This document shows positions 1 to 64,000 of a stretch of DNA of 64,000 nucleotides, in pieces (positions within the stretch are counted from its first letter, which is position 1; every line of letters begins with the position of its first letter). The translations under genes were made by a program, and so were the position numbers. The notes under the pieces were generated by a model, which made no database searches, was not told where the DNA came from, and saw only the letters and a list, made by a program, of their open reading frames with translations. The stretch lies in NCBI GenBank assembly GCA_038245905.1, contig JBBRRY010000019.1, positions 1 through 64,000 on the forward strand. Direction: 5' to 3'. This stretch comes from Thermoanaerobaculia bacterium. Lineage in GTDB: Bacteria; Acidobacteriota; Thermoanaerobaculia; UBA5066.

Positions 1-1506
1 CTGCACGGTGTCCTTGAGCTGGAGCTTCTTCTCATCGGCCGTGTTCGGGGTGGTGTCGTTCGCGCCGAAGAACTGCGTCTGGCCGAAGTTGACGGAGAAC
101 TCGGTGCCGCTGTACACGCTGGTGACCGGGCGCTGGTCCCGACCGTACTGTGCGAAGAACTGGTTGAACAGGCTGTTCGTGAAGACCGAGTCGACTTCGG
201 CGACGCCCTGGTAGAACTTGTCGACTTCGTTCGTCTGGTTCAGGCCGAAAGACGACGTGGACCCGCTGTTCGTCGTGTCGTAGTTGGCGATGTTGCCGCG
301 CAGCGACCAGTGATGGCTCGAGCCGAGGTTGCCATCGAACTTCAAGAGATAGGTCCGGAGGGTGTTGTCCACGGAATAGTTGAGGCCGGCCTCGTAAGGC
401 GCGCCCACCGCAGACTGGATCTTCGAGAGTGCCGTCGCCTGCTGAGCAGGAGTCAAGGCGAGGAATTGCCCGGACGTTCGCATGTCGTTGCCGATGACGG
501 CTGGCTGGCTCGTGGTCATCGAGTCGAAGCCGCCGAAAAAGAAGAGCTTATCTTTCAGGATCGGCCCGCCGACGACGAACCCCGGCTGGCTGACGTCCTT
601 GGCCAGGAAACTGTCAGAGACGATGAGCGGATACGAGGTCCCCCCGAAATCCGTGTCGAAAGTGGTCGGGCGAGTCGCGGCCCACGACGCTCTCCGGTCG
701 TAATAGAACGCCGAACCATGGAAGTCGTTCGTCCCGCTCTTCGTGATCGCGTTCACCGCGGCGCCCACCCCGCGGCCGTATTCCGCGTCGTACTGCGTCA
801 GGATGACCTGGAACTCCTGGATGGCCGCCTGGGAGAAGGTGAACGGGGGGCGCGAGCCGCCGGTCTGCTGGCCGAAGAAGTCGTTGTTCGAGCTTGCCCC
901 GTCGATGTTGTAGTCGGTGGACAGAGCGCGCGCGCCGTTCGCGGTGATCGAGCTGGTGTCGAAAGAGCCGGTGCTGATGCCAGGCGTCAAGAGGGCCAAG
1001 GAGCGAAAGTCCCGGCCGAGAATCGGGAGACTCTCGATCTGCTGACTAGTCACCGACTGGGATATCCCGGTGGCCTGCGTGTCGATGAGCGGCGCGGAGG
1101 CCGTGATCGTCACGGCTTCGGAGACCTTCAGCGTGAGCTTCAGGTCCGTCCTCGTCGCGTTGCCGAGGAGCACCGTCGTGCGCGGCGCGGTAGATGTTCC
1201 CAGCCCCTTCAGCTCCGCCAGGACTCTGTAGACGCCGGGCGGCAGAAGGCTGAGATCGTACCCGCCATCCTTGTTGGTTACCGTCGAACGAGTCTGGCCG
1301 GTGTCGAGCTTGGTCGCCGTGACGGTGACCCCGGGAACGCCGGCGCCGGTGTCGTCACTCACCGTTCCCCCGATCGAACCGGTGGTGTAGTTGACCGACT
1401 GTCCGAACGCTGCGAAGCACACGAAGGCCATGCTGAGCAGCACTGCGAACACGGGTCGGATACGAATGGACGCCGGGAGCGGCAGAAAACGACGCAACGT
1501 GATCAT
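1..1506 (-). CDS. TonB-dependent receptor, Oar-like, with N-terminal carboxypeptidase-regulatory-like domain (5' part; runs off the window)
   Basis: Hand translation of the minus strand from ATG 1506 gives a signal peptide then GSIGGTVSDDTGAGVPGVTVTAT...LLPPGVYRV...QIESLPILGRDFRSLALLTPG, typical of acidobacterial Oar-like receptors. Not in the ORF track because it has no stop in the window. Confidence 0.85.
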   Translation of the reverse strand, partial: MITLRRFLPLPASIRIRPVFAVLLSMAFVCFAAFGQSVNYTTGSIGGTVSDDTGAGVPGVTVTATKLDTGQTRSTVTNKDGGYDLSLLPPGVYRVLAELKGLGTSTAPRTTVLLGNATRTDLKLTLKVSEAVTITASAPLIDTQATGISQSVTSQQIESLPILGRDFRSLALLTPGISTGSFDTSSITANGARALSTDYNIDGASSNNDFFGQQTGGSRPPFTFSQAAIQEFQVILTQYDAEYGRGVGAAVNAITKSGTNDFHGSAFYYDRRASWAATRPTTFDTDFGGTSYPLIVSDSFLAKDVSQPGFVVGGPILKDKLFFFGGFDSMTTSQPAVIGNDMRTSGQFLALTPAQQATALSKIQSAVGAPYEAGLNYSVDNTLRTYLLKFDGNLGSSHHWSLRGNIANYDTTNSGSTSSFGLNQTNEVDKFYQGVAEVDSVFTNSLFNQFFAQYGRDQRPVTSVYSGTEFSVNFGQTQFFGANDTTPNTADEKKLQLKDTVQ

Positions 1507-1530
1507 GGGCACACCCCTTCCGTTGATTGA

Positions 1531-1559
1531 GAAAGGAAAAAGACCCCGGCGCGGCCGGG
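1531..1559 (-). promoter_or_regulatory. Terminator-like hairpin with U-tract in the leader of the TBDR gene (possible attenuator)
   Basis: Minus strand CCCGGC-CGC-GCCGGG followed by GTCTTTTTCCTTTC, about 25 nt before the start codon. Confidence 0.4.
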
Positions 1560-1705
1560 AAAACTTCCTTGGACCGGTAAGATCGTCACGGTCCTTCCTT
1601 GGCCTTCAGTGCGGCTCGATCCAGCCTCACCACGCCTGCAACCGCGCTTTCCATCCGCGCCCAATGCTATATCGACTCCGCTAGACTCAGTACCCCGGAG
1701 GTATA

Positions 1706-3121
1706 GTGCAGATGACTCAGTCCGATGGATTCCTGGAGAGCGTCAACAAGAACTTTGACGCCGCCGCCAGCTTTCTCGACTACCCTCCCGGACTCCTCGA
1801 CCAGATCAAGGTCTGCAACAGCGTCTACAAGTTTCGCTTCCCCGTCAGACGGGCAGGGGGCGGTTACGAGGTCATCGAGGCGTGGCGCGCCGAGCACAGC
1901 CATCACAAGCTTCCGGTCAAGGGAGGGATCCGCTACTCGCCCGACGTAAACGAGGACGAGGTCCTTGCGCTCGCGGCGCTCATGACGTTCAAGTGCGCGA
2001 TCGTCGACGTGCCGTTTGGCGGAGCGAAGGGCGGCATCAAGATCGACCCGAGGAAGACGTCCGTCGAGCAGCTCGAGCGCATCACGCGCCGCTACACCGC
2101 CGAGCTGACGAAGAAGAACTTCATCGGGCCCGGGATCGACGTGCCCGCTCCGGACTACGGGACGGGCCCCCGCGAGATGTCCTGGATCGCCGACACCTAT
2201 GCGCAGTTCCATCCCGGCGAAATCGACGCCATCGGCTGCGTCACCGGGAAGCCCCTGAGCCAGGGCGGAATCCGCGGCCGCAAGGAAGCCACGGGCCGCG
2301 GCGTCTTCTTCGGCGTCCGGGAAGCCCTCGCGGATCCCGAGCTGCTCAAGGAGCTGGGACTCTCGGCCGGCCTCGCCGGGAAGCGCGCCGTCGTGCAGGG
2401 TCTCGGGAACGTCGGATACCACGCCGCCAAGTTCCTCCTGGAAGGCGGAGCCGTGATCGTAGGCCTGTCCGAGTGGGAAGGCGCAATCGCGAATCCGAAG
2501 GGTCTCGACGTCGCCGCGGTGATGAAACACCGTGCCGCCACGGGCAAGATCACGGGATTCCCGGGCGCCACCGACATCCCCAGCGAGGACGCCCTGTTCC
2601 TCGAGTGCGACATCCTCGTGCCGGCCGCGCTCGAAAACGTGATCCGGGGCGCGAACGCGGCGCGCGTGAAGGCGAAGATCATCGCCGAGGGGGCGAACGG
2701 CCCGATCGCCGCTGACGGCGACGCGATCCTCCGCCAGAACGGCGTCTGCGTGATCCCCGACATGTACCTCAACGCGGGCGGCGTCACGGTGTCGTATTTC
2801 GAATGGCTCAAGAACCTGTCGCACGTACGGTTCGGCCGCATGGAGAAGCGGTTCGAAGAGATGAGCGCGGCCCGGATGGTGAAGACGATCGAGAGCGCGA
2901 CCGGCAAGCCGCTCGCCGAGCACGAGAGAAAGCTCCTCATTCACGGGGCCGAAGAGGAAGACCTCGTCAACTCGGGTCTCGAGGAGACGATGTCCGTCGC
3001 CTGGCATCAGATCCGAGACGTGCAGCGAAAGCATCCAAAGACGGACCTGCGCACGGCCGCCTTCATTTCCGCGATCGACAAGATCGCGGTGAGCTACCTG
3101 GAGCTGGGGATCTTCCCCTGA
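1706..3121 (+). CDS. gdhA: Glu/Leu/Phe/Val dehydrogenase (glutamate dehydrogenase)
   Basis: Motifs [44 protein letters not shown]. Confidence 0.95.
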
Positions 3122-4305
3122 ACGAGCAGGCGGACGGGGCCCCGCGTCGCCTGGAAGACGGCGCGGTGGCCGGCGGCATCCATGTGCATGTCCGCGCCCG
3201 GCAGATAGAGGCTGCGGCCCGTGCGCCGGTTCTCCAATGCGAGAGTGTCCGAGGGGTCGAGACACACGATGCCGGCGGACGCGCAGAACGCGCGAATGCG
3301 GCGGGCCGGAAGCGCGGGATCGAAGCAGTCACGCGCGAGCCCGTAGCCCTCCACCGTGGTGTCCCAGTCCTCGGGCTGGACGGCGTACCGCTGCGGAAGG
3401 AGGAGAGCGGCGAACGCGAAGCCGCGTTCGGCCGCGAGGTCCCGGTACGCGAGGAGCGCCCGTTCGAGCCGTGAAAACGCCGTCTCGACGGCCGGGGGCG
3501 GCGCGACGAGACACGTCCCGAGGCCGTTCTCGCCGTCGAAGAGAAACCGCGTGAGGCCCGGCCCGCGCGAGCTCGCGATCGGCTGCGCGAGGGGCCCGAA
3601 GGCGAGCTCGGCGAGCCGGAGGGCGCGGCGCCGCGGCACGGACGCGACGCTCCCCCGCACGCATTCAGCCGGGAGCTCGAGCTTCACCTCGGACCGCTCC
3701 CAGATCGGGGCCACCGGGCCCGACCGGGCCACCCGCAACGGGTCCCGCTCGATGCGGAACGGGCCGGGTGCGTCGAGCGCGAGGCTCGCCTGCGCGACGT
3801 CGTTTCCCAGCGTGATGCCGAGGAGCACGACATCCGGGCGGAAACGCGCCACGGCGTCCTGCAGCCAGAAGAGCCCGTTCACGGGCTCCTCGATCTCGGA
3901 GACGAGGACCTCGGCCGGAACCCCGCGAACCGCGAGGTCCTTCTCGAGGAGGCGCGAGAACGTGGCCTCCTGGTCGACCCGGTACCCCGCAACGAACGAG
4001 TCTCCCATCGAGAGGACACGTACGACGCCGGGGCCCGCACGGTCGGCGACATCCGAGGCTCGCCGGAACCCCTGGGCGTCGTTCTTCCACCAGACGGTTC
4101 CACCTCGCCCGTCCGACACTCGGCCCTCGAAGCCTTCCTTCAGGAGCCCGCCCGGTCCCATTCCCTCGGTGCGCACGGCGTCGCCGTAGTCCAGCGTGGC
4201 GCCCGGCTTCGCGGGCCGGCCGAGCGGGTCGAACACGCGCAGCCCACCCTCCGCCGCCGCGAGCGCCACAGCGCAGGACACGATGAACGTCGCGGCGTTC
4301 TTCAG
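3094..4305 (-). CDS. SGNH/GDSL-hydrolase-like membrane-anchored protein (start uncertain, possibly CTG 4305)
   Basis: C-terminal part of ORF 3094..5715: N-terminal TM helix, MGDSF block I, LGND block III, DMH block V. Confidence 0.7.
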
Positions 4306-6170
4306 TCGAGCGTGAACGTCTTCTTCCAGTCCTCGCTCTCGGCGAACGATGGCTGATCCTCGCGAAGGAGGACATGGTTCTCGAGGACGAGCGCGTCCAT
4401 CGCCGTCCGCATGAAGCAGCGGTAGGCGTCCTCGGGCGTGCAGACAATCGGTTCGCCCCGGACGTTGAACGACGTGTTCACGACGACCGGGCAGCCCGTC
4501 TTCTCCTGAAACGCAAAGAGGATCGCGTGGTAGACGGGGTTCGTCTCCTTCCGCACGGTCTGGAGGCGCGCCGAATAGTCGACGTGCGTGACGGCGGGGA
4601 TCGACGAGCGGGGAACATTCAGCCTTTCGATGCCCCAGAGCGCGCGCTCGGCGTCCGTCATCTCGCGCCGGAGGCTCTTTGCCACGTCCGCGCAGAGGAG
4701 CATGTAAGGCGAGTCCCCGTCGAACTCGAACCACGCTGCGGCATCCTCGCGGAGGACGGACGGCGCGAACGGCCGGAACGACTCCCGGAACTTGATCTTG
4801 AGGTTCATGACCGACTGCATCGCCGGGGAGCGCGGATCGCCGAGGATGCTCCGCCCGCCCAGCGCGCGCGGCCCGAACTCCATCCGCCCCTGCAGGAGGC
4901 CGACGACCTTGCCCGAAGCGAGAAGGTCCGCGACGGTGGCAGGAAGCTGGACGGCACTCACGGAGCGAAACGGGTAGTTTTTCGAAGAAAGCCAGGAGGA
5001 GATTTCTTCTGATGAGTAGGAGGGACCAAGGAATGCGCCCGACATGCCGTCTTCGTAAGGGGGCAGGGCACGCCGCGCGAGATTTTGCCTCCAGGTCCCT
5101 CGTCTTTCCGCGCTTTCGCGCGGCATCCCGAGGTGCCGGTGCCATACCGCGAGCGCGGCGCCGACGGCGCCGCCCGCGTCGCCCGCGGCGGGCTGGATCC
5201 AGAGATCGTCGAAGATTCGCGCTTCGTGGAGCTTTCCGTTCGCGACGCAGTTCAGCGCGACGCCGCCCGCCAGGCAGAGATATTTCGCGCCGGTCGTCTT
5301 CTTCGCGTGGCGGGCCATCTTCAGGACGATTTCCTCGGTCACGTCCTGGATCGAGCGGGCGAGATCCATCTCGCGCTGCGTGAGCTTCGATTCCGGCGCC
5401 CGCGCCGGGCCGCCGAACAGCCGCTCGAAGCCCGCGCCCGTCATCGTGAGGCGATCGGCGAAGTCGAAGTAGTCCATGTCGAGCCGGATCGAACCGTCCT
5501 CGCAGACGTGGACGAGCTTCTCCCGGATGAGATCGGCGTACTTCGGCTCGCCATAGGGAGCGAGGCCCATGAGCTTGTACTCGCCGCTGTTGACCTTGAA
5601 GCCGCAGAAGTACGTGAAGGCCGAGTACAGAAGGCCGATGGAATGGGGAAACTTGAGCTCCGAGAGCATGTCGAGCCGGTGTCCGCTGCCCATCCCGAGC
5701 GACGACGTCGCCCACTCCCCCACCCCGTCCATCGTCAGAACGGCGGCCTCCTCATAGGGCGACGGATAGAAAGCCGACGCCGCATGGGACTCGTGATGCT
5801 CGGAAAACAGCACCCCGCCCTCGTACCCCAGCTCCTTGCCGATGCGCTCGGACATCCAGAGGCGGTCCGTGATCCAGAGGGGCATCGACTTCAGGAACGA
5901 CGTGAACCCTTTCGGGGCGTACTCGAGGTACGTCTCGAAGAGGCGCTCGAATTTCAGGAGCGGCTTGTCGTAGAACGCCACGTGGTCGAGGTCCGCGGCC
6001 GCGAGGCCTCCGGCCTCGAGGCAGTAGCGCGCGGCGCGGGCGGGAAACTCCGCGTCGTGCTTCTTGCGGGTGAAGCGCTCTTCCTGCGCCGCGGCCACGA
6101 TCTTCCCGTCGACGAGGAGACACGCGGCAGAGTCGTGGTAGTAGGCCGACAGGCCGAGGATCGCCGCCAC
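4302..6170 (-). CDS. O-carbamoyltransferase, NodU/CmcH/SxtI family
   Basis: ILGLSAYYHDSAA, EHHESHAASAFY, GEYKLMGLAPYG, LAGGVALNC, GPRALGGRSI, KFRESFRPFAP, NTSFNVRGEPIV. GTG start at 6170. Confidence 0.93.
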   Translation of the reverse strand: MAAILGLSAYYHDSAACLLVDGKIVAAAQEERFTRKKHDAEFPARAARYCLEAGGLAAADLDHVAFYDKPLLKFERLFETYLEYAPKGFTSFLKSMPLWITDRLWMSERIGKELGYEGGVLFSEHHESHAASAFYPSPYEEAAVLTMDGVGEWATSSLGMGSGHRLDMLSELKFPHSIGLLYSAFTYFCGFKVNSGEYKLMGLAPYGEPKYADLIREKLVHVCEDGSIRLDMDYFDFADRLTMTGAGFERLFGGPARAPESKLTQREMDLARSIQDVTEEIVLKMARHAKKTTGAKYLCLAGGVALNCVANGKLHEARIFDDLWIQPAAGDAGGAVGAALAVWHRHLGMPRESAERRGTWRQNLARRALPPYEDGMSGAFLGPSYSSEEISSWLSSKNYPFRSVSAVQLPATVADLLASGKVVGLLQGRMEFGPRALGGRSILGDPRSPAMQSVMNLKIKFRESFRPFAPSVLREDAAAWFEFDGDSPYMLLCADVAKSLRREMTDAERALWGIERLNVPRSSIPAVTHVDYSARLQTVRKETNPVYHAILFAFQEKTGCPVVVNTSFNVRGEPIVCTPEDAYRCFMRTAMDALVLENHVLLREDQPSFAESEDWKKTFTLD

Positions 6171-6328
6171 TAGAACAGCGTGTAGATGAAGGGCGCGATC
6201 ACACTCTTCTCGGCGAGGACGAGGAGGAGCCCGACGAGGACGAGGAGAAACACGATGGGCATGAGCCAGTACTTCTTCCGGTATTTCAGGAAAGCCCAGA
6301 GCTGCGCGAGGACGTCGCCCTTGCCCAT
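6170..6328 (-). CDS. Small membrane protein, SxtK/DUF5989-like
   Basis: 52 aa MGKGDVLAQLWAFLKYRKKYWLMP...IAPFIYTLF; the APFIYTLF end and position next to a carbamoyltransferase are characteristic. Confidence 0.85.
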   Translation of the reverse strand: MGKGDVLAQLWAFLKYRKKYWLMPIVFLLVLVGLLLVLAEKSVIAPFIYTLF

Positions 6329-6717
6329 TACCAGATCGTCTCGTAGTGGCGGGGGTCGCCGTTGCGCTCGGGATACGGCGTCCACATCGATTGGGGATCG
6401 GGCCCCCGGCGCCGAAGCTCGTTGCGCCCGAAGAGGCGGAGGACGAAGCCGAGAGGCGTGAGGACAAGGAAGAACGTCAGGAACAGGAAGATCGCGGAAT
6501 TGACGCGTCCGAGGACCCGAGCGAACGCAAGCCAGGCACGGTGAGGGCCGGCGAGGAGCCCCGGCGCGGCGGCGGCGAGGAGGAGCAGGACGCCCCCGAG
6601 GAACGCGCAGACCGCCCCGGCCACGGCGCGGTGCCGCCAGAGCAGTAGAGCGCCGAGGACGGCGAACACGCCACCCACCGTCCACCCGAACTTCCGATCT
6701 TCGGACCTGGTCGCCAC
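6328..6717 (-). CDS. SxtJ-family membrane protein
   Basis: DRKFGWTVG...WLAFARVLGRVNSAIFL...LTPLG; lies directly upstream of DUF5989 and the carbamoyltransferase. Confidence 0.8.
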   Translation of the reverse strand: MATRSEDRKFGWTVGGVFAVLGALLLWRHRAVAGAVCAFLGGVLLLLAAAAPGLLAGPHRAWLAFARVLGRVNSAIFLFLTFFLVLTPLGFVLRLFGRNELRRRGPDPQSMWTPYPERNGDPRHYETIW

Positions 6718-6727
6718 CGCTCGGATC

Positions 6728-9190
6728 TTAACTTGCCTGCAGCGCGCCGCCGAGCACCCGCGTCGAGGCGAGAAGCTCGGCGAACTCGGCGGCGGATACC
6801 GGGGCGCTCACGCCGAAGCCCTGGAGCCGGTCACACCCGGCCTGACGCAGGAACTCGATCTGACCCGGCGTCTCCACGCCCTCCGCCACCACGACGAGAC
6901 CGAGGTCGTGCCCGAGCGTCACCATCGTCTGCACGAGCTTCGCGGTGCGACCGGACGGGTCGATCGGCCCCGTAAGCTCCCGGAGGAAGGCCTGGTCGAT
7001 CTTGAGTTCGTCGATCGGGAGCAGCTGGAGGTAGGAGAGAGACGAGTAGCCGGTTCCGAAGTCGTCCACGGCGAGGCCGAGGCCGAGCGCCTTCAGACGC
7101 CCGAGAAGCGACATCGTCGAGGCCACGTCCTTGACGATGAGGCTCTCCGTGACCTCGAGTCTCAGGAACGAACCCGGCACCCCGTGCTTTCCCAGAAGGC
7201 GTTCGAGCGTCTCGGCGAGGTCCGCCTGCGAGAACTGGGCTGGCGACAGGTTGACGGACACCGGCACCGCGTCGATGTCATCGCGTCTCCAGGCCGCGAT
7301 CCGCGCACAGACTTCCTCGAAGGCCCAGAGACCGATGGACTGAATGAGACCGCTCTCTTCCGCGATCGGGATGAAGCGGCTCGGGCGCACGGGGCCGAGA
7401 TCGGGATGATTCCAGCGGAGGAGCGCCTCGGCCCCCACGAGCGCTCCGGTGCGGTCCACCTGCGGCTGGTAGGCGATCTCGAGCTCCCCGCGCGTAAGCG
7501 CGCGGCGCAAGTCGTTCTCGAGACGCAGCCGCTCGCTGCCGCCCATCATCACGTCGGGCCCGAACACCCGGTATCCGTTGCCGGCCATCGCCTTGGCCGC
7601 GTACATCGCCGCATCGGCGTGCCGCTGAAGAGCCACGACGTCGCGCGCGTCGTCCGGAAAGATGCTCAGCCCGACACTGGCCCCCACGAACACCTGGTCT
7701 CCCCGCAGGTCGAACGGAGCCTTCAGAGCCTCGAGCAGGCGTTCCGGCAGCTCTCCGCCCCGGCCCGCCACGCCGGGCGGCTCGACCCTGAGAACGCAGA
7801 ACTCGTCGCCGCCCATGCGCGCAAGGACGTCCCCGTCGGCGAGCGCGGCCGAAAGCCGGAACGCAACCTCGCGGAGCAGCTCGTCGCCGCCCGCGTGTCC
7901 GAAGGTGTCGTTGACCTGCTTGAAACGATCGAGGTCGACGTACGCGAGGACGACGCAGGAGCCGTTCCCCGCGGCTCGCGAAACGGCGGCTCGCAAGCTC
8001 TCTTCGAGGGACAACCGGTTCGGCAGGCTCGTGAGCGAGTCGAAGCGCGCCTGGAACAGAAGCTGCTCCGAGAGCTGCCGCTGCTCGATCGCGATGGCCG
8101 CGAGCGACGCCGCGCCCGAAAGCAAGGCCGTGTCGGCGCGTTCCGGCCGGCGGACCTCGGGCAGAAGAACGCTCAGCGTGCCGAGTACCACGCCGCCGCC
8201 CGTTTCGATCGGCACGCTCCAGCAGGCCTTGATCCCGTGCGGGGCGAAGGTCTCCTTGCACGCGCTCCAAAGGGGGTCGTCGGGCACGTCGCGTGTCACG
8301 ACGAGACGGTGCTCTTCCACCGCGCGCGCGAGGGGCGGCGTCGTGGACGCGAGCGGGATGTCCTCGTGCGTGTTTCCGAAAGGGCCCACGGAACCGGCCG
8401 AGCCGAGGGCGCGAACGCCCTGACGAAGCGGCGAAATCGCACAGATTGCTCGGGGACGCTGGTGCTCGACGAGGGCCGCGACTTCGGGAAGGATCACGCG
8501 CAACGGCTCGCCGAGCGCGATCTTCTCGAGGATCATGCGGCGGTCCCGCTCCAGGAGATCGCGCCCGGACAGTGTGTCCTCGACGAACCGCCGGTCCTTG
8601 CGCTCGCGCTGGAGGAGAACGTCCGACTCGGCGACCGACTCGACGAGCGCGTCGCGCTCGACCGTGAGCCGCTCGCGCTCCTCGGCGACCTGCTTCACGT
8701 GCCTCTGAAGGGGAGAGAGAACCGACAGGGCCGCGGCGACCGCTCCGAGCGCCGCGAGCGAGAGGGCCGCCGCGAGGCTGCCTCGCCGCTCCCGGCTCGC
8801 CGACTCGCGCGCGGAGGCCAGTGAAAGGCCGAGAACGAGTGTGCCGACGCGCTTGCCTCCGTACATCACCGGCGCCCGGGTCACGTGGGTCTCCCCGGCG
8901 GCCGGCGCCTGCCAGACAGCGGCTGGAAGGCCCGCCCCGTTCAGGACGACGACCGAGACGAGCCGCCCGCCCGGCACGAGGTCCTTGACGGTCTCGACCG
9001 CGCCGTCCGCGTCCTGAAACACGAGCAGCGATCCGATTCCCGCCGCCGCCCGGCTCGCAACCATATCCGCTTCCTGTCCAGCCGCCGCGAGAGAGCGCGT
9101 CTCCGCCCCGGTCAGGCGCGCGACGAGAAGGACCGCCGCAATGAGACAGGCGAGCGCGAGAACCATCGAGAAACGGCGCACGACGACCAC
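6728..9190 (-). CDS. Membrane-anchored GAF-GGDEF-EAL c-di-GMP cyclase/phosphodiesterase
   Basis: Two TM segments, GAF (CWSVPI), DSLTSLPNR, RMGGDEF, EALLRW, DDFGTGYSSLSYL. Start re-called to GTG 9190. Confidence 0.9.
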   Translation of the reverse strand: MVVVRRFSMVLALACLIAAVLLVARLTGAETRSLAAAGQEADMVASRAAAGIGSLLVFQDADGAVETVKDLVPGGRLVSVVVLNGAGLPAAVWQAPAAGETHVTRAPVMYGGKRVGTLVLGLSLASARESASRERRGSLAAALSLAALGAVAAALSVLSPLQRHVKQVAEERERLTVERDALVESVAESDVLLQRERKDRRFVEDTLSGRDLLERDRRMILEKIALGEPLRVILPEVAALVEHQRPRAICAISPLRQGVRALGSAGSVGPFGNTHEDIPLASTTPPLARAVEEHRLVVTRDVPDDPLWSACKETFAPHGIKACWSVPIETGGGVVLGTLSVLLPEVRRPERADTALLSGAASLAAIAIEQRQLSEQLLFQARFDSLTSLPNRLSLEESLRAAVSRAAGNGSCVVLAYVDLDRFKQVNDTFGHAGGDELLREVAFRLSAALADGDVLARMGGDEFCVLRVEPPGVAGRGGELPERLLEALKAPFDLRGDQVFVGASVGLSIFPDDARDVVALQRHADAAMYAAKAMAGNGYRVFGPDVMMGGSERLRLENDLRRALTRGELEIAYQPQVDRTGALVGAEALLRWNHPDLGPVRPSRFIPIAEESGLIQSIGLWAFEEVCARIAAWRRDDIDAVPVSVNLSPAQFSQADLAETLERLLGKHGVPGSFLRLEVTESLIVKDVASTMSLLGRLKALGLGLAVDDFGTGYSSLSYLQLLPIDELKIDQAFLRELTGPIDPSGRTAKLVQTMVTLGHDLGLVVVAEGVETPGQIEFLRQAGCDRLQGFGVSAPVSAAEFAELLASTRVLGGALQAS

Positions 9191-9219
9191 GTCAAATACT
9201 TTACGCCTTACGCTCGTCC

Positions 9220-10146
9220 TCAGCGATCGCGCCCGGCCGCGAACATCGCCAGCCCCGCCAGGAGCCCCGAGTCGCCCTCGAGGTCCCGGGCGGCTTCCCG
9301 TGCGGCGCCAAGCGCGAGGTCGCGCTCCTGAAACGCGCCCGCCAGGCCGAAGACCGACGGATACGTGAGCTTTTCCTGGACGGAGTCTTTTCCCGCGGTC
9401 TTGCCGAGAGTCTCGGACGTCTGCGTGACGTCGAGAATGTCGTCGGCGATCTGGAAGAGGAGCCCGAGCGCGTCCCCGTAAAGGGAAACGCCGCGGAGCC
9501 GGCCCGCGTCCGCTCCCGCGTGAAGGGCTCCGAGCTCGAGGGCCAGCCGGATGAGCCGGCCTGTCTTCAAGGCATGAATGCGCCGAAGGTGCATCGCGCG
9601 CTCCGCCGCCGGAATCTCGACCCCCGCCGCCCCGAGGTCCAGGGCCTGGCCACCGGCCATGCCGAGGACGCCGATCGCGCGCGCCGTGCGGGCGACCGCG
9701 TCGGACCGCCGGGCCCCGCACGCATCTCCGGAAGGCCGCGTCGCGAGAAGCTCGAAACCGAGCGTCTGCAGCGCGTCGCCCGCGAGAAGGGCGGTGGCCT
9801 CGCCGAAGACGACGTGGCACGTGGCCCTCCCCCGGCGGAGCGCGTCGTCGTCCATGCACGGGAGGTCGTCGTGGATGAGCGAATAGGTGTGGAGAAGCTC
9901 GAGCGCGACGGCCGCCTCAATCGCGTCGCCGGGAAGCCGCTCCGGCCCGGCGGACTCCGCGCCCGCGAGGAAGAGCAGCGGCCTGAGGCGTTTCCCGCCC
10001 GCGAGCACGCTGTACCGCATCGCGGCCACGAGGGCCCTGGGCTCGGCACCCTCGGCGGGCAGGACGGCGCGGAGCGCGGCCTCGACCTCAGGGCGGCGGC
10101 CTTCGAGGGTCGCCGGCAGGCCGGCCGCGCTCCTCACGTCCGCCAT
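9220..10146 (-). CDS. ispA: Farnesyl diphosphate synthase (polyprenyl synthetase)
   Basis: GGKRLRP, SLIHDDLPCMDDDALRRG, FQIADDILD, GKTAGKD; follows xseB. Confidence 0.93.
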   Translation of the reverse strand: MADVRSAAGLPATLEGRRPEVEAALRAVLPAEGAEPRALVAAMRYSVLAGGKRLRPLLFLAGAESAGPERLPGDAIEAAVALELLHTYSLIHDDLPCMDDDALRRGRATCHVVFGEATALLAGDALQTLGFELLATRPSGDACGARRSDAVARTARAIGVLGMAGGQALDLGAAGVEIPAAERAMHLRRIHALKTGRLIRLALELGALHAGADAGRLRGVSLYGDALGLLFQIADDILDVTQTSETLGKTAGKDSVQEKLTYPSVFGLAGAFQERDLALGAAREAARDLEGDSGLLAGLAMFAAGRDR

Positions 10147-10148
10147 CG

Positions 10149-10421
10149 TCAGGGTTCGTCCCCGTCGAGTTCGTCGCTCTTGTCCTCGAGAGGCTCCGTC
10201 ACGAGGGCGTCGGCTGTCTCTTTCAGGACGACGTCGACGCGCTTCTGGATCTCGTCGATCTTCGACCGGCAGAATCGAGACAGCGAGACGCCCTCTTCGA
10301 AAAGCTCGAGGCTCGACTCGAGGCCCTTCTCGGGGTCGTCGAGCCCGGCGACGATCTCCTGGAGGCGCTCGAGCGCTTTCTCGAACGAAAGGTTCTTCGA
10401 AAGGGTCTTGGTCTTTGTCAT
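10149..10421 (-). CDS. xseB: Exodeoxyribonuclease VII small subunit
   Basis: SFEKALERLQEIV...LESSLELFEEGVSL; between xseA and ispA. Confidence 0.93.
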   Translation of the reverse strand: MTKTKTLSKNLSFEKALERLQEIVAGLDDPEKGLESSLELFEEGVSLSRFCRSKIDEIQKRVDVVLKETADALVTEPLEDKSDELDGDEP

Positions 10422-11860
10422 TCGATCTCCGTCGAGAGGACGCGGGCGGTCGCCCGCCCCCGGGCGAGTCGGAGGCGCACGGCGTCTCCCGTTTTCAGCG
10501 TCGAGGCGTCGGTCACCGGCGTCGTCTCCCCGTCCTTCGTCAGGATCGAATAGCCCCGCGCGAGGACGCGCAGCGGGCTCAGGGCCTCGAGTCGCCCGGC
10601 GGCGACGCCGAGCTTTTCGTGGGCGGACGCAAGCCGCGCCGCCATCCGGTCGGTAGCCGCCCGCCGCTCCTGCAGCGCGTGCTCCGCGAGGAACGGAAAC
10701 GCGGCGCGATCGGGCCAGGCGCGAATGATCTGCTCGAACGAGGAGATTCGGGAGGAAAGAGAAGATGGGATGCTGCGAAAGGAAGAAAGGAGGGCGGCCA
10801 CCGCAGCCGCCGCCGAGGCCCGCTCGCCGCGCACGCGCGAAGGGAACCCTCCGAAGGCCGGTGACGAATCCAGCCGCGAGAGCTCGATCCGCGCCGCGTT
10901 CTCTCTTCCTTTCAGAAGAAATCTCAGACTGCGGTCCGCCGTGCCGAGCCGTTCCTCGAACTGGGCGAGAGGGCCGACCACAATTTCCGCCGCCTGCGAC
11001 GGAGTGGCGGCGCGGACGTCGGCCGCGAGGTCCGTCAGTGTGACGTCCGTCTCGTGTCCGACCGCTGAGACGACGGGGACGCGCGAGGCCGCGACGGCCC
11101 GGACGACGGCCTCGTCGTTGAACGCCGCGAGGTCCTCCTTCGAGCCGCCGCCGCGCGCGACGATCAGGACGTCCGCGGAGCCCGGCACGCGGGAGAAAGC
11201 GCGAATGGCGCGAACGATCTCCCCAGGAGCCGCGGCGCCCTGGACGGAGGCGGGGTAGAGAGTCACGTGGGCGTTCGGAAACCGGGCGTCCAGCACCTTG
11301 AGAATGTCGTGCAGGGCCGCGCCGTGCCGGGAGGTCACGACTCCGATGCGTTGCGGCAGCAGCGGGAGCAGTCTCTTCTTCGCGACGTCGAACAACCCCT
11401 CTGCCTGCAGCCGGGCCTTCAGCTGCTCGAGGGCGAGCTGCAAGGCGCCGATGCCGGAGGGCTGGATTTCGATGATCCTGAGCGAAAGCTCGCCGCGCTC
11501 CGGGTAGACGTCCGGAGTGCCGCGAGCGAGGACAAGAAGACCTTCTTCGAGTGTAAAGGGAATGCGGCGGTAGTCGCTCGCGAAGACCTTCACGCGCAGG
11601 GTGGCGGCGCCCGATTCATCCTTCAAACAAAAAAAGCAGTGCCCGGACGCAGCCGGCCCCCGGAAACCCGAGACCTCGCCGCGGACCCATGCGTTCGGGA
11701 GGCCCGTGCGGAGCATTCCGTTGATCTGGGAGATGACCTCCGACACGGAGAGAGCCGTCGCATCCGGCCCCGAATCTCCGAGCGACATCTGGGTCTCGCC
11801 AACGCGGCCGGCGGCTACGCGGCGGAGCGTGTACGGGCGCGCGGGGATTCTCGACGACAT
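10418..11860 (-). CDS. xseA: Exodeoxyribonuclease VII large subunit
   Basis: WVRGEVSG...SGHCFFCLKD, ARGGGSKEDLAAFN, SAVGHETD, AATPSQAAE, LSPLRVLARGY. Confidence 0.95.
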   Translation of the reverse strand: MSSRIPARPYTLRRVAAGRVGETQMSLGDSGPDATALSVSEVISQINGMLRTGLPNAWVRGEVSGFRGPAASGHCFFCLKDESGAATLRVKVFASDYRRIPFTLEEGLLVLARGTPDVYPERGELSLRIIEIQPSGIGALQLALEQLKARLQAEGLFDVAKKRLLPLLPQRIGVVTSRHGAALHDILKVLDARFPNAHVTLYPASVQGAAAPGEIVRAIRAFSRVPGSADVLIVARGGGSKEDLAAFNDEAVVRAVAASRVPVVSAVGHETDVTLTDLAADVRAATPSQAAEIVVGPLAQFEERLGTADRSLRFLLKGRENAARIELSRLDSSPAFGGFPSRVRGERASAAAAVAALLSSFRSIPSSLSSRISSFEQIIRAWPDRAAFPFLAEHALQERRAATDRMAARLASAHEKLGVAAGRLEALSPLRVLARGYSILTKDGETTPVTDASTLKTGDAVRLRLARGRATARVLSTEIE

Positions 11861-11869
11861 AGGGCGATT

Positions 11870-13024
11870 CTAGTCGGCGGCCGCCGGACGGGCACGCCCG
11901 ACGAATGGGATCGTCGCGACGACGAGCGTCGCCATGAGGACCTCGACGTCGCCGAAGTTGTACTCGAACATCCCGGCCGCGAACACCCCGGCCATCGCGC
12001 CCATCGCGCCCAGCGTGACGCCCCGGAGCGGCTCACCGCGCACGAGGGCGCGCACCTGTCGGAGCGCCGCCGCGAAGAAAGCGCCCACGAACCAGAGATA
12101 GGCGAGCAATGACGGGATCCCCGTCTCGGCGGCGATCATCACGACGTTGTTGTGGAGGTGGCCTGGCCGGGGCTCCACCCAGCCGCTCACGCGGTAGGCG
12201 GGATACAGCGCCTTCACGCGGCTCGGACCGACTCCGAAGAGCGGCCGCTCCCGGATCATCGCGGCGCCGGCCCTCCACATCGCGACGCGGTCGACCATCG
12301 TGACGTCCTTCGGATTCGCGGCAGACATGAGACGTTCGCGTACGGCGAACGGCATGAGGACGAAGAAGAGCGCGATGACGAACGGCGCGGCGAGGGTGAG
12401 GCGCGGGCGCGCGGCCAGGAGAACGACGAAGAACCCGACGGCGAGACCCAGATACGCGCTGCGCGTGAGGGTCAGCGCGATCGCGCACGCGCCTGCCGCC
12501 GCGACGATCGCGTCCGCGAAGCGCGCGATCCGGCCGCCTCCGGAAAGACCCCGGCTGCCGAGAAGCGGCACGAACACGAGGAGAAGGCCCGCATATGTCA
12601 TGTACACGGAGAGCCCGCCTGCCACGCGCAAGTCGAGGTTGTCGGCGCCCGCGAGCCACTCGACGAGACCGCGCAGCACGAGGTAGAGGGCGGTCGTCCG
12701 CCAGAGGTCGACGACGAGACGCACGTCGTGCTCGTCGTCCAGCAGCGCGGCCACGAAGACGACGAGGAGAAACGTCCCGAATCCCTTGATCTGGATGAAG
12801 GAGCGGGAGGGAAGCGTCGAGAACGCGCACGACAGGATCGAGAGCAGCACGAACGCGCCGATGGGGGCATGGAGGGGGGTCGTGCGCCGGAACGGGCCGA
12901 GGAAGTCCTCTCCGCGCGCGCGGGCCGAGAGACGCCACGCGAGCGTGCAGAACAGGGTCGCTCCGAGACAGATGTTCGCGACGCCGATGCCGGGGACGCA
13001 CCCCACACCGAGAAGGAAGAACAC
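11870..13024 (-). CDS. O-antigen ligase (Wzy_C/WaaL) family membrane protein; start may extend to CTG 13081
   Basis: Multi-TM; LTLTRSAYLG, RVAMW...ERPLFGVG, HLHNNVVMIAAETG. Confidence 0.85.
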   Translation of the reverse strand: MFFLLGVGCVPGIGVANICLGATLFCTLAWRLSARARGEDFLGPFRRTTPLHAPIGAFVLLSILSCAFSTLPSRSFIQIKGFGTFLLVVFVAALLDDEHDVRLVVDLWRTTALYLVLRGLVEWLAGADNLDLRVAGGLSVYMTYAGLLLVFVPLLGSRGLSGGGRIARFADAIVAAAGACAIALTLTRSAYLGLAVGFFVVLLAARPRLTLAAPFVIALFFVLMPFAVRERLMSAANPKDVTMVDRVAMWRAGAAMIRERPLFGVGPSRVKALYPAYRVSGWVEPRPGHLHNNVVMIAAETGIPSLLAYLWFVGAFFAAALRQVRALVRGEPLRGVTLGAMGAMAGVFAAGMFEYNFGDVEVLMATLVVATIPFVGRARPAAAD

Positions 13025-13088
13025 GAAGGCCGCGCGCTCCCAGCCTCTTCGGCGCGTGATCGGTTCGGGAAGGAGCTTCAGGGGAGGA

Positions 13089-13346
13089 TCAGGCTATCCG
13101 GGCGTCCGCCGGAAGAGCCTCCTCGACGAGCATGACCGGGATGTCTGAAACGATCGGGTAGACGCGCCCGCACGCCGCGCACGAAAGCCCTTCGGTCACG
13201 ACGGGCTCTTCGTCCTTCAGGCTCTCGCGGTACTTCTCGACGACGGCTTTCGCGACGTCGGCCTTCAGCGAGCAGAGAGTCACCGGCGGCCGCGCGTCGC
13301 AGGCGGGGCACGCGAGGATGTCGAGGAGTTCCTTGTCGACGGCCAT
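13089..13346 (-). CDS. Trm112-family (UPF0434) protein
   Basis: LLDILACPAC...CAACGRVYPIVSDIPVML. Confidence 0.85.
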   Translation of the reverse strand: MAVDKELLDILACPACDARPPVTLCSLKADVAKAVVEKYRESLKDEEPVVTEGLSCAACGRVYPIVSDIPVMLVEEALPADARIA

Positions 13347-13375
13347 GCGGCGATCCTAGCAGGATTGCCTCAGCT

Positions 13376-14170
13376 TCAGCTCGCCAGCTTCTCCTGGATC
13401 GACGTGATGGCTCGGGCCTTTCCCGTCGCCTCGTCCACGTCCACGATCGCGCCGCACATGCGGACATCCCGGGTCGCGGTCTCCATCGAGCGCGGGGTCT
13501 GGTAGAGAAATTTCTCGAGGATGGCCTTGGGGTCGAAACCGATGATGCCCTCGTACGCACCGGTCATGCCCGCGTCGCCCTGATAGGCCGTGCCCTTCGG
13601 CAGGATGCGCGCGTCCGCCGTCGGAACGTGGGTGTGCGTGCCGATCACGAGCGATGCCCGGCCGTCGAACCACCATCCGATCGCCTGCTTTTCGGAGGTC
13701 GCCTCGGCGTGGATATCGACGAGGACGACCTTGAGGTCCGGCCGTTTCGCCTTCATTTCCGCGAGAACCTGATCGCCGACGCGGAACGGCGAATCGGTGT
13801 TCGCCATGAAGACCTGGCCCTGAAGATTCAGGACGCCCACGGGAATCCCGGACGGCGTGTCCTGGATCGCCCATCCGCGCCCGGGGTTACCGGGCGGGTA
13901 ATTCGCGGGGCGCAGCAGGTTCTCGAGGTCGCCGAGGAGCGGCACGAAGTCTTTCTTGTCCCAGATGTGATTGCCCGAGGTGAAGACGTCGATCGGCAGC
14001 TTCGAGAGGTCCGCGAAGAGCTCGGCCGTCACGCCGAAGCCCCCCGCCGCGTTCTCGATGTTCACGACCGTGAAGTCGATGTGCTCCCGCCCGATGACTT
14101 TTTCGAGAAGAGAAAGCGCCTTGCGGCCAGGCTTTCCCACGACGTCTCCAACAAACAAGAGCTTCATCAA
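13376..14170 (-). CDS. ymdB: YmdB-like metallophosphoesterase (TIGR00282)
   Basis: GDVVGKPG, ENAAGGFG, TSGNHIWD, DIHAEATSEK, GTHTHVPTAD; directly after rny. Confidence 0.93.
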   Translation of the reverse strand: MMKLLFVGDVVGKPGRKALSLLEKVIGREHIDFTVVNIENAAGGFGVTAELFADLSKLPIDVFTSGNHIWDKKDFVPLLGDLENLLRPANYPPGNPGRGWAIQDTPSGIPVGVLNLQGQVFMANTDSPFRVGDQVLAEMKAKRPDLKVVLVDIHAEATSEKQAIGWWFDGRASLVIGTHTHVPTADARILPKGTAYQGDAGMTGAYEGIIGFDPKAILEKFLYQTPRSMETATRDVRMCGAIVDVDEATGKARAITSIQEKLAS

Positions 14171-14198
14171 CCGGCCCCGACCCCTCTTATCTTTCTCA

Positions 14199-14220
14199 TT
14201 ACCCTTCTAAGAAAATCTTC
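14199..14220 (+). repeat. Dispersed motif copy TTACCCTTCTAAGAAAATCTTC (rny-ymdB spacer)
   Basis: Near-identical to copies at 63458, 63377 (minus), 42073 (minus), 48505 (minus) and 31878. Confidence 0.7.
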
Positions 14221-14236
14221 TCTTTTCTCTTCTCTT

Positions 14237-15859
14237 CTATTTAGCAAAATCTACTGCTCTCGTCTCCCGGATGACGGTGATTTTGATCTGGCCGGGGTAC
14301 TGCAGCTCGGCCTCGATGCGCTTCGCGAGATCCTTCGACATCCAGAGGCATTCGTCGTCCGTGATCTTCTTCGCGTCCACGATGACGCGGAGCTCGCGGC
14401 CGGCCTGGATCGCGAACGTCCGCTCGACGCCCTTCATTCCGTCCGTCATCTTCTCGAGCTTCTCGAGGCGCTTGACGTAGGTCTCGAGGATTTCGCGGCG
14501 CGCGCCAGGGCGGGCGGCCGAGATGGCATCCGCCGCGTTCACGAGAACCGCCTCGATCGTCCGCGGCTCGTAGTCGCCGTGGTGGCACTCCATGCCGTGG
14601 ATCACCGCCTCGGTCTCGCCGTACTTCTTCAGGATCTGCCGCCCGAGCTCGAGGTGCGTGCCCTCCTGTTCCCGGTCGATCGCCTTCCCGATGTCGTGCA
14701 GAAGGCCCGCGCGCTTCGCGACCGTCACGTCCGCGCCGAGCTCGCTCGCGAGGTGGCACGCGGCCCAGCCGACTTCCTTGCTGTGCTGGAGGACGCTCTG
14801 CCCGTAGCTCGTCCGGTACTTGAGCCGTCCGAGCATCTTGACGACTTCCGGGTGCAGGTCGGCGATGCCGAACTCGAACGCGGCCGCCTCGCCCGTCGTT
14901 TTGATGTCCTGCCAGAGCTCCTCACGGACCTTCTCGACGACCTCCTCGATGCGGGCCGGGTGGATGCGCCCGTCCTGGATGAGGCGCTCGAGGGCGCGGC
15001 GCGCGACCTCGCGGCGGATCGGGTCGAACGAGGAGAGGAGGATCGCCTCGGGCGTGTCGTCGATGATGATGTCGACGCCCGTCGCGGCCTCGACGGCGCG
15101 AATGTTCCGGCCCTCGCGCCCAATGATTCGCCCCTTCATGTCGTCCGACGGCAGGTCGAGGACCGAGACGGTCGTCTCGACGACGTGCTCGGACGCCATG
15201 CGCTGAATCGTCATCGAGAGGAGGCGCTTCGCCTTCCAGTTCGCGCTCTCGACGGCGTCCTCCTCGATGCGGCGGACGAGGCCCGTCGCCTCGAGCCGCG
15301 CCTCGTTCTCGAGCTCGCGGATGAGGTCCCGCTTGGCCTGCTCGGCCGTCAGGCCCGCGATCTTCTCGAGCTTCTCGTGCTGCTCCTGAATCGCGGCTTC
15401 GGCCTTCTTCTCGGCCTCGGTTTCGATCTCCTCGAGGCGCTTCTCGCGCTTCGACAGGTTCTGGGCGCGGTTCTCGGAGTCCAGCTCGCGCTTCTCGGCG
15501 TTGACGATCTTCTTGTCGAGGGATTCTTCCTTCTGAAGAAGCCGCTTCTCCTGGTCCAGGAGCTCGGCCCTGCGTTTGACGGCCTCCTGTTCGGCAGTTT
15601 CACGAGCCTTGAGCGCCCGCTCTTTCGCGTCGAGCTCGGTCTTCTGGGCGGAGGCTTCGGCGCGGCGCACGGCGGCCTCCGCGGCGAGCTTCGCCTCCTC
15701 GAGCTTCTTGCGGGCCTCGAGCTCGGCTTCGGCCATCGCGATGGAGGCCGTTCCCCGGGTTTTCAGGGCCCAGATGAGGATGCCCACGGCGAGTGCCGCG
15801 AGCACGACCTCTAAGGCAATAATTTGAATGGAGTTCACGGGTCGGTCCCCCTCGATCAA
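14237..15859 (-). CDS. rny: Ribonuclease Y
   Basis: N-terminal TM, coiled coil, KH (MKGRIIGREGRNIR), HD (AGLLHDIGK), AIQAGRE. Confidence 0.97.
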   Translation of the reverse strand: MIEGDRPVNSIQIIALEVVLAALAVGILIWALKTRGTASIAMAEAELEARKKLEEAKLAAEAAVRRAEASAQKTELDAKERALKARETAEQEAVKRRAELLDQEKRLLQKEESLDKKIVNAEKRELDSENRAQNLSKREKRLEEIETEAEKKAEAAIQEQHEKLEKIAGLTAEQAKRDLIRELENEARLEATGLVRRIEEDAVESANWKAKRLLSMTIQRMASEHVVETTVSVLDLPSDDMKGRIIGREGRNIRAVEAATGVDIIIDDTPEAILLSSFDPIRREVARRALERLIQDGRIHPARIEEVVEKVREELWQDIKTTGEAAAFEFGIADLHPEVVKMLGRLKYRTSYGQSVLQHSKEVGWAACHLASELGADVTVAKRAGLLHDIGKAIDREQEGTHLELGRQILKKYGETEAVIHGMECHHGDYEPRTIEAVLVNAADAISAARPGARREILETYVKRLEKLEKMTDGMKGVERTFAIQAGRELRVIVDAKKITDDECLWMSKDLAKRIEAELQYPGQIKITVIRETRAVDFAK

Positions 15860-15934
15860 TCAATTTTTCGAGGGTGAGCCGGGTCGAACGCTAGACGAGC
15901 TCCCGAAAGCGTCTCTCGATGCGAGCAAAGGAAA

Positions 15935-16113
15935 GGCGCCCCGCCTCGGCCGTGTGGGAAAAGTCGATTGAACCCATCAAAAGACAGGGGGAATCCCCGG
16001 GGCAGACCATTAGTTCCCCCGAAGGGGCGTCACAGGACGGCCCGTGTGCGGTGATTCCACGATAGAAATATCGGTTCAAAGACATATCCCATTCACGCAC
16101 CGCGCAGGGTGCC
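15935..16113 (-). ncRNA. ssrS: 6S RNA
   Basis: About 179 nt rod: 5' GGCACCCTGCG pairs with 3' GCGGGGCGCC; TGGGA/TCCCA and TTGAACC/GGTTCAA inner helices; canonical zapA-6S-rny synteny. Confidence 0.85.
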
Positions 16114-16461
16114 AATCGATTCGCTGCCGGCCCTCGCCGGAATGACCCGAGGAGACGATTTCAGGAGCTCGTCGAGTTTTTCGACGAGGCGTGTCGCGCG
16201 CTTCGCGGCATGCCCCGGATCACCCTCGGAGCCTGACTTGGAACGAAACTGGTGAAATTCGTCCGAGATGTTGAGTGCCGTCAGGATGGCGATCTTGGCA
16301 GCGTCCACCGTCGGTGCGTGCTCGGAGACCTCGCGCATCTTCTTGTCGACGAACTCCGCGAGCTCCCGGATATACGCGGGATCACCCGCTGCCCGGACGG
16401 AGTACGTCTGGCCGAAGATCTCCACTTGCGTGACGGACGGTCTGGGCGCCATTTTTCTCAC
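16093..16461 (-). CDS. zapA: Cell division protein ZapA
   Basis: VEIFGQTYSVR...ELAEFVDKKMREV...ILTALNISDE. Confidence 0.92.
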   Translation of the reverse strand: MRKMAPRPSVTQVEIFGQTYSVRAAGDPAYIRELAEFVDKKMREVSEHAPTVDAAKIAILTALNISDEFHQFRSKSGSEGDPGHAAKRATRLVEKLDELLKSSPRVIPARAGSESIGTLRGA

Positions 16462-16504
16462 GCGGCGACCGGTTCGCGCCGCGTCCCGAGAATAACACGC
16501 GGGG

Positions 16505-16798
16505 TCAGGCCGGACGGCTGGTCGCGTTCGACTCTTCGAGCGTCTTCAGGAGGCCCTCGATGCGTGCCCGGACGGCGGCTCGATCCGCCTCGTGCTTCTG
16601 CAGGGCCGCGACGGCTCCGCCATTCTTCTCGCTCGCCTCGCGTGCCGACGCGAGCTCGATCTTCAGGCGCGCGTTCTCCCCGGAGAGTCCCTTCACGACC
16701 TCCACGAGCGATTCCACCCGCGACTCGATTGCGTCGAGGACCTCGTCGAGAGAGTGCGATTCCGTCTTGCCTTCGCTGCGGCCCCTGGTCTCTTTCAC
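16505..16798 (-). CDS. ZapB-like coiled-coil protein
   Basis: Short coiled coil (ENARLK...VRARIEGLL) between pheT and zapA. Confidence 0.7.
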   Translation of the reverse strand: MKETRGRSEGKTESHSLDEVLDAIESRVESLVEVVKGLSGENARLKIELASAREASEKNGGAVAALQKHEADRAAVRARIEGLLKTLEESNATSRPA

Positions 16799-16808
16799 AT
16801 GGTCCTCC

Positions 16809-18941
16809 TCAAGCTTCTTCCTTCACGCCGTCCACCTTAGCCCCGGGTAGCGCTCGGAGGCGCCGCACCGCCGCGTCCCGCCACGCGTTCACGTCGTCTC
16901 GAGCGAGCGAGCGCTGCGGCGAGCCGAAGCGGAGCGTCAGGGTCGTCTTTATGAATCCGTCCGGGACGCCGGGGCCGCGGTAGCGGCCCTTCGCCTCGAC
17001 CGCGACGAGCTCCGCGGGCGCACCGCCCCGGACCGCTCCCTCGAGCGCGCTCCACGAGGTCGCGAGCGGATGGGCCACGGTGAGATCCATCTCGCTGCCG
17101 GGAAACTTCGACGGCGGCTCGACGGACGTCTCGACAGGCGGCAGCGCGGCCGCGAGAACGCCGAGGTCGAGGTCGGCGACAACGGAATCGGTCAGGTCCC
17201 AGGAAGCGGCGAGGGCCGGCTCGAGGACGCCGACCCAGCCGGCAGGGACTCCCCCGACCTCGATCGACGCGGCGCGCCCGGGAGCAAGGAAGGAGAAGAG
17301 AAGACTTTCTTTGAAGGTGAAGAGGGCCGGAGGCTCACCCAAGCCAAGTCCTCTCATCAGAGCCGCGGCAATTCCCGCCCCTTCGAAGAAATCCGAATTC
17401 GCCGCCTCCGCCTGCGACCAGTGGCGGCTTCTGGCGCCAGCGAGGAGGATACCGACTCTTGCTCTCTCGGAGACTCTCCCATCCCCTCTTGTCTTCTCCT
17501 CAGCAGAAATCTTCTCCGGATTCCAGCCGAAGGCCGTTCCGACCTCGAAGAGCGCGAGGTCGCTCTGGCCGCGCCGCACGTTGTGCTGCGCGCTCTGGAG
17601 AAGCCCGATGACGGGCGTCGCGCGCATCGTCGTGAACGGCTCTCCGAGAGCGTTCTCGACGACGACCGGCGCCCCGGGGGCGGCGGACTCGAACGGGAGA
17701 TTCTCCGAGGCCGCCACGAACGAGTAGGTCTGGCATTCGAAGAGCCCGAGCCCGGCGAGGAGATCGCGCGCGCGATCGGGGACGAGAGCCGACGGCCGGG
17801 GACGCGCCGGGGCGTAGGGACGCGGCAGCGTCTCGGGCAACCGGTCGTACCCCTCGCAGCGGATGACTTCCTCGATGAGGTCTTCCTCGCAGGTGATGTC
17901 GACGCGCCACGATGGGACCGTCACGCGGACTCGATCGCCCTCGCGGGCCGGAGAGAAGCCGAGCGCGGCGAGGATCTCGAGGACGCGCGCCGCGGGAATG
18001 TCCAATCCGAGGAACGCCGTGAGGCGGGAGAGGCGAAGCTTCTGCGTGGGCGCTGCGGGCTCGTTCGCGCGGGCGTCGATCGTTCCCTTGCAGAGCGTGC
18101 CCCCCGAGTCCCCGAGGATGAGGCGCGCGGCCCGGTCGAGCCCGTCGCGCGTCGCCTCGAGGTCCGCCCCTCGTTCGAAGCGGTGAGAGGCGTCCGTATG
18201 CATCCCCAGGGAGCGCGCTGTCTTACGGACGGCGCCCGGGTGAAAGTGCGCGCTCTCGAGGAGGATGCGCGTCGTCTTCTCCGAGATCGCCGTCGCGAGT
18301 CCCCCCATGACGCCCGCGAGCGCGACGGGCCTCTCGGCGTCCGCAATCACGAGGTGCTGCGGCGTGAGCTTCCGCAGGGCGCCATCGAGCGTCACGAGCG
18401 TCTCCCCCGCCCTCGCCCGCCGTACGACGATCGTCGGGAGGCCGTCGTCCCCGTTCGCGAGCGTGTCGAGGTCGAAGGCGTGAAGCGGCTGCCCGATGTC
18501 CCAGAGCACGTGGTTCGTGGCGTCCACCGGCGCCGAGATCGCTCCCGAGCCCAGCGCGGCCAGGCGTTCGCGCACGGCGGCCGAAGCGGGTCCTACGCGG
18601 ATCCCCTCGATCACCCGCGCGGAGTATCGCGCGCAGAGAGTTGGCTCCTCGACGAAGACACGCGCCCGCGCATCAGCAGGCGTCGCTCCTTCATGCAGCG
18701 GCGGGGCAGCCGGCTCGGCGAACGCGCGGCCGAGCGCGACGGCCGCTTCGCGCGCGAGGCCCCTGTGATTCATGGCGTCCGGACGGTTCGCCGTGATCTC
18801 GACGTCGTAGACCGTCGACGCGCCCTCGCCCTCGACTCCCTCCACGATGAAACCGACGGCCGTCAGACGCTCACCGAGCGCCTTCGGGTCCGGCGGCGGG
18901 CCCGGAAGGTACGAGGCGATCCAGGCATACGAGAACTTCAC
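16809..18941 (-). CDS. pheT: Phenylalanine-tRNA ligase beta subunit (short form)
   Basis: GTG 18941 (MKFSYAWI); VEITANRPD, GQPLHAFD, LAGVMGG, TDASHRFERG, VPSWRVDI...DLIEEV. Confidence 0.95.
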   Translation of the reverse strand: MKFSYAWIASYLPGPPPDPKALGERLTAVGFIVEGVEGEGASTVYDVEITANRPDAMNHRGLAREAAVALGRAFAEPAAPPLHEGATPADARARVFVEEPTLCARYSARVIEGIRVGPASAAVRERLAALGSGAISAPVDATNHVLWDIGQPLHAFDLDTLANGDDGLPTIVVRRARAGETLVTLDGALRKLTPQHLVIADAERPVALAGVMGGLATAISEKTTRILLESAHFHPGAVRKTARSLGMHTDASHRFERGADLEATRDGLDRAARLILGDSGGTLCKGTIDARANEPAAPTQKLRLSRLTAFLGLDIPAARVLEILAALGFSPAREGDRVRVTVPSWRVDITCEEDLIEEVIRCEGYDRLPETLPRPYAPARPRPSALVPDRARDLLAGLGLFECQTYSFVAASENLPFESAAPGAPVVVENALGEPFTTMRATPVIGLLQSAQHNVRRGQSDLALFEVGTAFGWNPEKISAEEKTRGDGRVSERARVGILLAGARSRHWSQAEAANSDFFEGAGIAAALMRGLGLGEPPALFTFKESLLFSFLAPGRAASIEVGGVPAGWVGVLEPALAASWDLTDSVVADLDLGVLAAALPPVETSVEPPSKFPGSEMDLTVAHPLATSWSALEGAVRGGAPAELVAVEAKGRYRGPGVPDGFIKTTLTLRFGSPQRSLARDDVNAWRDAAVRRLRALPGAKVDGVKEEA

Positions 18942-18942
18942 C

Positions 18943-20043
18943 TCAGCTCCACACGCGATCGAGGAAGCGGACGTCGTTCTCGAAGAAGAGGCGCAGATCG
19001 GGGACACCGTAGAGGAGGAACGCGATGCGGTCGATTCCCATCCCGAACGCGAAGCCGGAGTATTTCGCGGGGTCGATCCCTCCGTTTCGGAGGACGTTCG
19101 GGTGGACCATTCCGGCACCCATGATCTCGATCCAGCCCGAGCCCGAACAGGGCCGGCACGTGGCCCCGTTCGCGGTGCCGGTGCCCGAGCAAAAAACGCA
19201 CGACACGGCCACGTCCACTCCCGGCTCGACGAACGGGAAGAACGTCGGCCCGAAGCGTATCCGCGTCTCGGGCGTGAAGAGCAGGCGCGAGAATGCCGCG
19301 AGCGTGCCCTTGAGGTCGGCGAACGTGACGCCCTCGTCCACGGTCAGACCTTCCATCTGGTGGAACACCGGCGAGTGGCGCGGGTCGATGTCGTCCTTGC
19401 GGAAGACGCGGCCGGGGATGACGATTCGGATCGGAGGCTTCTTTGCGAGCATCGTCCGGATCTGCACCGGAGACGTGTGCGTCCGGAGCAGGAGCCGGTC
19501 CTTCCCTTCCCCGCCGTCTTTCACGAAGAACGTGTCCACAGCATCACGCGCCGGATGGTCCGGCGGAAAATTGAGGGCCTCGAAGTTGAGCCAGTCCGAC
19601 TCGACCTCGGGCCCTTCGGCGACCTCGTACCCAAGCGACGCGAAGGCGCTCTCGATGCGGCGCCGCACGACCGTCAGCGGGTGCAGCCGGCCCACGCGCG
19701 GAGCGCGCGGCGGAAGGGTGACGTCGACGGCCAGGGCCCTTTGCTTCAGGGATCGTTCGAAGAGAAGAGACTTTTCTTCGAGTGAAGAGAGGGCCACCTC
19801 TGCCTCGCGCTTCAGTGCGTTCACCGCGGCGCCGGCCGCGGCCTTCTCGTCCTTCGGAAGATCCTTGAGGAGCTTCAGAAGATCCGTGACCATCCCCTGC
19901 TTCTGGCCCAGCCAGCGCACGTGGAGCGCGCGCACATCCGCCGGGAGGAGGCCCATCGGTGACGAAGCCTTCTCCTCGGCAGTCTTAAGCTCCTCGAAGA
20001 AAACTCTTCGTTTCTCTTCGACGGAGGCGAGCAGGTCAGCCAC
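18943..20043 (-). CDS. pheS: Phenylalanine-tRNA ligase alpha subunit
   Basis: HPARDAVDTF, LRTHTSPVQIR, HSPVFHQMEG, FPFVEPG, GFAFGMGIDR. Confidence 0.97.
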   Translation of the reverse strand: MADLLASVEEKRRVFFEELKTAEEKASSPMGLLPADVRALHVRWLGQKQGMVTDLLKLLKDLPKDEKAAAGAAVNALKREAEVALSSLEEKSLLFERSLKQRALAVDVTLPPRAPRVGRLHPLTVVRRRIESAFASLGYEVAEGPEVESDWLNFEALNFPPDHPARDAVDTFFVKDGGEGKDRLLLRTHTSPVQIRTMLAKKPPIRIVIPGRVFRKDDIDPRHSPVFHQMEGLTVDEGVTFADLKGTLAAFSRLLFTPETRIRFGPTFFPFVEPGVDVAVSCVFCSGTGTANGATCRPCSGSGWIEIMGAGMVHPNVLRNGGIDPAKYSGFAFGMGIDRIAFLLYGVPDLRLFFENDVRFLDRVWS

Positions 20044-20052
20044 CAGTCGTGC

Positions 20053-20442
20053 TTACGCGTTCGCGCTCGCGCTCGCGCCCGCCGGCAGCCCGAGAGCCGA
20101 CTTGGCGGAAGCGACGATGTTCGCGAAGCCCTTCGGATCCTCGACGGCGATCTCCGCGAGGACCTTCCGGTTCACGTCGGAGCCGGCCTTCTTCAGGCCC
20201 GCCATGAGCTTGCTGTAGCTGAGGTCGTGGAGGCGCGCGGCAGCGTTGATCCGAATAATCCACAGGCCGCGGAATTCGCGCTTCTTCTGCTTGCGGTCCC
20301 GCGTGGCATAAGCGAGCGAGCGCTCGACCTGCAGCTCGGCGATGCGGAAGCAGTTGTGCTTGGTGCCGTAATAGCCCTTCGCGAGTTTCAGGACTCGGAC
20401 GCGGCGATTTTTTCTCTTGGGTCCACGCTTGACGCGAGGCAT
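20053..20442 (-). CDS. rplT: 50S ribosomal protein L20
   Basis: MPRVKRG...LAKGYYG...[21 protein letters not shown]. Confidence 0.98.
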
Positions 20443-20492
20443 GGCATTACTCCTTGTCTACTCTATTGGATCGTCTGGTCTCATCTCTCGGG

Positions 20493-20693
20493 TCAGGCGT
20501 ACGGAAGCATCGAGCGGACGTTCTTCGTGTCGGCCTTCGACACGAGAGCGGCCTTCTTGAGGCCCCGGAGGCGGCTCGAATTCTTCTTCGTGAGGATGTG
20601 GCGCTTCATTGCGTGGCTGCGCTTGAATTTGCCGGTTCCGGTCTTCTTGAACCGCTTCGCCGCGCCGCGATGCGTCTTTCTCTTCGTGGCCAT
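20493..20693 (-). CDS. rpmI: 50S ribosomal protein L35
   Basis: [20 protein letters not shown]...RHILTKK. Confidence 0.97.
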
Positions 20694-20720
20694 GTTCGGG
20701 GCTCCTTCTTGTCCCTGACT

Positions 20721-21272
20721 TCAGTGCTTCTTGATCGGGCCGAGAATCTGGTGCATCCGGTTTCCCATCATCTCGGTGCCGGACTCGGCGTGGGCCCGTC
20801 CCTCGAGGTCCTTGACGAGCCGGTCGAGGACCTTCCGCCCGTTGTCGAGACGCGACATCTCGCGGCCGCGAAACTGGACGGTGGCCTTCACCTTGTCGCC
20901 CTCCTCCAGGAACCGGAGGATGTTCTTCAGCTTGAAGTCGTAGTCGTGCTCGTCGATGTTCGGCCGGAACTTGATTTCCTTGACCTGGGTGACCTTCTGC
21001 TTCTTCTTGCTTTCGTGCTCTTTCTTCTTCTTCTCGAACGTGAACTTGCCGAAGTCCATGATCTTGCAGACGGGGGGATCCGCCTGCTCGGCGATCACGA
21101 CGACGTCGAGCCCTTCCTCGCGTGCCTTCGCGATCGCGGCGGGAGGGTCCACCACCCCCAGCTGGGATCCGTCCGAGCCGATGAGCCGGACCTGCTGGAA
21201 ACGGAGGATGAACTCGTTGATCGGAGAGTTCTTCGTGGGGGGAACGCGGGGGCCACCTCTGAAAAATGCGAT
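20721..21272 (-). CDS. infC: Translation initiation factor IF-3 (non-canonical ATC start)
   Basis: PPVCKIMDFGK, KEIKFRPNIDEHD, GDKVKATVQFRGRE. The frame stays open to ATC 21272, 8 nt after AAGGAGG. Confidence 0.95.
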   Translation of the reverse strand: MAFFRGGPRVPPTKNSPINEFILRFQQVRLIGSDGSQLGVVDPPAAIAKAREEGLDVVVIAEQADPPVCKIMDFGKFTFEKKKKEHESKKKQKVTQVKEIKFRPNIDEHDYDFKLKNILRFLEEGDKVKATVQFRGREMSRLDNGRKVLDRLVKDLEGRAHAESGTEMMGNRMHQILGPIKKH

Positions 21273-21285
21273 GGGGATTTCCTCC

Positions 21286-23250
21286 TTACTGTTTGAGAGC
21301 CGTTGACGTTTCGTGCCACGCGAGCGCGCGGGTCGCCACCGCGCTCTTCATCATTCGAAGCAAGTCTTCGATCTTCTGGTCCTTGAACTCGCCGCCGTGC
21401 CGGACGCGAAGCGAGACCGTGCCTGCCGCCAGCTCCTTCTCGCCGACGATGAGAAGCGCCGGGATCTTGTCCAGCTCGCCGTTACGGATCTTCGCGCCCA
21501 GCTTCTCGTTTCTGTGGTCCGAAGCCGCCCGGATCCCCTCTTCTCTCAACCGTCTCAGAATCTCTTCTCCGTATTCGTTGAATTTCTCCGAGACCGGAAC
21601 GACACGCACCTGCTGAGGCGCGAGCCAGAACGGGAAGTCGCCGCCCGTGTGCTCGATCAGGATGCCGAGGAAGCGCTCGAGCGACCCAAGGATCGCGCGG
21701 TGGAGAATGACCGGCCGCTGCTTGCTTCCGTCCTCGGCCGTGTAGTGCAGGTCGAACAGCTCGGGGAGGTTGAAGTCGCACTGAATCGTCCCGAGCTGCC
21801 AAGGCCGGCCGATCGCGTCGTTGACGCGGAAGTCGATCTTCGGCCCGTAGAACGCGCCGTCACCCGGCGAAACGACGTAGGGGCGTCCCGTCGCCTTCAG
21901 CGCCGCCTCGAGCACCTTCTCGGCGCGATCCCAGACTTCGTCGGGCCCGACGCGCTTCTCGGGCCTGAGGCCGATCGAGATCGCGACGTCCTTGAAGTCG
22001 AACGCGCCGTAGACCTCGTCCAGGAACTCGAGAAACGACGCCACCTCGCGGTCGATCGCCTCGGGCGTCGAGAAGATGTGCGCGTCGTCCTGCGAGAACG
22101 AGCGGACACGCGTGAGGCCTTGCGTCACCCCGGACTTCTCGTAGCGGTGGAGCCGCGCGAAGTCGGCATAGCGCACGGGCAGGTCGCGGTAACTCCAGGC
22201 CTGGGACTTGAAGAGGAGGCAATGACCCGGACAGTTCATCGGCTTGACGCCGAATTCCCGCTCGTCGACCTCGACGAAGAACATGTTCTCGCGGTAGTTA
22301 CCCGAATGCCCTGAGGTCGTGAAGAGCTCCTCGTCGAAGATCTGGGGCGTCAAGACCTCGTCGTAGCCGTACTTGAGGTACAGCTCGCGGATCCAGGAGA
22401 TCAGGAGGTTGTAGACCGCCGCGCCCTTCGGGAGGAAGAACGGCGACGCGGGCGCCCACGGGTGGAACACGAAGAGCCCAAGCTCCTTGCCGAGCTTGCG
22501 GTGATCGCGGGCCCGCGCGGCCTCGAGGCGGGCAAGGTGCTCGTCGAGATCCTTCTGCGTGAGGAAGACCGCCCCGTAGATGCGCTGGAGCATCGGGTTC
22601 CGTTCGTCGCCCTTCCAGTAGGCGCCGGCCGAGTGCGTGAGCTTGAAGACGCCGAGCTTCCCCGTGGACGGGACGTGCGGGCCGCGGCAAAGGTCGATGA
22701 AGTCCTTCTGCTCGTAACACGAGAGGCTTCCCTCGGGAATGCCCGCGACGATCTCGACCTTGAGCGGGTCGTTCTGCGCCGAGAAGATCGCGACGGCCTC
22801 GGCCTTCGACATCTCCCTGCGGACGATGACGTTGTCCTCGGCGACGATCTTCTTCATCTCGGCCTCGATCTTTTCGAGGTCTTCGGGCGTGAAGGGCCGG
22901 CCCGGGTCGAAATCGTAGTAGAAGCCGTGCTCGATCGCGGGGCCGATTCCGATCTTGACGCCCGGGTAGAGACGCTTGACCGCGTTCGCGCAGAGGTGAG
23001 CCGTCGAGTGCCGATAGAGCTCCAGCGCGTCCGCGTGCTTCGGCGTCACGACCTCGAACTTCCCCGAAGCCATGAGCGGGCGCGAGAGGTCGAGTACGGC
23101 GCCGTCCAGCTTCACGCCGAGGGCGTCCTTTGCGAGCCGGGGGCCGATCGACTCGGCTACGGCACGGCCCGTGGTGCCCTCAGGAACCTCCCGAACCGAA
23201 CCATCCGGCAGCGTCAACCTGATGACGCTCGAACTCACCGCCGCAGACAT
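21286..23250 (-). CDS. thrS: Threonine-tRNA ligase
   Basis: TGS domain, RHSTAH, DLCRGPH, DHRKLGKEL, KPMNCPGH, GAFYGPKID, HRAILGSLERF. Confidence 0.98.
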   Translation of the reverse strand: MSAAVSSSVIRLTLPDGSVREVPEGTTGRAVAESIGPRLAKDALGVKLDGAVLDLSRPLMASGKFEVVTPKHADALELYRHSTAHLCANAVKRLYPGVKIGIGPAIEHGFYYDFDPGRPFTPEDLEKIEAEMKKIVAEDNVIVRREMSKAEAVAIFSAQNDPLKVEIVAGIPEGSLSCYEQKDFIDLCRGPHVPSTGKLGVFKLTHSAGAYWKGDERNPMLQRIYGAVFLTQKDLDEHLARLEAARARDHRKLGKELGLFVFHPWAPASPFFLPKGAAVYNLLISWIRELYLKYGYDEVLTPQIFDEELFTTSGHSGNYRENMFFVEVDEREFGVKPMNCPGHCLLFKSQAWSYRDLPVRYADFARLHRYEKSGVTQGLTRVRSFSQDDAHIFSTPEAIDREVASFLEFLDEVYGAFDFKDVAISIGLRPEKRVGPDEVWDRAEKVLEAALKATGRPYVVSPGDGAFYGPKIDFRVNDAIGRPWQLGTIQCDFNLPELFDLHYTAEDGSKQRPVILHRAILGSLERFLGILIEHTGGDFPFWLAPQQVRVVPVSEKFNEYGEEILRRLREEGIRAASDHRNEKLGAKIRNGELDKIPALLIVGEKELAAGTVSLRVRHGGEFKDQKIEDLLRMMKSAVATRALAWHETSTALKQ

Positions 23251-23321
23251 GCCTTACCCTCTTCCCTTCTCAGAAATCTTCCTCTCTCCCGCGAGAAGAA
23301 CAACGACGTCAGGTCGAGGGA

Positions 23322-23397
23322 TGGTAGGCGCTAGCGGACTCGAACCGCTGACCCCTTCCGTGTGAAGGAAGTGCTCTACCGACTGAGCTAAGCGCCT
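23322..23397 (-). tRNA. tRNA-Val (CAC)
   Basis: AGGCGCTTAGCTCAGTCGGTAGAGCACTTCCTT-CAC-ACGGAAGGGGTCAGCGGTTCGAGTCCGCTAGCGCCTACCA; full cloverleaf, CCA encoded. Confidence 0.97.
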
Positions 23398-23437
23398 TCG
23401 AGTAGCCGTACGGCGGCGGCACGGGAGAGACCGCGGA

Positions 23438-23512
<75 letters not shown>

Positions 23513-24142
23513 TTACTTGCCGCGTTTGTCTCTCCGAGGGCTGTCGCCGGGGGCCGTTCGCTTTGGAACGTCTTGTGAGCCCCGACCTCGACCCGGATCG
23601 TCTTCTCCAAAGAGCATTTCCGGCGTTTCGGCCGGAGCCGCGGAGGATAACACAGCCCCCGGCGGGATCGGCCCTCCGGACTCCCGGATCGCCGCCTTCT
23701 TCCTCACCCAGAGCGTCTCCGTCACGCGTGCGACGAGAGCGCCGTCGTCCGCGACGATCTCGACGACGAGGACGGGCTCGACTCTCTCCCCGCGGTCGGC
23801 CGCCGCGCGGATCTCGTCGATCCTCTCCGGCGGAACGACGAACGTCGCCGTCACGCGCCCGCGGCCGGGCCTCAGGAACTCGATCTGGGCCGCCTTGTTC
23901 CACACGATGTAGCCCTGGCCGAGGTTCTTCATCAGGATGAAGACGAAGTGCGGATCGCACATCGAGTAGAGCGACCCGCCGAACTGCGTCCCGAAGAGGT
24001 TCCTGTTCCACCAGTAGAGCCCCATGCGGACGACGATCGTGTGCGGGTCGTCCTTCGGATACCGGACCTTCACACCCGCCCCGAGGTACGGCGGGTAGAG
24101 GCTTACGAGCCTCATGAGGAGGCGGTGGCGGAGCGAAGCCAT
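23513..24142 (-). CDS. DUF4442 hotdog-fold/thioesterase-like protein
   Basis: YPPYLGAGVKV...NRNLFGTQFGGSLYSMCDP...YIVWNKAAQIEFLRPG. Confidence 0.8.
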   Translation of the reverse strand: MASLRHRLLMRLVSLYPPYLGAGVKVRYPKDDPHTIVVRMGLYWWNRNLFGTQFGGSLYSMCDPHFVFILMKNLGQGYIVWNKAAQIEFLRPGRGRVTATFVVPPERIDEIRAAADRGERVEPVLVVEIVADDGALVARVTETLWVRKKAAIRESGGPIPPGAVLSSAAPAETPEMLFGEDDPGRGRGSQDVPKRTAPGDSPRRDKRGK

Positions 24143-24145
24143 CGC

Positions 24146-24835
24146 CTAGCGCGAGACGCCCGCGGGTGCCGGCGTACCGATCGCGGCGAATGGGATGTCG
24201 AGGACGGCGTACTCGCGCCAGTCCTTCCAGTCGAAGTGCCACCACTCCCACGGGTAGACGAAGAACCCCTCTTTCTCCATCGCGCCCCGAAGGAGGTCGC
24301 GGCGCTCCAGCGCGTCCTTCGGCCCGCCCTCGTATGTCACATAGGAGCGCTTGGACATCTCGTCGTATGCGCCCCCCATGTCCGCTTCCTTCCCCGTTTC
24401 GAGGCGATAGAGTGTCAGGTCGACGGCCCCGCCCCGGTTGTGTCGCGAGCCGTTCTTCGGGTTCGCGACGAAGACCTTCTTGTCGGCCGGCGTCAGGTCC
24501 CAGAACTGCTTCGTGACGGCCCACGGGCGATAGCCGTCGAAGACCAGGAGGCCGTAGCCCTGCGCCTTCAGCGAGGTGTTCACGCGCGCGAGCGCCTCGG
24601 CGGCCGGGCGCTGTAGAAAGGCGCGCGCCTCGGAATAGAAGGGCCGGCCGAACTCGTTGTTCTTCGTCGCGTACCGCACCTCGAGCCGAATCGTCGGGTC
24701 GAAGCGGACGAGCTCGGCGAGGTCGGGCGCGCGGAAAGCGCGGTCCTCCTTCGGGGGGCCGTCCTGTGCGTAGAGCGGTGCGGCGGGGAAAGGAACGAGC
24801 AACAGGACCGCGAGAAACCTGAATGGAACTTTCAT
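24146..24835 (-). CDS. Exported D-alanyl-D-alanine dipeptidase (peptidase M15D, DdpX/VanX family)
   Basis: Signal peptide from ATG 24835; YAT..N, FDGYRP, SRHNRGGAVDLTL, EWWHF. Confidence 0.9.
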   Translation of the reverse strand: MKVPFRFLAVLLLVPFPAAPLYAQDGPPKEDRAFRAPDLAELVRFDPTIRLEVRYATKNNEFGRPFYSEARAFLQRPAAEALARVNTSLKAQGYGLLVFDGYRPWAVTKQFWDLTPADKKVFVANPKNGSRHNRGGAVDLTLYRLETGKEADMGGAYDEMSKRSYVTYEGGPKDALERRDLLRGAMEKEGFFVYPWEWWHFDWKDWREYAVLDIPFAAIGTPAPAGVSR

Positions 24836-24897
24836 CGCACTCGGCCTCCCCATCCGCGCCACCGCGCGAATCGCGAACGCAGATTCCTTCCGTTGAA

Positions 24898-25362
24898 CTA
24901 CTTCTTGACGTCGAACTCCTTGGTCGCGGCGACGGCGCCGTCGGCCGAGACCTCGAGCTTGTACTTCCCCACGGGCCAGCCCGAGGGCTTCGCGATGTGG
25001 AATTCGGTGACGGCGGGGCCGGTCGGTGCGATGTCCCGGCTCTCCTCGTTCACGAGCTGATTCTTCGCGCCGAAGGTCCAGCGCGCCTTGAGCGTGGCCT
25101 TGGCCGATGCGCCCTCGGAGGAGACCCCCGCGTAGATCGTGTCCTTCGGGCCGAACAGCGCGGCAGCGTCCTTGATTTTCTTGTCCTCGCCGATGGACTT
25201 GCCGAGATCGACGGACGTGACCTTGAACGGCACGGGCGTCGGCACGGCGGTGGGCGCCGGGATCGGCGTCGGAGGCGGCGGGGGCGGCTCTTTCTTCGCG
25301 CAAGCGCCAAGCGAGACCGCGGCGATGAGGACGAGTGCGGGCAGGACGAAACGGTTCTTCAT
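24898..25362 (-). CDS. Hypothetical lipoprotein with Pro-rich linker and Ig-like beta domain
   Basis: Lipobox LGAC, PPPPPPTPIPAPT linker, GWPVGKYKLEV. Confidence 0.75.
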   Translation of the reverse strand: MKNRFVLPALVLIAAVSLGACAKKEPPPPPPTPIPAPTAVPTPVPFKVTSVDLGKSIGEDKKIKDAAALFGPKDTIYAGVSSEGASAKATLKARWTFGAKNQLVNEESRDIAPTGPAVTEFHIAKPSGWPVGKYKLEVSADGAVAATKEFDVKK

Positions 25363-25377
25363 CGTTCTCTCCTTCTG

Positions 25378-25632
25378 TCAGGCGCCCGGGATCTTCAGGA
25401 CCTGGCCCGGGTGAATCATGTCGGGGTTCTTGATCGTATCCTTGTTCGCCTCGAAGATTTCCTTCCAGCGCGAGGCGTCACCGAAGATCTTCTTGGCAAT
25501 CTTGGAGAGGCTGTCACCGCCCACGACCGTGTACGCGCGCGTGATGACCTCGCCTGTCGGCGCCTCGGCCGAGCTGGAGCTGCCGCTCTTCACATCCGAG
25601 AAATCGGGCTCTGGTTCGTCGGGAAATGGCAT
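25378..25632 (-). CDS. Small LysM-domain protein
   Basis: YTVVGGDSLSKIAK...WKEIFEANKDTIKNPDMIHPGQVLKIP; AAGGAG precedes ATG 25632. Confidence 0.9.
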   Translation of the reverse strand: MPFPDEPEPDFSDVKSGSSSSAEAPTGEVITRAYTVVGGDSLSKIAKKIFGDASRWKEIFEANKDTIKNPDMIHPGQVLKIPGA

Positions 25633-25668
25633 GGGACTACTCCTTTCGTAGGGGGCAAGCATATCGAA

Positions 25669-27378
25669 TCATTCCGCCATGCACAGCCCGACGCGGTGGC
25701 CCGCGCCGCGTCCGCTGACGCGCCAGCCGCCCTCGACGCGCTCGAAGGCGTCGGGGGGCGACGGCAAGCCGTCCCAGCCAAGCGTCGCCGCGATCCGGCG
25801 GTGGAGATCGTCGTAGAGAAAAGACTTCTTCTTCGACGAGGGGGAGAAGAAGGTCGCAACCGTTAACCTCACGCCGCCCTTCTCGGTGGCTTCGAGGCCG
25901 ACGACTCTTTCGCCGAACGCGGCGTCGATCGAGCTCGAGGGCCAACGCCGCGTCCAGCGGAACGAGGCGTCTTCTCCCGAGTGACGCGGGCAGACGTCCG
26001 GCGTTTCGCTGCCGCTTCCCCAGACGGCCTTCTCGGAGAGCGGCGCACCGCCGCAATGTCCCGTGAAGTGGGACGGTCCGGACAGCGTCGCCGCATCCGT
26101 CGCGCGCCGCCATCCGGCGTCGTCGAGGAACGCGGGCGGCGCGGCGATCGCGTTGCGCTTGTCCACCAGCGCGGTCCAGCGAGACGTCCACGTCACGTCC
26201 GGCCCCAGGCCCGCGAACCGCGCACAGTGCGTCAGGTCGCAGACGTCCTCGGCGCCGTGCCGCGCGCCGCGCGCGAGAAAGCGCAGGATGGCGGCGCCAA
26301 GCTCCTCCTTCCGGGCGCGCGGCGCGCTCGGCATCTCGCCGCGGATCACACCCTCTACGTAGTCGCGCCGCGTCGTCGTGAGGACGAGGGACACGCCGGG
26401 CGCTTCCGGATTCCCCCGCGCCCTCAGGCTTCCGCAGACGATGCGGACGAGGCCGAAGCGCGGGAGTCCGAGGAGCCATGTTCCGGATTGGAGGTGCTCT
26501 CCCGGTCCCAGGGCGACCTCGGAGCCCGGACCGATCCACGCGGCCCCGCCCGGCCCGTCGACGCGCACGGGCGCGCTCCCGATGTTATTCGCGGAGATCT
26601 CCGTCGCCCGGAGCGCGACGAAGAGGCGCACGGAAACGGGTCGTTCGGTGAGCTTCGGCTCTTTGGCCGATCGTCCCCCGGCGTTCTCTTTCTGAAGCAG
26701 GGCGCCGAGCGCGGCCGCGGCCCGGGAACCCGTGCCGCGCGGGAGGAGGGCGAGGTGACCCGAGCGGCCCGCCGGATCGAAGAGCACGGCCCAGCCCGAT
26801 GTGCCGAGCGGCGCGCCGTCGAGTGCGTGAACCGTTCCCGTTTTCGCGAAAAGGCCGCGCAGCGGCACACCGGCCGCCGTGCCGCCTTCCCCGGCGTCGC
26901 GCATCCCGTCCAGCCATTCGCGCCGGACGTCGTCGCGCACGGCCCACGCCGTCGTGAGGAGCTCGGCGTAGGCCTGGAGGAGGCGACGCGGCGCGATGAC
27001 GATGTTCGGCCCGAGGCCGATCGCGGCATCCGGCGTGACGGGTCCTGAAACGTCGTAGCCGGCGGCGGTCAGCGTCTCGCGCAGCAGGGCTTCGGGCGTT
27101 TCCGCTGCGAGCCGCCGGAAATAAGCGTTGCACGACCGCGCCGTGGCGCCCCGGAGGTCCATGGCGCCGTGCCCCCCATCGAGCCAGCATCGCGAAGATC
27201 GGTCGCACGTCGAGCGCGGCGTCGGCGTGGCCGGGTCGGAATGCGCGAGCGCCCAGGCCTTCGTCACCCACGCTTTCTGGAGCGAGCCGACGCTGTGGGG
27301 GGTGTCCGCGCCTTCCTCCGGCGAGACCTGCCCGTCGGCAAGGCGCCAGACGAGGAGTCCGGCCGCGAGGAGCTTCAT
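25669..27378 (-). CDS. PBP transpeptidase-like domain fused to a SpoIID/LytB-like domain (YfaQ-like)
   Basis: GSLQK (SxxK), SCN (SxN), KTGT (KTG); C-terminal YVEGVIRGEM, CDLTHC, GHRVGLC. ATGA overlap at 27375-27378. Confidence 0.7.
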   Translation of the reverse strand: MKLLAAGLLVWRLADGQVSPEEGADTPHSVGSLQKAWVTKAWALAHSDPATPTPRSTCDRSSRCWLDGGHGAMDLRGATARSCNAYFRRLAAETPEALLRETLTAAGYDVSGPVTPDAAIGLGPNIVIAPRRLLQAYAELLTTAWAVRDDVRREWLDGMRDAGEGGTAAGVPLRGLFAKTGTVHALDGAPLGTSGWAVLFDPAGRSGHLALLPRGTGSRAAAALGALLQKENAGGRSAKEPKLTERPVSVRLFVALRATEISANNIGSAPVRVDGPGGAAWIGPGSEVALGPGEHLQSGTWLLGLPRFGLVRIVCGSLRARGNPEAPGVSLVLTTTRRDYVEGVIRGEMPSAPRARKEELGAAILRFLARGARHGAEDVCDLTHCARFAGLGPDVTWTSRWTALVDKRNAIAAPPAFLDDAGWRRATDAATLSGPSHFTGHCGGAPLSEKAVWGSGSETPDVCPRHSGEDASFRWTRRWPSSSIDAAFGERVVGLEATEKGGVRLTVATFFSPSSKKKSFLYDDLHRRIAATLGWDGLPSPPDAFERVEGGWRVSGRGAGHRVGLCMAE

Positions 27379-28904
27379 CGTGCCGGGGAAAGGACGACGC
27401 GTTCCGTCCAGCCGGCAGGCGAGGCGCAGCGCTCGACCGAAATCGTCGCGATTCCCGGAGCCCAGCCCAAGAGCCCGAGGACGCGGTCCGAGAACGGCCG
27501 CGCTCGCTCGGGCGAGAAGACGCCCTCGGCGCGCGCCCAGTCCTTGCCTTCGCGCGCCACGGCGGACAGATCCAGCCAGCTCCACCTCACGAGCGAGCCA
27601 TCGGCCGAAGGTTCCACGATTCCGGCAAGGTCCTCGCGCGAGGCCGCGATCCACAGCCAGGCACCGCGCCGCTCCCATGCGAACGCGGGCAGGTCCGGCC
27701 CCACGCGGAGCTCGCTCCGTTCCCTCCGGGCGACGCCTGCGCGGCGCGCGGCCATGGCGAGCGCGAGAGCCACGAGACGCGCGTCCCCCTCGACTGGCCG
27801 CTTCACAACGAGGCGCCGCGCTCCGCTCTTCCCGATCTCCCATCCCCACCCGTCGACAGGACTTTCCTTCAGGTGGGCGGCCCACTCCGGCAGCTCGCCC
27901 GGCTCGCCCCCGGCCTTCTCGTCCGGCGCGGCGCGCGTCAGATCCACGAGGTAGGGATCGGCCGCCGTGGAATTCGCGTCGGGCAGCGGCTTGAGAGACG
28001 CCACGGGCAGCGCCTTCGGCTCGGGCACGCTTTCGAGGAGGCCCCGGCGAAGAGCCCCGAAGAGGCGGGAGCCGTCCGTCTCCCAGCCCGCGGCGGCGAG
28101 GTCACGGCCGTCGATTTTCCAGGCCGGGGCGGCGGCGCGCGAGGCGTCGGTTCCCTCGCGCACCTCGACGAGGGCCTCTCCTTCGGCGCGTAGCGCCGCG
28201 AGAATCGTGCCGGTTTCGGATCCGGAGACCCCTTCCGCAAACAGAAACTCGCGGCGGAAGTAGAGGTCTTTTCGAAGCGCCGCGACGTCGAGCTTCAGGG
28301 AAACGAGCCCGGGCAGGAATCCCCTCACGCCCTCGCCCGCGAGCGAGCAATCGAGGGCGAGCTGAAGAGCCTTCTCGCTCGTCGCAATCAGAAGGACTCC
28401 GTTCGACTCCGCCCACGCGAGACCCATCCGCCGCGACGCGGCCCTGAGGTCTCCCGCGCCGCGGGCCACGACGCGGTACGCCATGCCCCGGCGGTCTTTC
28501 GCCGTCCCGCCCGGCAGCTTCAGAACCGCGGCGGCCGACGCCGTCCGAACCGCCAGGACCGTCTCGAGATCGCCGACCGAGAGGAGCGTGACGCCAATCT
28601 CCGATGGCTGCAGCTTCATGAGCGAGCCCCAGTCGAGAGGGAGATCCTTCGTGAAGAGCGCCCATTGCGATTCCAGCTTCCCGCCCACGCGGGTCTGCCG
28701 CCAGCCCGCCGCGACCGGATCGGACGCCGGGAGAGCGCCGGACAGCCCCTTGCGGAAGCCACCCGAAAGCGCATGGTCGAAGGCCGGGACGTCGGAGATC
28801 AGAAGGACGACCGGACCCTCCGGAAGCGGGAGCGCTGCCTTCGCCTGTCCTGCGGCCGGGCTCGCCGCGAGCAGCAGCGCGAAGAGAGCAAGGGCTTTTT
28901 TCAT
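27375..28904 (-). CDS. Exported hypothetical protein (operon member)
   Basis: Sec signal peptide MKKALALFALLLAASPAAG; ATGA-coupled on both sides; no recognised motif. Confidence 0.75.
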   Translation of the reverse strand: MKKALALFALLLAASPAAGQAKAALPLPEGPVVLLISDVPAFDHALSGGFRKGLSGALPASDPVAAGWRQTRVGGKLESQWALFTKDLPLDWGSLMKLQPSEIGVTLLSVGDLETVLAVRTASAAAVLKLPGGTAKDRRGMAYRVVARGAGDLRAASRRMGLAWAESNGVLLIATSEKALQLALDCSLAGEGVRGFLPGLVSLKLDVAALRKDLYFRREFLFAEGVSGSETGTILAALRAEGEALVEVREGTDASRAAAPAWKIDGRDLAAAGWETDGSRLFGALRRGLLESVPEPKALPVASLKPLPDANSTAADPYLVDLTRAAPDEKAGGEPGELPEWAAHLKESPVDGWGWEIGKSGARRLVVKRPVEGDARLVALALAMAARRAGVARRERSELRVGPDLPAFAWERRGAWLWIAASREDLAGIVEPSADGSLVRWSWLDLSAVAREGKDWARAEGVFSPERARPFSDRVLGLLGWAPGIATISVERCASPAGWTERVVLSPAR

Positions 28905-31900
28905 GGCACGTTCTCCGCGTTGAGCACGCGCGCATAGAGATCCCACGTCAGATCGCGCGGGCGAAGCTCGGCGAAGCGCCCCGCCGTCGTCCGGGTCACG
29001 TCCGGCCGCGGCAGATTCCGTCGCGAAAGGCTTTCGACTTCGCCTTTCAGGGCCGCGAGCGCGGGAGCTTTCCTCTCCGCGAGAGCGGCGAGGGCCTGAG
29101 CGGCGGCCGCCTTGTCGCCGGATTCCGCGGCCACGCGCGCGACGTCGGCGAGGAGGCCGTCGACCTCGGCCTTCGGGAAGCGGCGGCGCGCGAGCTCATT
29201 GGCGTCCACGAAGAGCGACGGGACGGCCGCCCGTGCCGACCGGAAGGAGCGGGTCCGCTCGAACCGGAGCACGCGCCAGCCGGGGACGTCTTCACGGCCT
29301 CCGAGAGCGGCCCAGGCCGGAGCCGCGACGGCTTCACGCGCAGGCGCGAGGCTCCGAAGGACGACGCGCGCCGAGAGAAAGTCGTACGGGTGCCGCGCGA
29401 GATGCGTGGCGAGTGTGTCGCCCCAGAAGTCGATGTCCGGCCCCTTCTTTGTCCAGAACGCGGCGGCGATCTCCCACGCGGCGGGAGCGCCGCTCGCCCG
29501 GCCTGCCGGGACGCCGGGGATCCGCCGCCACGCGTCGAATGCGTCTCGCTCTTCGGTGCGCGTTAGGGAGAGCCGCGCACGCACATGAACCCATTCGGTC
29601 CGCGCCTCGTCGGGAAGCTTGCGCAGGAGGAGGATGTCCGCGCGGACTCTCGCCTCCGCGAACGATCGGGGCTCCTCGATGCGTTGGAACCAGCGCCCCG
29701 CGGCGGCCGGATCCCGCGCGACGAGAGCCTTGGCAATCGCCGCGCGGTCGCCCGAAGGAGCGGGCCATTCTCCGCGTGCCCAGCTCTTCTCGAGATCCGC
29801 GATCGTCGCGTTCTGCGCTTCGGGGGTTGTCGCGAGCTCGAGCGAGAGCAGCCACGCCGCGAGTGGAGCGGGTCCGGCTTCGAGCTCCTTCTTCACGCGC
29901 GCGCGGAGCTTCTCTTCCGCCAGAGTGAGGGCGGCCCCGCGCGTCGAGTCGCGGAAGACCTTCAGCCACGTCACCAGGCTCGGAGCGCCCGAGGCCGTCG
30001 GTGCCGGCAGAGCATGTGCGTCCGGCACACCGGCTCCTTCTTCGCCCTCCTCGGCGGCCGGGGGCGGCGCGGCGGGAACGGCGGCGGCCGACCAGAAAAG
30101 CGGTGAAGCCCCCGGCGCCGTCGAGGTCAGCCTGTGGTCGAGGCGATTGAGCGCAGCCGCTTCGTCGCCCGAGGCGAGCTCGGCCTTGAGGAGAAGGAGC
30201 TCCATCGGCTCGCGCCGATCGAGCGTCTTCGCAGCGAAGTTGCGGAGCGGGTTCGGATCGGGCAGGGCGCGCACCGAGGCGAGAGCGTCGGCGCGGAGGC
30301 GCACGTCGACCGGCGCGAGAACGTCGCCCGCCGCCGCCCAGAAGGGCCCGAGCTTCCGCGCGGCGCGGTCGGGATAGCGAGCTGACCCCACGGACCAGAG
30401 GTCGTCGAGGTACCGGATCGTCCTGTCTCGAGAGAGGGTCTCGCCTTCCTTCTCCCAGCGAGCGGCGAGCGCGACGCGAAACGCGGCGGAGTCGGCCGGC
30501 GTGAAGCGCGCGGCGGCTTTGGGGCCCTCGACGTCCCAGAGCCACGCGAGGAGCCCCGGAGAGACCGACTTTTTCGCATCGAGCTGCTCGAGAGGCGCCG
30601 TCAGCCCGAAGTGCTTCGCCACGCTCTGCCAGGCCGTCCAGGTCTCCGGGTCGGCGCGATTCTGGCGCGAGCGGATCTCCGTGCCGAGAAGGTCGTCGGC
30701 CGCGCGGCGACCCGCCGCCGGATCATCTTTCACGAGAAGGCGCAGCCGCCTTAGCAGTCGGTCCCGCTTGCCGAGATCGGCGAAATACGTCTCGTCGAGC
30801 CGAAGCGCGAGCGGCACGTCACCGAGCCCTTCGGCGGTCCTCACGGCAAGCAGGGTCTTGTCCGTCTCGCCGCCGCGAGACGGCGACTCCAGCGGCACCC
30901 ACGGCGCATCGACCGCGCGCTCCCGCCAGCGCGAAAGGGCCTCCAGGACGTACCACGCGTCGCCGGGACGCGCGCCCCAGAGTCGGCCCGGCAGGCGCAT
31001 CGCATCGGCGCCGCCGCCCGTGAACGAGTCTTCGCCGGTCTCTCCCGAGGGACGCGGAGAAAACTCGGGCCACGTCCACTTCGGGTCGGGAGTCAGGACG
31101 TCCCCGAGGCTTCTCGGCCCCCGCAGCCGCACGATGTCCGCCGAGGACGCGGCGTCCTTCTTCCCTTCGACGAGGGCCGCGAGAGACGACGAGGCACGGG
31201 ACACCGCCGTGCGCCTCTGAGCTTCCAGCGGGTTCAGGCGGGCGGCCGCCGCCGTCCCGCGCGCGGAAAGGAGAGCCAGCCATGCCCCCCTCGTGTCGTC
31301 GTCGAGGATGTTCACGAGCGGGCGGAGGTCCCAGGCGCCGCCGGTCGCCGCCTCGAAGCGCGCGTAGGCTTCTTCCGTCCGGAACCAAGAGGCGGCGTGC
31401 GCCTTCCAGCCCGCGTGTTCGGGCGTCTCGGCGAGGCGTGCGAAGGCTTCCACCGGGAACCAGCGCGCGAACGGGAGAGGCAGCGCGTGGAGCGGTCCTG
31501 TCGAAACACGCGCTTGAAGCTCCGCAACCCGAGCCTCGAGGATCGGCACGAGAAGAGCGAGGCGATCGCGCGAGACGAGATAGGACGTCCACTCGGGGAG
31601 GAAGTCCGAGTTCGAGAAGGCAATCGTGTGGCCTTTGCTGGCCCCGGAGGCCGGTGGAACATCCTTGATGGGGCGAATACTCCGTAAGAAGGCAACAGGG
31701 GGATTGGCGCTCCAGGGGGCGCCCGCGTCGTGCCGGGATGCCAGCAGCCGTCGAGCGACTTCCTCAGAGAATCTGTGGAGCCCGGCGCGGCCGGCGAAGT
31801 CCCACCAGCGGTTGAGGGCGGCAACGTTCATGACTGGTTCGCTTCGCCCATCCGGCTTGCCGCCGCCTTCTTCTCTCTTACCCTCTAAGAACATCTGTAT

Positions 31901-34900
31901 TACTAATTGTTTCTGCAATTCGTCGAGCTGCTCGGGCTTCGCGATCCGCGCGATGACCTCCGCCGCCTCGTTCCGGAAGGACTTGTCGCCTCCGAACGCC
32001 CGAACGAGCGTCGTCAGCTTGTCGGCACGGAGAGCGATCTCCGTCCTTTCGCCGTGCGAGAGCTGCACTTCGGAGACGCGCCTGAAGTTCCCGCCGGGGA
32101 CGGCGACGGCCCACGCCTCTGCCGGACGGCCGAGAGCGAGGAAGCGGCGGGCGATGCGGGCGCGCCGTTCGGCTGCCTGGACCGCGGGCACCGCGCGGCC
32201 CTGCTCTTTCGCGTCGGCGAGCCAGGCCGCGAGCGACGCTCGCTCGACCTCGAGAGCCCGGCCCTCGTCGCCGGCCTTCACATAGAGAGAGGCGCGCCAC
32301 GAAGCCACGTTTTCGTCGCCCGCACGCGCCTTCGCCCAGGCCCCGAGAAAATCCGCCGCTTCCCGAAAGCGGTCCGCCCGCTCGAGAAGCGCGACCGTCT
32401 CCCGGTGCTGGCTCTCCCTTTCGGGCGCCACGAGCACCGCTTCCTTCGAGACGGCGATCGCGCCGTCGAGGTCGCCCGCAAACGTGCGGATCTCGCGAAC
32501 GGCCACCGCCCAGCGCACGTCGCGCGGGCTGTGCGCGCGCTGCGTTTCGAAGAACCCGAGCAGGTGCTTCTCGCGACCTGAGGCGACGGCCAGCCGGCAA
32601 ACCTCGCCAAGGAAGCCCCGATCCAGCCGCAGGTTCAACGCTTCGATGAAGAGGTCCACGGCCTCGGCGTTCCTGCCTTCTTCGCTCGCGGCTCGCGCGA
32701 AAGCAGCCCAGAGATCCGCCTTCTTGTTCTCGGGAAGAGCAGCCGCCGCTTTCCTGCCGCTCGCGACGAGGTCGACAGGAGCGCCGCTCCGGAGAGAGAG
32801 GCGGGCGTCGAGAGAAGCGGCGGCGATGCGCTTGTCGTCGTCGAGGGCGAGCGCGGCCATCGCTCGGAGGGCCCGCTGCGCCCGCGCAAGGTCGCCCCGG
32901 TCGAGCGATTCCTTCGCGAGGCGCTCGGTCAGGCGCTCCCGGTGCCCCGCCGCCGCTGCGCCGGCGGTCTTCTCGAGAAGATCGAGGCCTTCGGACGCGC
33001 GGCCCGAGCGGAAGAGAAACGCGAGCCGGTCCTCGAAGACGCCGAGCGACCAGGGATAACGCTTGCCCAGCGCCGCCCACAGCCCGTTCGCGTCCCCCTT
33101 CGTGTCTTCGGCGAAACCCGCGGCCCCGGCGAGATGGTGCATCTTCGTCGCGGCCTCCGGCAGGGCCTCGATGCGCGGTCCGAGCGATTTCCAGAGGGCC
33201 GCGGCCTGATCCGCGCGCCCGTGTCCCGAGAGGAAGTGCGCCCGTGCGATCTCGGCCTCGATGCGCTTCTCCTCGGTCGGCGCGAGCGCGGCCTCGCGGG
33301 CGAGAAGTGCGTCGTCGAAGTCCGCGTCGCGTGCCGGATCGGGAGCGAACCGTCGGTCCAGGATCTGGCCCCGCCGTTGCCGAAGCGCGCCGAGAAATCC
33401 GGAGCGCGTCGCGGCGGAGATCATCGCGTGCGTCTTCGCGACGAGCGCGGTGCCAACGCGGAGGAGTCCGCCCCCTTCCGCGGTCTGAGCGCCTTCTCGC
33501 GCGTCGGCGCGACGCTCCCGCCCCACGGCGTCGTTCGGCCGGTCCATCCAGTCGTCCCATGCGTCGGCTTCCTCTGGCGCGAGCGTGAGAAGTGAGAGCA
33601 ACGAGACGAGCGTTTCCTCGTCCCCCGCCTCGCCGGGCCGGAGAGCCGCGATGCGCCTCCCGACCAGCTCCTGGACGCGCGGCCGGCCCATGAGCCGCGC
33701 GAGGCGCTGCGACGCCCGCGGGTCGCCCCAGGACCAGCGTCCTCTGCCGCCGCCGTCCTCTCCGCGAAGAGCGGAGAGGTATTCGTCGACGGCCCCCGGG
33801 AGGTCGCGCACCTCTTCGCGCAGGATGCCTGCCTCGAACGCGTGCATGCCCGGGCGGCCGAGCCGCGCGCGGCCTGACTCGAGCGTCTCGAGCGCCTCCG
33901 CCATGCGGCCGTAGTCCCAGAAGATTGTCGCGACTTCCAGAATGCGCGCCGGGTCGCGCGGCGACGCCGCCATGACGTTTCGCCAGGCCTCACCCGCGGG
34001 GCCCGGGCGATCGAGGTCCTGCCAGGTCTCGCCTGCCGAGGTGTAGACGGCTGCCGGGTCTTCGAGGGCGGGCGCGACCGCGCGCGCGATGCGCTCCACG
34101 GCCGACGCGTGCGCGGCGTCGAGACCGGAGAGCGAGCGGTGCAGGGACATGGCCTGCTGCGCGATCGGTCCGTTGCCCGGATACGCCTCGGCGAGACGAT
34201 CGGCGAAGGGTGTGGCGCGCTCGAACTGCGACAGGCGCGCCCAGCCATCCAGAAGTAGGACGTTTTCCACCGGTGTTCTCACGGGGAGCGCCTCGAGCTC
34301 GACGAGAAACGCTTCGAGCCGTCCCCGCTTCACGAAATCGTCGAGGAGGCGTTGCCGCCGCGCGGAGTCCTCGAAGAGCAGGGCGTCCTGGCGGGGCTTG
34401 AGGAACGCGTCGGGAACGACCCCTCGCTCCTTCCAGTCCACCGGGCGGCTCCACCGCGGGTTGTCGAAGACCGATCGAAGAATCAGGTGGGACTCCGCCT
34501 GCCGCAGGACCTCGGGGCTGGCCGGGAAGCGGTCCAGGGCCTTGAGGCGAAGGTAGTCGCCGAAGCGGACGTAAGGATTCGGCTGTGCCTCGGCCGGGAC
34601 CGTCTCGAGGATGTTTGGATCCCGGCTGAAGATGTCGGCGGCCCGGAAGCGCGCCACGACGTCGTCGGCGAGAGTCTTCAGCTCCGTTGTCTTCTGCCGC
34701 CTCGCGTACCAGCGGGCGAGGCGGTTCCACCACTCCGGCCCGCCGAAGCTCTCCAGCGCCGCGCGATAGCGGGCATCGAGGCCGTCGTCCAGCTTCCAGC
34801 CGCCGATCTGGTCCGCCGACCATCGCCAGAGGCTTTCCGCGCCCGGAAGCCGGTCGAGCTCGCCGAGAAGGAGCGTCAGGGAAAGGCGGTGCGAGCGGTC

Positions 34901-36595
34901 GAGACCAGAAAGCCGCGTGATGGCTTCCCGGAGCGCGGGACCATAGACGTCCCGCGCAGCCGGGCGGCCCTCCCCCTCGCGCGCTTGCGCGGGAGCTTCC
35001 AGAGTCGGCATCGAGCCTGCCGGTGCGAGGAGCTTCAGGCGCTCGCTCCAGAGCGCGGCCTCGCGCTCCGGCTGCGGCTTCGTCTGCCTGAGGGCGAGAA
35101 GGACGACGCGCCGGGCCTCGGCCCGCGTGGCTTCGTCGCCCGCGTCGGCTTTCGGCAAGAGCTTCAGGGCGCTGTCTCCCTCGCCGCGCTCTACGTGTCG
35201 CGCCATGATCGCGACGGTGAGCCCCGGCAGCTTCGGATGTTTCGGGGCGCGCTTTTCCAGCTCGGCCGCGAGGAGCCGGGCGGCGGCAAACGTGCGGTCG
35301 GGCAGCCGGCGCGCCTCCAGCTCGGCGAGCGCGCGTTCCTTCTCGAATCCGGTGAGAAGCAGCGAGAGACCTCCCGTCAAGAAGCCGGGAGTCACGTCGA
35401 TGCGAGCGGCCCACCGGTAGGACTCGTCGTTGTACACGCCCCACGCGAGCGGCCGCCCTCCCGCCTTGAGGGCGAGCTCTGCCAGGGTCTCGAGGTCGTC
35501 GAGCTTTTCGGCGGGAGTTCCCGTCGAAGCGGCGGCGAGCCGCGCGCGAAACGCCTCGGGCACTCCGTCGACGGATTCCCAGAGACGGGCGGTGAGGAGC
35601 CACGCGCCACGGTCGAACGAGGCCGCGTGGCGCCGCTCGATCTGTGTCAGGAGCTCGAACGCGAGGTCGCCGCGGCTCTTCCCTTCGAAGTAGCGGGCAA
35701 GAAGGAGAAACGCCTTCGGGTCGAACGAGCGTTCCAGCGCGAATCGCCAGCCGTCCAGCTTCGCGCGGGCCGCTTCATCCGCGCGGCGCGCGAAAACCTG
35801 GAGCGTCTGCGGATCGGGCCGCCTCGACGCATCCCCTACGAAGGCTTCGAGCACCGCATACGCGCCGACCGGGTCTCCGTGGGTGCCCTTCAGGTCGGAG
35901 GCAAGTACCGCCCGGCGCTCGTCCGGCAGAGCCGCCGCCATCCTGAGCGCGTCCTCGGCTTCGTGCAGCCGGCCGGCGGCCTCGAGGGAGCGGATCCAGT
36001 CCTCCGTAAACGCCGGGTCCCGGGGAAAGAGCGCGGCCCGGTCCGCTTTCATCGAGAGGGGCTCGGCGACGTCCGGATGTGCCTCGGCCCACCCGATCCG
36101 TTCGGTGGCGAGGGCGCGCTTCTCGCCGTCGGAAAGGCCCGGAAGCGCTTTCGCGGCACAGGCGAATGCAAAGGTCCACGACCGGTAACGCGCGCCCCAG
36201 CGGGCGGCCTCGGCCCACGCCGCGGGCGCGGCCCCGCCGCTCCGGGACGCCCACTCGGAGAGCGCCTTCTCGGCGCCCGCGCGATCTCCCAGCTCGCGGC
36301 GCGCTTCGGCCAGGTGCCGGAAAGCGACGAGCGCGTTCGTCCCGTCCGCCGCGGCGACTCCCGAAGTCGCCGCTTCGAGCGAGGCGGCCAGCTCCCGAGT
36401 CGGCGCGGGGTAATGCACCGTCCGCCCGTCCACGACCGCGCGGCGCGTTGCGATCGACATCAGAAACTCGCCGTCAGAAAGCTCGGTCCACGGGATGACG
36501 GAGGAAGACGGAGAGGGAGACGACGAAGAAGAGAACCCTTGCTCAGAAAGTGAAAACAGGACGATGACCGCCAGCGCGCCTTTTCTCTCTCTCAT
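28901..36595 (-). CDS. Giant (~2564 aa) exported TPR-like alpha-solenoid protein
   Basis: Start re-called to ATG 36595 (ATGA overlap); hydrophobic N-terminus; TPR-like helix pairs such as AGETWQDLDRPGPAGEAWRNVM and VATIFWDYGRMAEALETLE. Confidence 0.75.
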   Translation of the reverse strand: MRERKGALAVIVLFSLSEQGFSSSSSPSPSSSVIPWTELSDGEFLMSIATRRAVVDGRTVHYPAPTRELAASLEAATSGVAAADGTNALVAFRHLAEARRELGDRAGAEKALSEWASRSGGAAPAAWAEAARWGARYRSWTFAFACAAKALPGLSDGEKRALATERIGWAEAHPDVAEPLSMKADRAALFPRDPAFTEDWIRSLEAAGRLHEAEDALRMAAALPDERRAVLASDLKGTHGDPVGAYAVLEAFVGDASRRPDPQTLQVFARRADEAARAKLDGWRFALERSFDPKAFLLLARYFEGKSRGDLAFELLTQIERRHAASFDRGAWLLTARLWESVDGVPEAFRARLAAASTGTPAEKLDDLETLAELALKAGGRPLAWGVYNDESYRWAARIDVTPGFLTGGLSLLLTGFEKERALAELEARRLPDRTFAAARLLAAELEKRAPKHPKLPGLTVAIMARHVERGEGDSALKLLPKADAGDEATRAEARRVVLLALRQTKPQPEREAALWSERLKLLAPAGSMPTLEAPAQAREGEGRPAARDVYGPALREAITRLSGLDRSHRLSLTLLLGELDRLPGAESLWRWSADQIGGWKLDDGLDARYRAALESFGGPEWWNRLARWYARRQKTTELKTLADDVVARFRAADIFSRDPNILETVPAEAQPNPYVRFGDYLRLKALDRFPASPEVLRQAESHLILRSVFDNPRWSRPVDWKERGVVPDAFLKPRQDALLFEDSARRQRLLDDFVKRGRLEAFLVELEALPVRTPVENVLLLDGWARLSQFERATPFADRLAEAYPGNGPIAQQAMSLHRSLSGLDAAHASAVERIARAVAPALEDPAAVYTSAGETWQDLDRPGPAGEAWRNVMAASPRDPARILEVATIFWDYGRMAEALETLESGRARLGRPGMHAFEAGILREEVRDLPGAVDEYLSALRGEDGGGRGRWSWGDPRASQRLARLMGRPRVQELVGRRIAALRPGEAGDEETLVSLLSLLTLAPEEADAWDDWMDRPNDAVGRERRADAREGAQTAEGGGLLRVGTALVAKTHAMISAATRSGFLGALRQRRGQILDRRFAPDPARDADFDDALLAREAALAPTEEKRIEAEIARAHFLSGHGRADQAAALWKSLGPRIEALPEAATKMHHLAGAAGFAEDTKGDANGLWAALGKRYPWSLGVFEDRLAFLFRSGRASEGLDLLEKTAGAAAAGHRERLTERLAKESLDRGDLARAQRALRAMAALALDDDKRIAAASLDARLSLRSGAPVDLVASGRKAAAALPENKKADLWAAFARAASEEGRNAEAVDLFIEALNLRLDRGFLGEVCRLAVASGREKHLLGFFETQRAHSPRDVRWAVAVREIRTFAGDLDGAIAVSKEAVLVAPERESQHRETVALLERADRFREAADFLGAWAKARAGDENVASWRASLYVKAGDEGRALEVERASLAAWLADAKEQGRAVPAVQAAERRARIARRFLALGRPAEAWAVAVPGGNFRRVSEVQLSHGERTEIALRADKLTTLVRAFGGDKSFRNEAAEVIARIAKPEQLDELQKQLVIQMFLEGKREEGGGKPDGRSEPVMNVAALNRWWDFAGRAGLHRFSEEVARRLLASRHDAGAPWSANPPVAFLRSIRPIKDVPPASGASKGHTIAFSNSDFLPEWTSYLVSRDRLALLVPILEARVAELQARVSTGPLHALPLPFARWFPVEAFARLAETPEHAGWKAHAASWFRTEEAYARFEAATGGAWDLRPLVNILDDDTRGAWLALLSARGTAAAARLNPLEAQRRTAVSRASSSLAALVEGKKDAASSADIVRLRGPRSLGDVLTPDPKWTWPEFSPRPSGETGEDSFTGGGADAMRLPGRLWGARPGDAWYVLEALSRWRERAVDAPWVPLESPSRGGETDKTLLAVRTAEGLGDVPLALRLDETYFADLGKRDRLLRRLRLLVKDDPAAGRRAADDLLGTEIRSRQNRADPETWTAWQSVAKHFGLTAPLEQLDAKKSVSPGLLAWLWDVEGPKAAARFTPADSAAFRVALAARWEKEGETLSRDRTIRYLDDLWSVGSARYPDRAARKLGPFWAAAGDVLAPVDVRLRADALASVRALPDPNPLRNFAAKTLDRREPMELLLLKAELASGDEAAALNRLDHRLTSTAPGASPLFWSAAAVPAAPPPAAEEGEEGAGVPDAHALPAPTASGAPSLVTWLKVFRDSTRGAALTLAEEKLRARVKKELEAGPAPLAAWLLSLELATTPEAQNATIADLEKSWARGEWPAPSGDRAAIAKALVARDPAAAGRWFQRIEEPRSFAEARVRADILLLRKLPDEARTEWVHVRARLSLTRTEERDAFDAWRRIPGVPAGRASGAPAAWEIAAAFWTKKGPDIDFWGDTLATHLARHPYDFLSARVVLRSLAPAREAVAAPAWAALGGREDVPGWRVLRFERTRSFRSARAAVPSLFVDANELARRRFPKAEVDGLLADVARVAAESGDKAAAAQALAALAERKAPALAALKGEVESLSRRNLPRPDVTRTTAGRFAELRPRDLTWDLYARVLNAENVP

Positions 36596-39033
36596 CTGAC
36601 TTCCACCGTCGTTCTTGCGAAACCATGGTTCCCTGCGCCGTCCGTGGCCTCGAAGAAGATCTGCCTCGCTCCCGCGGCACCGGGCGGGACGAAAAGCTCG
36701 CCCACCGAGCGCTTCGACGACCGATCCCAACGAAGGGGAACGGGCGGGCCTTCGCCGAGGCGCGCGGCCAGGAAGACGACGTCCGAATCGGCGCGCACCG
36801 AGACACGGAGCGTCCGCCCCGGAGCTGCCGGACCGGGGGGATCGGGAAGGATGACGGGTGGCGTTCCGTCGACAACGAGGTACTTCGTCTCGACGAGCGT
36901 GCGGCCCGACACGTCGTGGAGAACGATACGGAGAGGCAGCCTTCCGTCGGGCAGACCCTCCGGGACGAGAAAGCGCCCTTCCCATACGCGGCTGTTCGGG
37001 CGGCGCACGAGGTCGACCCGCTTCCCGAAGGGCAGCAGCGCGGAAGCGGAAACGATGCCCGGGTCCGCTTCGATGCGGATGACCGGATCTCCCGGCTGGA
37101 TGCGCCGCGGGCGAAGCAGCGACCGTGGCGCGGCAAGGAACGCCGTGTAGGGCGTTACGAACTTGTACCGGCGCGAGAGGGCGAGGATCTCGTCCACCCA
37201 CTCGCGCTTCTCACCCTCGAGCTCGATCAGCCTGAGCAGCTCGTCGACGCGCGCGCGCGCCCACCGGCGGGGAAGGTCGCGCGCCTCGAGCGCCGTCTCG
37301 GGGAATGGCGTCGTCACGGAGAGGGGCTCGCCGGAAGCGTCCCTGAGCATGAGAGTGGCCGACGCGAGAGGAACGGCATACCGTCCAATCCAGCCCGAGA
37401 GCGACCCCCGCGCCGGCGGCTGCGTCAACACGGCGTAGACGTCGCGCAGCTTCGGGTCGCCGCCCGAAACCGTGAACGGAACGTCGCCGCGTTCTCTCCT
37501 CGACATGGAGGGTGTCGGCTTCGGCGCGGGTGCGGCCGTCTCGAAGAGACGCCGGTAGAAGAGCGTCGCTTCGGCCGTCTCGCCCGAGGATGCAGTCGCC
37601 GTCGCGAGCGGGAGGAGCGCCGCGGAGGCAACGGCGTAGCTCTCGCGTGTCTCTTCTCCGGTCAGGATCGTGAAGAGCGGAATGCCCCCGCGCGCGGCGA
37701 CGAGATCGCCGCTCGGCCCGACGCCGTCCGTGAGGAGGACGATCCGCCCGGACCCTCCCACCGCTTTCGCCCCGGCCTTTACCGCCGCGGCCACGTCGGT
37801 CCCCGGCGCGAGCAGCCGGGCACGGAGGGCGACGAGCGCCGCCTGCCTCGCCGCGGGCGAGGCCGCGACCACCCCGGCGGTGTCCGGCGCGGGAGAGCGA
37901 TCGAAGGGGATGAGAACGAAGCGATCCTTCTCGCTGAGGGAGTCGAGGATCTTCACGAGGGCGCCATAAGCCGCCTCGAGGCCGCCCCAGCGATGCGAGA
38001 GCGAGGTGTCGAACAGGAGGGCGAGCGTGAGTGGCGCTCGGTGGCTCGACTCCGCAGGCCCACTCGCGGCCGCCGGGCTCGTCGCGCCGGCACCCGGCCG
38101 ATATTGCAGGAGAAAGAATCCGTCCTTTTCCGGCGGAATCTCCGACGGACGCTCCCAGGGCGCGAGTGCGAGCCCGTCCGGGAGCGCTCCGGACGGATTC
38201 CGGAAGGCGGACACCGTGAGCGGCGCGGAGGACGCCGGGCGGAAGCGCAGGACGACGTCCTTCTCCAGCTTCACGTTCGTACCGGAAAAGACCGCCTCGT
38301 TGCCCGTCCGCGAAAGCTCGAGGCCGCCGCCGACCGGCGGCTCGAGTGTTCCGTCGAGGAGCGTCACGCGCACACGCAGGCTCCCAGCGACGGGCGGCTC
38401 GCCGTCCCTCGGCCTGAACGCGATGCGAAACTCGCCGACTCCGTCCAGCCAGGGCACCTCCTGCTGGTACTCGAGCTCGAGGCGCTTCGTGCCGAGCGCG
38501 GGAATCGGCGCCACCTTGACCGAGAAGACCGCGCCTCCCGAGGATCGGTCCGCCGCGCGACCGGAGGAGCCCTTGTCGCGGTCTTCTTCCTCTCCCTGTT
38601 GGAGAAGGCCGGGATCGATGCGCTGCGTCGTGAGGTCGCGATAGATCGCGCGCGCCCGCCGCTTTTCGAGAATAACGCCGGGAATGCGCGTGAGGCCGTC
38701 CCACACCGCGAAGTCCCCGACCGCGCCCGAGGCCGGAAGTGCGAAGCGCCACGTGCCTTCCTGAACGGCCCCGGTGTGGTTTTCGAAGACCTGCCGCACG
38801 TTCACGCGCGCATATCCGCGGACGATTCCCGCATCGATCTCCATGGAACGCAGCGAGAGCACGCGGAGATCCGGGTGGCCGGTGGACGTCGGAACGAGAA
38901 GACCGGTCTGCGAAAGACCCGGAAAAGAGACAGAGATGGTTACAAACAAGAGAACGAACGTGATCGGGAGATTTGCAATCTTCCGCTTCCGCCTTGACGG
39001 GCTGGCACCGAAGGGTATCTCCAGCAAAGTCAT
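36592..39033 (-). CDS. Exported VIT (vault/inter-alpha-trypsin) plus vWA domain protein
   Basis: VIT: ARVNVRQVFENHTGAVQEGTWRFALP...FAVW; vWA MIDAS FDTSLS, GTD, LLTDG; C-terminal SRRYKFVTPYTAFL as in ITIH-like proteins. Confidence 0.85.
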   Translation of the reverse strand: MTLLEIPFGASPSRRKRKIANLPITFVLLFVTISVSFPGLSQTGLLVPTSTGHPDLRVLSLRSMEIDAGIVRGYARVNVRQVFENHTGAVQEGTWRFALPASGAVGDFAVWDGLTRIPGVILEKRRARAIYRDLTTQRIDPGLLQQGEEEDRDKGSSGRAADRSSGGAVFSVKVAPIPALGTKRLELEYQQEVPWLDGVGEFRIAFRPRDGEPPVAGSLRVRVTLLDGTLEPPVGGGLELSRTGNEAVFSGTNVKLEKDVVLRFRPASSAPLTVSAFRNPSGALPDGLALAPWERPSEIPPEKDGFFLLQYRPGAGATSPAAASGPAESSHRAPLTLALLFDTSLSHRWGGLEAAYGALVKILDSLSEKDRFVLIPFDRSPAPDTAGVVAASPAARQAALVALRARLLAPGTDVAAAVKAGAKAVGGSGRIVLLTDGVGPSGDLVAARGGIPLFTILTGEETRESYAVASAALLPLATATASSGETAEATLFYRRLFETAAPAPKPTPSMSRRERGDVPFTVSGGDPKLRDVYAVLTQPPARGSLSGWIGRYAVPLASATLMLRDASGEPLSVTTPFPETALEARDLPRRWARARVDELLRLIELEGEKREWVDEILALSRRYKFVTPYTAFLAAPRSLLRPRRIQPGDPVIRIEADPGIVSASALLPFGKRVDLVRRPNSRVWEGRFLVPEGLPDGRLPLRIVLHDVSGRTLVETKYLVVDGTPPVILPDPPGPAAPGRTLRVSVRADSDVVFLAARLGEGPPVPLRWDRSSKRSVGELFVPPGAAGARQIFFEATDGAGNHGFARTTVEVR

Positions 39034-40928
39034 TCTCTTTCTCTGTCGTTCTGAAGAGCAATCCTCGCGAGGCCTTCGTCCGTCCCGACGTAGAGATGCG
39101 TCGGCGCGTCCGCCGGCAGAAACGCCAGGCTGAACACGTCCGGCGAGGGAAGCGGGAGATTCAGCTTCTCGAAGCGCGCGACGCCCGGGTCCGAGCGCCA
39201 GAGGCCCTGGCCCTCAGTCCCGATCCAGACGCGCCCGGAGGGATCCGCGAGCATGGCGCCCGCGTTGATCTTCAGCCCGTCGGTCTCCACGAAACGCTCC
39301 CAGCTTTCGCCGCTCCCTTCGCCCCGGCGCCTGACCACGCCGCCGCCGTACGTGGCGACGAGGAGCGAGTCGCCCGTGTCGCGAAGCGCGGTGATCCACG
39401 GGTGCGGGAGCTTTCCCTCCCCCGCCACCACGCGCGCGACGTGGCGGCCGTCGATCCAGCCGAGTCCCGACGGAGTCCCCACCCAGAGCCGGCCGTTCGT
39501 CGAGGACGCCAGCGCGAACGCCTGGTTGCCCGGCAGGCCGTGGAAAGCCGAGAGCAGCCGCTTCTCGGGAAGAAGGACTCCCTGGCCATAGCCCACCGCG
39601 ACGCCCGAGCGCGTGGCGGCGAGCGAGAAAGCGGCTCCGGGATTGCTCTCTTCCCGGGTGGCCACCGGCCGTCCGTTCTCCAGCCGGACGAGACCCCGCA
39701 GCGTCGCAGCCCAGACCGTTCCCCCGGAGGCCAGGAGAGCGTTCACGCCCCATCCGGAGCTGGCGGGAACCGCGTTCCAGATAAGCCCGTCTTTCATCGC
39801 GACGCCTCTTGCGAGACCTCCGTCGAAGAACCCGGCCCAGAGCGTCGTTCCCTCCGCGGCGAGCGCATTGACGTGGGGGCGGGGAAGCGAGCCGGGCGCC
39901 GCTTCGCGCACGAGGACGAATCCCCGCTCGCGATCGCGCCGCCAGAGCCCGCTCTTTCCGGCCGCGAAAAGCTCTCCGCGGTCCGCGAAGAGACGCGTGA
40001 ACGACTCGGGCGTTCCCTCTTCGGTCCGTGACCCGTCCGGCCCGAGCGAGGCCATGCGATTCGTCTCGCGCTCGGGAAGCATCCGCCAGAGGCCGGCCGT
40101 GAGAGCTCCGTGTCCGGCGTCGCCGCCCCGGGGATGAACTGCGAGCGACGGCGTCTCTCCGTGTGGCGAGCCGTAAGCAATGCCGAGAGGCGTCGCGGCC
40201 CAGAGAACGCTCGCGCCCGCGTCGAACGCGAGTTCCTCGATCCAGGGATCGGGTGTGACCACGCGCCGCACAGCGCCGCCCGAGGCGGAGACGATGCGGA
40301 GCCCCGTCTCGCCGCCCGCAGCGATCTCGCCAGACGGAAGAAGAGCAATCGCCCGGACACTTTCGCCGTCGACGCGCTCGATCTCGCTCGAGCCGAACGC
40401 AACCCGAAAGAGTCCCTGCCGTGCGCCGACCAGGAGCTCACCACCCTCGGTCTCGACGAGGGCGCGCACGTCGAGGCGCCCCCAGGACGACGTCGCCTCC
40501 TCCGGTCCGCCCTGCGTGAGCCGTCCCCATCCTCCGCGCTCGGCGGCGAAGACCAGCGTCTCCCGCCAGCTCGCGACCGCCCGCTGGCGGAGGGTGGAGA
40601 GCCCCGCGATCGGGTCGAGGCGGCGCGTGCCGTCGGAGAGACCCGCGCCTCCCGCTTCCCAGAGCGCCCCGCCCACGACGGCGAGAGACGCGATGCTGGC
40701 GTCTCCCGTCAACGCGACGGCCGCGGAGGAAGGAGAGACGACCGCCCGAAACAAGAGAGGACGAATGGTCTCGGCGCGGAGGCGCTCGGGGGAAGCAGCC
40801 TCGCGAGTCTTCGCGGCGACGTGCCGGAGCCACAGCGCGCCTGCCGACGCGAGTGCCAGGCAGACGAGACCCGTCCCGAGGAGCGCGGCTCTTCGAAGAC
40901 CCTTGAGGGACACGGCGCGGATCTTAAT
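39030..40928 (-). CDS. Exported beta-propeller protein (two-component-regulator-propeller-like repeats); start ATT 40928 or GTG 40913
   Basis: Repeated blades LWAGFFDGGL, VWAATLRGL, LWVGTPSGL, LLVATYGGGV, VWIGTEGQGL, LYVGTDEGL; N-terminal signal or anchor. Confidence 0.8.
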   Translation of the reverse strand: MKIRAVSLKGLRRAALLGTGLVCLALASAGALWLRHVAAKTREAASPERLRAETIRPLLFRAVVSPSSAAVALTGDASIASLAVVGGALWEAGGAGLSDGTRRLDPIAGLSTLRQRAVASWRETLVFAAERGGWGRLTQGGPEEATSSWGRLDVRALVETEGGELLVGARQGLFRVAFGSSEIERVDGESVRAIALLPSGEIAAGGETGLRIVSASGGAVRRVVTPDPWIEELAFDAGASVLWAATPLGIAYGSPHGETPSLAVHPRGGDAGHGALTAGLWRMLPERETNRMASLGPDGSRTEEGTPESFTRLFADRGELFAAGKSGLWRRDRERGFVLVREAAPGSLPRPHVNALAAEGTTLWAGFFDGGLARGVAMKDGLIWNAVPASSGWGVNALLASGGTVWAATLRGLVRLENGRPVATREESNPGAAFSLAATRSGVAVGYGQGVLLPEKRLLSAFHGLPGNQAFALASSTNGRLWVGTPSGLGWIDGRHVARVVAGEGKLPHPWITALRDTGDSLLVATYGGGVVRRRGEGSGESWERFVETDGLKINAGAMLADPSGRVWIGTEGQGLWRSDPGVARFEKLNLPLPSPDVFSLAFLPADAPTHLYVGTDEGLARIALQNDRERE

Positions 40929-41109
40929 GGCTGCCTCCTCCGTTTCGTGAGAAACGCACGGGTCGTGCCGGCCCACTGGACAGCGCCCGTACTTCTTACG
41001 CCGATCCACGTGTTTTCCGTTTCGAAGAAGGTGCACCCCTTTGGAGATTACGGGCCTCGCCGTGTCGTTCTCGGCGCGCCGCCCCCTGCTAACCTTCCGG
41101 CAGACCGTC

Positions 41110-42084
41110 ATGAAGCTCGTCATTCAGATCCCCGCCTGGGACGAGGCGGAACAGATCGGACCCGCACTCGCGGAGCTGCCTCGCCGCGTGCCCGGGTTCG
41201 AGTCGGTCGAGACGCTCGTCGTGGACGACGGCTCGACCGACGACACCGCGGAGGCCGCGCGCCGGGCGGGAGCGGGCCACGTCGTCCGGCTTCCCATCCA
41301 CCGTGGACTCGCGTTCGCCTGGCGGGCCGGGCTCGACGCCGCGTTGCGTCTCGGGGCCGACGTCATCGTCTCGACCGATGCCGACCGCCAGTACGCGGCG
41401 GCCGACATCGAGGTGCTCGTCGCGCCGATCCTGAAGGGCAAGGCCGAGATCGTCGTCGGCGACCGCGGCGTCGCGACGAAGGACGACTTCTCCCCCGGCA
41501 AGCGCCTCACACAGCGTCTGGGGTCATGGGTCGTGCGGCGCGTCTCCGGCACCGACGTGCCCGACGCGACGTCCGGCTTCCGCGCCCTCACGCGCGAAGC
41601 CGCGATGCAGCTCAACGTCTTTTCGAAGATGACGTATACGATCGAGACGCTCATCCAGGCCGGCAACAAGGAGATGGCGGTCGCCTCGGTCCCCGTACGG
41701 ACGAACCCGCCCGTCAGGCCGTCGCGCCTCATCCGGCGCACGTCGAACTACGTCCTCGTCCAGGGCGCGAACATCCTGCGGATCACCGCGCTCTACAAGC
41801 CGTTGCCCGTGTTCTTCGGCGCCGCGGCCCTCCTCGCGTTCGCCGGCCTCGCGCTCGTCGCGCGGTACGTCTGGTTCGTCGCGATGGCTCAGAACCCCGC
41901 GGGCCACCTCCAGTCGCTCCTCCTCGCCGCCGTCCTCTTTGTCGCGGCGGTCGTCTGCTTCCTCTCCGGCCTCCTCGCGGACCTCATCTCGATCAACCGC
42001 GCTCTCCTCGAGGAGCTCGTCGTCGAGAAGAGGAGAGATGCTGCTTCGGAGAAAGACAGAGACCCGGGGATTCGGATTTCTTAG
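41110..42084 (+). CDS. Glycosyltransferase family 2 (DPM1-like, C-terminal TM helices)
   Basis: IPAWDEA, VVDDGSTDDT, TDADRQY, DATSGFRA. Confidence 0.9.
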   Translation: MKLVIQIPAWDEAEQIGPALAELPRRVPGFESVETLVVDDGSTDDTAEAARRAGAGHVVRLPIHRGLAFAWRAGLDAALRLGADVIVSTDADRQYAAADIEVLVAPILKGKAEIVVGDRGVATKDDFSPGKRLTQRLGSWVVRRVSGTDVPDATSGFRALTREAAMQLNVFSKMTYTIETLIQAGNKEMAVASVPVRTNPPVRPSRLIRRTSNYVLVQGANILRITALYKPLPVFFGAAALLAFAGLALVARYVWFVAMAQNPAGHLQSLLLAAVLFVAAVVCFLSGLLADLISINRALLEELVVEKRRDAASEKDRDPGIRIS

Positions 42085-42087
42085 AAG

Positions 42088-43050
42088 GTGAGTGAAAGGC
42101 GTAAGAAAATCTTCTCGCTGGCCTGTGTTGCGGCCCTCGTCGTGCTCTTCGGCCTCGCATTCCGACACTCTTCAGCAGAAATCTCTTCCCGTCTCTCCTC
42201 CTCGAACCCTCTTCTCATTGCGCTCGGCTTCCTCCTCAATCTGCTCGCGTTCGTGCCGCGTGCGGTGCGCCTGAATCTCCTGCTGCCGCCGGGCGAAAGC
42301 GTTCCGTTTGGGCGCGCGTGGTCGGTCTCGGGCGCGACGACGTTCCTCCTGCAGGTGATGCCTTTCCGGAGCGGCGAGATCGCCTCATGGGCTTCGATCC
42401 GCGCCGTCCTCGGCGCTACGTGGGCCCGGTCGGGCGCGGTCTTCGCGCTCTCGAAGCTCCTCGACACGGCGACGCTCCTCCTGACGGGCGTCGCCGGCGC
42501 CGCCTGGCTCCTCCTCGCGCGCGGGACGGCCGTCCTCGGGGCGGCCACCGCTGCCGCGTGCGTCGCCGGGGCCGCCGCACTCGTCTTCCTTCCCACGGTG
42601 TCCGGACACCTCGTCGAGCGCCTCGCGCCCCGCCTGCCCGAGGGCAGCCGTCCCCTCGCTTTCGCGGACGAGCTCGCCCTCGGCCTCGCGGTCGCGCGGC
42701 GCGCCCCGGCGCGGTACGCGGGCGCCGCGCTCGCGGCGTTCGCGTTCCTCGGGTTCCACCTCGCGGCGCTCTGGGTCACGGCGAAGGGCCTCGGCCTGCC
42801 GCTCCATCCGGCCGTGCTCTCGGTAGCGCTCCTCGCGTCCATCACGACGGCGGCCGTCGTCCCGTCGCCCGCCGGAACCTTCGGGCCGTACGAATCGGGT
42901 TTCGCCGCCGCGGCCGCGGTGGGAGGCGGACTCCCCCTCGTAGCCGGGGCCGTCCTCGGCGGCCTTCTCCACCTCTTGACGACGCTCGCCGCAGGTGCGG
43001 CGGGCCTGCCGTTCCTGCTTGGACGGTTGAGAGAGAATCCGCGCCCATGA
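42088..43050 (+). CDS. Lysylphosphatidylglycerol-synthase TM / flippase-like membrane protein (UPF0104)
   Basis: Multi-TM; MPFRSGE, PSPAGTFGPYE; adjacent to the GT2. Confidence 0.8.
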   Translation: MSERRKKIFSLACVAALVVLFGLAFRHSSAEISSRLSSSNPLLIALGFLLNLLAFVPRAVRLNLLLPPGESVPFGRAWSVSGATTFLLQVMPFRSGEIASWASIRAVLGATWARSGAVFALSKLLDTATLLLTGVAGAAWLLLARGTAVLGAATAAACVAGAAALVFLPTVSGHLVERLAPRLPEGSRPLAFADELALGLAVARRAPARYAGAALAAFAFLGFHLAALWVTAKGLGLPLHPAVLSVALLASITTAAVVPSPAGTFGPYESGFAAAAAVGGGLPLVAGAVLGGLLHLLTTLAAGAAGLPFLLGRLRENPRP

Positions 43051-45029
43051 AGGCATCGATGACCCACGCGGCAATCGTGCTGCTCTTTGCCGCGGCCTTT
43101 CCCGCGCATTCGCAGAAATCTCCTTCTTCTCCGAAGCAAAAGATTTCCTCTTTCGGCGCCCTCGAGGCGGACTACGTCCGGGCGTTCCTGAACCGGTTCC
43201 CGGTCGTCGCGACGTACCTCGGCGCCGAGGGGCTGGACTCCACGTACGCGGTGCTGGACGGCAAGCTGCGCGACTACTCTCCCGCGGCGCTCCTCGCCGA
43301 GCGCGACGAGTGGCGCGGGTTCGAGGCTCGGCTCGCGAAGGTCGACGAGAAGAGGCTGTCCGAGGCCGACCGCATCGACGCGGCCGTCCTCAAGGCACAG
43401 CTCGCATTCCTCGTCCACAATTTCGACCGGCGCGTGCACGAAAAGGCCCTCGACGTCTTCCTCGAGGAGCCGCTCCGGGGAATCGAATTCACGCTTCAGG
43501 GAATGACGCCCGGCGCGGAAGGGGTCCGCGGTACGGCCGCCGAGTGGCGCGGTGTCGCGTTGCGCGCGGCCGCGGTGCCCGCATACCTGAGGACGGCGCT
43601 CGCGAACGTGCGGCGCGGTGCGTCCGGCAACGCGATCCCGGACCGGCGGCTCATTGTGAGCGCTGTCGACGCGGCCGAGTCGACGGCCGTGTACTTCGAG
43701 AAGAGTCTTTCCGAAACGGCCGCCGCCTGGGGCGCCGGCGCCGACACGAGGTCGGCGCTCTCGGTGGGCTGCCCGGCCGCGGCCGCCGCGTTCCGGGAAT
43801 TTCGCAAAGGCCTCATGGATCTCTTCTTCGAGGCGGGAGGGAAGACTCTCAAGCCGGCTTTCGACAGGGATCGCTTCGCGGCGGGCGAGACGGAGTATTC
43901 GTGGGCGCTCCGGAACAACCTGCGGGTCTCCGCGACCCCGCGCGAGCTCCACACGCGAGGCAAAGCGGCGGTCGTCTCGACGCTGACGCAGATGACGGCG
44001 CTCGCGGGCCGGAGCGCTCTCACGCGGGGCTGGTCCGACACGTCGCTCGCCGGCGTCGTCACGAAGCTCGAGGAGGAGATTCCGAAGACGGACGCCGAAA
44101 TGCTCGCGTCGTACCAGCAGGCGTGCCAACGGCTCGTCGCCTACGGCAGGAAGACGGGAATGTTCGATCTCCCGGCCGGCTACAAGCTCGACGTGATCTT
44201 CACGCCGCCGCCGCTCCGCAACACGATCGACGCGGCGTACTATCCCGCGCCGCAGTTCAAGTCCGGCGGCGTCGGGCAGTTCTACGTGACGCCCACCGGC
44301 GACGATCCCTCCCTCCTTCGGGACCACGCGCGCGCGGCGGTCGCGTCCCTCGCGGCGCACGAGGGATTCCCCGGCCACGACTGGTACTACCAGTTCACCC
44401 GCGCGCACGCGGCGTCCATCCCGGCGACCCGCTGGCTGCTCCCCGGCGGCATCGAGGACTCCGCCTCGATGTGGGAGGACGCGCTCTCGTCCGAGGGCTG
44501 GGCGCTCTACTGCGAGCAGCTCGTCGGCGAGGCGCGCGAGGGCGCACCCGAAGGCTTCTACACGCCCGAGGAGCGGCTCTTCCAGCTCCAGAACCAGCTC
44601 CTCCGGGACGCACGTGTCGTCGTGGACACGGGCCTCCACTGCGGTTACATGTCCTGGGACGACGCCGTCACGTACCTCGCGCGCAACGTGCGCTTCGTGC
44701 GCGGGCCCGTCTCGACCGATCCGAAGGTGAACCCGAGCGCGGCGGAGAGAGCGGCCGTCGACGGAATGCAGAAGGCCGCGTTCCGCTATTCGAAGTGGCC
44801 CACGCAGGCGATCACGTACTTCCTCGGAAAGGCCGAGATCCTCGCACTTCGTGAGGAATGCCGCCGGATCGAAGGTGCCGGCTTCTCCGAGCGGCGCTTC
44901 CACGAGGAGTTCCTCCTGGAAGGGCAGATCCCGCCCGGCATGTTCCGCGGCCGGCTCCTCGCGAAGGCACGGGCCCGCGCGGAAACAACGGGGGCACCGG
45001 ACGCGGCAAGCGTCGGGATCTCGAGGTGA
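43047..45029 (+). CDS. DUF885 family exported protein (putative metallopeptidase)
   Basis: Start ATG 43047 (ATGA overlap); AHEGFPGH, EGWALYCE, RVVVDTGLH, PTQAITYFLG. Confidence 0.88.
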   Translation: MKASMTHAAIVLLFAAAFPAHSQKSPSSPKQKISSFGALEADYVRAFLNRFPVVATYLGAEGLDSTYAVLDGKLRDYSPAALLAERDEWRGFEARLAKVDEKRLSEADRIDAAVLKAQLAFLVHNFDRRVHEKALDVFLEEPLRGIEFTLQGMTPGAEGVRGTAAEWRGVALRAAAVPAYLRTALANVRRGASGNAIPDRRLIVSAVDAAESTAVYFEKSLSETAAAWGAGADTRSALSVGCPAAAAAFREFRKGLMDLFFEAGGKTLKPAFDRDRFAAGETEYSWALRNNLRVSATPRELHTRGKAAVVSTLTQMTALAGRSALTRGWSDTSLAGVVTKLEEEIPKTDAEMLASYQQACQRLVAYGRKTGMFDLPAGYKLDVIFTPPPLRNTIDAAYYPAPQFKSGGVGQFYVTPTGDDPSLLRDHARAAVASLAAHEGFPGHDWYYQFTRAHAASIPATRWLLPGGIEDSASMWEDALSSEGWALYCEQLVGEAREGAPEGFYTPEERLFQLQNQLLRDARVVVDTGLHCGYMSWDDAVTYLARNVRFVRGPVSTDPKVNPSAAERAAVDGMQKAAFRYSKWPTQAITYFLGKAEILALREECRRIEGAGFSERRFHEEFLLEGQIPPGMFRGRLLAKARARAETTGAPDAASVGISR

Positions 45030-45032
45030 TTT

Positions 45033-48000
45033 TCATGGAGGCGATCCTCCCTCAACCTTGAGGACCGTGCCGGCCGAGTAGGCGTTGAACTCGGGGGCGT
45101 ACATGGACTGGACCGTCGCGGGCCCGACGCGGAATGTCCCGGCCATGTTCGCACGCAGCCGGTACTTGAACGTGTACTCGCCGACCGGAAGGCGCTCGAA
45201 GAAGAAGTTCGTCGCCGAGTCGCGCGTCTCCTCGTACCAGGCGATCCCGAGATCCCACTTCCACTTCGAGAGGACGTTCTGGGGCTCGAGACCGGCCGCC
45301 CGCGGGTCCCGCAGATGGACGTACTCGGCGTCGTGCTTCGTCCGGAGCGAGATCTGGACCTCGATCTCGTCGCCCGGCTTGATGACCGCGCCCTCGGCGA
45401 GCGGCGTCAAGGTGAACCCGGTCCCCTTGTTCTCGCGGCGGAAGTACGTCCTGGAGACGTTGAAGAAGTCCCCGCGGTCTTCCGTCGGCAGCTTCTCGGT
45501 CGAGAAGTGCCACGCGGCCGACGCGAAGACGAAGCCCTTGCCTTCCTTCTCCACGATGATGGTGGAGGTCGTCTTCGAATCGACCCTTTCGCCGGGAATC
45601 ACGACCCGGTTGTTCTTGCCGGTGTACTTCTCCGGATCGAACGTGAAGGTCACCTTCTGCGTTCCGACGATCACGGTCGCGTCCTCGGGCGCCCCGAGCG
45701 CGCCCTCCTTCTTCAGGTAGTGGACGAGCGAATAGATGACCTCGGCCGTCGCGCGCGTCGACTTCCACTGGTTGAGCTTCTTGTTCAGGAGGAGCCACTG
45801 GACGAGGCCGTCCATCTTCGGGTTCGCGGGGTCCAGCTCGAGGAGCGTTCGGAGCGCGAACGCGTGCGTCTCGATCGTGTCGTTGTACCAGAGCCAGGAG
45901 CGGTCCTCGGGCGCCCAGAACGTCCCCTGCTCCTCGTTCGACTTCGCCGAATCCATGACGGAATCCCACACGAGCTTCGCGTCGGCGGGGCGGCCCATCC
46001 GCTTGAGCGTGAGCGAGAGGTAGCCCTTGAGGTACGGCGCGTGGTTCCTCCAGTGCTTGAACGAGTAGTCGAGCATCTCCTTGCGCTCGGCGTCCGTGAA
46101 GACGCCGCCCGACCACGAGACGTCGGGATACGTCGAGAGGACGTAGTTCAGGAACGTGACGAACTCCCAGCAGCCGTCCCTCGCCATGCACGCGCGCCAG
46201 TCGCTGCGATAGTGCTGGGCGACGTAACCCCACGCGCGCGTCGTCACGTCCTTCGGCACGTCCACGCCGAACTCGAGGCCCTTCGCGAAGCCGTGGAGGA
46301 TGTAGAGCGTCATGTAGGGCGAGGGCGGGCCGCCCGGGAACCACGGCCACGCGCCGATCGAGGTCTGCGCCTTGCGGAGGCGCGCGAGGGCGGACTCCTG
46401 GTTCGCCTTCGCGACACGCGGGTCGAGGGTGTTGATCGTCTCGATGTCGGTGCGGCCGCCTTTCGCGGTCACGAGCCACGGCGTCTCCTCGAGCGCCATC
46501 TTCCGGTTCGGATCCGTTTCGTCCCACGACTCGAGCGGCGTCGTCCGCTTCGACATCTCGGCCGCCATCTTCGCAACGGCCGGGTAGTCCCGGTAGACGC
46601 TCGACACGATCCCCGTCGAGAGGAACCGGTTCAGCGTCTGCTCCGTGCACTCGTACGGGTAGTTCGTGAGGTACGGCAGCGCCTGCAGGACCGTGTAAAA
46701 GAGCTGCGCGTCGACCGTGACGACCATCTGCTCGTTCACGAGCGTCGGGTCGTCGTTCTTCGCGAGGTCGTCGAAGCGGAGCGTCTTTCGATCCTTGTTT
46801 TTGAGCGTCACGAACCGCGACTGGACGAGGTGCATCCGGCCCGGGAGGACGGGCAGCGGCCGGACCTCACCGTCCGACAGGTCGCCCGAAGTCGCGACGG
46901 CCTTGAAGGCGACGGTCGTCAGGCCCTTCGGCGCCGTGACGGGGAACGTCAGGTTCGTCCCGCCGCCGGCGGGCGCCGTGAACGCGCGAGACGCCGCGCT
47001 CGCCGCGAGACCGAACACGGGGAGAAGACTCTTGCCCGTCGACGGGTCCATGATCTCGAACGCGAGCGAGCCGCTCAGCGGCTTCGCGGACGCGTTGTTG
47101 ACGACGACCTTGATCTCGGCCTTGTCGCCCTCGCGCAGGAAGCGCGGGACGTAGGGGCGGACCATGAGGTCCTTGACCGTCTTCGTCTCGGCGCCCACGG
47201 ATCCGCCGCGCAGGTCCTTCGTGATCGCGTGGACGAATACCCTCCACGACGTGACGGAGTCGGGCACGGTGAACTCGATCGAGGCGGAGCCGTCGGCGTT
47301 CGTCAGGAGCTGCGGCTGCCAGAACGCGGTTTCAGAGAAATTGCTTCGGAGGGCGGTGCCAGCGTCGTCTCCGGTGATGCCGGCCTTTCCGGCGTCGCCG
47401 TCTTTCTTCTTAGACAGTGAATCGGTCTCCTCGTCTCGTCGTTCCTTCGAGTCGGAGAGCTTTCCTTCCGCCGCCACGGACGCCACTTCCTGTCGCGCCA
47501 TCGCCGACTTCATCGCCATTGGCGCCGAGGCGGGGTACGCCTGGTTGTAGGCGCCCCCCATCCCCCGGTTCCGCACGCCGGGACCGCCGATCCCGTAGCC
47601 GCTCTCGAATTTCAGCTGATCGGGGCGGAGGTAAGGAGACGACGGCGGCGACGGGAAGCCGCTGCTCGTGAGCCAGAGCTGCGGGGCCGGACCCAGCGTC
47701 GCGCGAGACACGACCGGCGTCGCGCGGTTCGGGAGCAGCTGGAGCGGGCTGGGCGGGCGGTGCGGGGCGAAGGAGTCGAGGCTCCGGTCGTACATGTACG
47801 CGAGGAGCTCGGCCGTCTCCTTGAGCGGGTGCTCGGGCGTCGCGCCCTTGACCGTCACGCGCCACGTCTCGGTCTGTCCGGGCCGGAGGCGGTCGCGGAA
47901 CGTCGCGAAGGACACCTTCAGCTCACGGTCGTCCCAGGGCACGAGCACGCTCTGGGTCTGCTGGAGGAACTGGTGGTCGCGCACGACCGTCACGGTGACC

Positions 48001-51000
48001 GCGAAGCCGCCGCGGTCCTCCTCGCCGACGGGCCGTTCGATCACCGTCGCGTCGCTTCCGGCCTTGAGGATGCGCCGCTCGATCAGCTTCCCGGCGCGGG
48101 CGACGTCCAGGTAGAGCGTCTGACCCTTGAGACCCGAGGCGACGTAGAAGCGGGCGACGCCGCCGGCCTTCACCGACGAGGACTCGGCGAGGAGGACGAG
48201 CGGCAGCGCCGGCGACGCCTTCGCGCCCGCGGCGAGGAAGTCCTGCTCCGTCTCGTACTTCGCGCCGAAGTCGTCGACCGTCGTGTACCGCAGGCGGTAC
48301 GCGCCCGGCGAAAGGGCGGGCAGGTCGAGTCTCGCTTCCCCCTTCGCGCCATGTGTCAGGGCTCCGGTCGCCTCCTCGGCGCCGTCCTTCCACGCGTGCA
48401 GCCACTCCTCGACGGAGTAGCCCGTCGCCCAGCGCGGACGCAGCCGGTCGCCGGGGGTGGTCAGATCCAGAGTGGCTTGCTTCTCGCTGTCCGAAGCGCC
48501 GGATGAAGATTTCTTTGAAGGTAATTCGGCAGGGAGGAGAGTCTTCTCCGGCTGGACGAGCCGCAGCAACCGCCAGGTCCCCTTGCCGGCCCGAGGCGCA
48601 CCGTCCAGGTCGGAGCGCACGATGGTCGCCTCGCCCGTCTTACCCTCCAAGAAGAAATTCTTCTCTTTCTCAATCCTTGCCTTCACGCTCACGAACCCGA
48701 GGCGGAAGGAGCGGTCGGCCGAGCGCGTCTCGCCACCCTCGTCCGTCACGTCGACCGAGAGCCGGTACCGGTATGTGATCTCCCGGCCCGCGCGCTCGTC
48801 CGCCTTCGGCGTGAACGTCACCGCGAACGCGCCGTCCGCTCCGAGCGCCGTACGGCCCGTCGCGACTGTCTCATTCGCCGCGGGACGCGCGCCGCCCCAC
48901 CAGCCCCACCACCACCACGAGGGATACTCGGGCTCGCGCGTCACGCGCCAGGCGACGCCTCCGCCCGCGACGGGCAGGCCGAAGTAATAGCGCGCCTCGC
49001 CCCGGAACGTCGCGGGCCGGTTCAGGCGCAGCGCATCCTTCGACTCCGCGAGCGTCGCTTCGAACGTCGGGCGCTTGTACTCCTCGACCCGGATTGCGGC
49101 CGCGCCGCTCCAGCTGCTCTGCACGCGCCAGGCGCCAAGCGCGCGGCCGGCCGGAATCGCGAACTCTCCCGCCACCGAGCCCCATGCGTTCGTCGTGACG
49201 GTCTTCGACTCGACGGGCTGGCCGTTCGCGTCGATGAGAGAGATCGAGAGGGTCGACTCGGGCGCGACGCGCAGGCGGGCGAGGTCCGCGCGCCCGCGGT
49301 AGACGACGGCCTTCCAGAGGACCTTCTGGAGGGGCCGGTAGATGCTACGGTCCGTGAAGACGAGGGCGGACGTGGTGTCCGAGGGCGTGGCCCGGCTCCA
49401 GAGCGAGAGATAGCTCGCGTCCAGCGCCACGTCGTCGCCGCGCCGCGCGAAGAGGAACGTCTGCTTCCCGTTGCGGTCGGTCGCGGGCTCGATGGCCGCG
49501 AGGCCGTCCGGCCCGGCCGTCGACTCAACGATGCGGTGATGCCCGTTCTGCCAGTCGTACTGCCAGAGGGCCACCTTCGTTCCGGCCGCGGGGCGGCCCG
49601 TGGTTCCCGAGACGGCACGCGCCTCGACGCCGCCCATGTCCGTCTGGCGGATCGTGAGCACGAGATCCGTTTCGATCATCCCGGCGGCGTGAAGGGGTCC
49701 CTTCTCCGGCGAAAATCCCCTGTCGGCCGAGGCGACGACAACGTGAAGTCCGCGCCCGAGGGAGGGCGGCGTCACGAACGTGCGGTGGGACCGGTAGTCG
49801 GTCGTCGCGGGAAGCGCGGACTCGAACGAGGCGACGGGTGTCTCCTTCGCGACGAGCGCGTCGAGCTCGCGCCCCTGCGGCAGGAGGTTGTAGTCCTTCG
49901 CCCGGCCGAGACGGGCCTCGAGGTCCACCGCGTAGGCCCGGAAGTAGAGCGTCGGGAGGTTGCGGTGCGTGACCTCGATCGAGCGGCGGCCCGCGCCGTC
50001 CGCGGCCATCGCGGCCATCGACCAGTCCGGCGCCTCGATCTGCCCCACGATCGAGCGCCCGCGCGCGGCGCCGAGCGACTTCGGGTGGGCCTGGATCGCC
50101 TCGAGGGCGAGCGTCCGGGCGCGCACGAGGGCGCCCGGCTTGTCCTCGCCCCTCGTGAAGTCCGCGAGCTGGGCCTTGCCCATCGAGTACCACGAGACGT
50201 CAGCGTACGAAGGCAGCCTCCCCGCGAGGTCCCTGCGAATCGCGGCCTTGTCGCCCGAGTCGGTGAAGGCGGCGTCGAGATGGCGCAGCCTCTCGAGGCG
50301 CGCTTCCAGCGCGGCCTCCCGTTCGCCCCCCGCCGCGTGCCACGCCTCGAGGTCGTCGAGGACCGCGCCGAGCTTCAGGAGCGGGTGGACGGCCGGATCG
50401 CCGAGCTTCACGAGCTTCGACGCCGCGGCGTCGCCCGCGATGAGGGACTTCGCGTCCAGCGCGAAGACGCCGTTCGACTGCTCGGGCCGCCAGCCGGACG
50501 TGTCCGCGAGGAGCGCCGCGAAGAGGTACGACGCGGCGTCGCGCAGCGTCCCGCGGATCTCCTTCGGATAGTTGTTGGGCTCGACGAACTCGGCGACGGC
50601 GTCGACCTTGACGCGCCCGAGCGCTTCGCGGTCCTTCCAGACCTCGACGTACGCCCTCACCGCCTCGGCCTGGATCTCGTCCCGCGTCCACGCCTTGAGG
50701 TCCACGGCGTTCTTCGAGGCGACCTTCTCGCGCTGAAAGACCTCCCCCGAGTAGGCCTGCGCATACGTCACGAGCGACTGCGCATAGAAGAGACGCAGGG
50801 TGGTGCGTGGCAGCAGGCCCTTCGGCCAGGGCTGGTCCTTCAGGAACCGGACCGACGTCTCGTAGCCGTGGAGCGCGGTCCGGAGCTGGACTTCGCGGAC
50901 GAGCGCCTTCGCCTCGTTCGCCTCGTCGCCCGCGGCGCGCGCAGCGCCCCGGATCTTTCCGACCCTCGAGGCCGCCTCTTCGAGCTTCTGCTCGGAGACG

Positions 51001-51131
51001 AGCCGCTCGACTTCCTTCCAGGGGTCGCCTTCCGTCACGCGGGCTCCCGCGAAGGTGAGGGCCACGCGGGCGGTCCCGGCGGCGAGGAGAACAGCGATTG
51101 CGTAGAGGGCGATCCGGCGTGCATGTCTCAT
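45033..51131 (-). CDS. Bacterial alpha-2-macroglobulin with thioester motif
   Basis: FTDRSIYRP (MG2), VEEYKRPTF, LRSNFSETAFWQP, PDSVTSWR, PRFLREGD, YPYECTEQ, QSMYAPEF. Confidence 0.95.
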   Translation of the reverse strand: MRHARRIALYAIAVLLAAGTARVALTFAGARVTEGDPWKEVERLVSEQKLEEAASRVGKIRGAARAAGDEANEAKALVREVQLRTALHGYETSVRFLKDQPWPKGLLPRTTLRLFYAQSLVTYAQAYSGEVFQREKVASKNAVDLKAWTRDEIQAEAVRAYVEVWKDREALGRVKVDAVAEFVEPNNYPKEIRGTLRDAASYLFAALLADTSGWRPEQSNGVFALDAKSLIAGDAAASKLVKLGDPAVHPLLKLGAVLDDLEAWHAAGGEREAALEARLERLRHLDAAFTDSGDKAAIRRDLAGRLPSYADVSWYSMGKAQLADFTRGEDKPGALVRARTLALEAIQAHPKSLGAARGRSIVGQIEAPDWSMAAMAADGAGRRSIEVTHRNLPTLYFRAYAVDLEARLGRAKDYNLLPQGRELDALVAKETPVASFESALPATTDYRSHRTFVTPPSLGRGLHVVVASADRGFSPEKGPLHAAGMIETDLVLTIRQTDMGGVEARAVSGTTGRPAAGTKVALWQYDWQNGHHRIVESTAGPDGLAAIEPATDRNGKQTFLFARRGDDVALDASYLSLWSRATPSDTTSALVFTDRSIYRPLQKVLWKAVVYRGRADLARLRVAPESTLSISLIDANGQPVESKTVTTNAWGSVAGEFAIPAGRALGAWRVQSSWSGAAAIRVEEYKRPTFEATLAESKDALRLNRPATFRGEARYYFGLPVAGGGVAWRVTREPEYPSWWWWGWWGGARPAANETVATGRTALGADGAFAVTFTPKADERAGREITYRYRLSVDVTDEGGETRSADRSFRLGFVSVKARIEKEKNFFLEGKTGEATIVRSDLDGAPRAGKGTWRLLRLVQPEKTLLPAELPSKKSSSGASDSEKQATLDLTTPGDRLRPRWATGYSVEEWLHAWKDGAEEATGALTHGAKGEARLDLPALSPGAYRLRYTTVDDFGAKYETEQDFLAAGAKASPALPLVLLAESSSVKAGGVARFYVASGLKGQTLYLDVARAGKLIERRILKAGSDATVIERPVGEEDRGGFAVTVTVVRDHQFLQQTQSVLVPWDDRELKVSFATFRDRLRPGQTETWRVTVKGATPEHPLKETAELLAYMYDRSLDSFAPHRPPSPLQLLPNRATPVVSRATLGPAPQLWLTSSGFPSPPSSPYLRPDQLKFESGYGIGGPGVRNRGMGGAYNQAYPASAPMAMKSAMARQEVASVAAEGKLSDSKERRDEETDSLSKKKDGDAGKAGITGDDAGTALRSNFSETAFWQPQLLTNADGSASIEFTVPDSVTSWRVFVHAITKDLRGGSVGAETKTVKDLMVRPYVPRFLREGDKAEIKVVVNNASAKPLSGSLAFEIMDPSTGKSLLPVFGLAASAASRAFTAPAGGGTNLTFPVTAPKGLTTVAFKAVATSGDLSDGEVRPLPVLPGRMHLVQSRFVTLKNKDRKTLRFDDLAKNDDPTLVNEQMVVTVDAQLFYTVLQALPYLTNYPYECTEQTLNRFLSTGIVSSVYRDYPAVAKMAAEMSKRTTPLESWDETDPNRKMALEETPWLVTAKGGRTDIETINTLDPRVAKANQESALARLRKAQTSIGAWPWFPGGPPSPYMTLYILHGFAKGLEFGVDVPKDVTTRAWGYVAQHYRSDWRACMARDGCWEFVTFLNYVLSTYPDVSWSGGVFTDAERKEMLDYSFKHWRNHAPYLKGYLSLTLKRMGRPADAKLVWDSVMDSAKSNEEQGTFWAPEDRSWLWYNDTIETHAFALRTLLELDPANPKMDGLVQWLLLNKKLNQWKSTRATAEVIYSLVHYLKKEGALGAPEDATVIVGTQKVTFTFDPEKYTGKNNRVVIPGERVDSKTTSTIIVEKEGKGFVFASAAWHFSTEKLPTEDRGDFFNVSRTYFRRENKGTGFTLTPLAEGAVIKPGDEIEVQISLRTKHDAEYVHLRDPRAAGLEPQNVLSKWKWDLGIAWYEETRDSATNFFFERLPVGEYTFKYRLRANMAGTFRVGPATVQSMYAPEFNAYSAGTVLKVEGGSPP

Positions 51132-51178
51132 GGTGTCTCCGCCAGTCTAAGACCCCCGAGACGTGGAAAGGTTCCCGT

Positions 51179-53602
51179 TCAGCGCATCAACCGGAACGCG
51201 GCGACGGCCTCGAGCTTTCGGCCCTTTCGCTCCGCCAGCATACGGCGCGCGAGGCGGCGCACGAGAGAGGCCCAGTCTGGCGTGCGTCCGCCGGCGGCGT
51301 TCCGGAGAATCTCCAGCCAGTTCTCGGGCCGAATGCCACGGATCGAGGTTCCAGGGCGGAGGATCAGCTCCGCCCATTCGGGGCGCGGCGAGCCGTCGAA
51401 TCCCGTCGCCGCCACTTCAACCGCGGTGCCGCGGCGCAGGACGTACAGGAGGCCCGCCCCCGAAACGCCCGCTTTCTCGATCAGGAGGAGCCCGGTCCGG
51501 CCGCGCGCGCCATCCTCGAGCTCGCGGAACAGCCCCTCCACGAGCGCATGACCCGAGGCGAAGAAGTCGAGGTCCTCCTTGCGCACGGCCTCGCCGCGGT
51601 CGAACGTGCCGAGCCAGCGCGCGTCGCCGGCGACTCCCGGCAGGTGCTCGACGAGCGCGTCCGCGCCGAACTCCACATACCACGTGCTCTTCCCCGCCCG
51701 CTCGACGGTCTCGAAACCGTGAAGATCCGCGGCATCGAGGACGAATCTCTCCATGTGCTCGTCGAGATCGGCGGGCACGCGTGCGAGAATCTGGGCCGCC
51801 TTTTCGGCCGCGTATCCCTCTTGGTGCAGGTGGTGGTAGACAGCCTTCTGCCGCGCGTCGACCGCGGACCGCATCCCCTCCGCGAGAGCCTCTATCGGCA
51901 GGGGCTTTCCGACCTTCTTGAACCGCTCGGCCTTCAGGATCGCGGCTTCGACGTCCGCCAGCGAGCGCTCGAGCCCGCCGAGCGGCGCCGTGAAAAGGCC
52001 GATGCGCTCGTAGAGATCCACGACCTCGCGCTCGAAGCCTCCGGCCGGACGGAAATAGACGATCTCGACCGGCATCGACCGGTTGATCCGGTCGAGCCGG
52101 CCGATCCGCTGCTCCACCGCGGCCGGGTCGCGCGGCAGGTCGAACAGGACGAGGCGGCGGCAGAACTCGAAGTTGCGGCCCTCGCCGCCCGCCTCCGTCG
52201 AGATCAGGATCGACGGACCGTCCGGCCGCCGGAACTCGGCCACCTCGACGTCGCCGCGCTCGGGCGTGAGCTCCTCGTGAAAGATCGCGACGCGCTTGCG
52301 GGTCGCGGACTCCAGCCGCTCCTTCAGGGCCGACAGGGTCGCCCGCTCGTGGACGAAGACGAGCGTCTTGGCCGTGCCGCGAGAGCGCCAGATCTCGTCC
52401 TGCCGCGCGATCCAGATGACGCGCGGATCCACGGCGTCTTCCCTCTCGTCGCCTGTCAGGCCAGCGGCAGCCGGCGCGACCTCGAGATCCACCGGCAAAG
52501 GCACGCGCGGCTGGAGCCCGCCGATGTCCACGCGCCGCGTCGCGCTCGTGCACGGCGGCAGCGGCTCGCCCCGCTCGAGCGCTGCCTGAAACGCGTCCTC
52601 GGACGTATAGGCGTCGGGCCGGAGCAGCTCGAGGAGGCGGAAGAAGCCGTGGGCGTCCGCCTCGAGAGGCGTCGCGGAGAGAAGCAGCACGTGCCGCGCG
52701 ATGCGCGTCAGGGGCGCGATCGCGCGATAAGCGTCGCTCCCCGCGTCCCCCTTCGCGCGTTCCAGGCGGTGGGCCTCGTCCACGACGAGGAGCTCGAACC
52801 CCGCGGCCTCCGCCTGTTTCGAAAGCGTCGCATCCTCGACGAAGTCCTCGAGCGCCACGATCGCGTGGCGGTGGGCCTCGAAGGGGTTGAACCCTTCGCC
52901 ATGGTCCTTCACGACGTCTTCCCGCCTCCTGCGGTCGAGGAGCACGAACGTCTGGTGGAACTTCCGGTACAGCTCGCCGAGCCACTGAACAGTGAGCGTC
53001 GCGGGTGCGACGACGAGCGCCCGGTCGGCGCGGTCGGTCCTGAGGAGGCGCGAGAGGATGAGGCAGGCCTCGATCGTCTTGCCGAGGCCCACTTCGTCGG
53101 CGAGCAGCCAGCGCACCGGGTCCGCGGCGGTGGCTCTTTCGGCGACGTCGAGCTGGTGTGGAAAGAGCGTGATGCGCCCGCCGAGGAACGAGCCGAGGCC
53201 GGCCGCCTGCCGGATCTCCGAGAGCCGGAGCCCGTCCAGCCGGTTCCGGAACGCGGCCGCCCGGTCGGTCTGGAGCGCGGCGAGCCGCTCGACGGGATCG
53301 TCGGGGGGCGCGAGCGGCCACAGGAGGACCGGATCCACCGTACGCCCGTCGGCGAGACGCACGCCGGAGGGCCCGATCGCGTCCACGATGACCTCGCCCT
53401 CCTCTCCCTCGAGGCGCGCCTTCTGGCCGGCGCCGAGCGGCAGGGGCCGAAGGGCCTTGTCGTCGGCCGCGAGCGTCAGCCGGGTCTCGGTCGCCGGAAA
53501 AAAGACGACGACCCGCCGCCCCTCCACCTTCTCGACGCGCCCCGGCCCGAGGTCGGAGTTGAACTTGTGGAAAAGCTTGTCGTTTTCGCGAAAGGCGGGC
53601 AC
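51179..53602 (-). CDS. SNF2-family helicase, RapA/HepA-like
   Basis: LFPHQ, LLADEVGLGKTIEA, VDEAH, LLSATP, STEAGGEGRNF, EQRIGRLDRI. Confidence 0.9.
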   Translation of the reverse strand: MPAFRENDKLFHKFNSDLGPGRVEKVEGRRVVVFFPATETRLTLAADDKALRPLPLGAGQKARLEGEEGEVIVDAIGPSGVRLADGRTVDPVLLWPLAPPDDPVERLAALQTDRAAAFRNRLDGLRLSEIRQAAGLGSFLGGRITLFPHQLDVAERATAADPVRWLLADEVGLGKTIEACLILSRLLRTDRADRALVVAPATLTVQWLGELYRKFHQTFVLLDRRRREDVVKDHGEGFNPFEAHRHAIVALEDFVEDATLSKQAEAAGFELLVVDEAHRLERAKGDAGSDAYRAIAPLTRIARHVLLLSATPLEADAHGFFRLLELLRPDAYTSEDAFQAALERGEPLPPCTSATRRVDIGGLQPRVPLPVDLEVAPAAAGLTGDEREDAVDPRVIWIARQDEIWRSRGTAKTLVFVHERATLSALKERLESATRKRVAIFHEELTPERGDVEVAEFRRPDGPSILISTEAGGEGRNFEFCRRLVLFDLPRDPAAVEQRIGRLDRINRSMPVEIVYFRPAGGFEREVVDLYERIGLFTAPLGGLERSLADVEAAILKAERFKKVGKPLPIEALAEGMRSAVDARQKAVYHHLHQEGYAAEKAAQILARVPADLDEHMERFVLDAADLHGFETVERAGKSTWYVEFGADALVEHLPGVAGDARWLGTFDRGEAVRKEDLDFFASGHALVEGLFRELEDGARGRTGLLLIEKAGVSGAGLLYVLRRGTAVEVAATGFDGSPRPEWAELILRPGTSIRGIRPENWLEILRNAAGGRTPDWASLVRRLARRMLAERKGRKLEAVAAFRLMR

Positions 53603-53624
53603 GGGGGCGCGATCGTAACCCGGC

Positions 53625-54743
53625 TCAGCGCAGCGCCTGATCTAGGTCTGCGATCAAGTCGTCCGGGTGCTCGAGCCCGATCGAGAGCCGGATGAGGTCC
53701 TGCGGCGTCGTCGAGCTGGCGCCTTCGCTCGTTGCGCGATGCTCGATCAGGCTCTCGACCGCGCCGAGAGACGTCGCGCGCACGAAGAGCTTCGCTTTCC
53801 CGACCGCGGCGAGCGCCGCCTCGCGGCCCGCCTTCAAGTGGAAGGACATCATTCCGCCGAAACCGGACATCTGCCGGACCGCGACGGCGTGCCCCGGGTG
53901 CGACGGTAAGCCGGGATAGTTCACGCGCGACACGGCCGGGTGCTTGTCGAGGGCGCGCGCCACGGCAAGCGCATGCGCGCTGTGCGCGGCCACGCGCACC
54001 GCCAGAGAGCGCAGTCCCCGAAGCACGAGCCACGCGTTGAACGGAGCGAGAACAGCTCCGAGGATGTGGCGGACGTGCATCGCCTTTTCGAAGGTCTCGT
54101 CCCTGCGCTTGAAGATCAGAGCGCCTCCATGAACGTCACTGTGGCCGCCGAAATACTTCGTGACCGAGTGAATCGCCACGTCGGCGCCGAGATCCAGCGG
54201 GCGCTGCAGGGCGGGCGTCGCAAACGTGTTATCCACGGCCGTGCGCGCACCGGCAGCACGCGCGATCTCCACGATCGCCGCGATGTCCGAGACCCGAAGG
54301 AGCGGATTCGAGGGCGTTTCCACGAAGACGAGCTTCGTCGCGGGAGTGACCGCTCTCCGGACGGCGGCCAGGTCGTCCATGGCGCAGAAGCTCGCCGTGA
54401 GGCCCCACCGCGGTAGGAACTCCTCGGCGGCGACGCGCCAGCCGTAATAGGCGTCATCCGGCAGGAGTACGTGCGCCCCCGCGGGCAGCGTCTGGAGCAG
54501 CGACACGCCGGCCGCCATCCCGGACGCGAATACGAGCGCGCCGGCGCCACCTTCGAGCGGGAAAAGCGCGTCCTCGAGGAGCGACTGCATCGGGTTCGAC
54601 TCGCGGATGTAGGTATGGCCGCCCAGCGGCAGCATCTGGTCGTCGCGTTCGAACGTCGTCGAGAGGTAGATGGGGGGTGCTACCGAACCCGTGACGGTCT
54701 CCGGTCGCCTCCCCGCGTGCACCGCCAGCGTCTCGAATTTCAT
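53625..54743 (-). CDS. PLP-dependent cystathionine gamma-synthase/lyase family enzyme
   Basis: MKFETLAVHAG, PIYLSTTF, FASGMAA, ETPSNP, VDNTFATP, HSVTKYFGGHSD, SLGAVESL. Confidence 0.92.
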   Translation of the reverse strand: MKFETLAVHAGRRPETVTGSVAPPIYLSTTFERDDQMLPLGGHTYIRESNPMQSLLEDALFPLEGGAGALVFASGMAAGVSLLQTLPAGAHVLLPDDAYYGWRVAAEEFLPRWGLTASFCAMDDLAAVRRAVTPATKLVFVETPSNPLLRVSDIAAIVEIARAAGARTAVDNTFATPALQRPLDLGADVAIHSVTKYFGGHSDVHGGALIFKRRDETFEKAMHVRHILGAVLAPFNAWLVLRGLRSLAVRVAAHSAHALAVARALDKHPAVSRVNYPGLPSHPGHAVAVRQMSGFGGMMSFHLKAGREAALAAVGKAKLFVRATSLGAVESLIEHRATSEGASSTTPQDLIRLSIGLEHPDDLIADLDQALR

Positions 54744-54783
54744 CCCATCGTGCGGAGCGTCGGTCTGTGGCACGATTCCCTCC

Positions 54784-55515
54784 GTGAAGCTTCGGCCTCT
54801 TTTCTTCGCCGCCGCCACTCTGACCGCTTTCCCTCTCGGGGCGCAAGCCCCCGCGCCGTCCAAGCCGGACGTCGGAAAAGGCCTCAAGGTCGAGCGCGAG
54901 CGCCTCGCTTCGTACCAGTGGCGGCTCAAGACGGAGATGAAGGTGGACGGCGCCCTGCGCGTCTCGCGCACCGAAAACGTCCATCTCGGCCCGAACGGCG
55001 AGCTCGTGAAGAAGATCGTCAAGTTCGACAAGTCGATGGCGCCGACCCCCTTCCCCCAGAACGACCCGCGCGCCCGCCTCGCGGCGCCCACGTCGAACGC
55101 CGAAGAGGACACCCTCTTCGAACAGGCTCAATCGCTCATGCAGTTCTACGCGCGCCTGTCGCCGGAGCGCGTCGCGGCGTGGGCCGAAAGGGCCGAGCTG
55201 ATGCCGCCGGACCCCGACCGCGCGGGCAAGATCCGCCTCCACGGCCGTGGACTCGGGAGGGTGCAGGACGACGCCGTCCTCTACCTCGACCCTTTGACGA
55301 AGATCGCGAGCGAGATCGAGGTCAAGACCACGGTCGACCCTCGCATCGTCGACATCGCGTTCCTCCGGGCTACGTTCGAAGCGCTCCCGCAGGTGCGGCC
55401 AGACGTGCCGGCCGTATGGGTGCCAAAGAAGATCTTCCTGAACATGAACCGCGGCAAGCGCGCGGTCACGCTCGAGATGGAGACGTCGGATTGGCGATCC
55501 TGGACGGGCTCGTAG
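54784..55515 (+). CDS. Exported hypothetical protein
   Basis: GTG 54784 with signal peptide (KLRPLFFAAATLTAFPLGA); high-GC3 codon pattern. Confidence 0.7.
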   Translation: MKLRPLFFAAATLTAFPLGAQAPAPSKPDVGKGLKVERERLASYQWRLKTEMKVDGALRVSRTENVHLGPNGELVKKIVKFDKSMAPTPFPQNDPRARLAAPTSNAEEDTLFEQAQSLMQFYARLSPERVAAWAERAELMPPDPDRAGKIRLHGRGLGRVQDDAVLYLDPLTKIASEIEVKTTVDPRIVDIAFLRATFEALPQVRPDVPAVWVPKKIFLNMNRGKRAVTLEMETSDWRSWTGS

Positions 55516-55524
55516 CGTGAGCGA

Positions 55525-56745
55525 CTAGAGCGACGCCACGCCCTCCGGGTTGTTCCGGACCAGGACCGTCAGCCCCACGAGGACCAGCAGCGACCCGTTC
55601 CCCACGAGAACCCACGGCGCCGGCATGAGCGTGGCGAGAAAGCCCGCGGTGAGGTTGCCGAGCGGCATGGCGCCCCGGAAGGCGAGCGAATAGACGCTCA
55701 CGACCCGGCCCCGGAGCGCGTCGTCCACGTTTTGCTGGACGAGCGTCATGAACATCGCGAAGACGATGACGATCGCCGCGCCCGCGCCGAAGAGGAGCGC
55801 GTACGAGACCCACGGGACTCTCGAGAGGGCGAACCCCACGGCAAGCGCCCCGAAGGTCATCTGCATCGTGACGGCCAGTGCCCCGCGGCGCTTCACGTGG
55901 CCGAAGCCGGCCGTCCCGATCGCTCCGCACACGGCGCCGATCCCGAACGCCGCGAGAAGAGCGCTGTAGCCCTTCGCATCCTGCCCGAAGACGTCCTTTG
56001 CGAACACCGGGAGGAACGTGACGAGCGGGAACGCGCAGAAGCTTCCGACGAACGAAAGGCCGATGAGCCCGCGGAGCCCGCGCGCGTCGCGCACGGCGAC
56101 GAGGCCGGCCTTGAGATTCTCGAGGACGCTTCCGCTCGCGGCGCCGGTCGGAGCCCCACGTTTCAGGAGGAGGAGGGCGACGATCACGGCGAAGAACGAA
56201 AGGCCGTTCAGACCGAAGCACGCGGCCGCGCCCAGCTTGTAGAACGCGATCCCCGCCAGAACGGGCCCGATGACGCGCGCGAGATTGAACTGGATCGAGT
56301 TCAGCGCGACGGCGTTCGGAAGGTCCTCCTTGTCGACGAGAGTCGGCACGAGCGCCTGGTACGCGGGGCCGCCGAAGGACTGCGCGAAGCCCACGACGGC
56401 CGCCAGCACGAGGATCATCCAGACCTGGATGTGGTTCGTGAAGATGAGGCCCGCAAGAAGGAACGCCGACGAGAGCTGCACGACCTGCGAGAGGAGCAGG
56501 ATCCGCCGGCGGTCCCTGCGGTCGGCAAGGACGCCGCCGAAGAGGGAGAAGAGGAGAAACGGCGTCTCCTGGAGGAAGGCGGCGAAGCCCAGCCACGACG
56601 CCGAGCCCGTCATCGTCAGGACCAGCCAGTTCTGGGCGACCGTCTGCATCCAGGTGCCGACGCTCGACGTGAACGCGCCGGCCCACAGCAGGCGGAAATC
56701 GGGGTACGTGAACGCCTTGAAGACCCGCGTCAACCGCTCGCGCAC
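55525..56745 (-). CDS. MFS transporter (MFS_3/EntS-like)
   Basis: FRLLWAG..SSVGTWMQ, GGVLADRRDRRR, NAVALNSIQFNLARVIGP, LRGRVVS; about 12 TM. Confidence 0.9.
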   Translation of the reverse strand: MRERLTRVFKAFTYPDFRLLWAGAFTSSVGTWMQTVAQNWLVLTMTGSASWLGFAAFLQETPFLLFSLFGGVLADRRDRRRILLLSQVVQLSSAFLLAGLIFTNHIQVWMILVLAAVVGFAQSFGGPAYQALVPTLVDKEDLPNAVALNSIQFNLARVIGPVLAGIAFYKLGAAACFGLNGLSFFAVIVALLLLKRGAPTGAASGSVLENLKAGLVAVRDARGLRGLIGLSFVGSFCAFPLVTFLPVFAKDVFGQDAKGYSALLAAFGIGAVCGAIGTAGFGHVKRRGALAVTMQMTFGALAVGFALSRVPWVSYALLFGAGAAIVIVFAMFMTLVQQNVDDALRGRVVSVYSLAFRGAMPLGNLTAGFLATLMPAPWVLVGNGSLLVLVGLTVLVRNNPEGVASL

Positions 56746-56824
56746 GGCGGGCAGTCTCGCACGAACCGTCTGGCCGGAGGCCGGGTGCTACATTGGTCCC
56801 GGATCCGGGCCCTCGGAGGTCTCC

Positions 56825-57127
56825 ATGGACGACGAACGCACGAAACCTCTCCCCCTCGTCAAGCCGGGCGAATCATCCGGCGCCTCGCACGAAGAGCGCG
56901 TGAGAGCCGCCTTCGACGACCTCGGCGCGAAGCTGGGCGACCGTGCCACGCCCGAGGCGCGCGTCTCCGTCGAGAACCTCCGCGCGGCGACGCTCGAGAA
57001 GGACGCCGCCCGCCTGCGCGCGCAGCTCGACGACGTGAAAGAGAAGCACGGCTGGCTCTGGGAAGAGCTGACAGCCCACCCGCGCGTCACGGCCCTCGTG
57101 AACGAACTCGCCTTGATGGGCCTCTGA
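56825..57127 (+). CDS. Small helical protein, DUF4404-like
   Basis: GGAGG then ATG 56825; C-terminus AHPRVTALVNELALMGL resembles DUF4404 ends. Confidence 0.6.
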   Translation: MDDERTKPLPLVKPGESSGASHEERVRAAFDDLGAKLGDRATPEARVSVENLRAATLEKDAARLRAQLDDVKEKHGWLWEELTAHPRVTALVNELALMGL

Positions 57128-58032
57128 AGACTCCCCGGTCCTCCTCGATCCTCCTGCACGGGGAGCGGTACGGCTATCAGAGAACGGGCCATGGCCCCCT
57201 CGTGGTGCTGCTCCATGGGATCGCGGGCACCTCCGCCACGTGGGACGCGGTCATCCCGCGCCTCGCCGAGAACTACGACGTCCTCGCCCCGGACCTCCTC
57301 GGACACGGCGAATCCGCGAAGCCGCACGGCGACTATTCCCTCGGGGCATACGCGAACGCGGTGCGCGATCTCCTCGAGGCGCTCGGAGAGAACCGGGCGA
57401 CCCTCGTCGGACATTCGCTCGGCGGCGGCGTCGCGATGCAGTTCGCGTATCAATTCCTCGAGCGCTGCGAGCGCCTCGTTCTCGTCGACAGCGGAGGCCT
57501 CGGCCGCGAGGTGCACCCGTTGCTCCGCGCGGCCGCGCTCCCGGGAGCCGGGCTCGTCCTCCCCTGGCTCAGCACGGCGACCAGCCGCGGCGTCGGCGCC
57601 CTCGTCCACGGCATGAGCCGCCTCGGAATCCGCGCGGGCCCCGACCTCGACGAGACCTGGCGCGGCTTCGTCTCGCTCGAGGAGCCCGCGGCCCGTCGTG
57701 CGTTCATCCAGACGGTCCGCGGCGTCATGGACCTCTCGGGCCAGCGCGTGAGCGCGAACGAGCGTCTCTATCTCGTCGAAGGCCTCCCAACGATGGTCAT
57801 CTGGGGCGGGGACGACCCGCTCATCCCGGTGCGGCACGCCCGCGCGGCGCACGCGCGCATCGCGGGGAGCCGGCTCGAGATCTTCCCGGAGGCCGGCCAC
57901 TTCCCCCATCGCGACGACCCCGAGCACTTTGCGAGCGTGCTCATAGACTTCATGCGGACGACGAAGCCGCTGCACGCGGGCGCGAAGCGCCTCGGCGACC
58001 GCCTGCGGGCCGGCCCGGCCGTGCCCGCGTAG
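57124..58032 (+). CDS. Alpha/beta-fold hydrolase (start uncertain, possibly CTG 57124)
   Basis: LLHGIAG, APDLLGHGES, GHSLGG nucleophile elbow, WGGDDPLIP, AGHFPH. Confidence 0.9.
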   Translation: MKTPRSSSILLHGERYGYQRTGHGPLVVLLHGIAGTSATWDAVIPRLAENYDVLAPDLLGHGESAKPHGDYSLGAYANAVRDLLEALGENRATLVGHSLGGGVAMQFAYQFLERCERLVLVDSGGLGREVHPLLRAAALPGAGLVLPWLSTATSRGVGALVHGMSRLGIRAGPDLDETWRGFVSLEEPAARRAFIQTVRGVMDLSGQRVSANERLYLVEGLPTMVIWGGDDPLIPVRHARAAHARIAGSRLEIFPEAGHFPHRDDPEHFASVLIDFMRTTKPLHAGAKRLGDRLRAGPAVPA

Positions 58033-58037
58033 CCGTT

Positions 58038-58799
58038 CTATACCTTCTTCGGCTCCCGCTTCTTGAACACCCACGCCATGGCGACCCCCAGAAGGTACAG
58101 CGCGCACATCGGCAGCGCGAAGGCGCACTGAGTCGGGATATCCGGCGTGGGCGTAATGAGCGCCGCAATGATGAAGATGATGAGGACGGCGTAGCGGAAC
58201 TTCGCGAGGAGCCACTTCTCCGTCACGACGCCCATGCGCGCGAGAAAGAAGATGATGATCGGCGTCTCGAACACGAGCCCCATACCGAGCAGCAGTTTCG
58301 ACGTGATGTCGAGGTAATCGTCGATCTTGAGGACGGGCATGAAGTCCTCGCCCGTCGCGACGAGGAACTTCGCGACCATTGGGAAGCCGACCGCGTAGCC
58401 GAAGTAACCGCCGCCCACGAAGAAGAGCACCGACAGGACGACGAACGGCCATACCCACTTCCGCTCGTTGCGATAGAGACCGGGCGCGATGAAGAGCCAG
58501 ACCTGGTAGAGGATGACCGGACTCGCCACGAACACGCCCGCGAGGAGGGCGATGTTGATGTAGAGCATGAAGGGCTCGGTGAGCTGCGTGTACGCGAGCT
58601 TCGTACCCGCAGGCAGCGCCGAGAGAACGGGCTTTTCGAGCCACTGGAAGATCTCCTTGGACTTCCACCAGCACATGAGAAACCCGGCCGCGATCGCGAG
58701 CGCCGAGATGAAGAGCCGCTTGCGGAGATCCTCGAGGTGCTCGAGGAACGACATCCGCGGAAGCTCGTCTTCCGGGCTCTTCTGTTCGTCGTCCGTCAC
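58038..58799 (-). CDS. tatC: Twin-arginine translocase subunit TatC
   Basis: MSFLEHLEDLRKRL, YQVWLFIAPGLY, FETP, AALITPTPD. Confidence 0.96.
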   Translation of the reverse strand: MTDDEQKSPEDELPRMSFLEHLEDLRKRLFISALAIAAGFLMCWWKSKEIFQWLEKPVLSALPAGTKLAYTQLTEPFMLYINIALLAGVFVASPVILYQVWLFIAPGLYRNERKWVWPFVVLSVLFFVGGGYFGYAVGFPMVAKFLVATGEDFMPVLKIDDYLDITSKLLLGMGLVFETPIIIFFLARMGVVTEKWLLAKFRYAVLIIFIIAALITPTPDIPTQCAFALPMCALYLLGVAMAWVFKKREPKKV

Positions 58800-59113
58800 G
58801 AGGGTTTGGTCGCCTCGAGCGACATGTCCTTCTCGCTCTTTTCCTGGGAGACGGCGCCCTCGGCGAGCACGGGGGCCGGCGTCGCGGGCTTCTCGTCCGC
58901 TTTCGGCGGGTCGTTCTTTCCGAGGAGGTCGGCGCTGATATTCGCCTTTTCCATCTCGTCCTCGATCGAGCGCTTCAGGTCGTTGGACGCCCGTTTGAAT
59001 TCACCGAGCGCCTTCCCGACCTGCTTCCCGATCTCGGGAAGTTTCTTCGGACCGAAAAGGAGAAGCGCCAGAAACATGATCATCATGATTTCCGGCATTC
59101 CAAGATTGCCCAT
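58796..59113 (-). CDS. Twin-arginine translocase TatA/TatB family subunit
   Basis: LGMPEI...LLLFGPKKLPEIGKQVGKALGEFKRA. Confidence 0.93.
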   Translation of the reverse strand: MGNLGMPEIMMIMFLALLLFGPKKLPEIGKQVGKALGEFKRASNDLKRSIEDEMEKANISADLLGKNDPPKADEKPATPAPVLAEGAVSQEKSEKDMSLEATKPS

Positions 59114-59219
59114 CGAGGCGCCTCCCGAGCGCGCCCGATGCTCCGATGCGCACCCGTCGAAGTCAAGGCGCGCTTCCCGCGCGTGCTACGCTTGAGGCGT
59201 TCTGGGAGGGCCCGCCATC

Positions 59220-60887
59220 GTGACCGATTCCCCTGTTTCGAGCCGCCATTCCGGGCGACGCGTTCTCGCCGCCGCCATCTTCCTCCTCTCGGTCACCGTG
59301 GCCGGCGGGCTCGCGGGCGGGCGCCTCGGCGCGGCCTCGGACGCGACGAATCCCGGCTTCAAGGAATACTCCGACATCCTCGCCACGGCGCGCGCCTGGT
59401 ACGCCGACGACGTGCCCGCGAACAAGCTCGTCTACGCGTCGATCCACGGCATGCTCGGCACACTCGACCCGCACACGAACTTCCTCGAGCCCGAGGAGTA
59501 CTCCTCGATGGTCGAGAAGCAGCGCGGCTCGTTCTACGGGCTCGGCATCATCATCAGCAAGCGCAACGGCAAGGTCACGGTCATCACGCCCGTCGAGGGC
59601 TCGCCCGCCTCCCGCCTCGGCATCCGCGCGGGCGACATCATCGACCGCGTCGAGGGGCAGAGCATCGACGACCTCCCCGTCGACGCCGTCGTGAAGAAGC
59701 TCAAGGGCCCGAAGGGCACGAAGGTCAACATCACGATCCTGCGGCCCGGCCTCGACGAGCCGCTTCAGATGACGGTCACGCGCGCGGAGATCCCGACCAA
59801 TTCGGTGTCGCACGCGTACATGCTCGAGCCCGGCGTCGGCTACATTCGCTTGAAGGACTTCACGCACACGTCGGCCCCCGAGCTCCATGAAAACTGGGAC
59901 AGGCTCGAGAAGCTGGGCATGAAGAAGCTCGTGTTCGACCTGCGCGGGAACCCGGGCGGACTCCTGGACCAGGCCATCGCGGTCTCGGACTTCTTCCTCG
60001 GAAAGAACGAGAAAGTCGTCGTGACGCGCGGCCGTAACGGCGCGCAGGAGCAGAGCTTCGGGTCGCCGGGCAAGAACACCCACGCCCGCATCCCCGTCGT
60101 CGTCCTCGTGAACAAGGGCTCCGCGTCCGCGGCGGAGATCGTCGCAGGCGCCCTGCAGGACCACGACCGGGGCGTCATCGTCGGACAGACCACGTGGGGC
60201 AAGGGCCTCGTGCAGTCCGTCTACAACCTATCGGACGGCGCGGGTCTCGCGCTCACGTCGGCGAAGTACTACACGCCCTCCGGCCGCTGCATCCAGCGGG
60301 ATTACAAGGACGTTCTCGAGTATCTTTCGCCCGAGGACGAGGAGGGTGGCGACAGCGAGGAAACGGGACCCGCGCGCGACGCGGCCTCCTCGCAGAAAAA
60401 GGAAGCTTTCCGCACGGACGCCGGCCGCACCGTGTTCGGCGGCGGCGGCATCACGCCGGACGTCTTCGTGAAGTCGCCCAACCTCTCACGCTTCGCCGCG
60501 ACCATGTATGCGCGCGGGCTCTTCTTCGAGTTCGCGGTCGACTACCGCGCGAAGCATCCCAACGTCCCTCGCGACTTTCAGGTCACGCCCGAGGTGCGCG
60601 AGGAGTTCTACACATTCGTCGACGCGAAGCCCAACGTCGGACTCGACACGAAGACCAGGACGTCCTACGAGGCCGAACCCGATCCCTCGATCCTCGACCG
60701 GGCGATCCGCGAGGAGCTCATGACGGCGGCCTACGGCCGCGAAGCCGGCTACCGCGTGAACCAGGAAGGCGACGTCCAGCTCAAGAAGGCGCTCACGCTT
60801 TTTCCCGAGGCCGAGAAGCTCGCGATGGCCCATGAGCAGATGCAGCTCGCGAAGAAGTCCGACCTCAAGGGGCCGCTCAGACCGTAA
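59220..60887 (+). CDS. Carboxyl-terminal processing protease (S41, CtpA/Prc family)
   Basis: LDPHT, PDZ domain (GLGI...GSPA), DLRGNPGGLL, SASAAEIVAGALQD, GKGLVQ, YYTPSGR. Confidence 0.95.
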   Translation: MTDSPVSSRHSGRRVLAAAIFLLSVTVAGGLAGGRLGAASDATNPGFKEYSDILATARAWYADDVPANKLVYASIHGMLGTLDPHTNFLEPEEYSSMVEKQRGSFYGLGIIISKRNGKVTVITPVEGSPASRLGIRAGDIIDRVEGQSIDDLPVDAVVKKLKGPKGTKVNITILRPGLDEPLQMTVTRAEIPTNSVSHAYMLEPGVGYIRLKDFTHTSAPELHENWDRLEKLGMKKLVFDLRGNPGGLLDQAIAVSDFFLGKNEKVVVTRGRNGAQEQSFGSPGKNTHARIPVVVLVNKGSASAAEIVAGALQDHDRGVIVGQTTWGKGLVQSVYNLSDGAGLALTSAKYYTPSGRCIQRDYKDVLEYLSPEDEEGGDSEETGPARDAASSQKKEAFRTDAGRTVFGGGGITPDVFVKSPNLSRFAATMYARGLFFEFAVDYRAKHPNVPRDFQVTPEVREEFYTFVDAKPNVGLDTKTRTSYEAEPDPSILDRAIREELMTAAYGREAGYRVNQEGDVQLKKALTLFPEAEKLAMAHEQMQLAKKSDLKGPLRP

Positions 60888-61026
60888 GCGGGCTCACGTT
60901 CTGAAAGTGTTGGCGCTTCGGGACCGTCTTTTTTCGTCTCCGGACCACGCCTGGACGTTGCGGATCAAGCCCCAAGAGGCCATGTTGGTTCGCGGCGGGA
61001 GACCGATCCCGACCGCGAGGACCAAA

Positions 61027-62226
61027 ATGAACGACGCGACCCGACCCCCCTTGAAATTCGAAGCAGCCTTCACGATCGGAATACTCATCGCGGGATGTGC
61101 CGCATTGGCAGTTTCCGCGACCGCCGCACCGACTCAGATGAAGGCCCCGGCGGTTTCGGCAGCAACACCCACACGCCCACCGGGCAGCCGTGCCCTGGTA
61201 CAGCCATTGGGCCAGCTTCCCGTCTCCGGTCTCCCGTCGCCCGGCGCCCTCCATTACACGACCGACATGGGCGAGTGCAAGCGGGCGGGCGGCAACGACG
61301 GCACCTGCGGCGCGCTCCTGAATCAGAACTCGGTGGCCTTCTATTTCACCTGGAATTGCAGCGGACCGAACTGCGTCATCGCCGGCTTCAAGCTGAAGGA
61401 CGCGAGCAAGGCGGCGCCCACAGGTCCGACGAACGTCATGCACGTCATGACGGATCCGATGTCCGACGCGATCGACGTCGGGACGAGCCCGCTCTTCATC
61501 GAGCGGCCTCCCCAGGGCGGCTGGGCCAACCGCTGCTACGTCGTCACCGCCTACAGACAGGCGATTGCCAAGCTCGTGCCGGACGGCCAGGGCGGGCTAA
61601 AGCCCTCCGGAACCAGCACGGGCTCGTACGACGAGTCGCCTGCCAGCCTAAAGGTCTGCGTCGGCCCGTTGACGCGGGAGGTGGTGCTCCCGGCCACCAA
61701 GGCCAGGAGCTACGGTCGTTCTTACTTCTTCACGAAGAACACCCCGCACCAGACGAAGGATGACCCCGCCTCTGAGGGCCCGTGGATCCGCGTGGGAAAA
61801 CGGCCCATGGGGCAATCGGGATTCAGCGTCCTGAACAAGTTCTACCGGGCGGCAGCCTCGTTCGACAGCTCCCCGCTGGGCGACGTCACGGTCTACGGCG
61901 GCCGCTTCGCCTACGATGCTTCGAAAGACTGCCGGGCCCGCTTCTACTCGCCCGCGCCCTCCAACTGGGAGGCGTCCGCGTGGCCGAAGGCCGCGGGTGC
62001 AGCCCTGCCGGGATCGTGGGGCGGCTCCGGGAACACGCACACGCAGGACGTCCGCGCGATCGTCCACGGCTGGCGGGCGCCAAAGAAGCTCACGTTCTTC
62101 CTCATGGAATCCCTCACGGAAGGGCTCGACGCCGAGGGGTTCAACTACTCCATCGGCATGCTGGAGACGTGCGACGAGAGCGGACAGAACGTGCGGCTCC
62201 TGCTCGACGTCGGCGTGACGAAGTAA
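61027..62226 (+). CDS. Secreted Cys-containing hypothetical protein
   Basis: GAGGA then ATG 61027; hydrophobic signal, Pro/Ala linker, about 8 Cys in the mature part. Confidence 0.7.
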   Translation: MNDATRPPLKFEAAFTIGILIAGCAALAVSATAAPTQMKAPAVSAATPTRPPGSRALVQPLGQLPVSGLPSPGALHYTTDMGECKRAGGNDGTCGALLNQNSVAFYFTWNCSGPNCVIAGFKLKDASKAAPTGPTNVMHVMTDPMSDAIDVGTSPLFIERPPQGGWANRCYVVTAYRQAIAKLVPDGQGGLKPSGTSTGSYDESPASLKVCVGPLTREVVLPATKARSYGRSYFFTKNTPHQTKDDPASEGPWIRVGKRPMGQSGFSVLNKFYRAAASFDSSPLGDVTVYGGRFAYDASKDCRARFYSPAPSNWEASAWPKAAGAALPGSWGGSGNTHTQDVRAIVHGWRAPKKLTFFLMESLTEGLDAEGFNYSIGMLETCDESGQNVRLLLDVGVTK

Positions 62227-62229
62227 GGG

Positions 62230-62829
62230 TCAACCCTTCTTCTTTTTCTTCCACGGTCTCGCCTTCGATTGCGCTGCGGCGGGCGCGTCCGCGTCCGCCG
62301 GGCGGATGAGAATCCACCAGAGGAGAAAAGGTGCCGCATAGCAGCCCACGACTCGCCAGAAGTGCGTGGCGGTCACCCAGAGGTTCCGGCTGAGCGCGCC
62401 GTAGTGCGCCGCGCTCCACGCGCCGAGGCGCGTCGCATAGAGGGCTTCGACGTTCGCGACGACCGCGAGAACGTGAAGCACGAAGAGCACGAGAAGGCTC
62501 ACGGCGACGCCCTTGACCGCGCGGTCGCGCAGCAGGCCCCGTGTCGTGGCCGCGAGCGACAGGAACAGGATCACGTCGAACGTCAGGTCGTCGACGGGCA
62601 GGGACGGCCGGTCCGACGTGGACGGAAAGTCCGCGCGGTCGATCACGAGGCGCCGGTCCTCCGCGTAGAGCCGCGTCGCGTGCGGCCGCTCGAACACGCG
62701 AATCGCCCCCTCCGCCATGCCCGCGAGAAGCCGGTTGTAGGCGGGCGTCGCCGACCACCAGAGCGCGAGGCCCGCCAGAAAACCGAGAAGGAGCCTAGCC
62801 CCGAGCTTCAACCGGGTCTCCGCCGGCAC
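62230..62829 (-). CDS. Exosortase H-associated membrane protein
   Basis: Multi-TM protein overlapping the 3' end of the exosortase; APFLLWW near the C-terminus. Confidence 0.6.
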   Translation of the reverse strand: MPAETRLKLGARLLLGFLAGLALWWSATPAYNRLLAGMAEGAIRVFERPHATRLYAEDRRLVIDRADFPSTSDRPSLPVDDLTFDVILFLSLAATTRGLLRDRAVKGVAVSLLVLFVLHVLAVVANVEALYATRLGAWSAAHYGALSRNLWVTATHFWRVVGCYAAPFLLWWILIRPADADAPAAAQSKARPWKKKKKG

Positions 62830-63313
62830 CGCCCCCCGCCGTCCACCGGCTCCAGGCGAGGAAGATCCCGACGGCCAGTAGGATGAGGGCCGTCTGCCAG
62901 ACTGCCGCGTGGAACAGCTCGAACACGTTTCGGTGGTGCACGCCGAGCCAGAAAAGCGACACGATGCGGAACAGATTCACGCCCTGGATCACGGCGAGCC
63001 CGCCCGCGATTCCGAGCGCGCGCTGGTTTCCCGTCGCGGGAAACGCGAGCATCGCGGCCACGAGGAGAAGCGCGGCCTCGATTCCGTTGCAGCCGTTCTT
63101 CACGTCCACCGCGAACACGGGCGATTGAATGAGCGTGCCGACGGACTGGGTCTTCTCGCCGATCGCCGCGAGGATCACGGTCGAGACGCGCACGAGAAGC
63201 TCGGTGAAAGGCACGACGACGTGGTCGTTCACGGGCTGGATCGCGACGAGCAGGTAGAAAACGCCCAGCGCGAACACGAACCGGACGAGAAACTTCTTCT
63301 GCGCGGGCTGCAT
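62795..63313 (-). CDS. xrtH: Exosortase H / archaeosortase-family transpeptidase
   Basis: VDVKNGCNG (catalytic Cys), NLFRIVSL (Arg), FHAAVWQ (His). Confidence 0.85.
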   Translation of the reverse strand: MQPAQKKFLVRFVFALGVFYLLVAIQPVNDHVVVPFTELLVRVSTVILAAIGEKTQSVGTLIQSPVFAVDVKNGCNGIEAALLLVAAMLAFPATGNQRALGIAGGLAVIQGVNLFRIVSLFWLGVHHRNVFELFHAAVWQTALILLAVGIFLAWSRWTAGGGAGGDPVEARG

Positions 63314-63376
63314 GAGGGAGGAGGATAAGAGATTTTGCTTCGGAGCGCGCCTCGGGCGCGCCCGGGAGAGGGAACC

Positions 63377-63479
63377 GGGGATTTTCTTAGAAGGGGGAAT
63401 GCACGCTCGCAGAAATGAAGAGGCCCGGCAGTCGCCGGGCCTCGCTCTTTCTTGCTCTTACCTTCTAAGAAATCTCTTC
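63377..63479. repeat. Inverted pair of the dispersed motif flanking the terminator
   Basis: GATTTTCTTAGAAGG (63380-63394) and CCTTCTAAGAAATC (63461-63474). Confidence 0.7.
63420..63443 (-). terminator. Intrinsic terminator
   Basis: Perfect 10 bp stem GAGGCCCGGC-AGTC-GCCGGGCCTC; minus strand continues TTCATTTC, downstream of the 63483 gene. Confidence 0.75.
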
Positions 63480-63482
63480 TTC

Positions 63483-64000
63483 TCAGCGGACCAAGGTGTT
63501 GTTGTCCACGATGAAGCGCCGCGTCCCGGCGGAGCGTACGTTGCCCCGCGTGTCCGTCACTTCGATGAGAAGGTCGTGCTCGCTGTTCGAGAGCTGCGTC
63601 GTGTCGAGAAAGAAGCGGAAACGCGCCGTGTTCCGCTGCGGGTAGTTCGGGTATTGCGCCGCGATGTCCGGGCTGGCGTAGCCATAGTCGGCGTAGTCCA
63701 GTCCACGCACCGCGTCGATCTGAGCGATGCCGTCGATGAGGATGCGCACCTTCGCCACGAGGTCGAGGTCGAGAGCCCAGCCGACGACTGGGAACACGCC
63801 CCCGATGAACTTGTAGTTCGTCGGATCGTCGATGGAGCCGATTGGCGGCGGATCGAGGTTGCCGGTCGCGCACTCCATCTGGATCGGCACTTCCTTCAGG
63901 AGCGAGGACGAGTCCTCCTTGTCGAGCGCCTTGATCTGGAGGATGTGCCCGCCCTCCTTGAATCCCCTCTGCGTGATGAGGTAGCCGACGTCCACGAAGA
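63483..64000 (-). CDS. C-terminus of an Ig-like repeat surface protein (partial)
   Basis: PPIGSIDDP...VVGWALD...VRILIDG...DTTQLSNSEHDLLIEVTD beta-sandwich repeat. Confidence 0.7.
   Translation of the reverse strand, partial: FVDVGYLITQRGFKEGGHILQIKALDKEDSSSLLKEVPIQMECATGNLDPPPIGSIDDPTNYKFIGGVFPVVGWALDLDLVAKVRILIDGIAQIDAVRGLDYADYGYASPDIAAQYPNYPQRNTARFRFFLDTTQLSNSEHDLLIEVTDTRGNVRSAGTRRFIVDNNTLVR

Follow-up and report, generated by a model that had tools for sequence, protein, structure and literature searches.

A paired AT-rich DNA motif recurs in genes and spacers of GC-rich Thermoanaerobaculia

A family of AT-rich words is present in hundreds of copies, mostly as diverging pairs, in GC-rich bacteria of sediment and soil. 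We analysed it in a window of 64,000 nucleotides from a Thermoanaerobaculia bacterium of the Acidobacteriota (contig JBBRRY010000019.1, assembly GCA_038245905.1), in the genome to which the window belongs and in related genomes. The motif is over-represented, has a defined geometry, is written by substitution, is conserved and erodes among the congeners of a sister genus. We tentatively propose that it is a protein-read site on double-stranded DNA that acts as a two-fold pair, a reading that we hold to be quite possible, short of probable.

In the 3.8 Mb genome, the 12-mer CCTTCTAAGAAA occurs 76 times against 0.1 expected, a 760-fold excess over the Markov expectation, with 38 copies in each orientation. 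The template CCTTCNAAGAAA has 146 exact, 273 one-mismatch and 819 two-mismatch matches in the whole genome, compared with 2, 41 and 565 in the reversed (non-complemented) genome, so the two-mismatch matches are mostly noise. Within the window, this template gives seven exact and two one-mismatch arms, and CCTTCNNNGAAA matches 10 times, where 100 dinucleotide shuffles gave a mean of 0.59 (largest 3). A preliminary description of the window proposed that the DNA, rather than the protein, is under selection. This claim passes the tests proposed with it, namely codon shuffling, pair orientation and conservation at synonymous sites. Exact genic arms number 101, whereas 15 codon-shuffled genomes with all proteins preserved hold 3.4 ± 1.1 (30-fold). 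At up to one mismatch, the corresponding numbers are 305 and 55 ± 6.

The extended consensus in the pyrimidine orientation is approximately CCCTCTTCA-CCTTC[T/A/G]AAGAAA-ATCTTCTCTTC. Neighbouring arms at up to one mismatch are predominantly arranged minus-then-plus (87 pairs, against 12 plus-then-minus, 14 plus-plus and 17 minus-minus). Among the 146 exact arms, 102 have a minus-then-plus partner and 4 the opposite one; when looser partners are allowed, there are 182 minus-then-plus pairs and 20 of the reverse order. This bias vanishes beyond 300 bp (6 vs 7), and the separation of the tail-out arms is mostly 65-175 bp. A single gene contains the whole pair in 128 of the 182 cases. The interiors are unrelated native gene sequences, ordinary in both GC (0.70) and folding energy. 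No covariation between the variable positions of the two arms was found in the 182 pairs, and the centre base is identical in 70 of them (61.9 expected). Along the contigs, the units occur about once per 9-12 kb and are placed at random, with a gap CV of 1.07 and percentiles that match an exponential distribution; there is no sign of a regular domain structure, and passive accumulation fits equally well. Strand bias is absent, as unpaired arms are pyrimidine-sense in 48 cases and purine-sense in 45, and the association of arms with local GC skew is weak. The arms show no polarity towards transcription or replication.

Arms are found in every reading frame and on both strands of genes, as first described. 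A central T is the commonest centre base in spacers (62/114) and is missing only from the two frames in which it would create an in-frame TAA or TAG (1/71 and 0/52). Third-codon identity reaches 82.4% (112/136) in the cores and 65.2% (11075/16978) in the remainder of these genes, and spacer cores are 93.5% identical compared with 83.1% for their flanks. The density of arms is 5.3-fold higher in spacers (4.5 vs 0.85 per 10 kb); most copies are nonetheless genic. The best codon-adapted genes carry fewer arms (0.35 vs 1.93 per 10 kb), and dense arm clusters are located in ordinary housekeeping genes.

The word is specific to a lineage. All 18 genomes examined from the genus carry 45-210 copies of CCTTCTAAGAAA, and 12 genomes from other families of the order carry none. 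In a sample of 201 genomes of the class, many copies were seen only in the host genus and in one genome of a sister genus. Both pheT arms occupy orthologous positions in 27 genomes of the genus, at 75-84% DNA identity. The strong arms of the window are retained across five relatives, whereas chance matches are not. In the sister genus, 400 kb holds 25 arms in G174 and 8 in its congener G082. When 19 arms of G174 were aligned to G082, only 2 were kept with one mismatch or fewer; the differences are point substitutions without indels, and relics are still discernible. Copy numbers across the sister genus are graded (31, 15, 13, 12, 8, 4, 1 and 1).

All nine copies that the preliminary description called strong lie where it placed them, on the strands that it gave. 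Several of its weaker copies (4995-, 10905+, 17496+, 42099+, 42168+ and 43110+) consist of the right half and tail only. Four of its minus-then-plus pairs stand. The first is intergenic, with cores at 63383..63394 (minus) and 63461..63472 (plus), 78 bp apart and flanked by genes for a 566-aa and an exosortase-like protein. Its left core is exact and has at most one mismatch in two of two aligned relatives; its right core is exact in G000 and in both aligned relatives, and the flanks diverge. A GC-rich terminator-like hairpin lies in the interior. The second pair is in pheT. Its left arm with polypyrimidine tail, at 17282..17327 (minus, core 17306-17317), encodes ALFTFKESLLFSFL and has 0-2 mismatches in five of five relatives, and its tail length differs among orthologues through in-frame indels. 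The partner at 17380..17391 (plus), 74 bp away, overlaps the conserved DFFEGAG codons. A third, weaker pheT copy, comprising the right half and tail, is found at 17490..17525 (plus) within a variable purine-rich insertion region; relative L014 has a near-canonical arm at this place. The third pair is in pheS, at 19773..19784 (minus) and 19991..20002 (plus), separated by 218 bp. Both arms have two mismatches, with 1-3 and 1-2 mismatches, respectively, in five of five relatives. The fourth pair is in an alpha-2-macroglobulin gene with the Pfam domains A2M, bMG10 and MG2. Its left arm at 48510..48521 (minus) has an exact core, with 0, 0, 2 and 0 mismatches in four aligned relatives, and its right arm at 48643..48654 (plus), at a distance of 133 bp, has two mismatches in G000 and 0-1 in three relatives. 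The supposed pair near 42.1 kb is one full arm with half copies; the arm (42077..42088, minus) lies where a GT2 glycosyltransferase gene meets an LPG-synthase-like gene and provides the TGA of the upstream gene.

Single arms are also present. One with a long CT tail, at 14183..14240 (plus, core 14203-14214), occupies the spacer between rny (RNase Y) and ymdB, which were assigned by Pfam; its core is exact, with at most one mismatch in four of five relatives. Another, at 23265..23276 (plus), is immediately upstream of thrS, where its inner flank GGGAAGAGGGTAAGGC (thrS strand) abuts the ATG. The one-mismatch arm at 11620..11631 (plus) lies in xseA (Pfam Exonuc_VII_L) and has 0-1 mismatch in five of five relatives. 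A weak arm with two mismatches at 31881..31892 (plus) is in a 2519-aa gene, inside a 15-kb segment that is missing from the syntenic region in five of five relatives. The earlier host assignments of pheT, pheS, xseA and A2M are borne out by Pfam, but the 'TPR' label of the 2519-aa gene is unconfirmed because this gene has no Pfam family at E<=1e-6. Finally, a half copy (right half and tail) at 4995..5015 (minus) matches with at most one mismatch in one relative only, and a weak template match with two mismatches is at 43107..43118 (plus).

We infer that the reader of these sites is a protein, that it would bind the pair as a unit and what it would do there. Each arm would be an asymmetric putative protein-binding site on duplex DNA. 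The 9-bp dyad TTCTAAGAA within the arm would suit a dimer, and polarity would be set by the C-rich inner flank (CCCTCTTCA) and by the polypyrimidine tail on the outer side, whose length is loose. Two inverted tail-out arms flanking 20-280 bp of ordinary DNA may form the working unit, a two-fold symmetric site that would offer the same face to arrivals from either side. Such a unit could be bound cooperatively or act bidirectionally, as a 'bookmark' of the architectural or loading type. About 300 units per genome would be maintained against GC-biased decay by a trans-acting reader specific to the lineage, presumably even at a rare-codon cost in essential genes. The lack of covariation and the failure of the pheT pair to fold better than shuffles support independent recognition of each arm. 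The loss between G174 and G082 and the graded copy numbers of the sister genus support a reader that can be lost. Some observations stand against this proposal. No reader was found, the dense arm clusters lie in ordinary housekeeping genes, and the random placement of the units also counts against it. The 10-11 bp helical phase that is expected under rigid looping or wrapping is absent from the spacing of the 182 pairs, a sample of modest power. Apart from the pairing and the low density, all the genomic properties would be shown by an uptake signal as well, and the strand-asymmetric purine/pyrimidine tail could indicate recognition of single-stranded DNA.

Paired polar sites such as Ter/RTP are asymmetric sites of about 30 bp that are inverted for two-way action. 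In B. subtilis, the inverted Ter/RTP pair acts bidirectionally in this way, and like parS/NBS, KOPS and Chi it is a cis site of the chromosome that is read in trans. Compared by site features, the motif differs from all of these in copy number, random placement, sequence and the absence of a replication-direction bias. It may possibly represent a new class of genome-wide cis-element, which we put forward with some doubt. It would consist of asymmetric sites of about 35 bp, arranged in tail-out pairs, at which a lineage-specific DNA machine, such as a translocase, a recombination/repair complex or a chromatin-like binder, could enter, load or stop in both directions. Selection would overwrite synonymous sites in essential genes, and the sites would erode once the machine is lost.

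The nearest analogues are USS/DUS and REPIN/BIME, and the motif lacks features that define each of them. The USS of Pasteurellaceae and the DUS of Neisseriaceae have a core of 9-12 bp with looser flanks and occur in hundreds of copies in both orientations. They are spacer-enriched, mostly genic in tolerant frames, stable between orthologues and written by substitution. Their density is about one per kb, and one copy suffices. An uptake or 'self-DNA' signal of this type, in which the competence machinery favours word-bearing fragments and biased uptake with recombination writes and keeps the word, is rather unlikely here; it would account for much of the pattern. The word is similarly over-represented and restricted to a lineage, with balanced orientations, no strand bias and random placement. 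Its copies are concentrated in spacers yet mostly genic, use all frames with stop-avoiding variants, are retained at orthologous sites and are gained or erased by point substitution. ComEC is encoded in 27 of 29 genomes of the genus, and DprA and two secretins in G000. However, ComEC and the secretins do not track the motif because they are equally present in relatives without it. The obligate tail-out pairing over 20-280 bp has no known counterpart in USS/DUS, in which a single copy is enough, and the units, about 9 kb apart, are roughly ten times sparser. The tail is a strand-asymmetric polypyrimidine, whereas USS/DUS flanks are simply AT-rich. In two relatives, arms are no rarer in DNA that cannot be aligned with the window, which holds 9 of 18 arms in G038 and 7 of 20 in G011. 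No ComP_DUS homologue was found in five genomes, a result that says little because the control genomes gave no match either.

It is improbable that a transposase or recombinase recognises the pairs as ends, be they a REPIN- or MITE-like population or the sites of a domesticated transposase, spread or recruited genome-wide. Inverted arms of fixed polarity and flexible spacing resemble terminal inverted repeats, and the CT/GA tails vary through indels between orthologues. REPINs are comparable in that they are two inverted REPs around a spacer that persist vertically for long periods in hundreds of units (PMC3337134, 10.1101/2022.05.22.493013). The doublet, its preferred arrangement and its variable spacer are thus common to REPIN/BIME and the motif, as is the vertical persistence of a few hundred units per genome. 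In contrast, the spacer here is native coding sequence, the arms are not covarying palindromes that form hairpins, and a pair usually lies within one gene where an extragenic hairpin is expected. The cognate single-copy RAYT (Y1_Tnp) has no representative in G000 and is present in only 4 of 29 genomes of the genus. Neither reverse transcriptase nor HK97 capsid tracks the motif.

Rickettsia palindromic elements and Correia or MITE-type elements are insertions with a conserved interior and inverted ends that are sometimes translated in essential genes. The motif shares with them the inverted ends and the presence of short translated repeats in such genes, but here the copies have just the arms in common, which take the place of existing codons. 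In the pheT pair, the residues encoded by both arms and by the interior can be aligned to out-family PheT, with nearby gaps of merely 8, 3 and 1 aa, and the arms of G174 and G082 differ without indels. Site-specific inversion sites (invertons) would show the interior in both orientations within the population; contigs from four runs, which are assemblies that drop rare variants, had no joint at any arm. The decayed ends of a miniature element are the least supported of the identities suggested initially, which also include a site for an architectural or loading protein and an uptake-type signal, since the arms are written by substitution and the interiors are native gene sequence.

A function at the RNA level is very improbable. 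A transcript across a pair carries a purine arm followed by its pyrimidine complement. The two might pair as a long-range hairpin that acts as an attenuator, an RNase III site or a ribosome-binding-site trap, or they might be bound by an RNA-binding protein. In the fold of the spacer pair (63365-63490), the arms do pair around the terminator hairpin (z -3.6). In purine sense, the inner flank looks like a ribosome-binding site; among 36 spacer cases with a purine-sense arm facing the start of a downstream gene, it lies 0-43 nt ahead of a called start in 13, and the scarcity of arms in the best codon-adapted genes also agrees with such a role. However, the pheT pair folds no better than shuffles (z -0.22), compensatory change between arms is absent, and unpaired arms have no sense bias. 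A hairpin alone cannot account for the sevenfold excess of minus-then-plus over plus-then-minus pairs. Rfam 15 at the gathering score gave no match at any arm in the window, the only matches being two tRNAs and 6S RNA. A sigma-70 promoter was also considered and rejected: many of the 49 tRNA upstream regions show, by eye, ordinary TTGAC-N17-TAnnnT sites, and few arms occur close to tRNA genes, with no fixed distance to them. An artefact of chance or composition, in which runs of F-x-E/K codons and low-complexity CT patches look alike, draws on the slight enrichment of the CGAA-centred variant (56 vs 39.9), the two-mismatch noise and the drift of PWMs with tails included towards generic CT-rich patches, but it is refuted for the strong copies by their excess over both null models, their orientation bias and their orthologous conservation, spacers included.

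The patches disrupt the usual GC3 and codon signals within genes and insert low-complexity stretches into conserved proteins, and they may mislead gene calling and repeat detection in these genomes. Because the motif erodes by degrees within the sister genus, the question of what reads it can be tested directly. If a dedicated reader exists, it would be a new piece of chromosome biology in the Acidobacteriota (Thermoanaerobaculia), with a cis-code whose strength limits the choice of codons in essential genes, those of tRNA synthetases among them.

The AT-rich word that recurs in the window is very probably a conserved signal at the level of DNA, one whose copies pair in a fixed geometry, entered genes by substitution, and depend on something specific to the lineage. 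In the window, CCTTCNNNGAAA occurs 10 times compared with 0.59 in shuffles. In the whole genome (G000; 3.80 Mb, 113 contigs, 67.8% GC), there are 76 copies of CCTTCTAAGAAA and 44 of CCTTCAAAGAAA, where an order-4 Markov chain predicts 0.1 and 0.25, respectively, and the CGAA-centred 10-mer is close to its expectation (56 vs. 39.9). An extended asymmetric consensus was obtained from 226 aligned copies of CTTCNAAGAA. In the pyrimidine orientation it reads approximately CCCTCTTCA-CCTTC[T/A/G]AAGAAA-ATCTTCTCTTC, and G is depleted for ~15 nt before the core and ~27 nt after it. When copies are anchored on the right half only (AAGAAATCTTC, 46 copies), the left half emerges as well, with the consensus base of CCTTC at 65-96% per position; the word is therefore one unit. 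An iterated PWM drifted to generic CT-rich patches, and its reversed-genome null remained high. Because of this drift, a fixed 12-mer template, CCTTCNAAGAAA, was adopted with mismatch classes. It finds 146 exact, 273 one-mismatch, and 819 two-mismatch sites genome-wide, compared with 2, 41, and 565 in the genome reversed without complementing. All nine strong copies reported in the preliminary description lie where it placed them, and several of its weaker copies are half copies only. One copy of the 12-mer core with its polypyrimidine tail is called an arm here.

Most arms are found in coding DNA. Genes were called crudely with a codon log-odds model, giving 3199 genes over 93% of the genome, and 301-305 of 419 arms with at most one mismatch are inside them; per 10 kb, the density is 0.85 for genes and 4.5 for spacers. 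A codon-shuffled null, proposed in the preliminary description, kept each protein and the codon usage of each gene in 15 replicates. Against it, 101 exact genic arms were observed vs. 3.4 +/- 1.1 (maximum 6), and 305 with at most one mismatch vs. 55.2 +/- 6.0 (maximum 66). All frames are used, and the two senses equally (82 copies of the 10-mer in each). T occupies the centre in 62 of 114 spacer arms and likewise in genic frames that permit it. In the two frames that would read TAA or TAG, only 1 of 71 and 0 of 52 arms have T, with A or G in its place; genic arms are therefore really translated. The suggested comparison with relatives points the same way: third-codon identity is 82.4% in cores and 65.2% in the rest of the same genes, and spacer identity is 93.5% in cores vs. 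83.1% in flanks.

Pfam confirms the earlier naming of pheT, pheS, xseA, and alpha-2-macroglobulin as host genes in the window and adds thrS, rny, and ymdB. The supposed "TPR giant" is a 2519-aa protein without a Pfam match. The segment of ~15 kb that includes it (25611-41080) is missing at the syntenic region in five of five relatives. Downstream of rny, a 6S RNA is encoded on the minus strand at 15934-16113 (Rfam RF00013, 61.5 bits). Two tRNA-Val genes lie at 23322-23512, and the relatives G038, G011, G003, and G004 carry 2.7-19 kb of extra DNA adjoining them, the arrangement that an integration hot spot at a tRNA would give.

The arms are mostly arranged in pairs, as the preliminary description had noticed. 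Among neighbours with at most one mismatch and within 600 bp, 87 are minus-then-plus, 12 plus-then-minus, 14 plus-plus, and 17 minus-minus. For the 146 exact arms, a minus-then-plus partner (at most two mismatches, 30-300 bp) is present in 102, the opposite geometry in 4, and none in 40. On the top strand the order is purine tail, TTTCTTAGAAGG, GGTGAAGAGGG ... CCCTCTTCACC, CCTTCTAAGAAA, and pyrimidine tail, so that each pair has its inner flanks turned towards one another and its tails on the outside. Most pairs have a start-to-start spacing of 65-175 bp; the mode is 75-95, the shortest spacing is 33, and a sparse tail reaches ~290. No periodicity was detected at 2.5-15 bp, including 10-11 bp and 3 bp, in 182 pairs, nor any mod-3 preference (71/59/52). 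Peaks near 25 and 46 bp are weak and borderline (R at most 0.175 vs. a 1% threshold of ~0.159, with many periods tried without correction). Of these pairs, 128 are within a single gene and 32 wholly in spacers. Their interiors have no sequence in common, an ordinary GC of 0.70, and the same folding as random segments (-0.38 kcal/nt). Units are scattered randomly along contigs (gap CV 1.07; percentiles fit an exponential).

The orientation bias is gone beyond 300 bp. In the region 42077-43118, a complete arm on the minus strand at 42077 and a weak one on the plus strand at 43107 flank an entire LPG-synthase-like gene, for which G011 and G003 have ~3 kb of other DNA instead; the bracketing may be coincidence, because the bias is absent at such distances genome-wide.

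A selected hairpin was rejected. Variable positions in paired arms do not covary, partners share their centre base in 70 of 182 cases vs. 61.9 expected, and the pheT pair has a z of -0.22 against shuffles. In the spacer at 63.4k, the arms pair around a terminator hairpin (z -3.6). Polarity to transcription or replication was also rejected: unpaired arms are split 48 to 45 between the gene senses, and local GC skew is only weakly linked to the arms. A promoter reading failed as well. On visual inspection, ordinary TTGAC-N17-TAnnnT -35/-10 boxes are seen upstream of many of the 49 tRNAs, and the motif is not positioned relative to them.

Depletion of arms in foreign DNA was not supported, since genes with poor codon adaptation are the richest in arms and the DNA of G038 and G011 that cannot be aligned to the window is arm-rich. 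As a counterpoint, however, the 15-kb extra segment of the window has one weak arm only. Across G000, density falls 5.5-fold from 1.93 per 10 kb in the worst decile of codon adaptation to 0.35 in the best quartile, which suggests translational cost or avoidance in highly expressed genes.

We tentatively propose an architectural or loader-type role, in which a putative sequence-specific protein on duplex DNA reads the word. The two arms would form a two-fold unit bound by this protein. Such a protein fits because the consensus match of one arm does not depend on that of its partner, a 9-bp dyad sits in asymmetric flanks, the tail-out orientation is fixed, and polarity to transcription and replication is absent. 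Binding could be loosely cooperative, or the arms could direct two opposite actions, such as loading, entry, or blockage both ways; these are favoured over a rigid wrap because the spacing is flexible and unphased. The densest arm clusters are in housekeeping operons, such as dnaJ-prmA-rsmE, hemC-hemD, and alr, and no candidate reader gene was found beside them. Genes common to G000 and the segments specific to G174, a sister-genus genome, gave no lead either, and RVT_1 was found in neither of these two motif-bearing genomes.

The leading alternative is a signal for uptake or self-recognition that biased uptake maintains. It accounts for nearly all properties apart from pairing and density, and uptake signals (USS/DUS) are the closest likeness in how the motif sits in the genome. 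We consider it unlikely. It leaves unexplained both the pairing and a density tenfold lower than that of USS/DUS; the motif fails the defining test of single-copy sufficiency and density. ComEC is present in 27 of 29 genus genomes, and DprA and two secretins are present in G000; ComEC and secretins are also present in motif-free relatives. ComP_DUS was found in 0 of 5 genomes by a search that was silent in control genomes too.

An origin from REPIN- or MITE-like elements, or from sites bound by a transposase, fares worse than uptake and is improbable. REPIN/BIME doublets are the closest likeness in architecture, and the motif fails their defining test, a RAYT and extragenic hairpins. Y1_Tnp/RAYT is absent in G000 and occurs in just 4 of 29 genus genomes. 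The motif also fails the insertion test for RPE/MITE elements. The pheT arms encode DFFEGAG and FTFKESLLFSFLAPGR, both of which align with PheT from other families of the order. Alignment gaps amount to just 3 and 1 residues by the right arm, with an 8-residue insert at a third, weaker copy, and an inserted element was rejected. Contigs assembled from four public DNA runs, which drop rare variants, have no joint at any arm.

A role at the RNA level also fares worse than uptake and is very improbable; no known RNA family matches the arms. The HK97 capsid family is missing from all 46 family genomes searched, so pac sites for a gene-transfer agent of HK97 type are no longer a candidate, and the 19-mer ACCTTCTAAGAAAATCTTC has no match among viral contigs. 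Chance is excluded for the strong copies.

At the level of abstracts, the literature on Thermoanaerobaculia repeats, the word TTCTAAGAA, acidobacterial uptake sequences, and REPIN/RAYT yielded no published description of the motif.

In G185, from another family of the class, the 10-mer CTTCTAAGAA has 132 copies vs. 11 for the control. At contig ends of this genome (loci L099-L114) and in G062, G165, and G118 (L115-L118), it is part of a different repeat, approximately CGG-CTTCTAAGAA-ACTCCCWGTATTTAYGCGG followed by REP-like hairpin units (GTCATCCCGAGC...GCGAGGGATC). This repeat is often 130-165 nt from contig ends and therefore breaks assemblies. The 11-mer core that it has in common with the motif may reflect a shared binding protein or coincidence.

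The 12-mer has 45-210 copies in 18 of 18 sampled genus genomes and none in 12 genomes from two other families of the order. In a class sample of 201 genomes, all 10 genus members have 45-138 copies, G174 has 16, and all others have at most 4. These tallies include unpublished genomes (G019, G024, and G200), on which alone no claim relies. A 270-kb sample of G021, from another family, has no enriched AT-rich word and few AT-rich patches. The strong arms of the window are kept in five syntenic relatives, even spacer arms with diverged flanks, and chance matches are not. Within the genus, both pheT arms are at the orthologous place in 27 genus genomes with DNA identities of 75-84%, and their outer CT/GA tails vary by in-frame indels of up to ~45 nt. 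The purine-rich region of pheT before the GILLAG block (17400-17560 and orthologues) is GA-rich and of low complexity and differs by up to ~25 codons within the genus. Within this essential gene, the tails of the arms appear liable to expand in a slippage-like way.

The most telling comparison comes from the sister genus, where G174 has the same word at lower density. The 10-mer counts in eight sister-genus genomes are 31, 15, 13, 12, 8, 4, 1, and 1, compared with 56-248 in the genus of the window. The word is therefore older than that genus. A second sister-genus genome, G082, is 79.9% identical to G174 over a 294-kb alignment and has 8 arms vs. 25. In G082, just 2 of the 19 G174 arms that could be aligned stay within one mismatch; another 14 show 2-5 mismatches, and small indels account for the other 3. 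Point substitutions make up the differences, and relics such as CCTTCCAGGAAG can still be made out. The genus of the window has kept or expanded the word, and parts of the sister genus are losing it by decay, the pattern that a lost or weakened trans-acting reader or drive would produce.

Follow-up and report, generated by a model that had tools for sequence, protein, structure and literature searches.

In the type I module of bacterial macroglobulins, an alpha-2-macroglobulin (A2M) with a CXEQ motif is paired with a PBP1C gene, as in yfhM-pbpC of E. coli. Type II operons, such as yfaA-yfaT-yfaS-yfaQ-yfaP of E. coli and magABCDEF of P. aeruginosa, encode an A2M that has MG domains and lacks CXEQ, accompanied by proteins of the families DUF2138 (YfaA/MagB), DUF1175 (YfaT/MagC), DUF2135 (YfaP/MagA,F) and DUF2300 (YfaQ, and probably MagE). 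Exported or membrane vWA proteins are also encoded beside TPR proteins in the Bat (Bacteroides aerotolerance) or MoxR-vWA-TPR clusters. The P. aeruginosa mag operon products are reported to form an inner-membrane-associated periplasmic complex (PMC3735191, PMC5764988), and the operon to guard against peptidoglycan-targeting T6SS effectors (PMC12663445).

The stretch analysed here, 64,000 nucleotides from a Thermoanaerobaculia bacterium and referred to below as the window, carries between 25669 and 40928 on the minus strand a five-gene operon, g1 to g5 (Table 1), of which no printed description was found in the literature. The operon resembles the type II systems in being a multi-gene operon for exported proteins and in having a YfaQ-like gene whose product (∼550–570 aa) carries SxxK in its N-terminal domain and has a SpoIID-like part after it. 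It differs from them in that g1-g5 include no macroglobulin gene (no A2M, MG2, bMG10 or A2M_BRD match in Pfam) and in that nothing in those systems corresponds to the propeller, VIT-vWA or giant TPR protein. A Pfam search of g1-g5 likewise gave no DUF1175, DUF2135 or DUF2138 match and the operon has no small gene to encode DUF1175/DUF2135 proteins. BLASTP of g2 against YfaP returned nothing below E 5, and when the g4 and YfaA families (45 and 18 sequences, respectively) were compared by hhalign the score was 1.4%.

The type I module is matched in that a CTEQ thioester A2M lies in the same window and that g5 has a PBP fold, but the window A2M is flanked by RapA-like helicase and DUF885 genes instead of a PBP gene, and in no relative is an A2M linked to the operon. 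We rejected g5 as a PBP1C because no glycosyltransferase (GT51) domain was detected by Pfam. The Bat and MoxR-vWA-TPR clusters share with this locus the joint encoding of vWA and TPR proteins, whereas g1-g5 had no MoxR ATPase or DUF58 match in Pfam and no flanking gene is conserved.

Table 1. Coordinates of the operon genes and surrounding features in the window
Feature	Position	Strand	Basis
Island with exactly five genes, 15.4 kb	~25663..41085	.	Divergent intergenic gap, empty in relatives
Small LysM gene, island flank	25378-25632	-	LysM Pfam E 5.5e-12
g5, predicted compact PBP-fold domain fused to SpoIID-like lytic transglycosylase domain, 569 aa	25669..27378	-	Motifs, profile matches
g4, exported protein of small orphan family, 509 aa	27375..28904	-	Two-lobed alpha/beta fold (AF2)
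g3, exported all-helical TPR-like solenoid, 2,564 aa	28901..36595	-	AF2 model, Foldseek
g2, exported VIT-vWA protein, 813 aa	36592..39033	-	VIT E 9.7e-16; VWA_3 E 1.9e-5
g1, single-pass membrane-anchored protein, periplasmic beta-propeller (predicted)	39030..40928	-	Reg_prop repeats, PF07494 E 8.7e-11
GT2 gene, island flank	ATG 41113	+	Pfam
Three genes between operon and A2M: GT2, LPG_synthase_TM, DUF885		+	Pfam
Thioester A2M	45033-51131		bMG10, A2M, MG2 domains; CTEQ read by eye

Coupling and domain content of the five genes

An earlier note on this sequence had described five ORFs joined by ATGA start/stop overlaps, and the ORF coordinates and all four junctions (39030-39033, 36592-36595, 28901-28904 and 27375-27378) were confirmed. 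In orthologous loci, counted with five genomes entering twice, an in-frame NTGA overlap was kept at the g2/g3 junction in 27/30, at g3/g4 in 44/44 and at g4/g5 in 32/42, and at g1/g2 in 0/7. With this retention at the three downstream junctions, the ATGA overlaps of the window operon are more than chance. The proposal of a single unit was upheld: the five genes are co-inherited and translationally coupled, and most of their products are exported. The further claim that every product has a hydrophobic N-terminus was clear for g1, g2 and g4 and moderate for g3, all four of which carry N-terminal signal or anchor segments, but weak for the window copy of g5, where the best 15-residue Kyte-Doolittle mean was 1.15 and nothing signal-like was found upstream. 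Several Holophagaceae orthologues of g5 have signal-like peptides at the N-terminus.

Reg_prop repeats upheld the propeller label for g1, which has one TM-like segment (Kyte-Doolittle 2.04); all six Holophagaceae orthologues (6/6) start ∼10 residues ahead of the equivalent R/K-flanked hydrophobic helix. The 5′ end proposed for g1 at 40928 is an ATT codon, and since it sits 6 nt 3′ of GGAGGAGG (Shine-Dalgarno) it is a plausible though non-canonical start. With GTG 40913 and ATG 41111/41123 as other candidates, the start position of g1 is uncertain. The lack of a canonical g1 start at the expected place and of a clear signal peptide in the window g5 would fit a set of mere neighbours without shared function, or a decaying passenger in this genome. 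We regard this as very unlikely, as each of the five reading frames is open over its full length, every conserved motif is intact, and gene order and the 4-nt overlaps persist from family to family (21–59% identity).

For g2, the most conserved gene of the five (57–64% identity to 9 orthologues), the VIT-vWA assignment was confirmed, with the VIT domain at 58.4 bits (Pfam cut-off 26.5) and VWA_3 at 25.2 bits, just below the 27-bit cut-off. As in ITIH-like proteins, an N-terminal VIT is followed by vWA, whereas g2 is bacterial and operon-encoded, its vWA score falls just under the Pfam cut-off, and it has a conserved C-terminal region, which we take by eye to be Ig-like. The g2 family also differs in lacking a conserved DxSxS metal-site motif: this is DTSLS in the window, and the last Ser is replaced by Gly in 4/10 aligned members (DTSLG in three, DTGLG in one), which weakens the earlier reading of g2 as a MIDAS vWA. 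Partial NCBIfam matches of g2 to TIGR03788 (E 5e-22), TIGR02921 and TIGR04286 were far under cut-off (78 bits against 552).

The 'giant TPR' label of g3 was partly sustained. The window copy had no family match in Pfam and NCBIfam, TPR included, whereas TPR_19 was matched in 2/15 orthologues, and a language-model lead pointed to TPR clusters. In the AlphaFold (AF2) model of residues 1-1180 (pLDDT 77.6), the chain is almost wholly helical hairpins, and residues 381-417 form an invariant, poorly modelled loop. The top Foldseek matches, at E 2.7e-9 to 1e-7 and with TM-scores of only 0.11–0.16, were the TPR scaffolds IFT-A, Ski3 and Ctr9.

Searches of Pfam and NCBIfam gave no family match for g4, whose family, at E<=1e-3, numbers 66 representatives out of 1.84 billion. 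Its AF2 model (pLDDT 88, pTM 0.84) was best matched structurally by T. pallidum TP0453 (3k8g, Z 9.8, rmsd 4.5, 197 residues aligned; Foldseek match 3k8h, E 2.4e-4) and by the PknH extracellular sensor domain (4esq, Z 7.9, rmsd 3.4, 116 residues), which the N-terminal lobe of the model resembles. Identity to g4 is, however, 9–12%, g4 is double the size of TP0453, and such Z values can mean a mere common alpha/beta arrangement.

The g5 sequence supports a cell-wall enzyme of PBP-fold plus SpoIID type. The PBP motifs SxxK (SLQK), SxN (SCN) and KTG (KTGT) occur in order, and S32, K35, S82-C83-N84, K179-T180-G181-T182 and E348 are invariant in 18/18 aligned members, in which H374, C380, H384 and C385 are also at least 90% conserved; E348 and the His/Cys cluster lie where we take the catalytic Glu and zinc site of SpoIID to be. 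Profile searches matched PBP2 structures (E 6e-8 to 4e-7; 8yjx, E 6.3e-8) and, over 173 positions, B. anthracis SpoIID 4rwr (E 0.0079). The label 'PBP-SpoIID' is supported by profile comparison but is weak in Pfam for the window copy, where Transpeptidase reached E 7e-4 (19.3 bits, cut-off 22.1) and SpoIID E 0.24, under the curated cut-off; precomputed PF08486 matches were present in at least three family members among the matches listed. The profile matches and the placing of these residues liken g5 to SpoIID/LytB and class B PBPs, but g5 differs from class B PBPs in having no pedestal domain and in fusing the two domains within one protein. Related fusions, one of them from the myxobacterium Archangium, carry both Pfam domains (27–32% identity by best local alignment, with one alignment spanning only 40% of the query).

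A tie to the E. coli yfaS operon through YfaQ, also put forward earlier, was substantiated: hhalign aligned the g5 and YfaQ families colinearly over 319 columns (94.3%, E 1.1e-7), and YfaQ relatives have precomputed matches to both PF08486 (SpoIID) and PF10062 (DUF2300). By sequence, g5 is a remote homologue of YfaQ/DUF2300 and not a member by the Pfam criterion, as the DUF2300 model gave no match to g5 even at E<=10; the YfaQ consensus has SCG and KTW where g5 keeps SxN and KTG. Judging from gene position, size and Pseudomonas DUF2300 matches, the orthologue of YfaQ is probably MagE (PA4488).

Distribution of the operon and its neighbouring macroglobulin

The five-gene block is a horizontally acquired island in this genome. 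Its flanking LysM and GT2 genes abut in 4/4 same-genus genomes (with a gap of ∼70 bp in G001), full-length g5 was found in 0/24 same-genus and 0/16 same-order genomes, and g4 occurs in 9/401 genomes of the phylum, namely this one and eight that all belong to one other family. In Holophagaceae the operon is patchily distributed (42/133 genomes). A Geothrix isolate is among the carriers of g5. In this family g1-g5 were colinear in all six genomes examined (39–59% identity), with no flanking gene common to more than three of the six, and the order g2-g5 was kept in 42/42 acidobacterial loci as far as each contig extends. This acidobacterial operon is real and conserved, had no earlier description that we found, and has an accessory function.

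Other acidobacterial families have divergent four- and six-gene variants, colinear in 6/8 loci (g2 33–35% identity). PBP-like and SpoIID-like parts lie downstream in three of these six; they are in different frames in 2/3 loci and therefore appear to be separate genes. In the other three, peptidoglycan-enzyme genes were not found within the 4–5 kb fetched downstream, so the function of the core g1-g4 may not depend on peptidoglycan cleavage. Such enzyme-free lineages would suit a role in surface or matrix assembly and adhesion. The propeller, VIT-vWA and TPR proteins would then act on an exopolysaccharide or adhesin, and g5 would do no more than make a local opening in the wall for a trans-envelope structure. 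In other bacteria, long TPR proteins serve as scaffolds for the export of polysaccharide, the island adjoins a glycosyltransferase gene, and the partial NCBIfam matches liken g2 to sortase/exosortase-target adhesins. Those matches are, however, far from their cut-offs, the GT2 neighbour belongs to the core synteny outside the island, and the conserved unit includes neither a glycosyltransferase or polymerase nor an outer-membrane pore or sorting signal; we consider this role distinctly unlikely.

The A2M and the three intervening opposite-strand genes were as the earlier note had described them, and it had suggested that operon and A2M may act as a single system that defends or repairs the envelope in the manner of complement. 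The distance of only 4.1 kb between the operon and a CTEQ A2M and the remote homology of g5 to YfaQ of a macroglobulin operon speak for such a system. So does the presence of A2M in 26/31 non-Holophagaceae genomes with a divergent g4-like gene, against a background of 245/401. The A2M is, however, core in the genus (24/24 genomes, of which 0/24 have full-length g5), the same A2M neighbourhood is present without the island, an insertion, in 4/4 syntenic same-genus relatives, and the related gene families of macroglobulin operons are missing from g1-g5 as set out above. A2M was found in 0/6 Holophagaceae operon neighbourhoods (∼47–60 kb each) and 0/8 divergent-variant neighbourhoods (20 kb each), and the sole A2M of genome G209 is 1.3 Mb from the operon. 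PF00207 was present in 5/42 operon-bearing and 55/91 operon-free Holophagaceae genomes, a rarity of co-occurrence with Fisher P 8e-8 and genus-stratified permutation P ∼9e-5, kin not being independent. The proposed link thus failed the neighbourhood and co-occurrence test set beforehand (0/14 neighbourhoods, 5/42 genomes). A joint system is extremely unlikely; the A2M beside the operon is a chance neighbour, independent of it.

A proposed periplasmic peptidoglycan-remodelling complex

The operon, a horizontally acquired member of an uncharacterised acidobacterial family, most likely encodes a periplasmic complex that places a peptidoglycan-remodelling enzyme, a reading we hold to be moderately probable. 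In such a complex, g1 would be an inner-membrane-tethered propeller, g2 an adhesion-type VIT-vWA protein, the TPR-like solenoid of g3 the scaffold and g4 a TP0453-like binding protein. Added in this lineage's version, g5 would contribute a PBP-fold (DD-peptidase-type) domain and a SpoIID-type domain cleaving glycan strands, a pairing through which the complex would act on peptidoglycan or survey it. We infer mutual binding of the products, their periplasmic location and peptidoglycan as the substrate. Counted against this explanation were the lack of a clear signal peptide in the window g5, the sub-cut-off g5 Pfam scores, the three divergent colinear variants with no peptidoglycan-enzyme genes within the 4–5 kb fetched downstream, the patchy distribution and the unconserved vWA motif.

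The same genes could instead form a Mag-like but macroglobulin-free envelope defence, shielding peptidoglycan from lytic enzymes that are injected or secreted, such as T6SS effectors, those of predators, or lysozymes; the giant TPR and VIT-vWA proteins would then stand in for the macroglobulin. The homology of g5 to YfaQ/DUF2300, the protection described for the mag operon, an accessory and patchy distribution with horizontal movement, as is typical of defence genes, and the rarity of operon and A2M in one Holophagaceae genome (five observed) are consistent with this. On the other side, the anticorrelation is absent in the rest of the phylum, where 26/31 genomes have both (kin again not being independent), just one of the five genes is common to the mag/yfa operons, and no protease-trapping element was identified in g1-g5. 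PADLOC-DB at E<=0.01 matched 0/5 products, though its library covers anti-phage systems only. We think a defence of this kind fairly unlikely.

Besides the periplasmic remodelling complex that we prefer, a further and, in our estimate, unlikely picture is that of a macroglobulin-independent envelope immune system. The membrane-tethered propeller would sense damage or foreign enzymes, a periplasmic cage or carpet of VIT-vWA and TPR proteins would replace the role of A2M, and the YfaQ-like (by extension MagE-like) g5 would repair or trim the attacked peptidoglycan, in a cassette that would move between acidobacterial lineages and tend to replace A2M in Holophagaceae.

Operon layout and insertion site

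Five long open frames, g1 (propeller), g2 (VIT-vWA), g3 (giant TPR-like solenoid), the orphan g4 and g5 (PBP-SpoIID), form the operon, and the four ATGA start/stop overlaps reported between them in the earlier note were confirmed to the exact position. The G+C content of the window was about 69%, with a third-position G+C of 0.82–0.86 in g1–g5 against 0.84–0.92 in the flanking genes. The 5′ end of g1 that the earlier note had placed at 40928 is plausible, but its codon is the non-canonical ATT, which lies 6 nt 3′ of GGAGGAGG. The nearest canonical starts are GTG 40913, which lacks a Shine-Dalgarno sequence, and ATG 41111/41123, from which g1 would overrun the divergent GT2 gene. Because all six g1 orthologues start ∼10 residues ahead of an R/K-flanked hydrophobic helix, a start at or near 40928 fits, and this outer start is the sole soft point of the operon structure. 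The operon promoter must lie in the g1–GT2 divergent region; a sigma-70 consensus scan of 25300–41200, this region included, returned 0 promoter-like sites, and terminator-like sites in the same interval (7 versus 9.3 expected by shuffling) made for an uninformative scan.

Coordinates of the features discussed here
Feature	Coordinates	Strand	Remark
DUF4442 thioesterase-like gene	23513–24142	-	contiguous in the window
LysM-domain gene, 84 aa	25378–25632	-	Pfam E 5.5e-12; conserved in relatives
g1–g5, five long open frames	25669 to about 40928	-	
Invariant stretch of g3, residues 381–417	35345–35455	-	
g1–GT2 divergent region	40929–41112		185 bp
Thioester macroglobulin (A2M) gene	45033–51131		

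In 4/4 same-genus genomes the genes for ThrRS, DUF4442, a 154-aa ORF, small LysM, GT2, LPG_synthase_TM, DUF885, A2M and a RapA-like protein follow one another in this order, and the 15.4 kb of the window are replaced in all four by a few nucleotides of spacing only, about 70 bp in G001. Full-length g5 was found in none of 24 same-genus and 16 same-order genomes (the latter including the unpublished G030), where the match was only to a C-terminal SpoIID-like paralogue. The horizontal insertion of the operon into this genome is demonstrable and is a new observation. Reading the border sequence by eye revealed neither an integrase or tRNA gene nor a repeat at the island borders. The island sits between a peptidoglycan-binding (LysM) gene, at its left border, and a glycosyltransferase gene. 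Further to the left, the last 46–48 residues of the DUF4442 protein mapped 2.7–5.5 kb from its first 149–182 in G001, G020 and G014 (stretches L084–L089), reflecting either an insertion in or beside the gene in those genomes or a deletion or fusion in the window.

Conservation of the operon and its relation to the macroglobulin gene

Among 401 genomes of the phylum, g4 was found in nine, namely the window's own and eight others, the latter all of a different family, Holophagaceae. All five genes were present in the same order with 39–59% identity in 6/6 Holophagaceae genomes (neighbourhoods of ∼47–60 kb each). No flanking gene was common to more than three of the six, those shared lying on differing sides; the conserved unit is exactly g1–g5. 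The order g2-g3-g4-g5 was kept, as far as contigs reach, in all 42 loci with a g4 alignment (one genome per species). In-frame NTGA overlaps occurred at 27/30 g2/g3, 44/44 g3/g4 and 32/42 g4/g5 orthologous junctions, a set in which five genomes were entered twice, and at 0/7 g1/g2 junctions. The operon is accessory in Holophagaceae: 42 genomes out of 133 carry it (22 out of the 76 of high quality), and it is found in 10 of 16 genera.

A distant g4 relative, P0062, was found in 33/401 phylum genomes from about ten families. Six of eight examined loci of this type held a divergent variant in which propeller, VIT-vWA, giant and g4-like genes follow one another as in the window (identity 33–35% for VIT-vWA and 21–28% for the giant), and the other two held the g4-like gene only. 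PBP-like and SpoIID-like parts lay downstream in three of the six colinear variants and appear to be separate genes in two of these, because their frames differ. Given that six of the eight P0062-type loci keep the g1–g4 order and carry the PBP and SpoIID parts in only some cases, the five-gene form of the window is a fused-enzyme variant of a phylum-wide family with g1–g4 as its core. The operon, conserved at 21–59% identity over several acidobacterial families, moves as a cassette.

The earlier note had tentatively tied this operon to the nearby A2M gene, whose product has bMG10, A2M and MG2 domains and a CTEQ motif identified by eye. The link is refuted: A2M is core in the genus, with orthologues of 74–85% identity in 24/24 same-genus genomes, and gave no match in the six Holophagaceae operon neighbourhoods or the eight variant loci. 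The Pfam A2M family PF00207 was present in one of five operon-bearing genomes, there 1.3 Mb from the operon. Across Holophagaceae, PF00207 occurred in 60/133 genomes, with 5/42 among operon carriers versus 55/91 among the others (Fisher P 8e-8; genus-stratified permutation P about 9e-5), P values that overstate the case because related genomes are not independent. As a general anticorrelation this fails outside Holophagaceae, where 26/31 carriers of g4-like genes had PF00207 against a background of 245/401. The safe conclusion is that operon and A2M are independent; A2M is a chance neighbour, close to the operon in the window because the island happened to insert there.

Two further observations concern A2M itself. 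Its orthologue was in two to five pieces in G006, G007 and G008, some with an in-frame TGA, which may reflect pseudogenisation or assembly error. In the Holophagaceae genomes G075, G421, G177 and G488 (stretches L093–L102), A2M (1,653–1,982 aa) adjoins an ORF of 736–770 aa; this ORF was rejected as a relative of g4 or YfaA (hhalign 0.6% and 0.1%, no Pfam family) and, again having no Pfam family, as PbpC, the known partner of E. coli A2M.

Products of the five genes

The g1 product has Reg_prop propeller repeats (E 8.7e-11) C-terminal to a single membrane-spanning segment. g2, the best conserved of the five genes (57–64% identity), matched VIT (Pfam E 9.7e-16) and VWA_3 (E 1.9e-5; 25.2 bits for a cut-off of 27 bits), and its metal-site motif, DTSLS, varies among 10 aligned members, three of which have DTSLG and a fourth DTGLG. 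The comparison region for macroglobulin operons was yfaA-yfaT-yfaS-yfaQ-yfaP of E. coli K-12, and g2 showed no detectable relation to YfaP (no BLASTP match).

The window copy of g3 (2,564 aa) matched no Pfam or NCBIfam model; TPR_19 was matched in 2/15 orthologues, and a protein-language-model search returned TPR clusters with recognition below the mark, a lead only. Residues 1–1180, modelled with AlphaFold from a 15-row alignment (pLDDT 77.6, pTM 0.42), are nearly all helical hairpins. Long TPR scaffolds ranked first in Foldseek (IFT-A, Ski3 and Ctr9; E 2.7e-9 to 1e-7), and their low TM-scores are what a flexible solenoid would be expected to give. The repeats are broken by an invariant stretch at residues 381–417 (consensus GGRPLAWGxYNDExYRWAARxDRTPGFWTGGLSFLLTG; pLDDT <50), a candidate binding or membrane-contact loop. 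Complex prediction for g3 2070–2564, an arbitrarily chosen segment, with g4 22–509 gave no verdict (score 0.00) and is evidence neither way.

g4 (509 aa) has no Pfam or NCBIfam family, and an exhaustive profile search of 1.84 billion proteins yielded only 66 representatives at E≤1e-3. Its model was confident (pLDDT 88, pTM 0.84); the best structural match was T. pallidum TP0453 (Foldseek E 2.4e-4; Z 9.8 over 197 residues, rmsd 4.5), and the N-terminal lobe resembled the extracellular sensor domain of PknH (Z 7.9). g4 was rejected as a YfaA/DUF2138 relative, no relation being detectable (hhalign 0.1% for the single sequence and 1.4% profile to profile), and an atlas lead to DUF3352/DUF2125 gave no such Pfam match for g4 and 11 distant relatives. 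The earlier view that every product begins with a hydrophobic N-terminus holds for g4, which has a classical signal peptide, but only weakly for g5, whose N-terminus is short and weakly hydrophobic and has nothing signal-like upstream in the window copy. Several Holophagaceae g5 orthologues have signal-like N-terminal peptides.

In g5 (569 aa), the SxxK (SLQK), SxN (SCN) and KTG (KTGT) motifs and Glu348 were invariant across 18 aligned members, and the His374/Cys380/His384/Cys385 cluster was at least 90% conserved. The window copy by itself fell under the Pfam cut-offs; the family profile matched PBP2 structures (E 6.3e-8 to 4e-7) and SpoIID 4rwr (E 0.0079). In the myxobacterium Archangium, the 666-aa protein P0154 combines SpoIID and Transpeptidase Pfam domains and matched the profile of g5 at 29% identity (E 6.5e-34), so the PBP-SpoIID fusion exists outside Acidobacteriota. 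Aligned to a 17-member YfaQ/DUF2300 alignment, the g5 family was colinear over 319 columns (hhalign 94.3%, E 1.1e-7), with 40.8% for the single E. coli YfaQ sequence, and YfaQ relatives have precomputed SpoIID and DUF2300 Pfam matches. In the YfaQ family consensus GSLWK is retained, but SCG and KTW stand in place of the SCN and KTG of g5. The profile-level g5–YfaQ homology is the one real bridge between this operon and the macroglobulin operons.

Proposed function and significance

The operon is an exported, translationally coupled and co-inherited gene set whose g5 retains intact PBP-type and SpoIID-type motifs. In the assembly we propose, g1 would anchor the complex to the inner membrane, g3 would provide a scaffold of sufficient length to cross the periplasm or line it, g2 and g4 would act as binding modules, and g5 would cleave or trim peptidoglycan at sites set by the scaffold. 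Such a generic peptidoglycan-directed scaffold complex ranks first among the readings and seems to us moderately probable, followed by two more specific rivals, a Mag-like role in defence and a role in surface assembly. The Mag literature describes an inner-membrane-associated complex of MagA, MagB, MagD and MagF (PMC3735191), a cytoplasmic location for MagE (PA4488, 61.7 kDa) though a signal peptide is present (PMC3735191), a fall in MagD levels on loss of MagB or MagE (PMC5764988) and protection by the mag operon against peptidoglycan-targeting T6SS effectors (PMC12663445). We infer that MagE is the YfaQ orthologue.

As a 15-kb five-protein exported module, the operon matches no characterised system, and a literature search found no paper describing this gene combination. 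We file it with multi-protein periplasmic envelope operons that have a YfaQ/MagE-type enzyme; it stands outside the macroglobulin operon family because the macroglobulin, the defining component of that family, is absent. Also new are the five-gene variant with its fused enzyme, seen in Holophagaceae and relatives, the homology between g5 and YfaQ/DUF2300 at the level of profiles, the predicted TP0453-like fold of g4 and the refutation of the tie to A2M, which disposes of an attractive but mistaken connection.

Acidobacteriota are abundant in soils and sediments, and to our knowledge their envelope biology is almost unstudied. Recent work links the macroglobulin operons of bacteria to resistance when peptidoglycan is attacked, and YfaQ (presumably also MagE) is a poorly understood component of these operons. 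The g5 enzyme, which keeps every PBP motif and occurs in a different protein context, could help reveal the role of this enzyme family.
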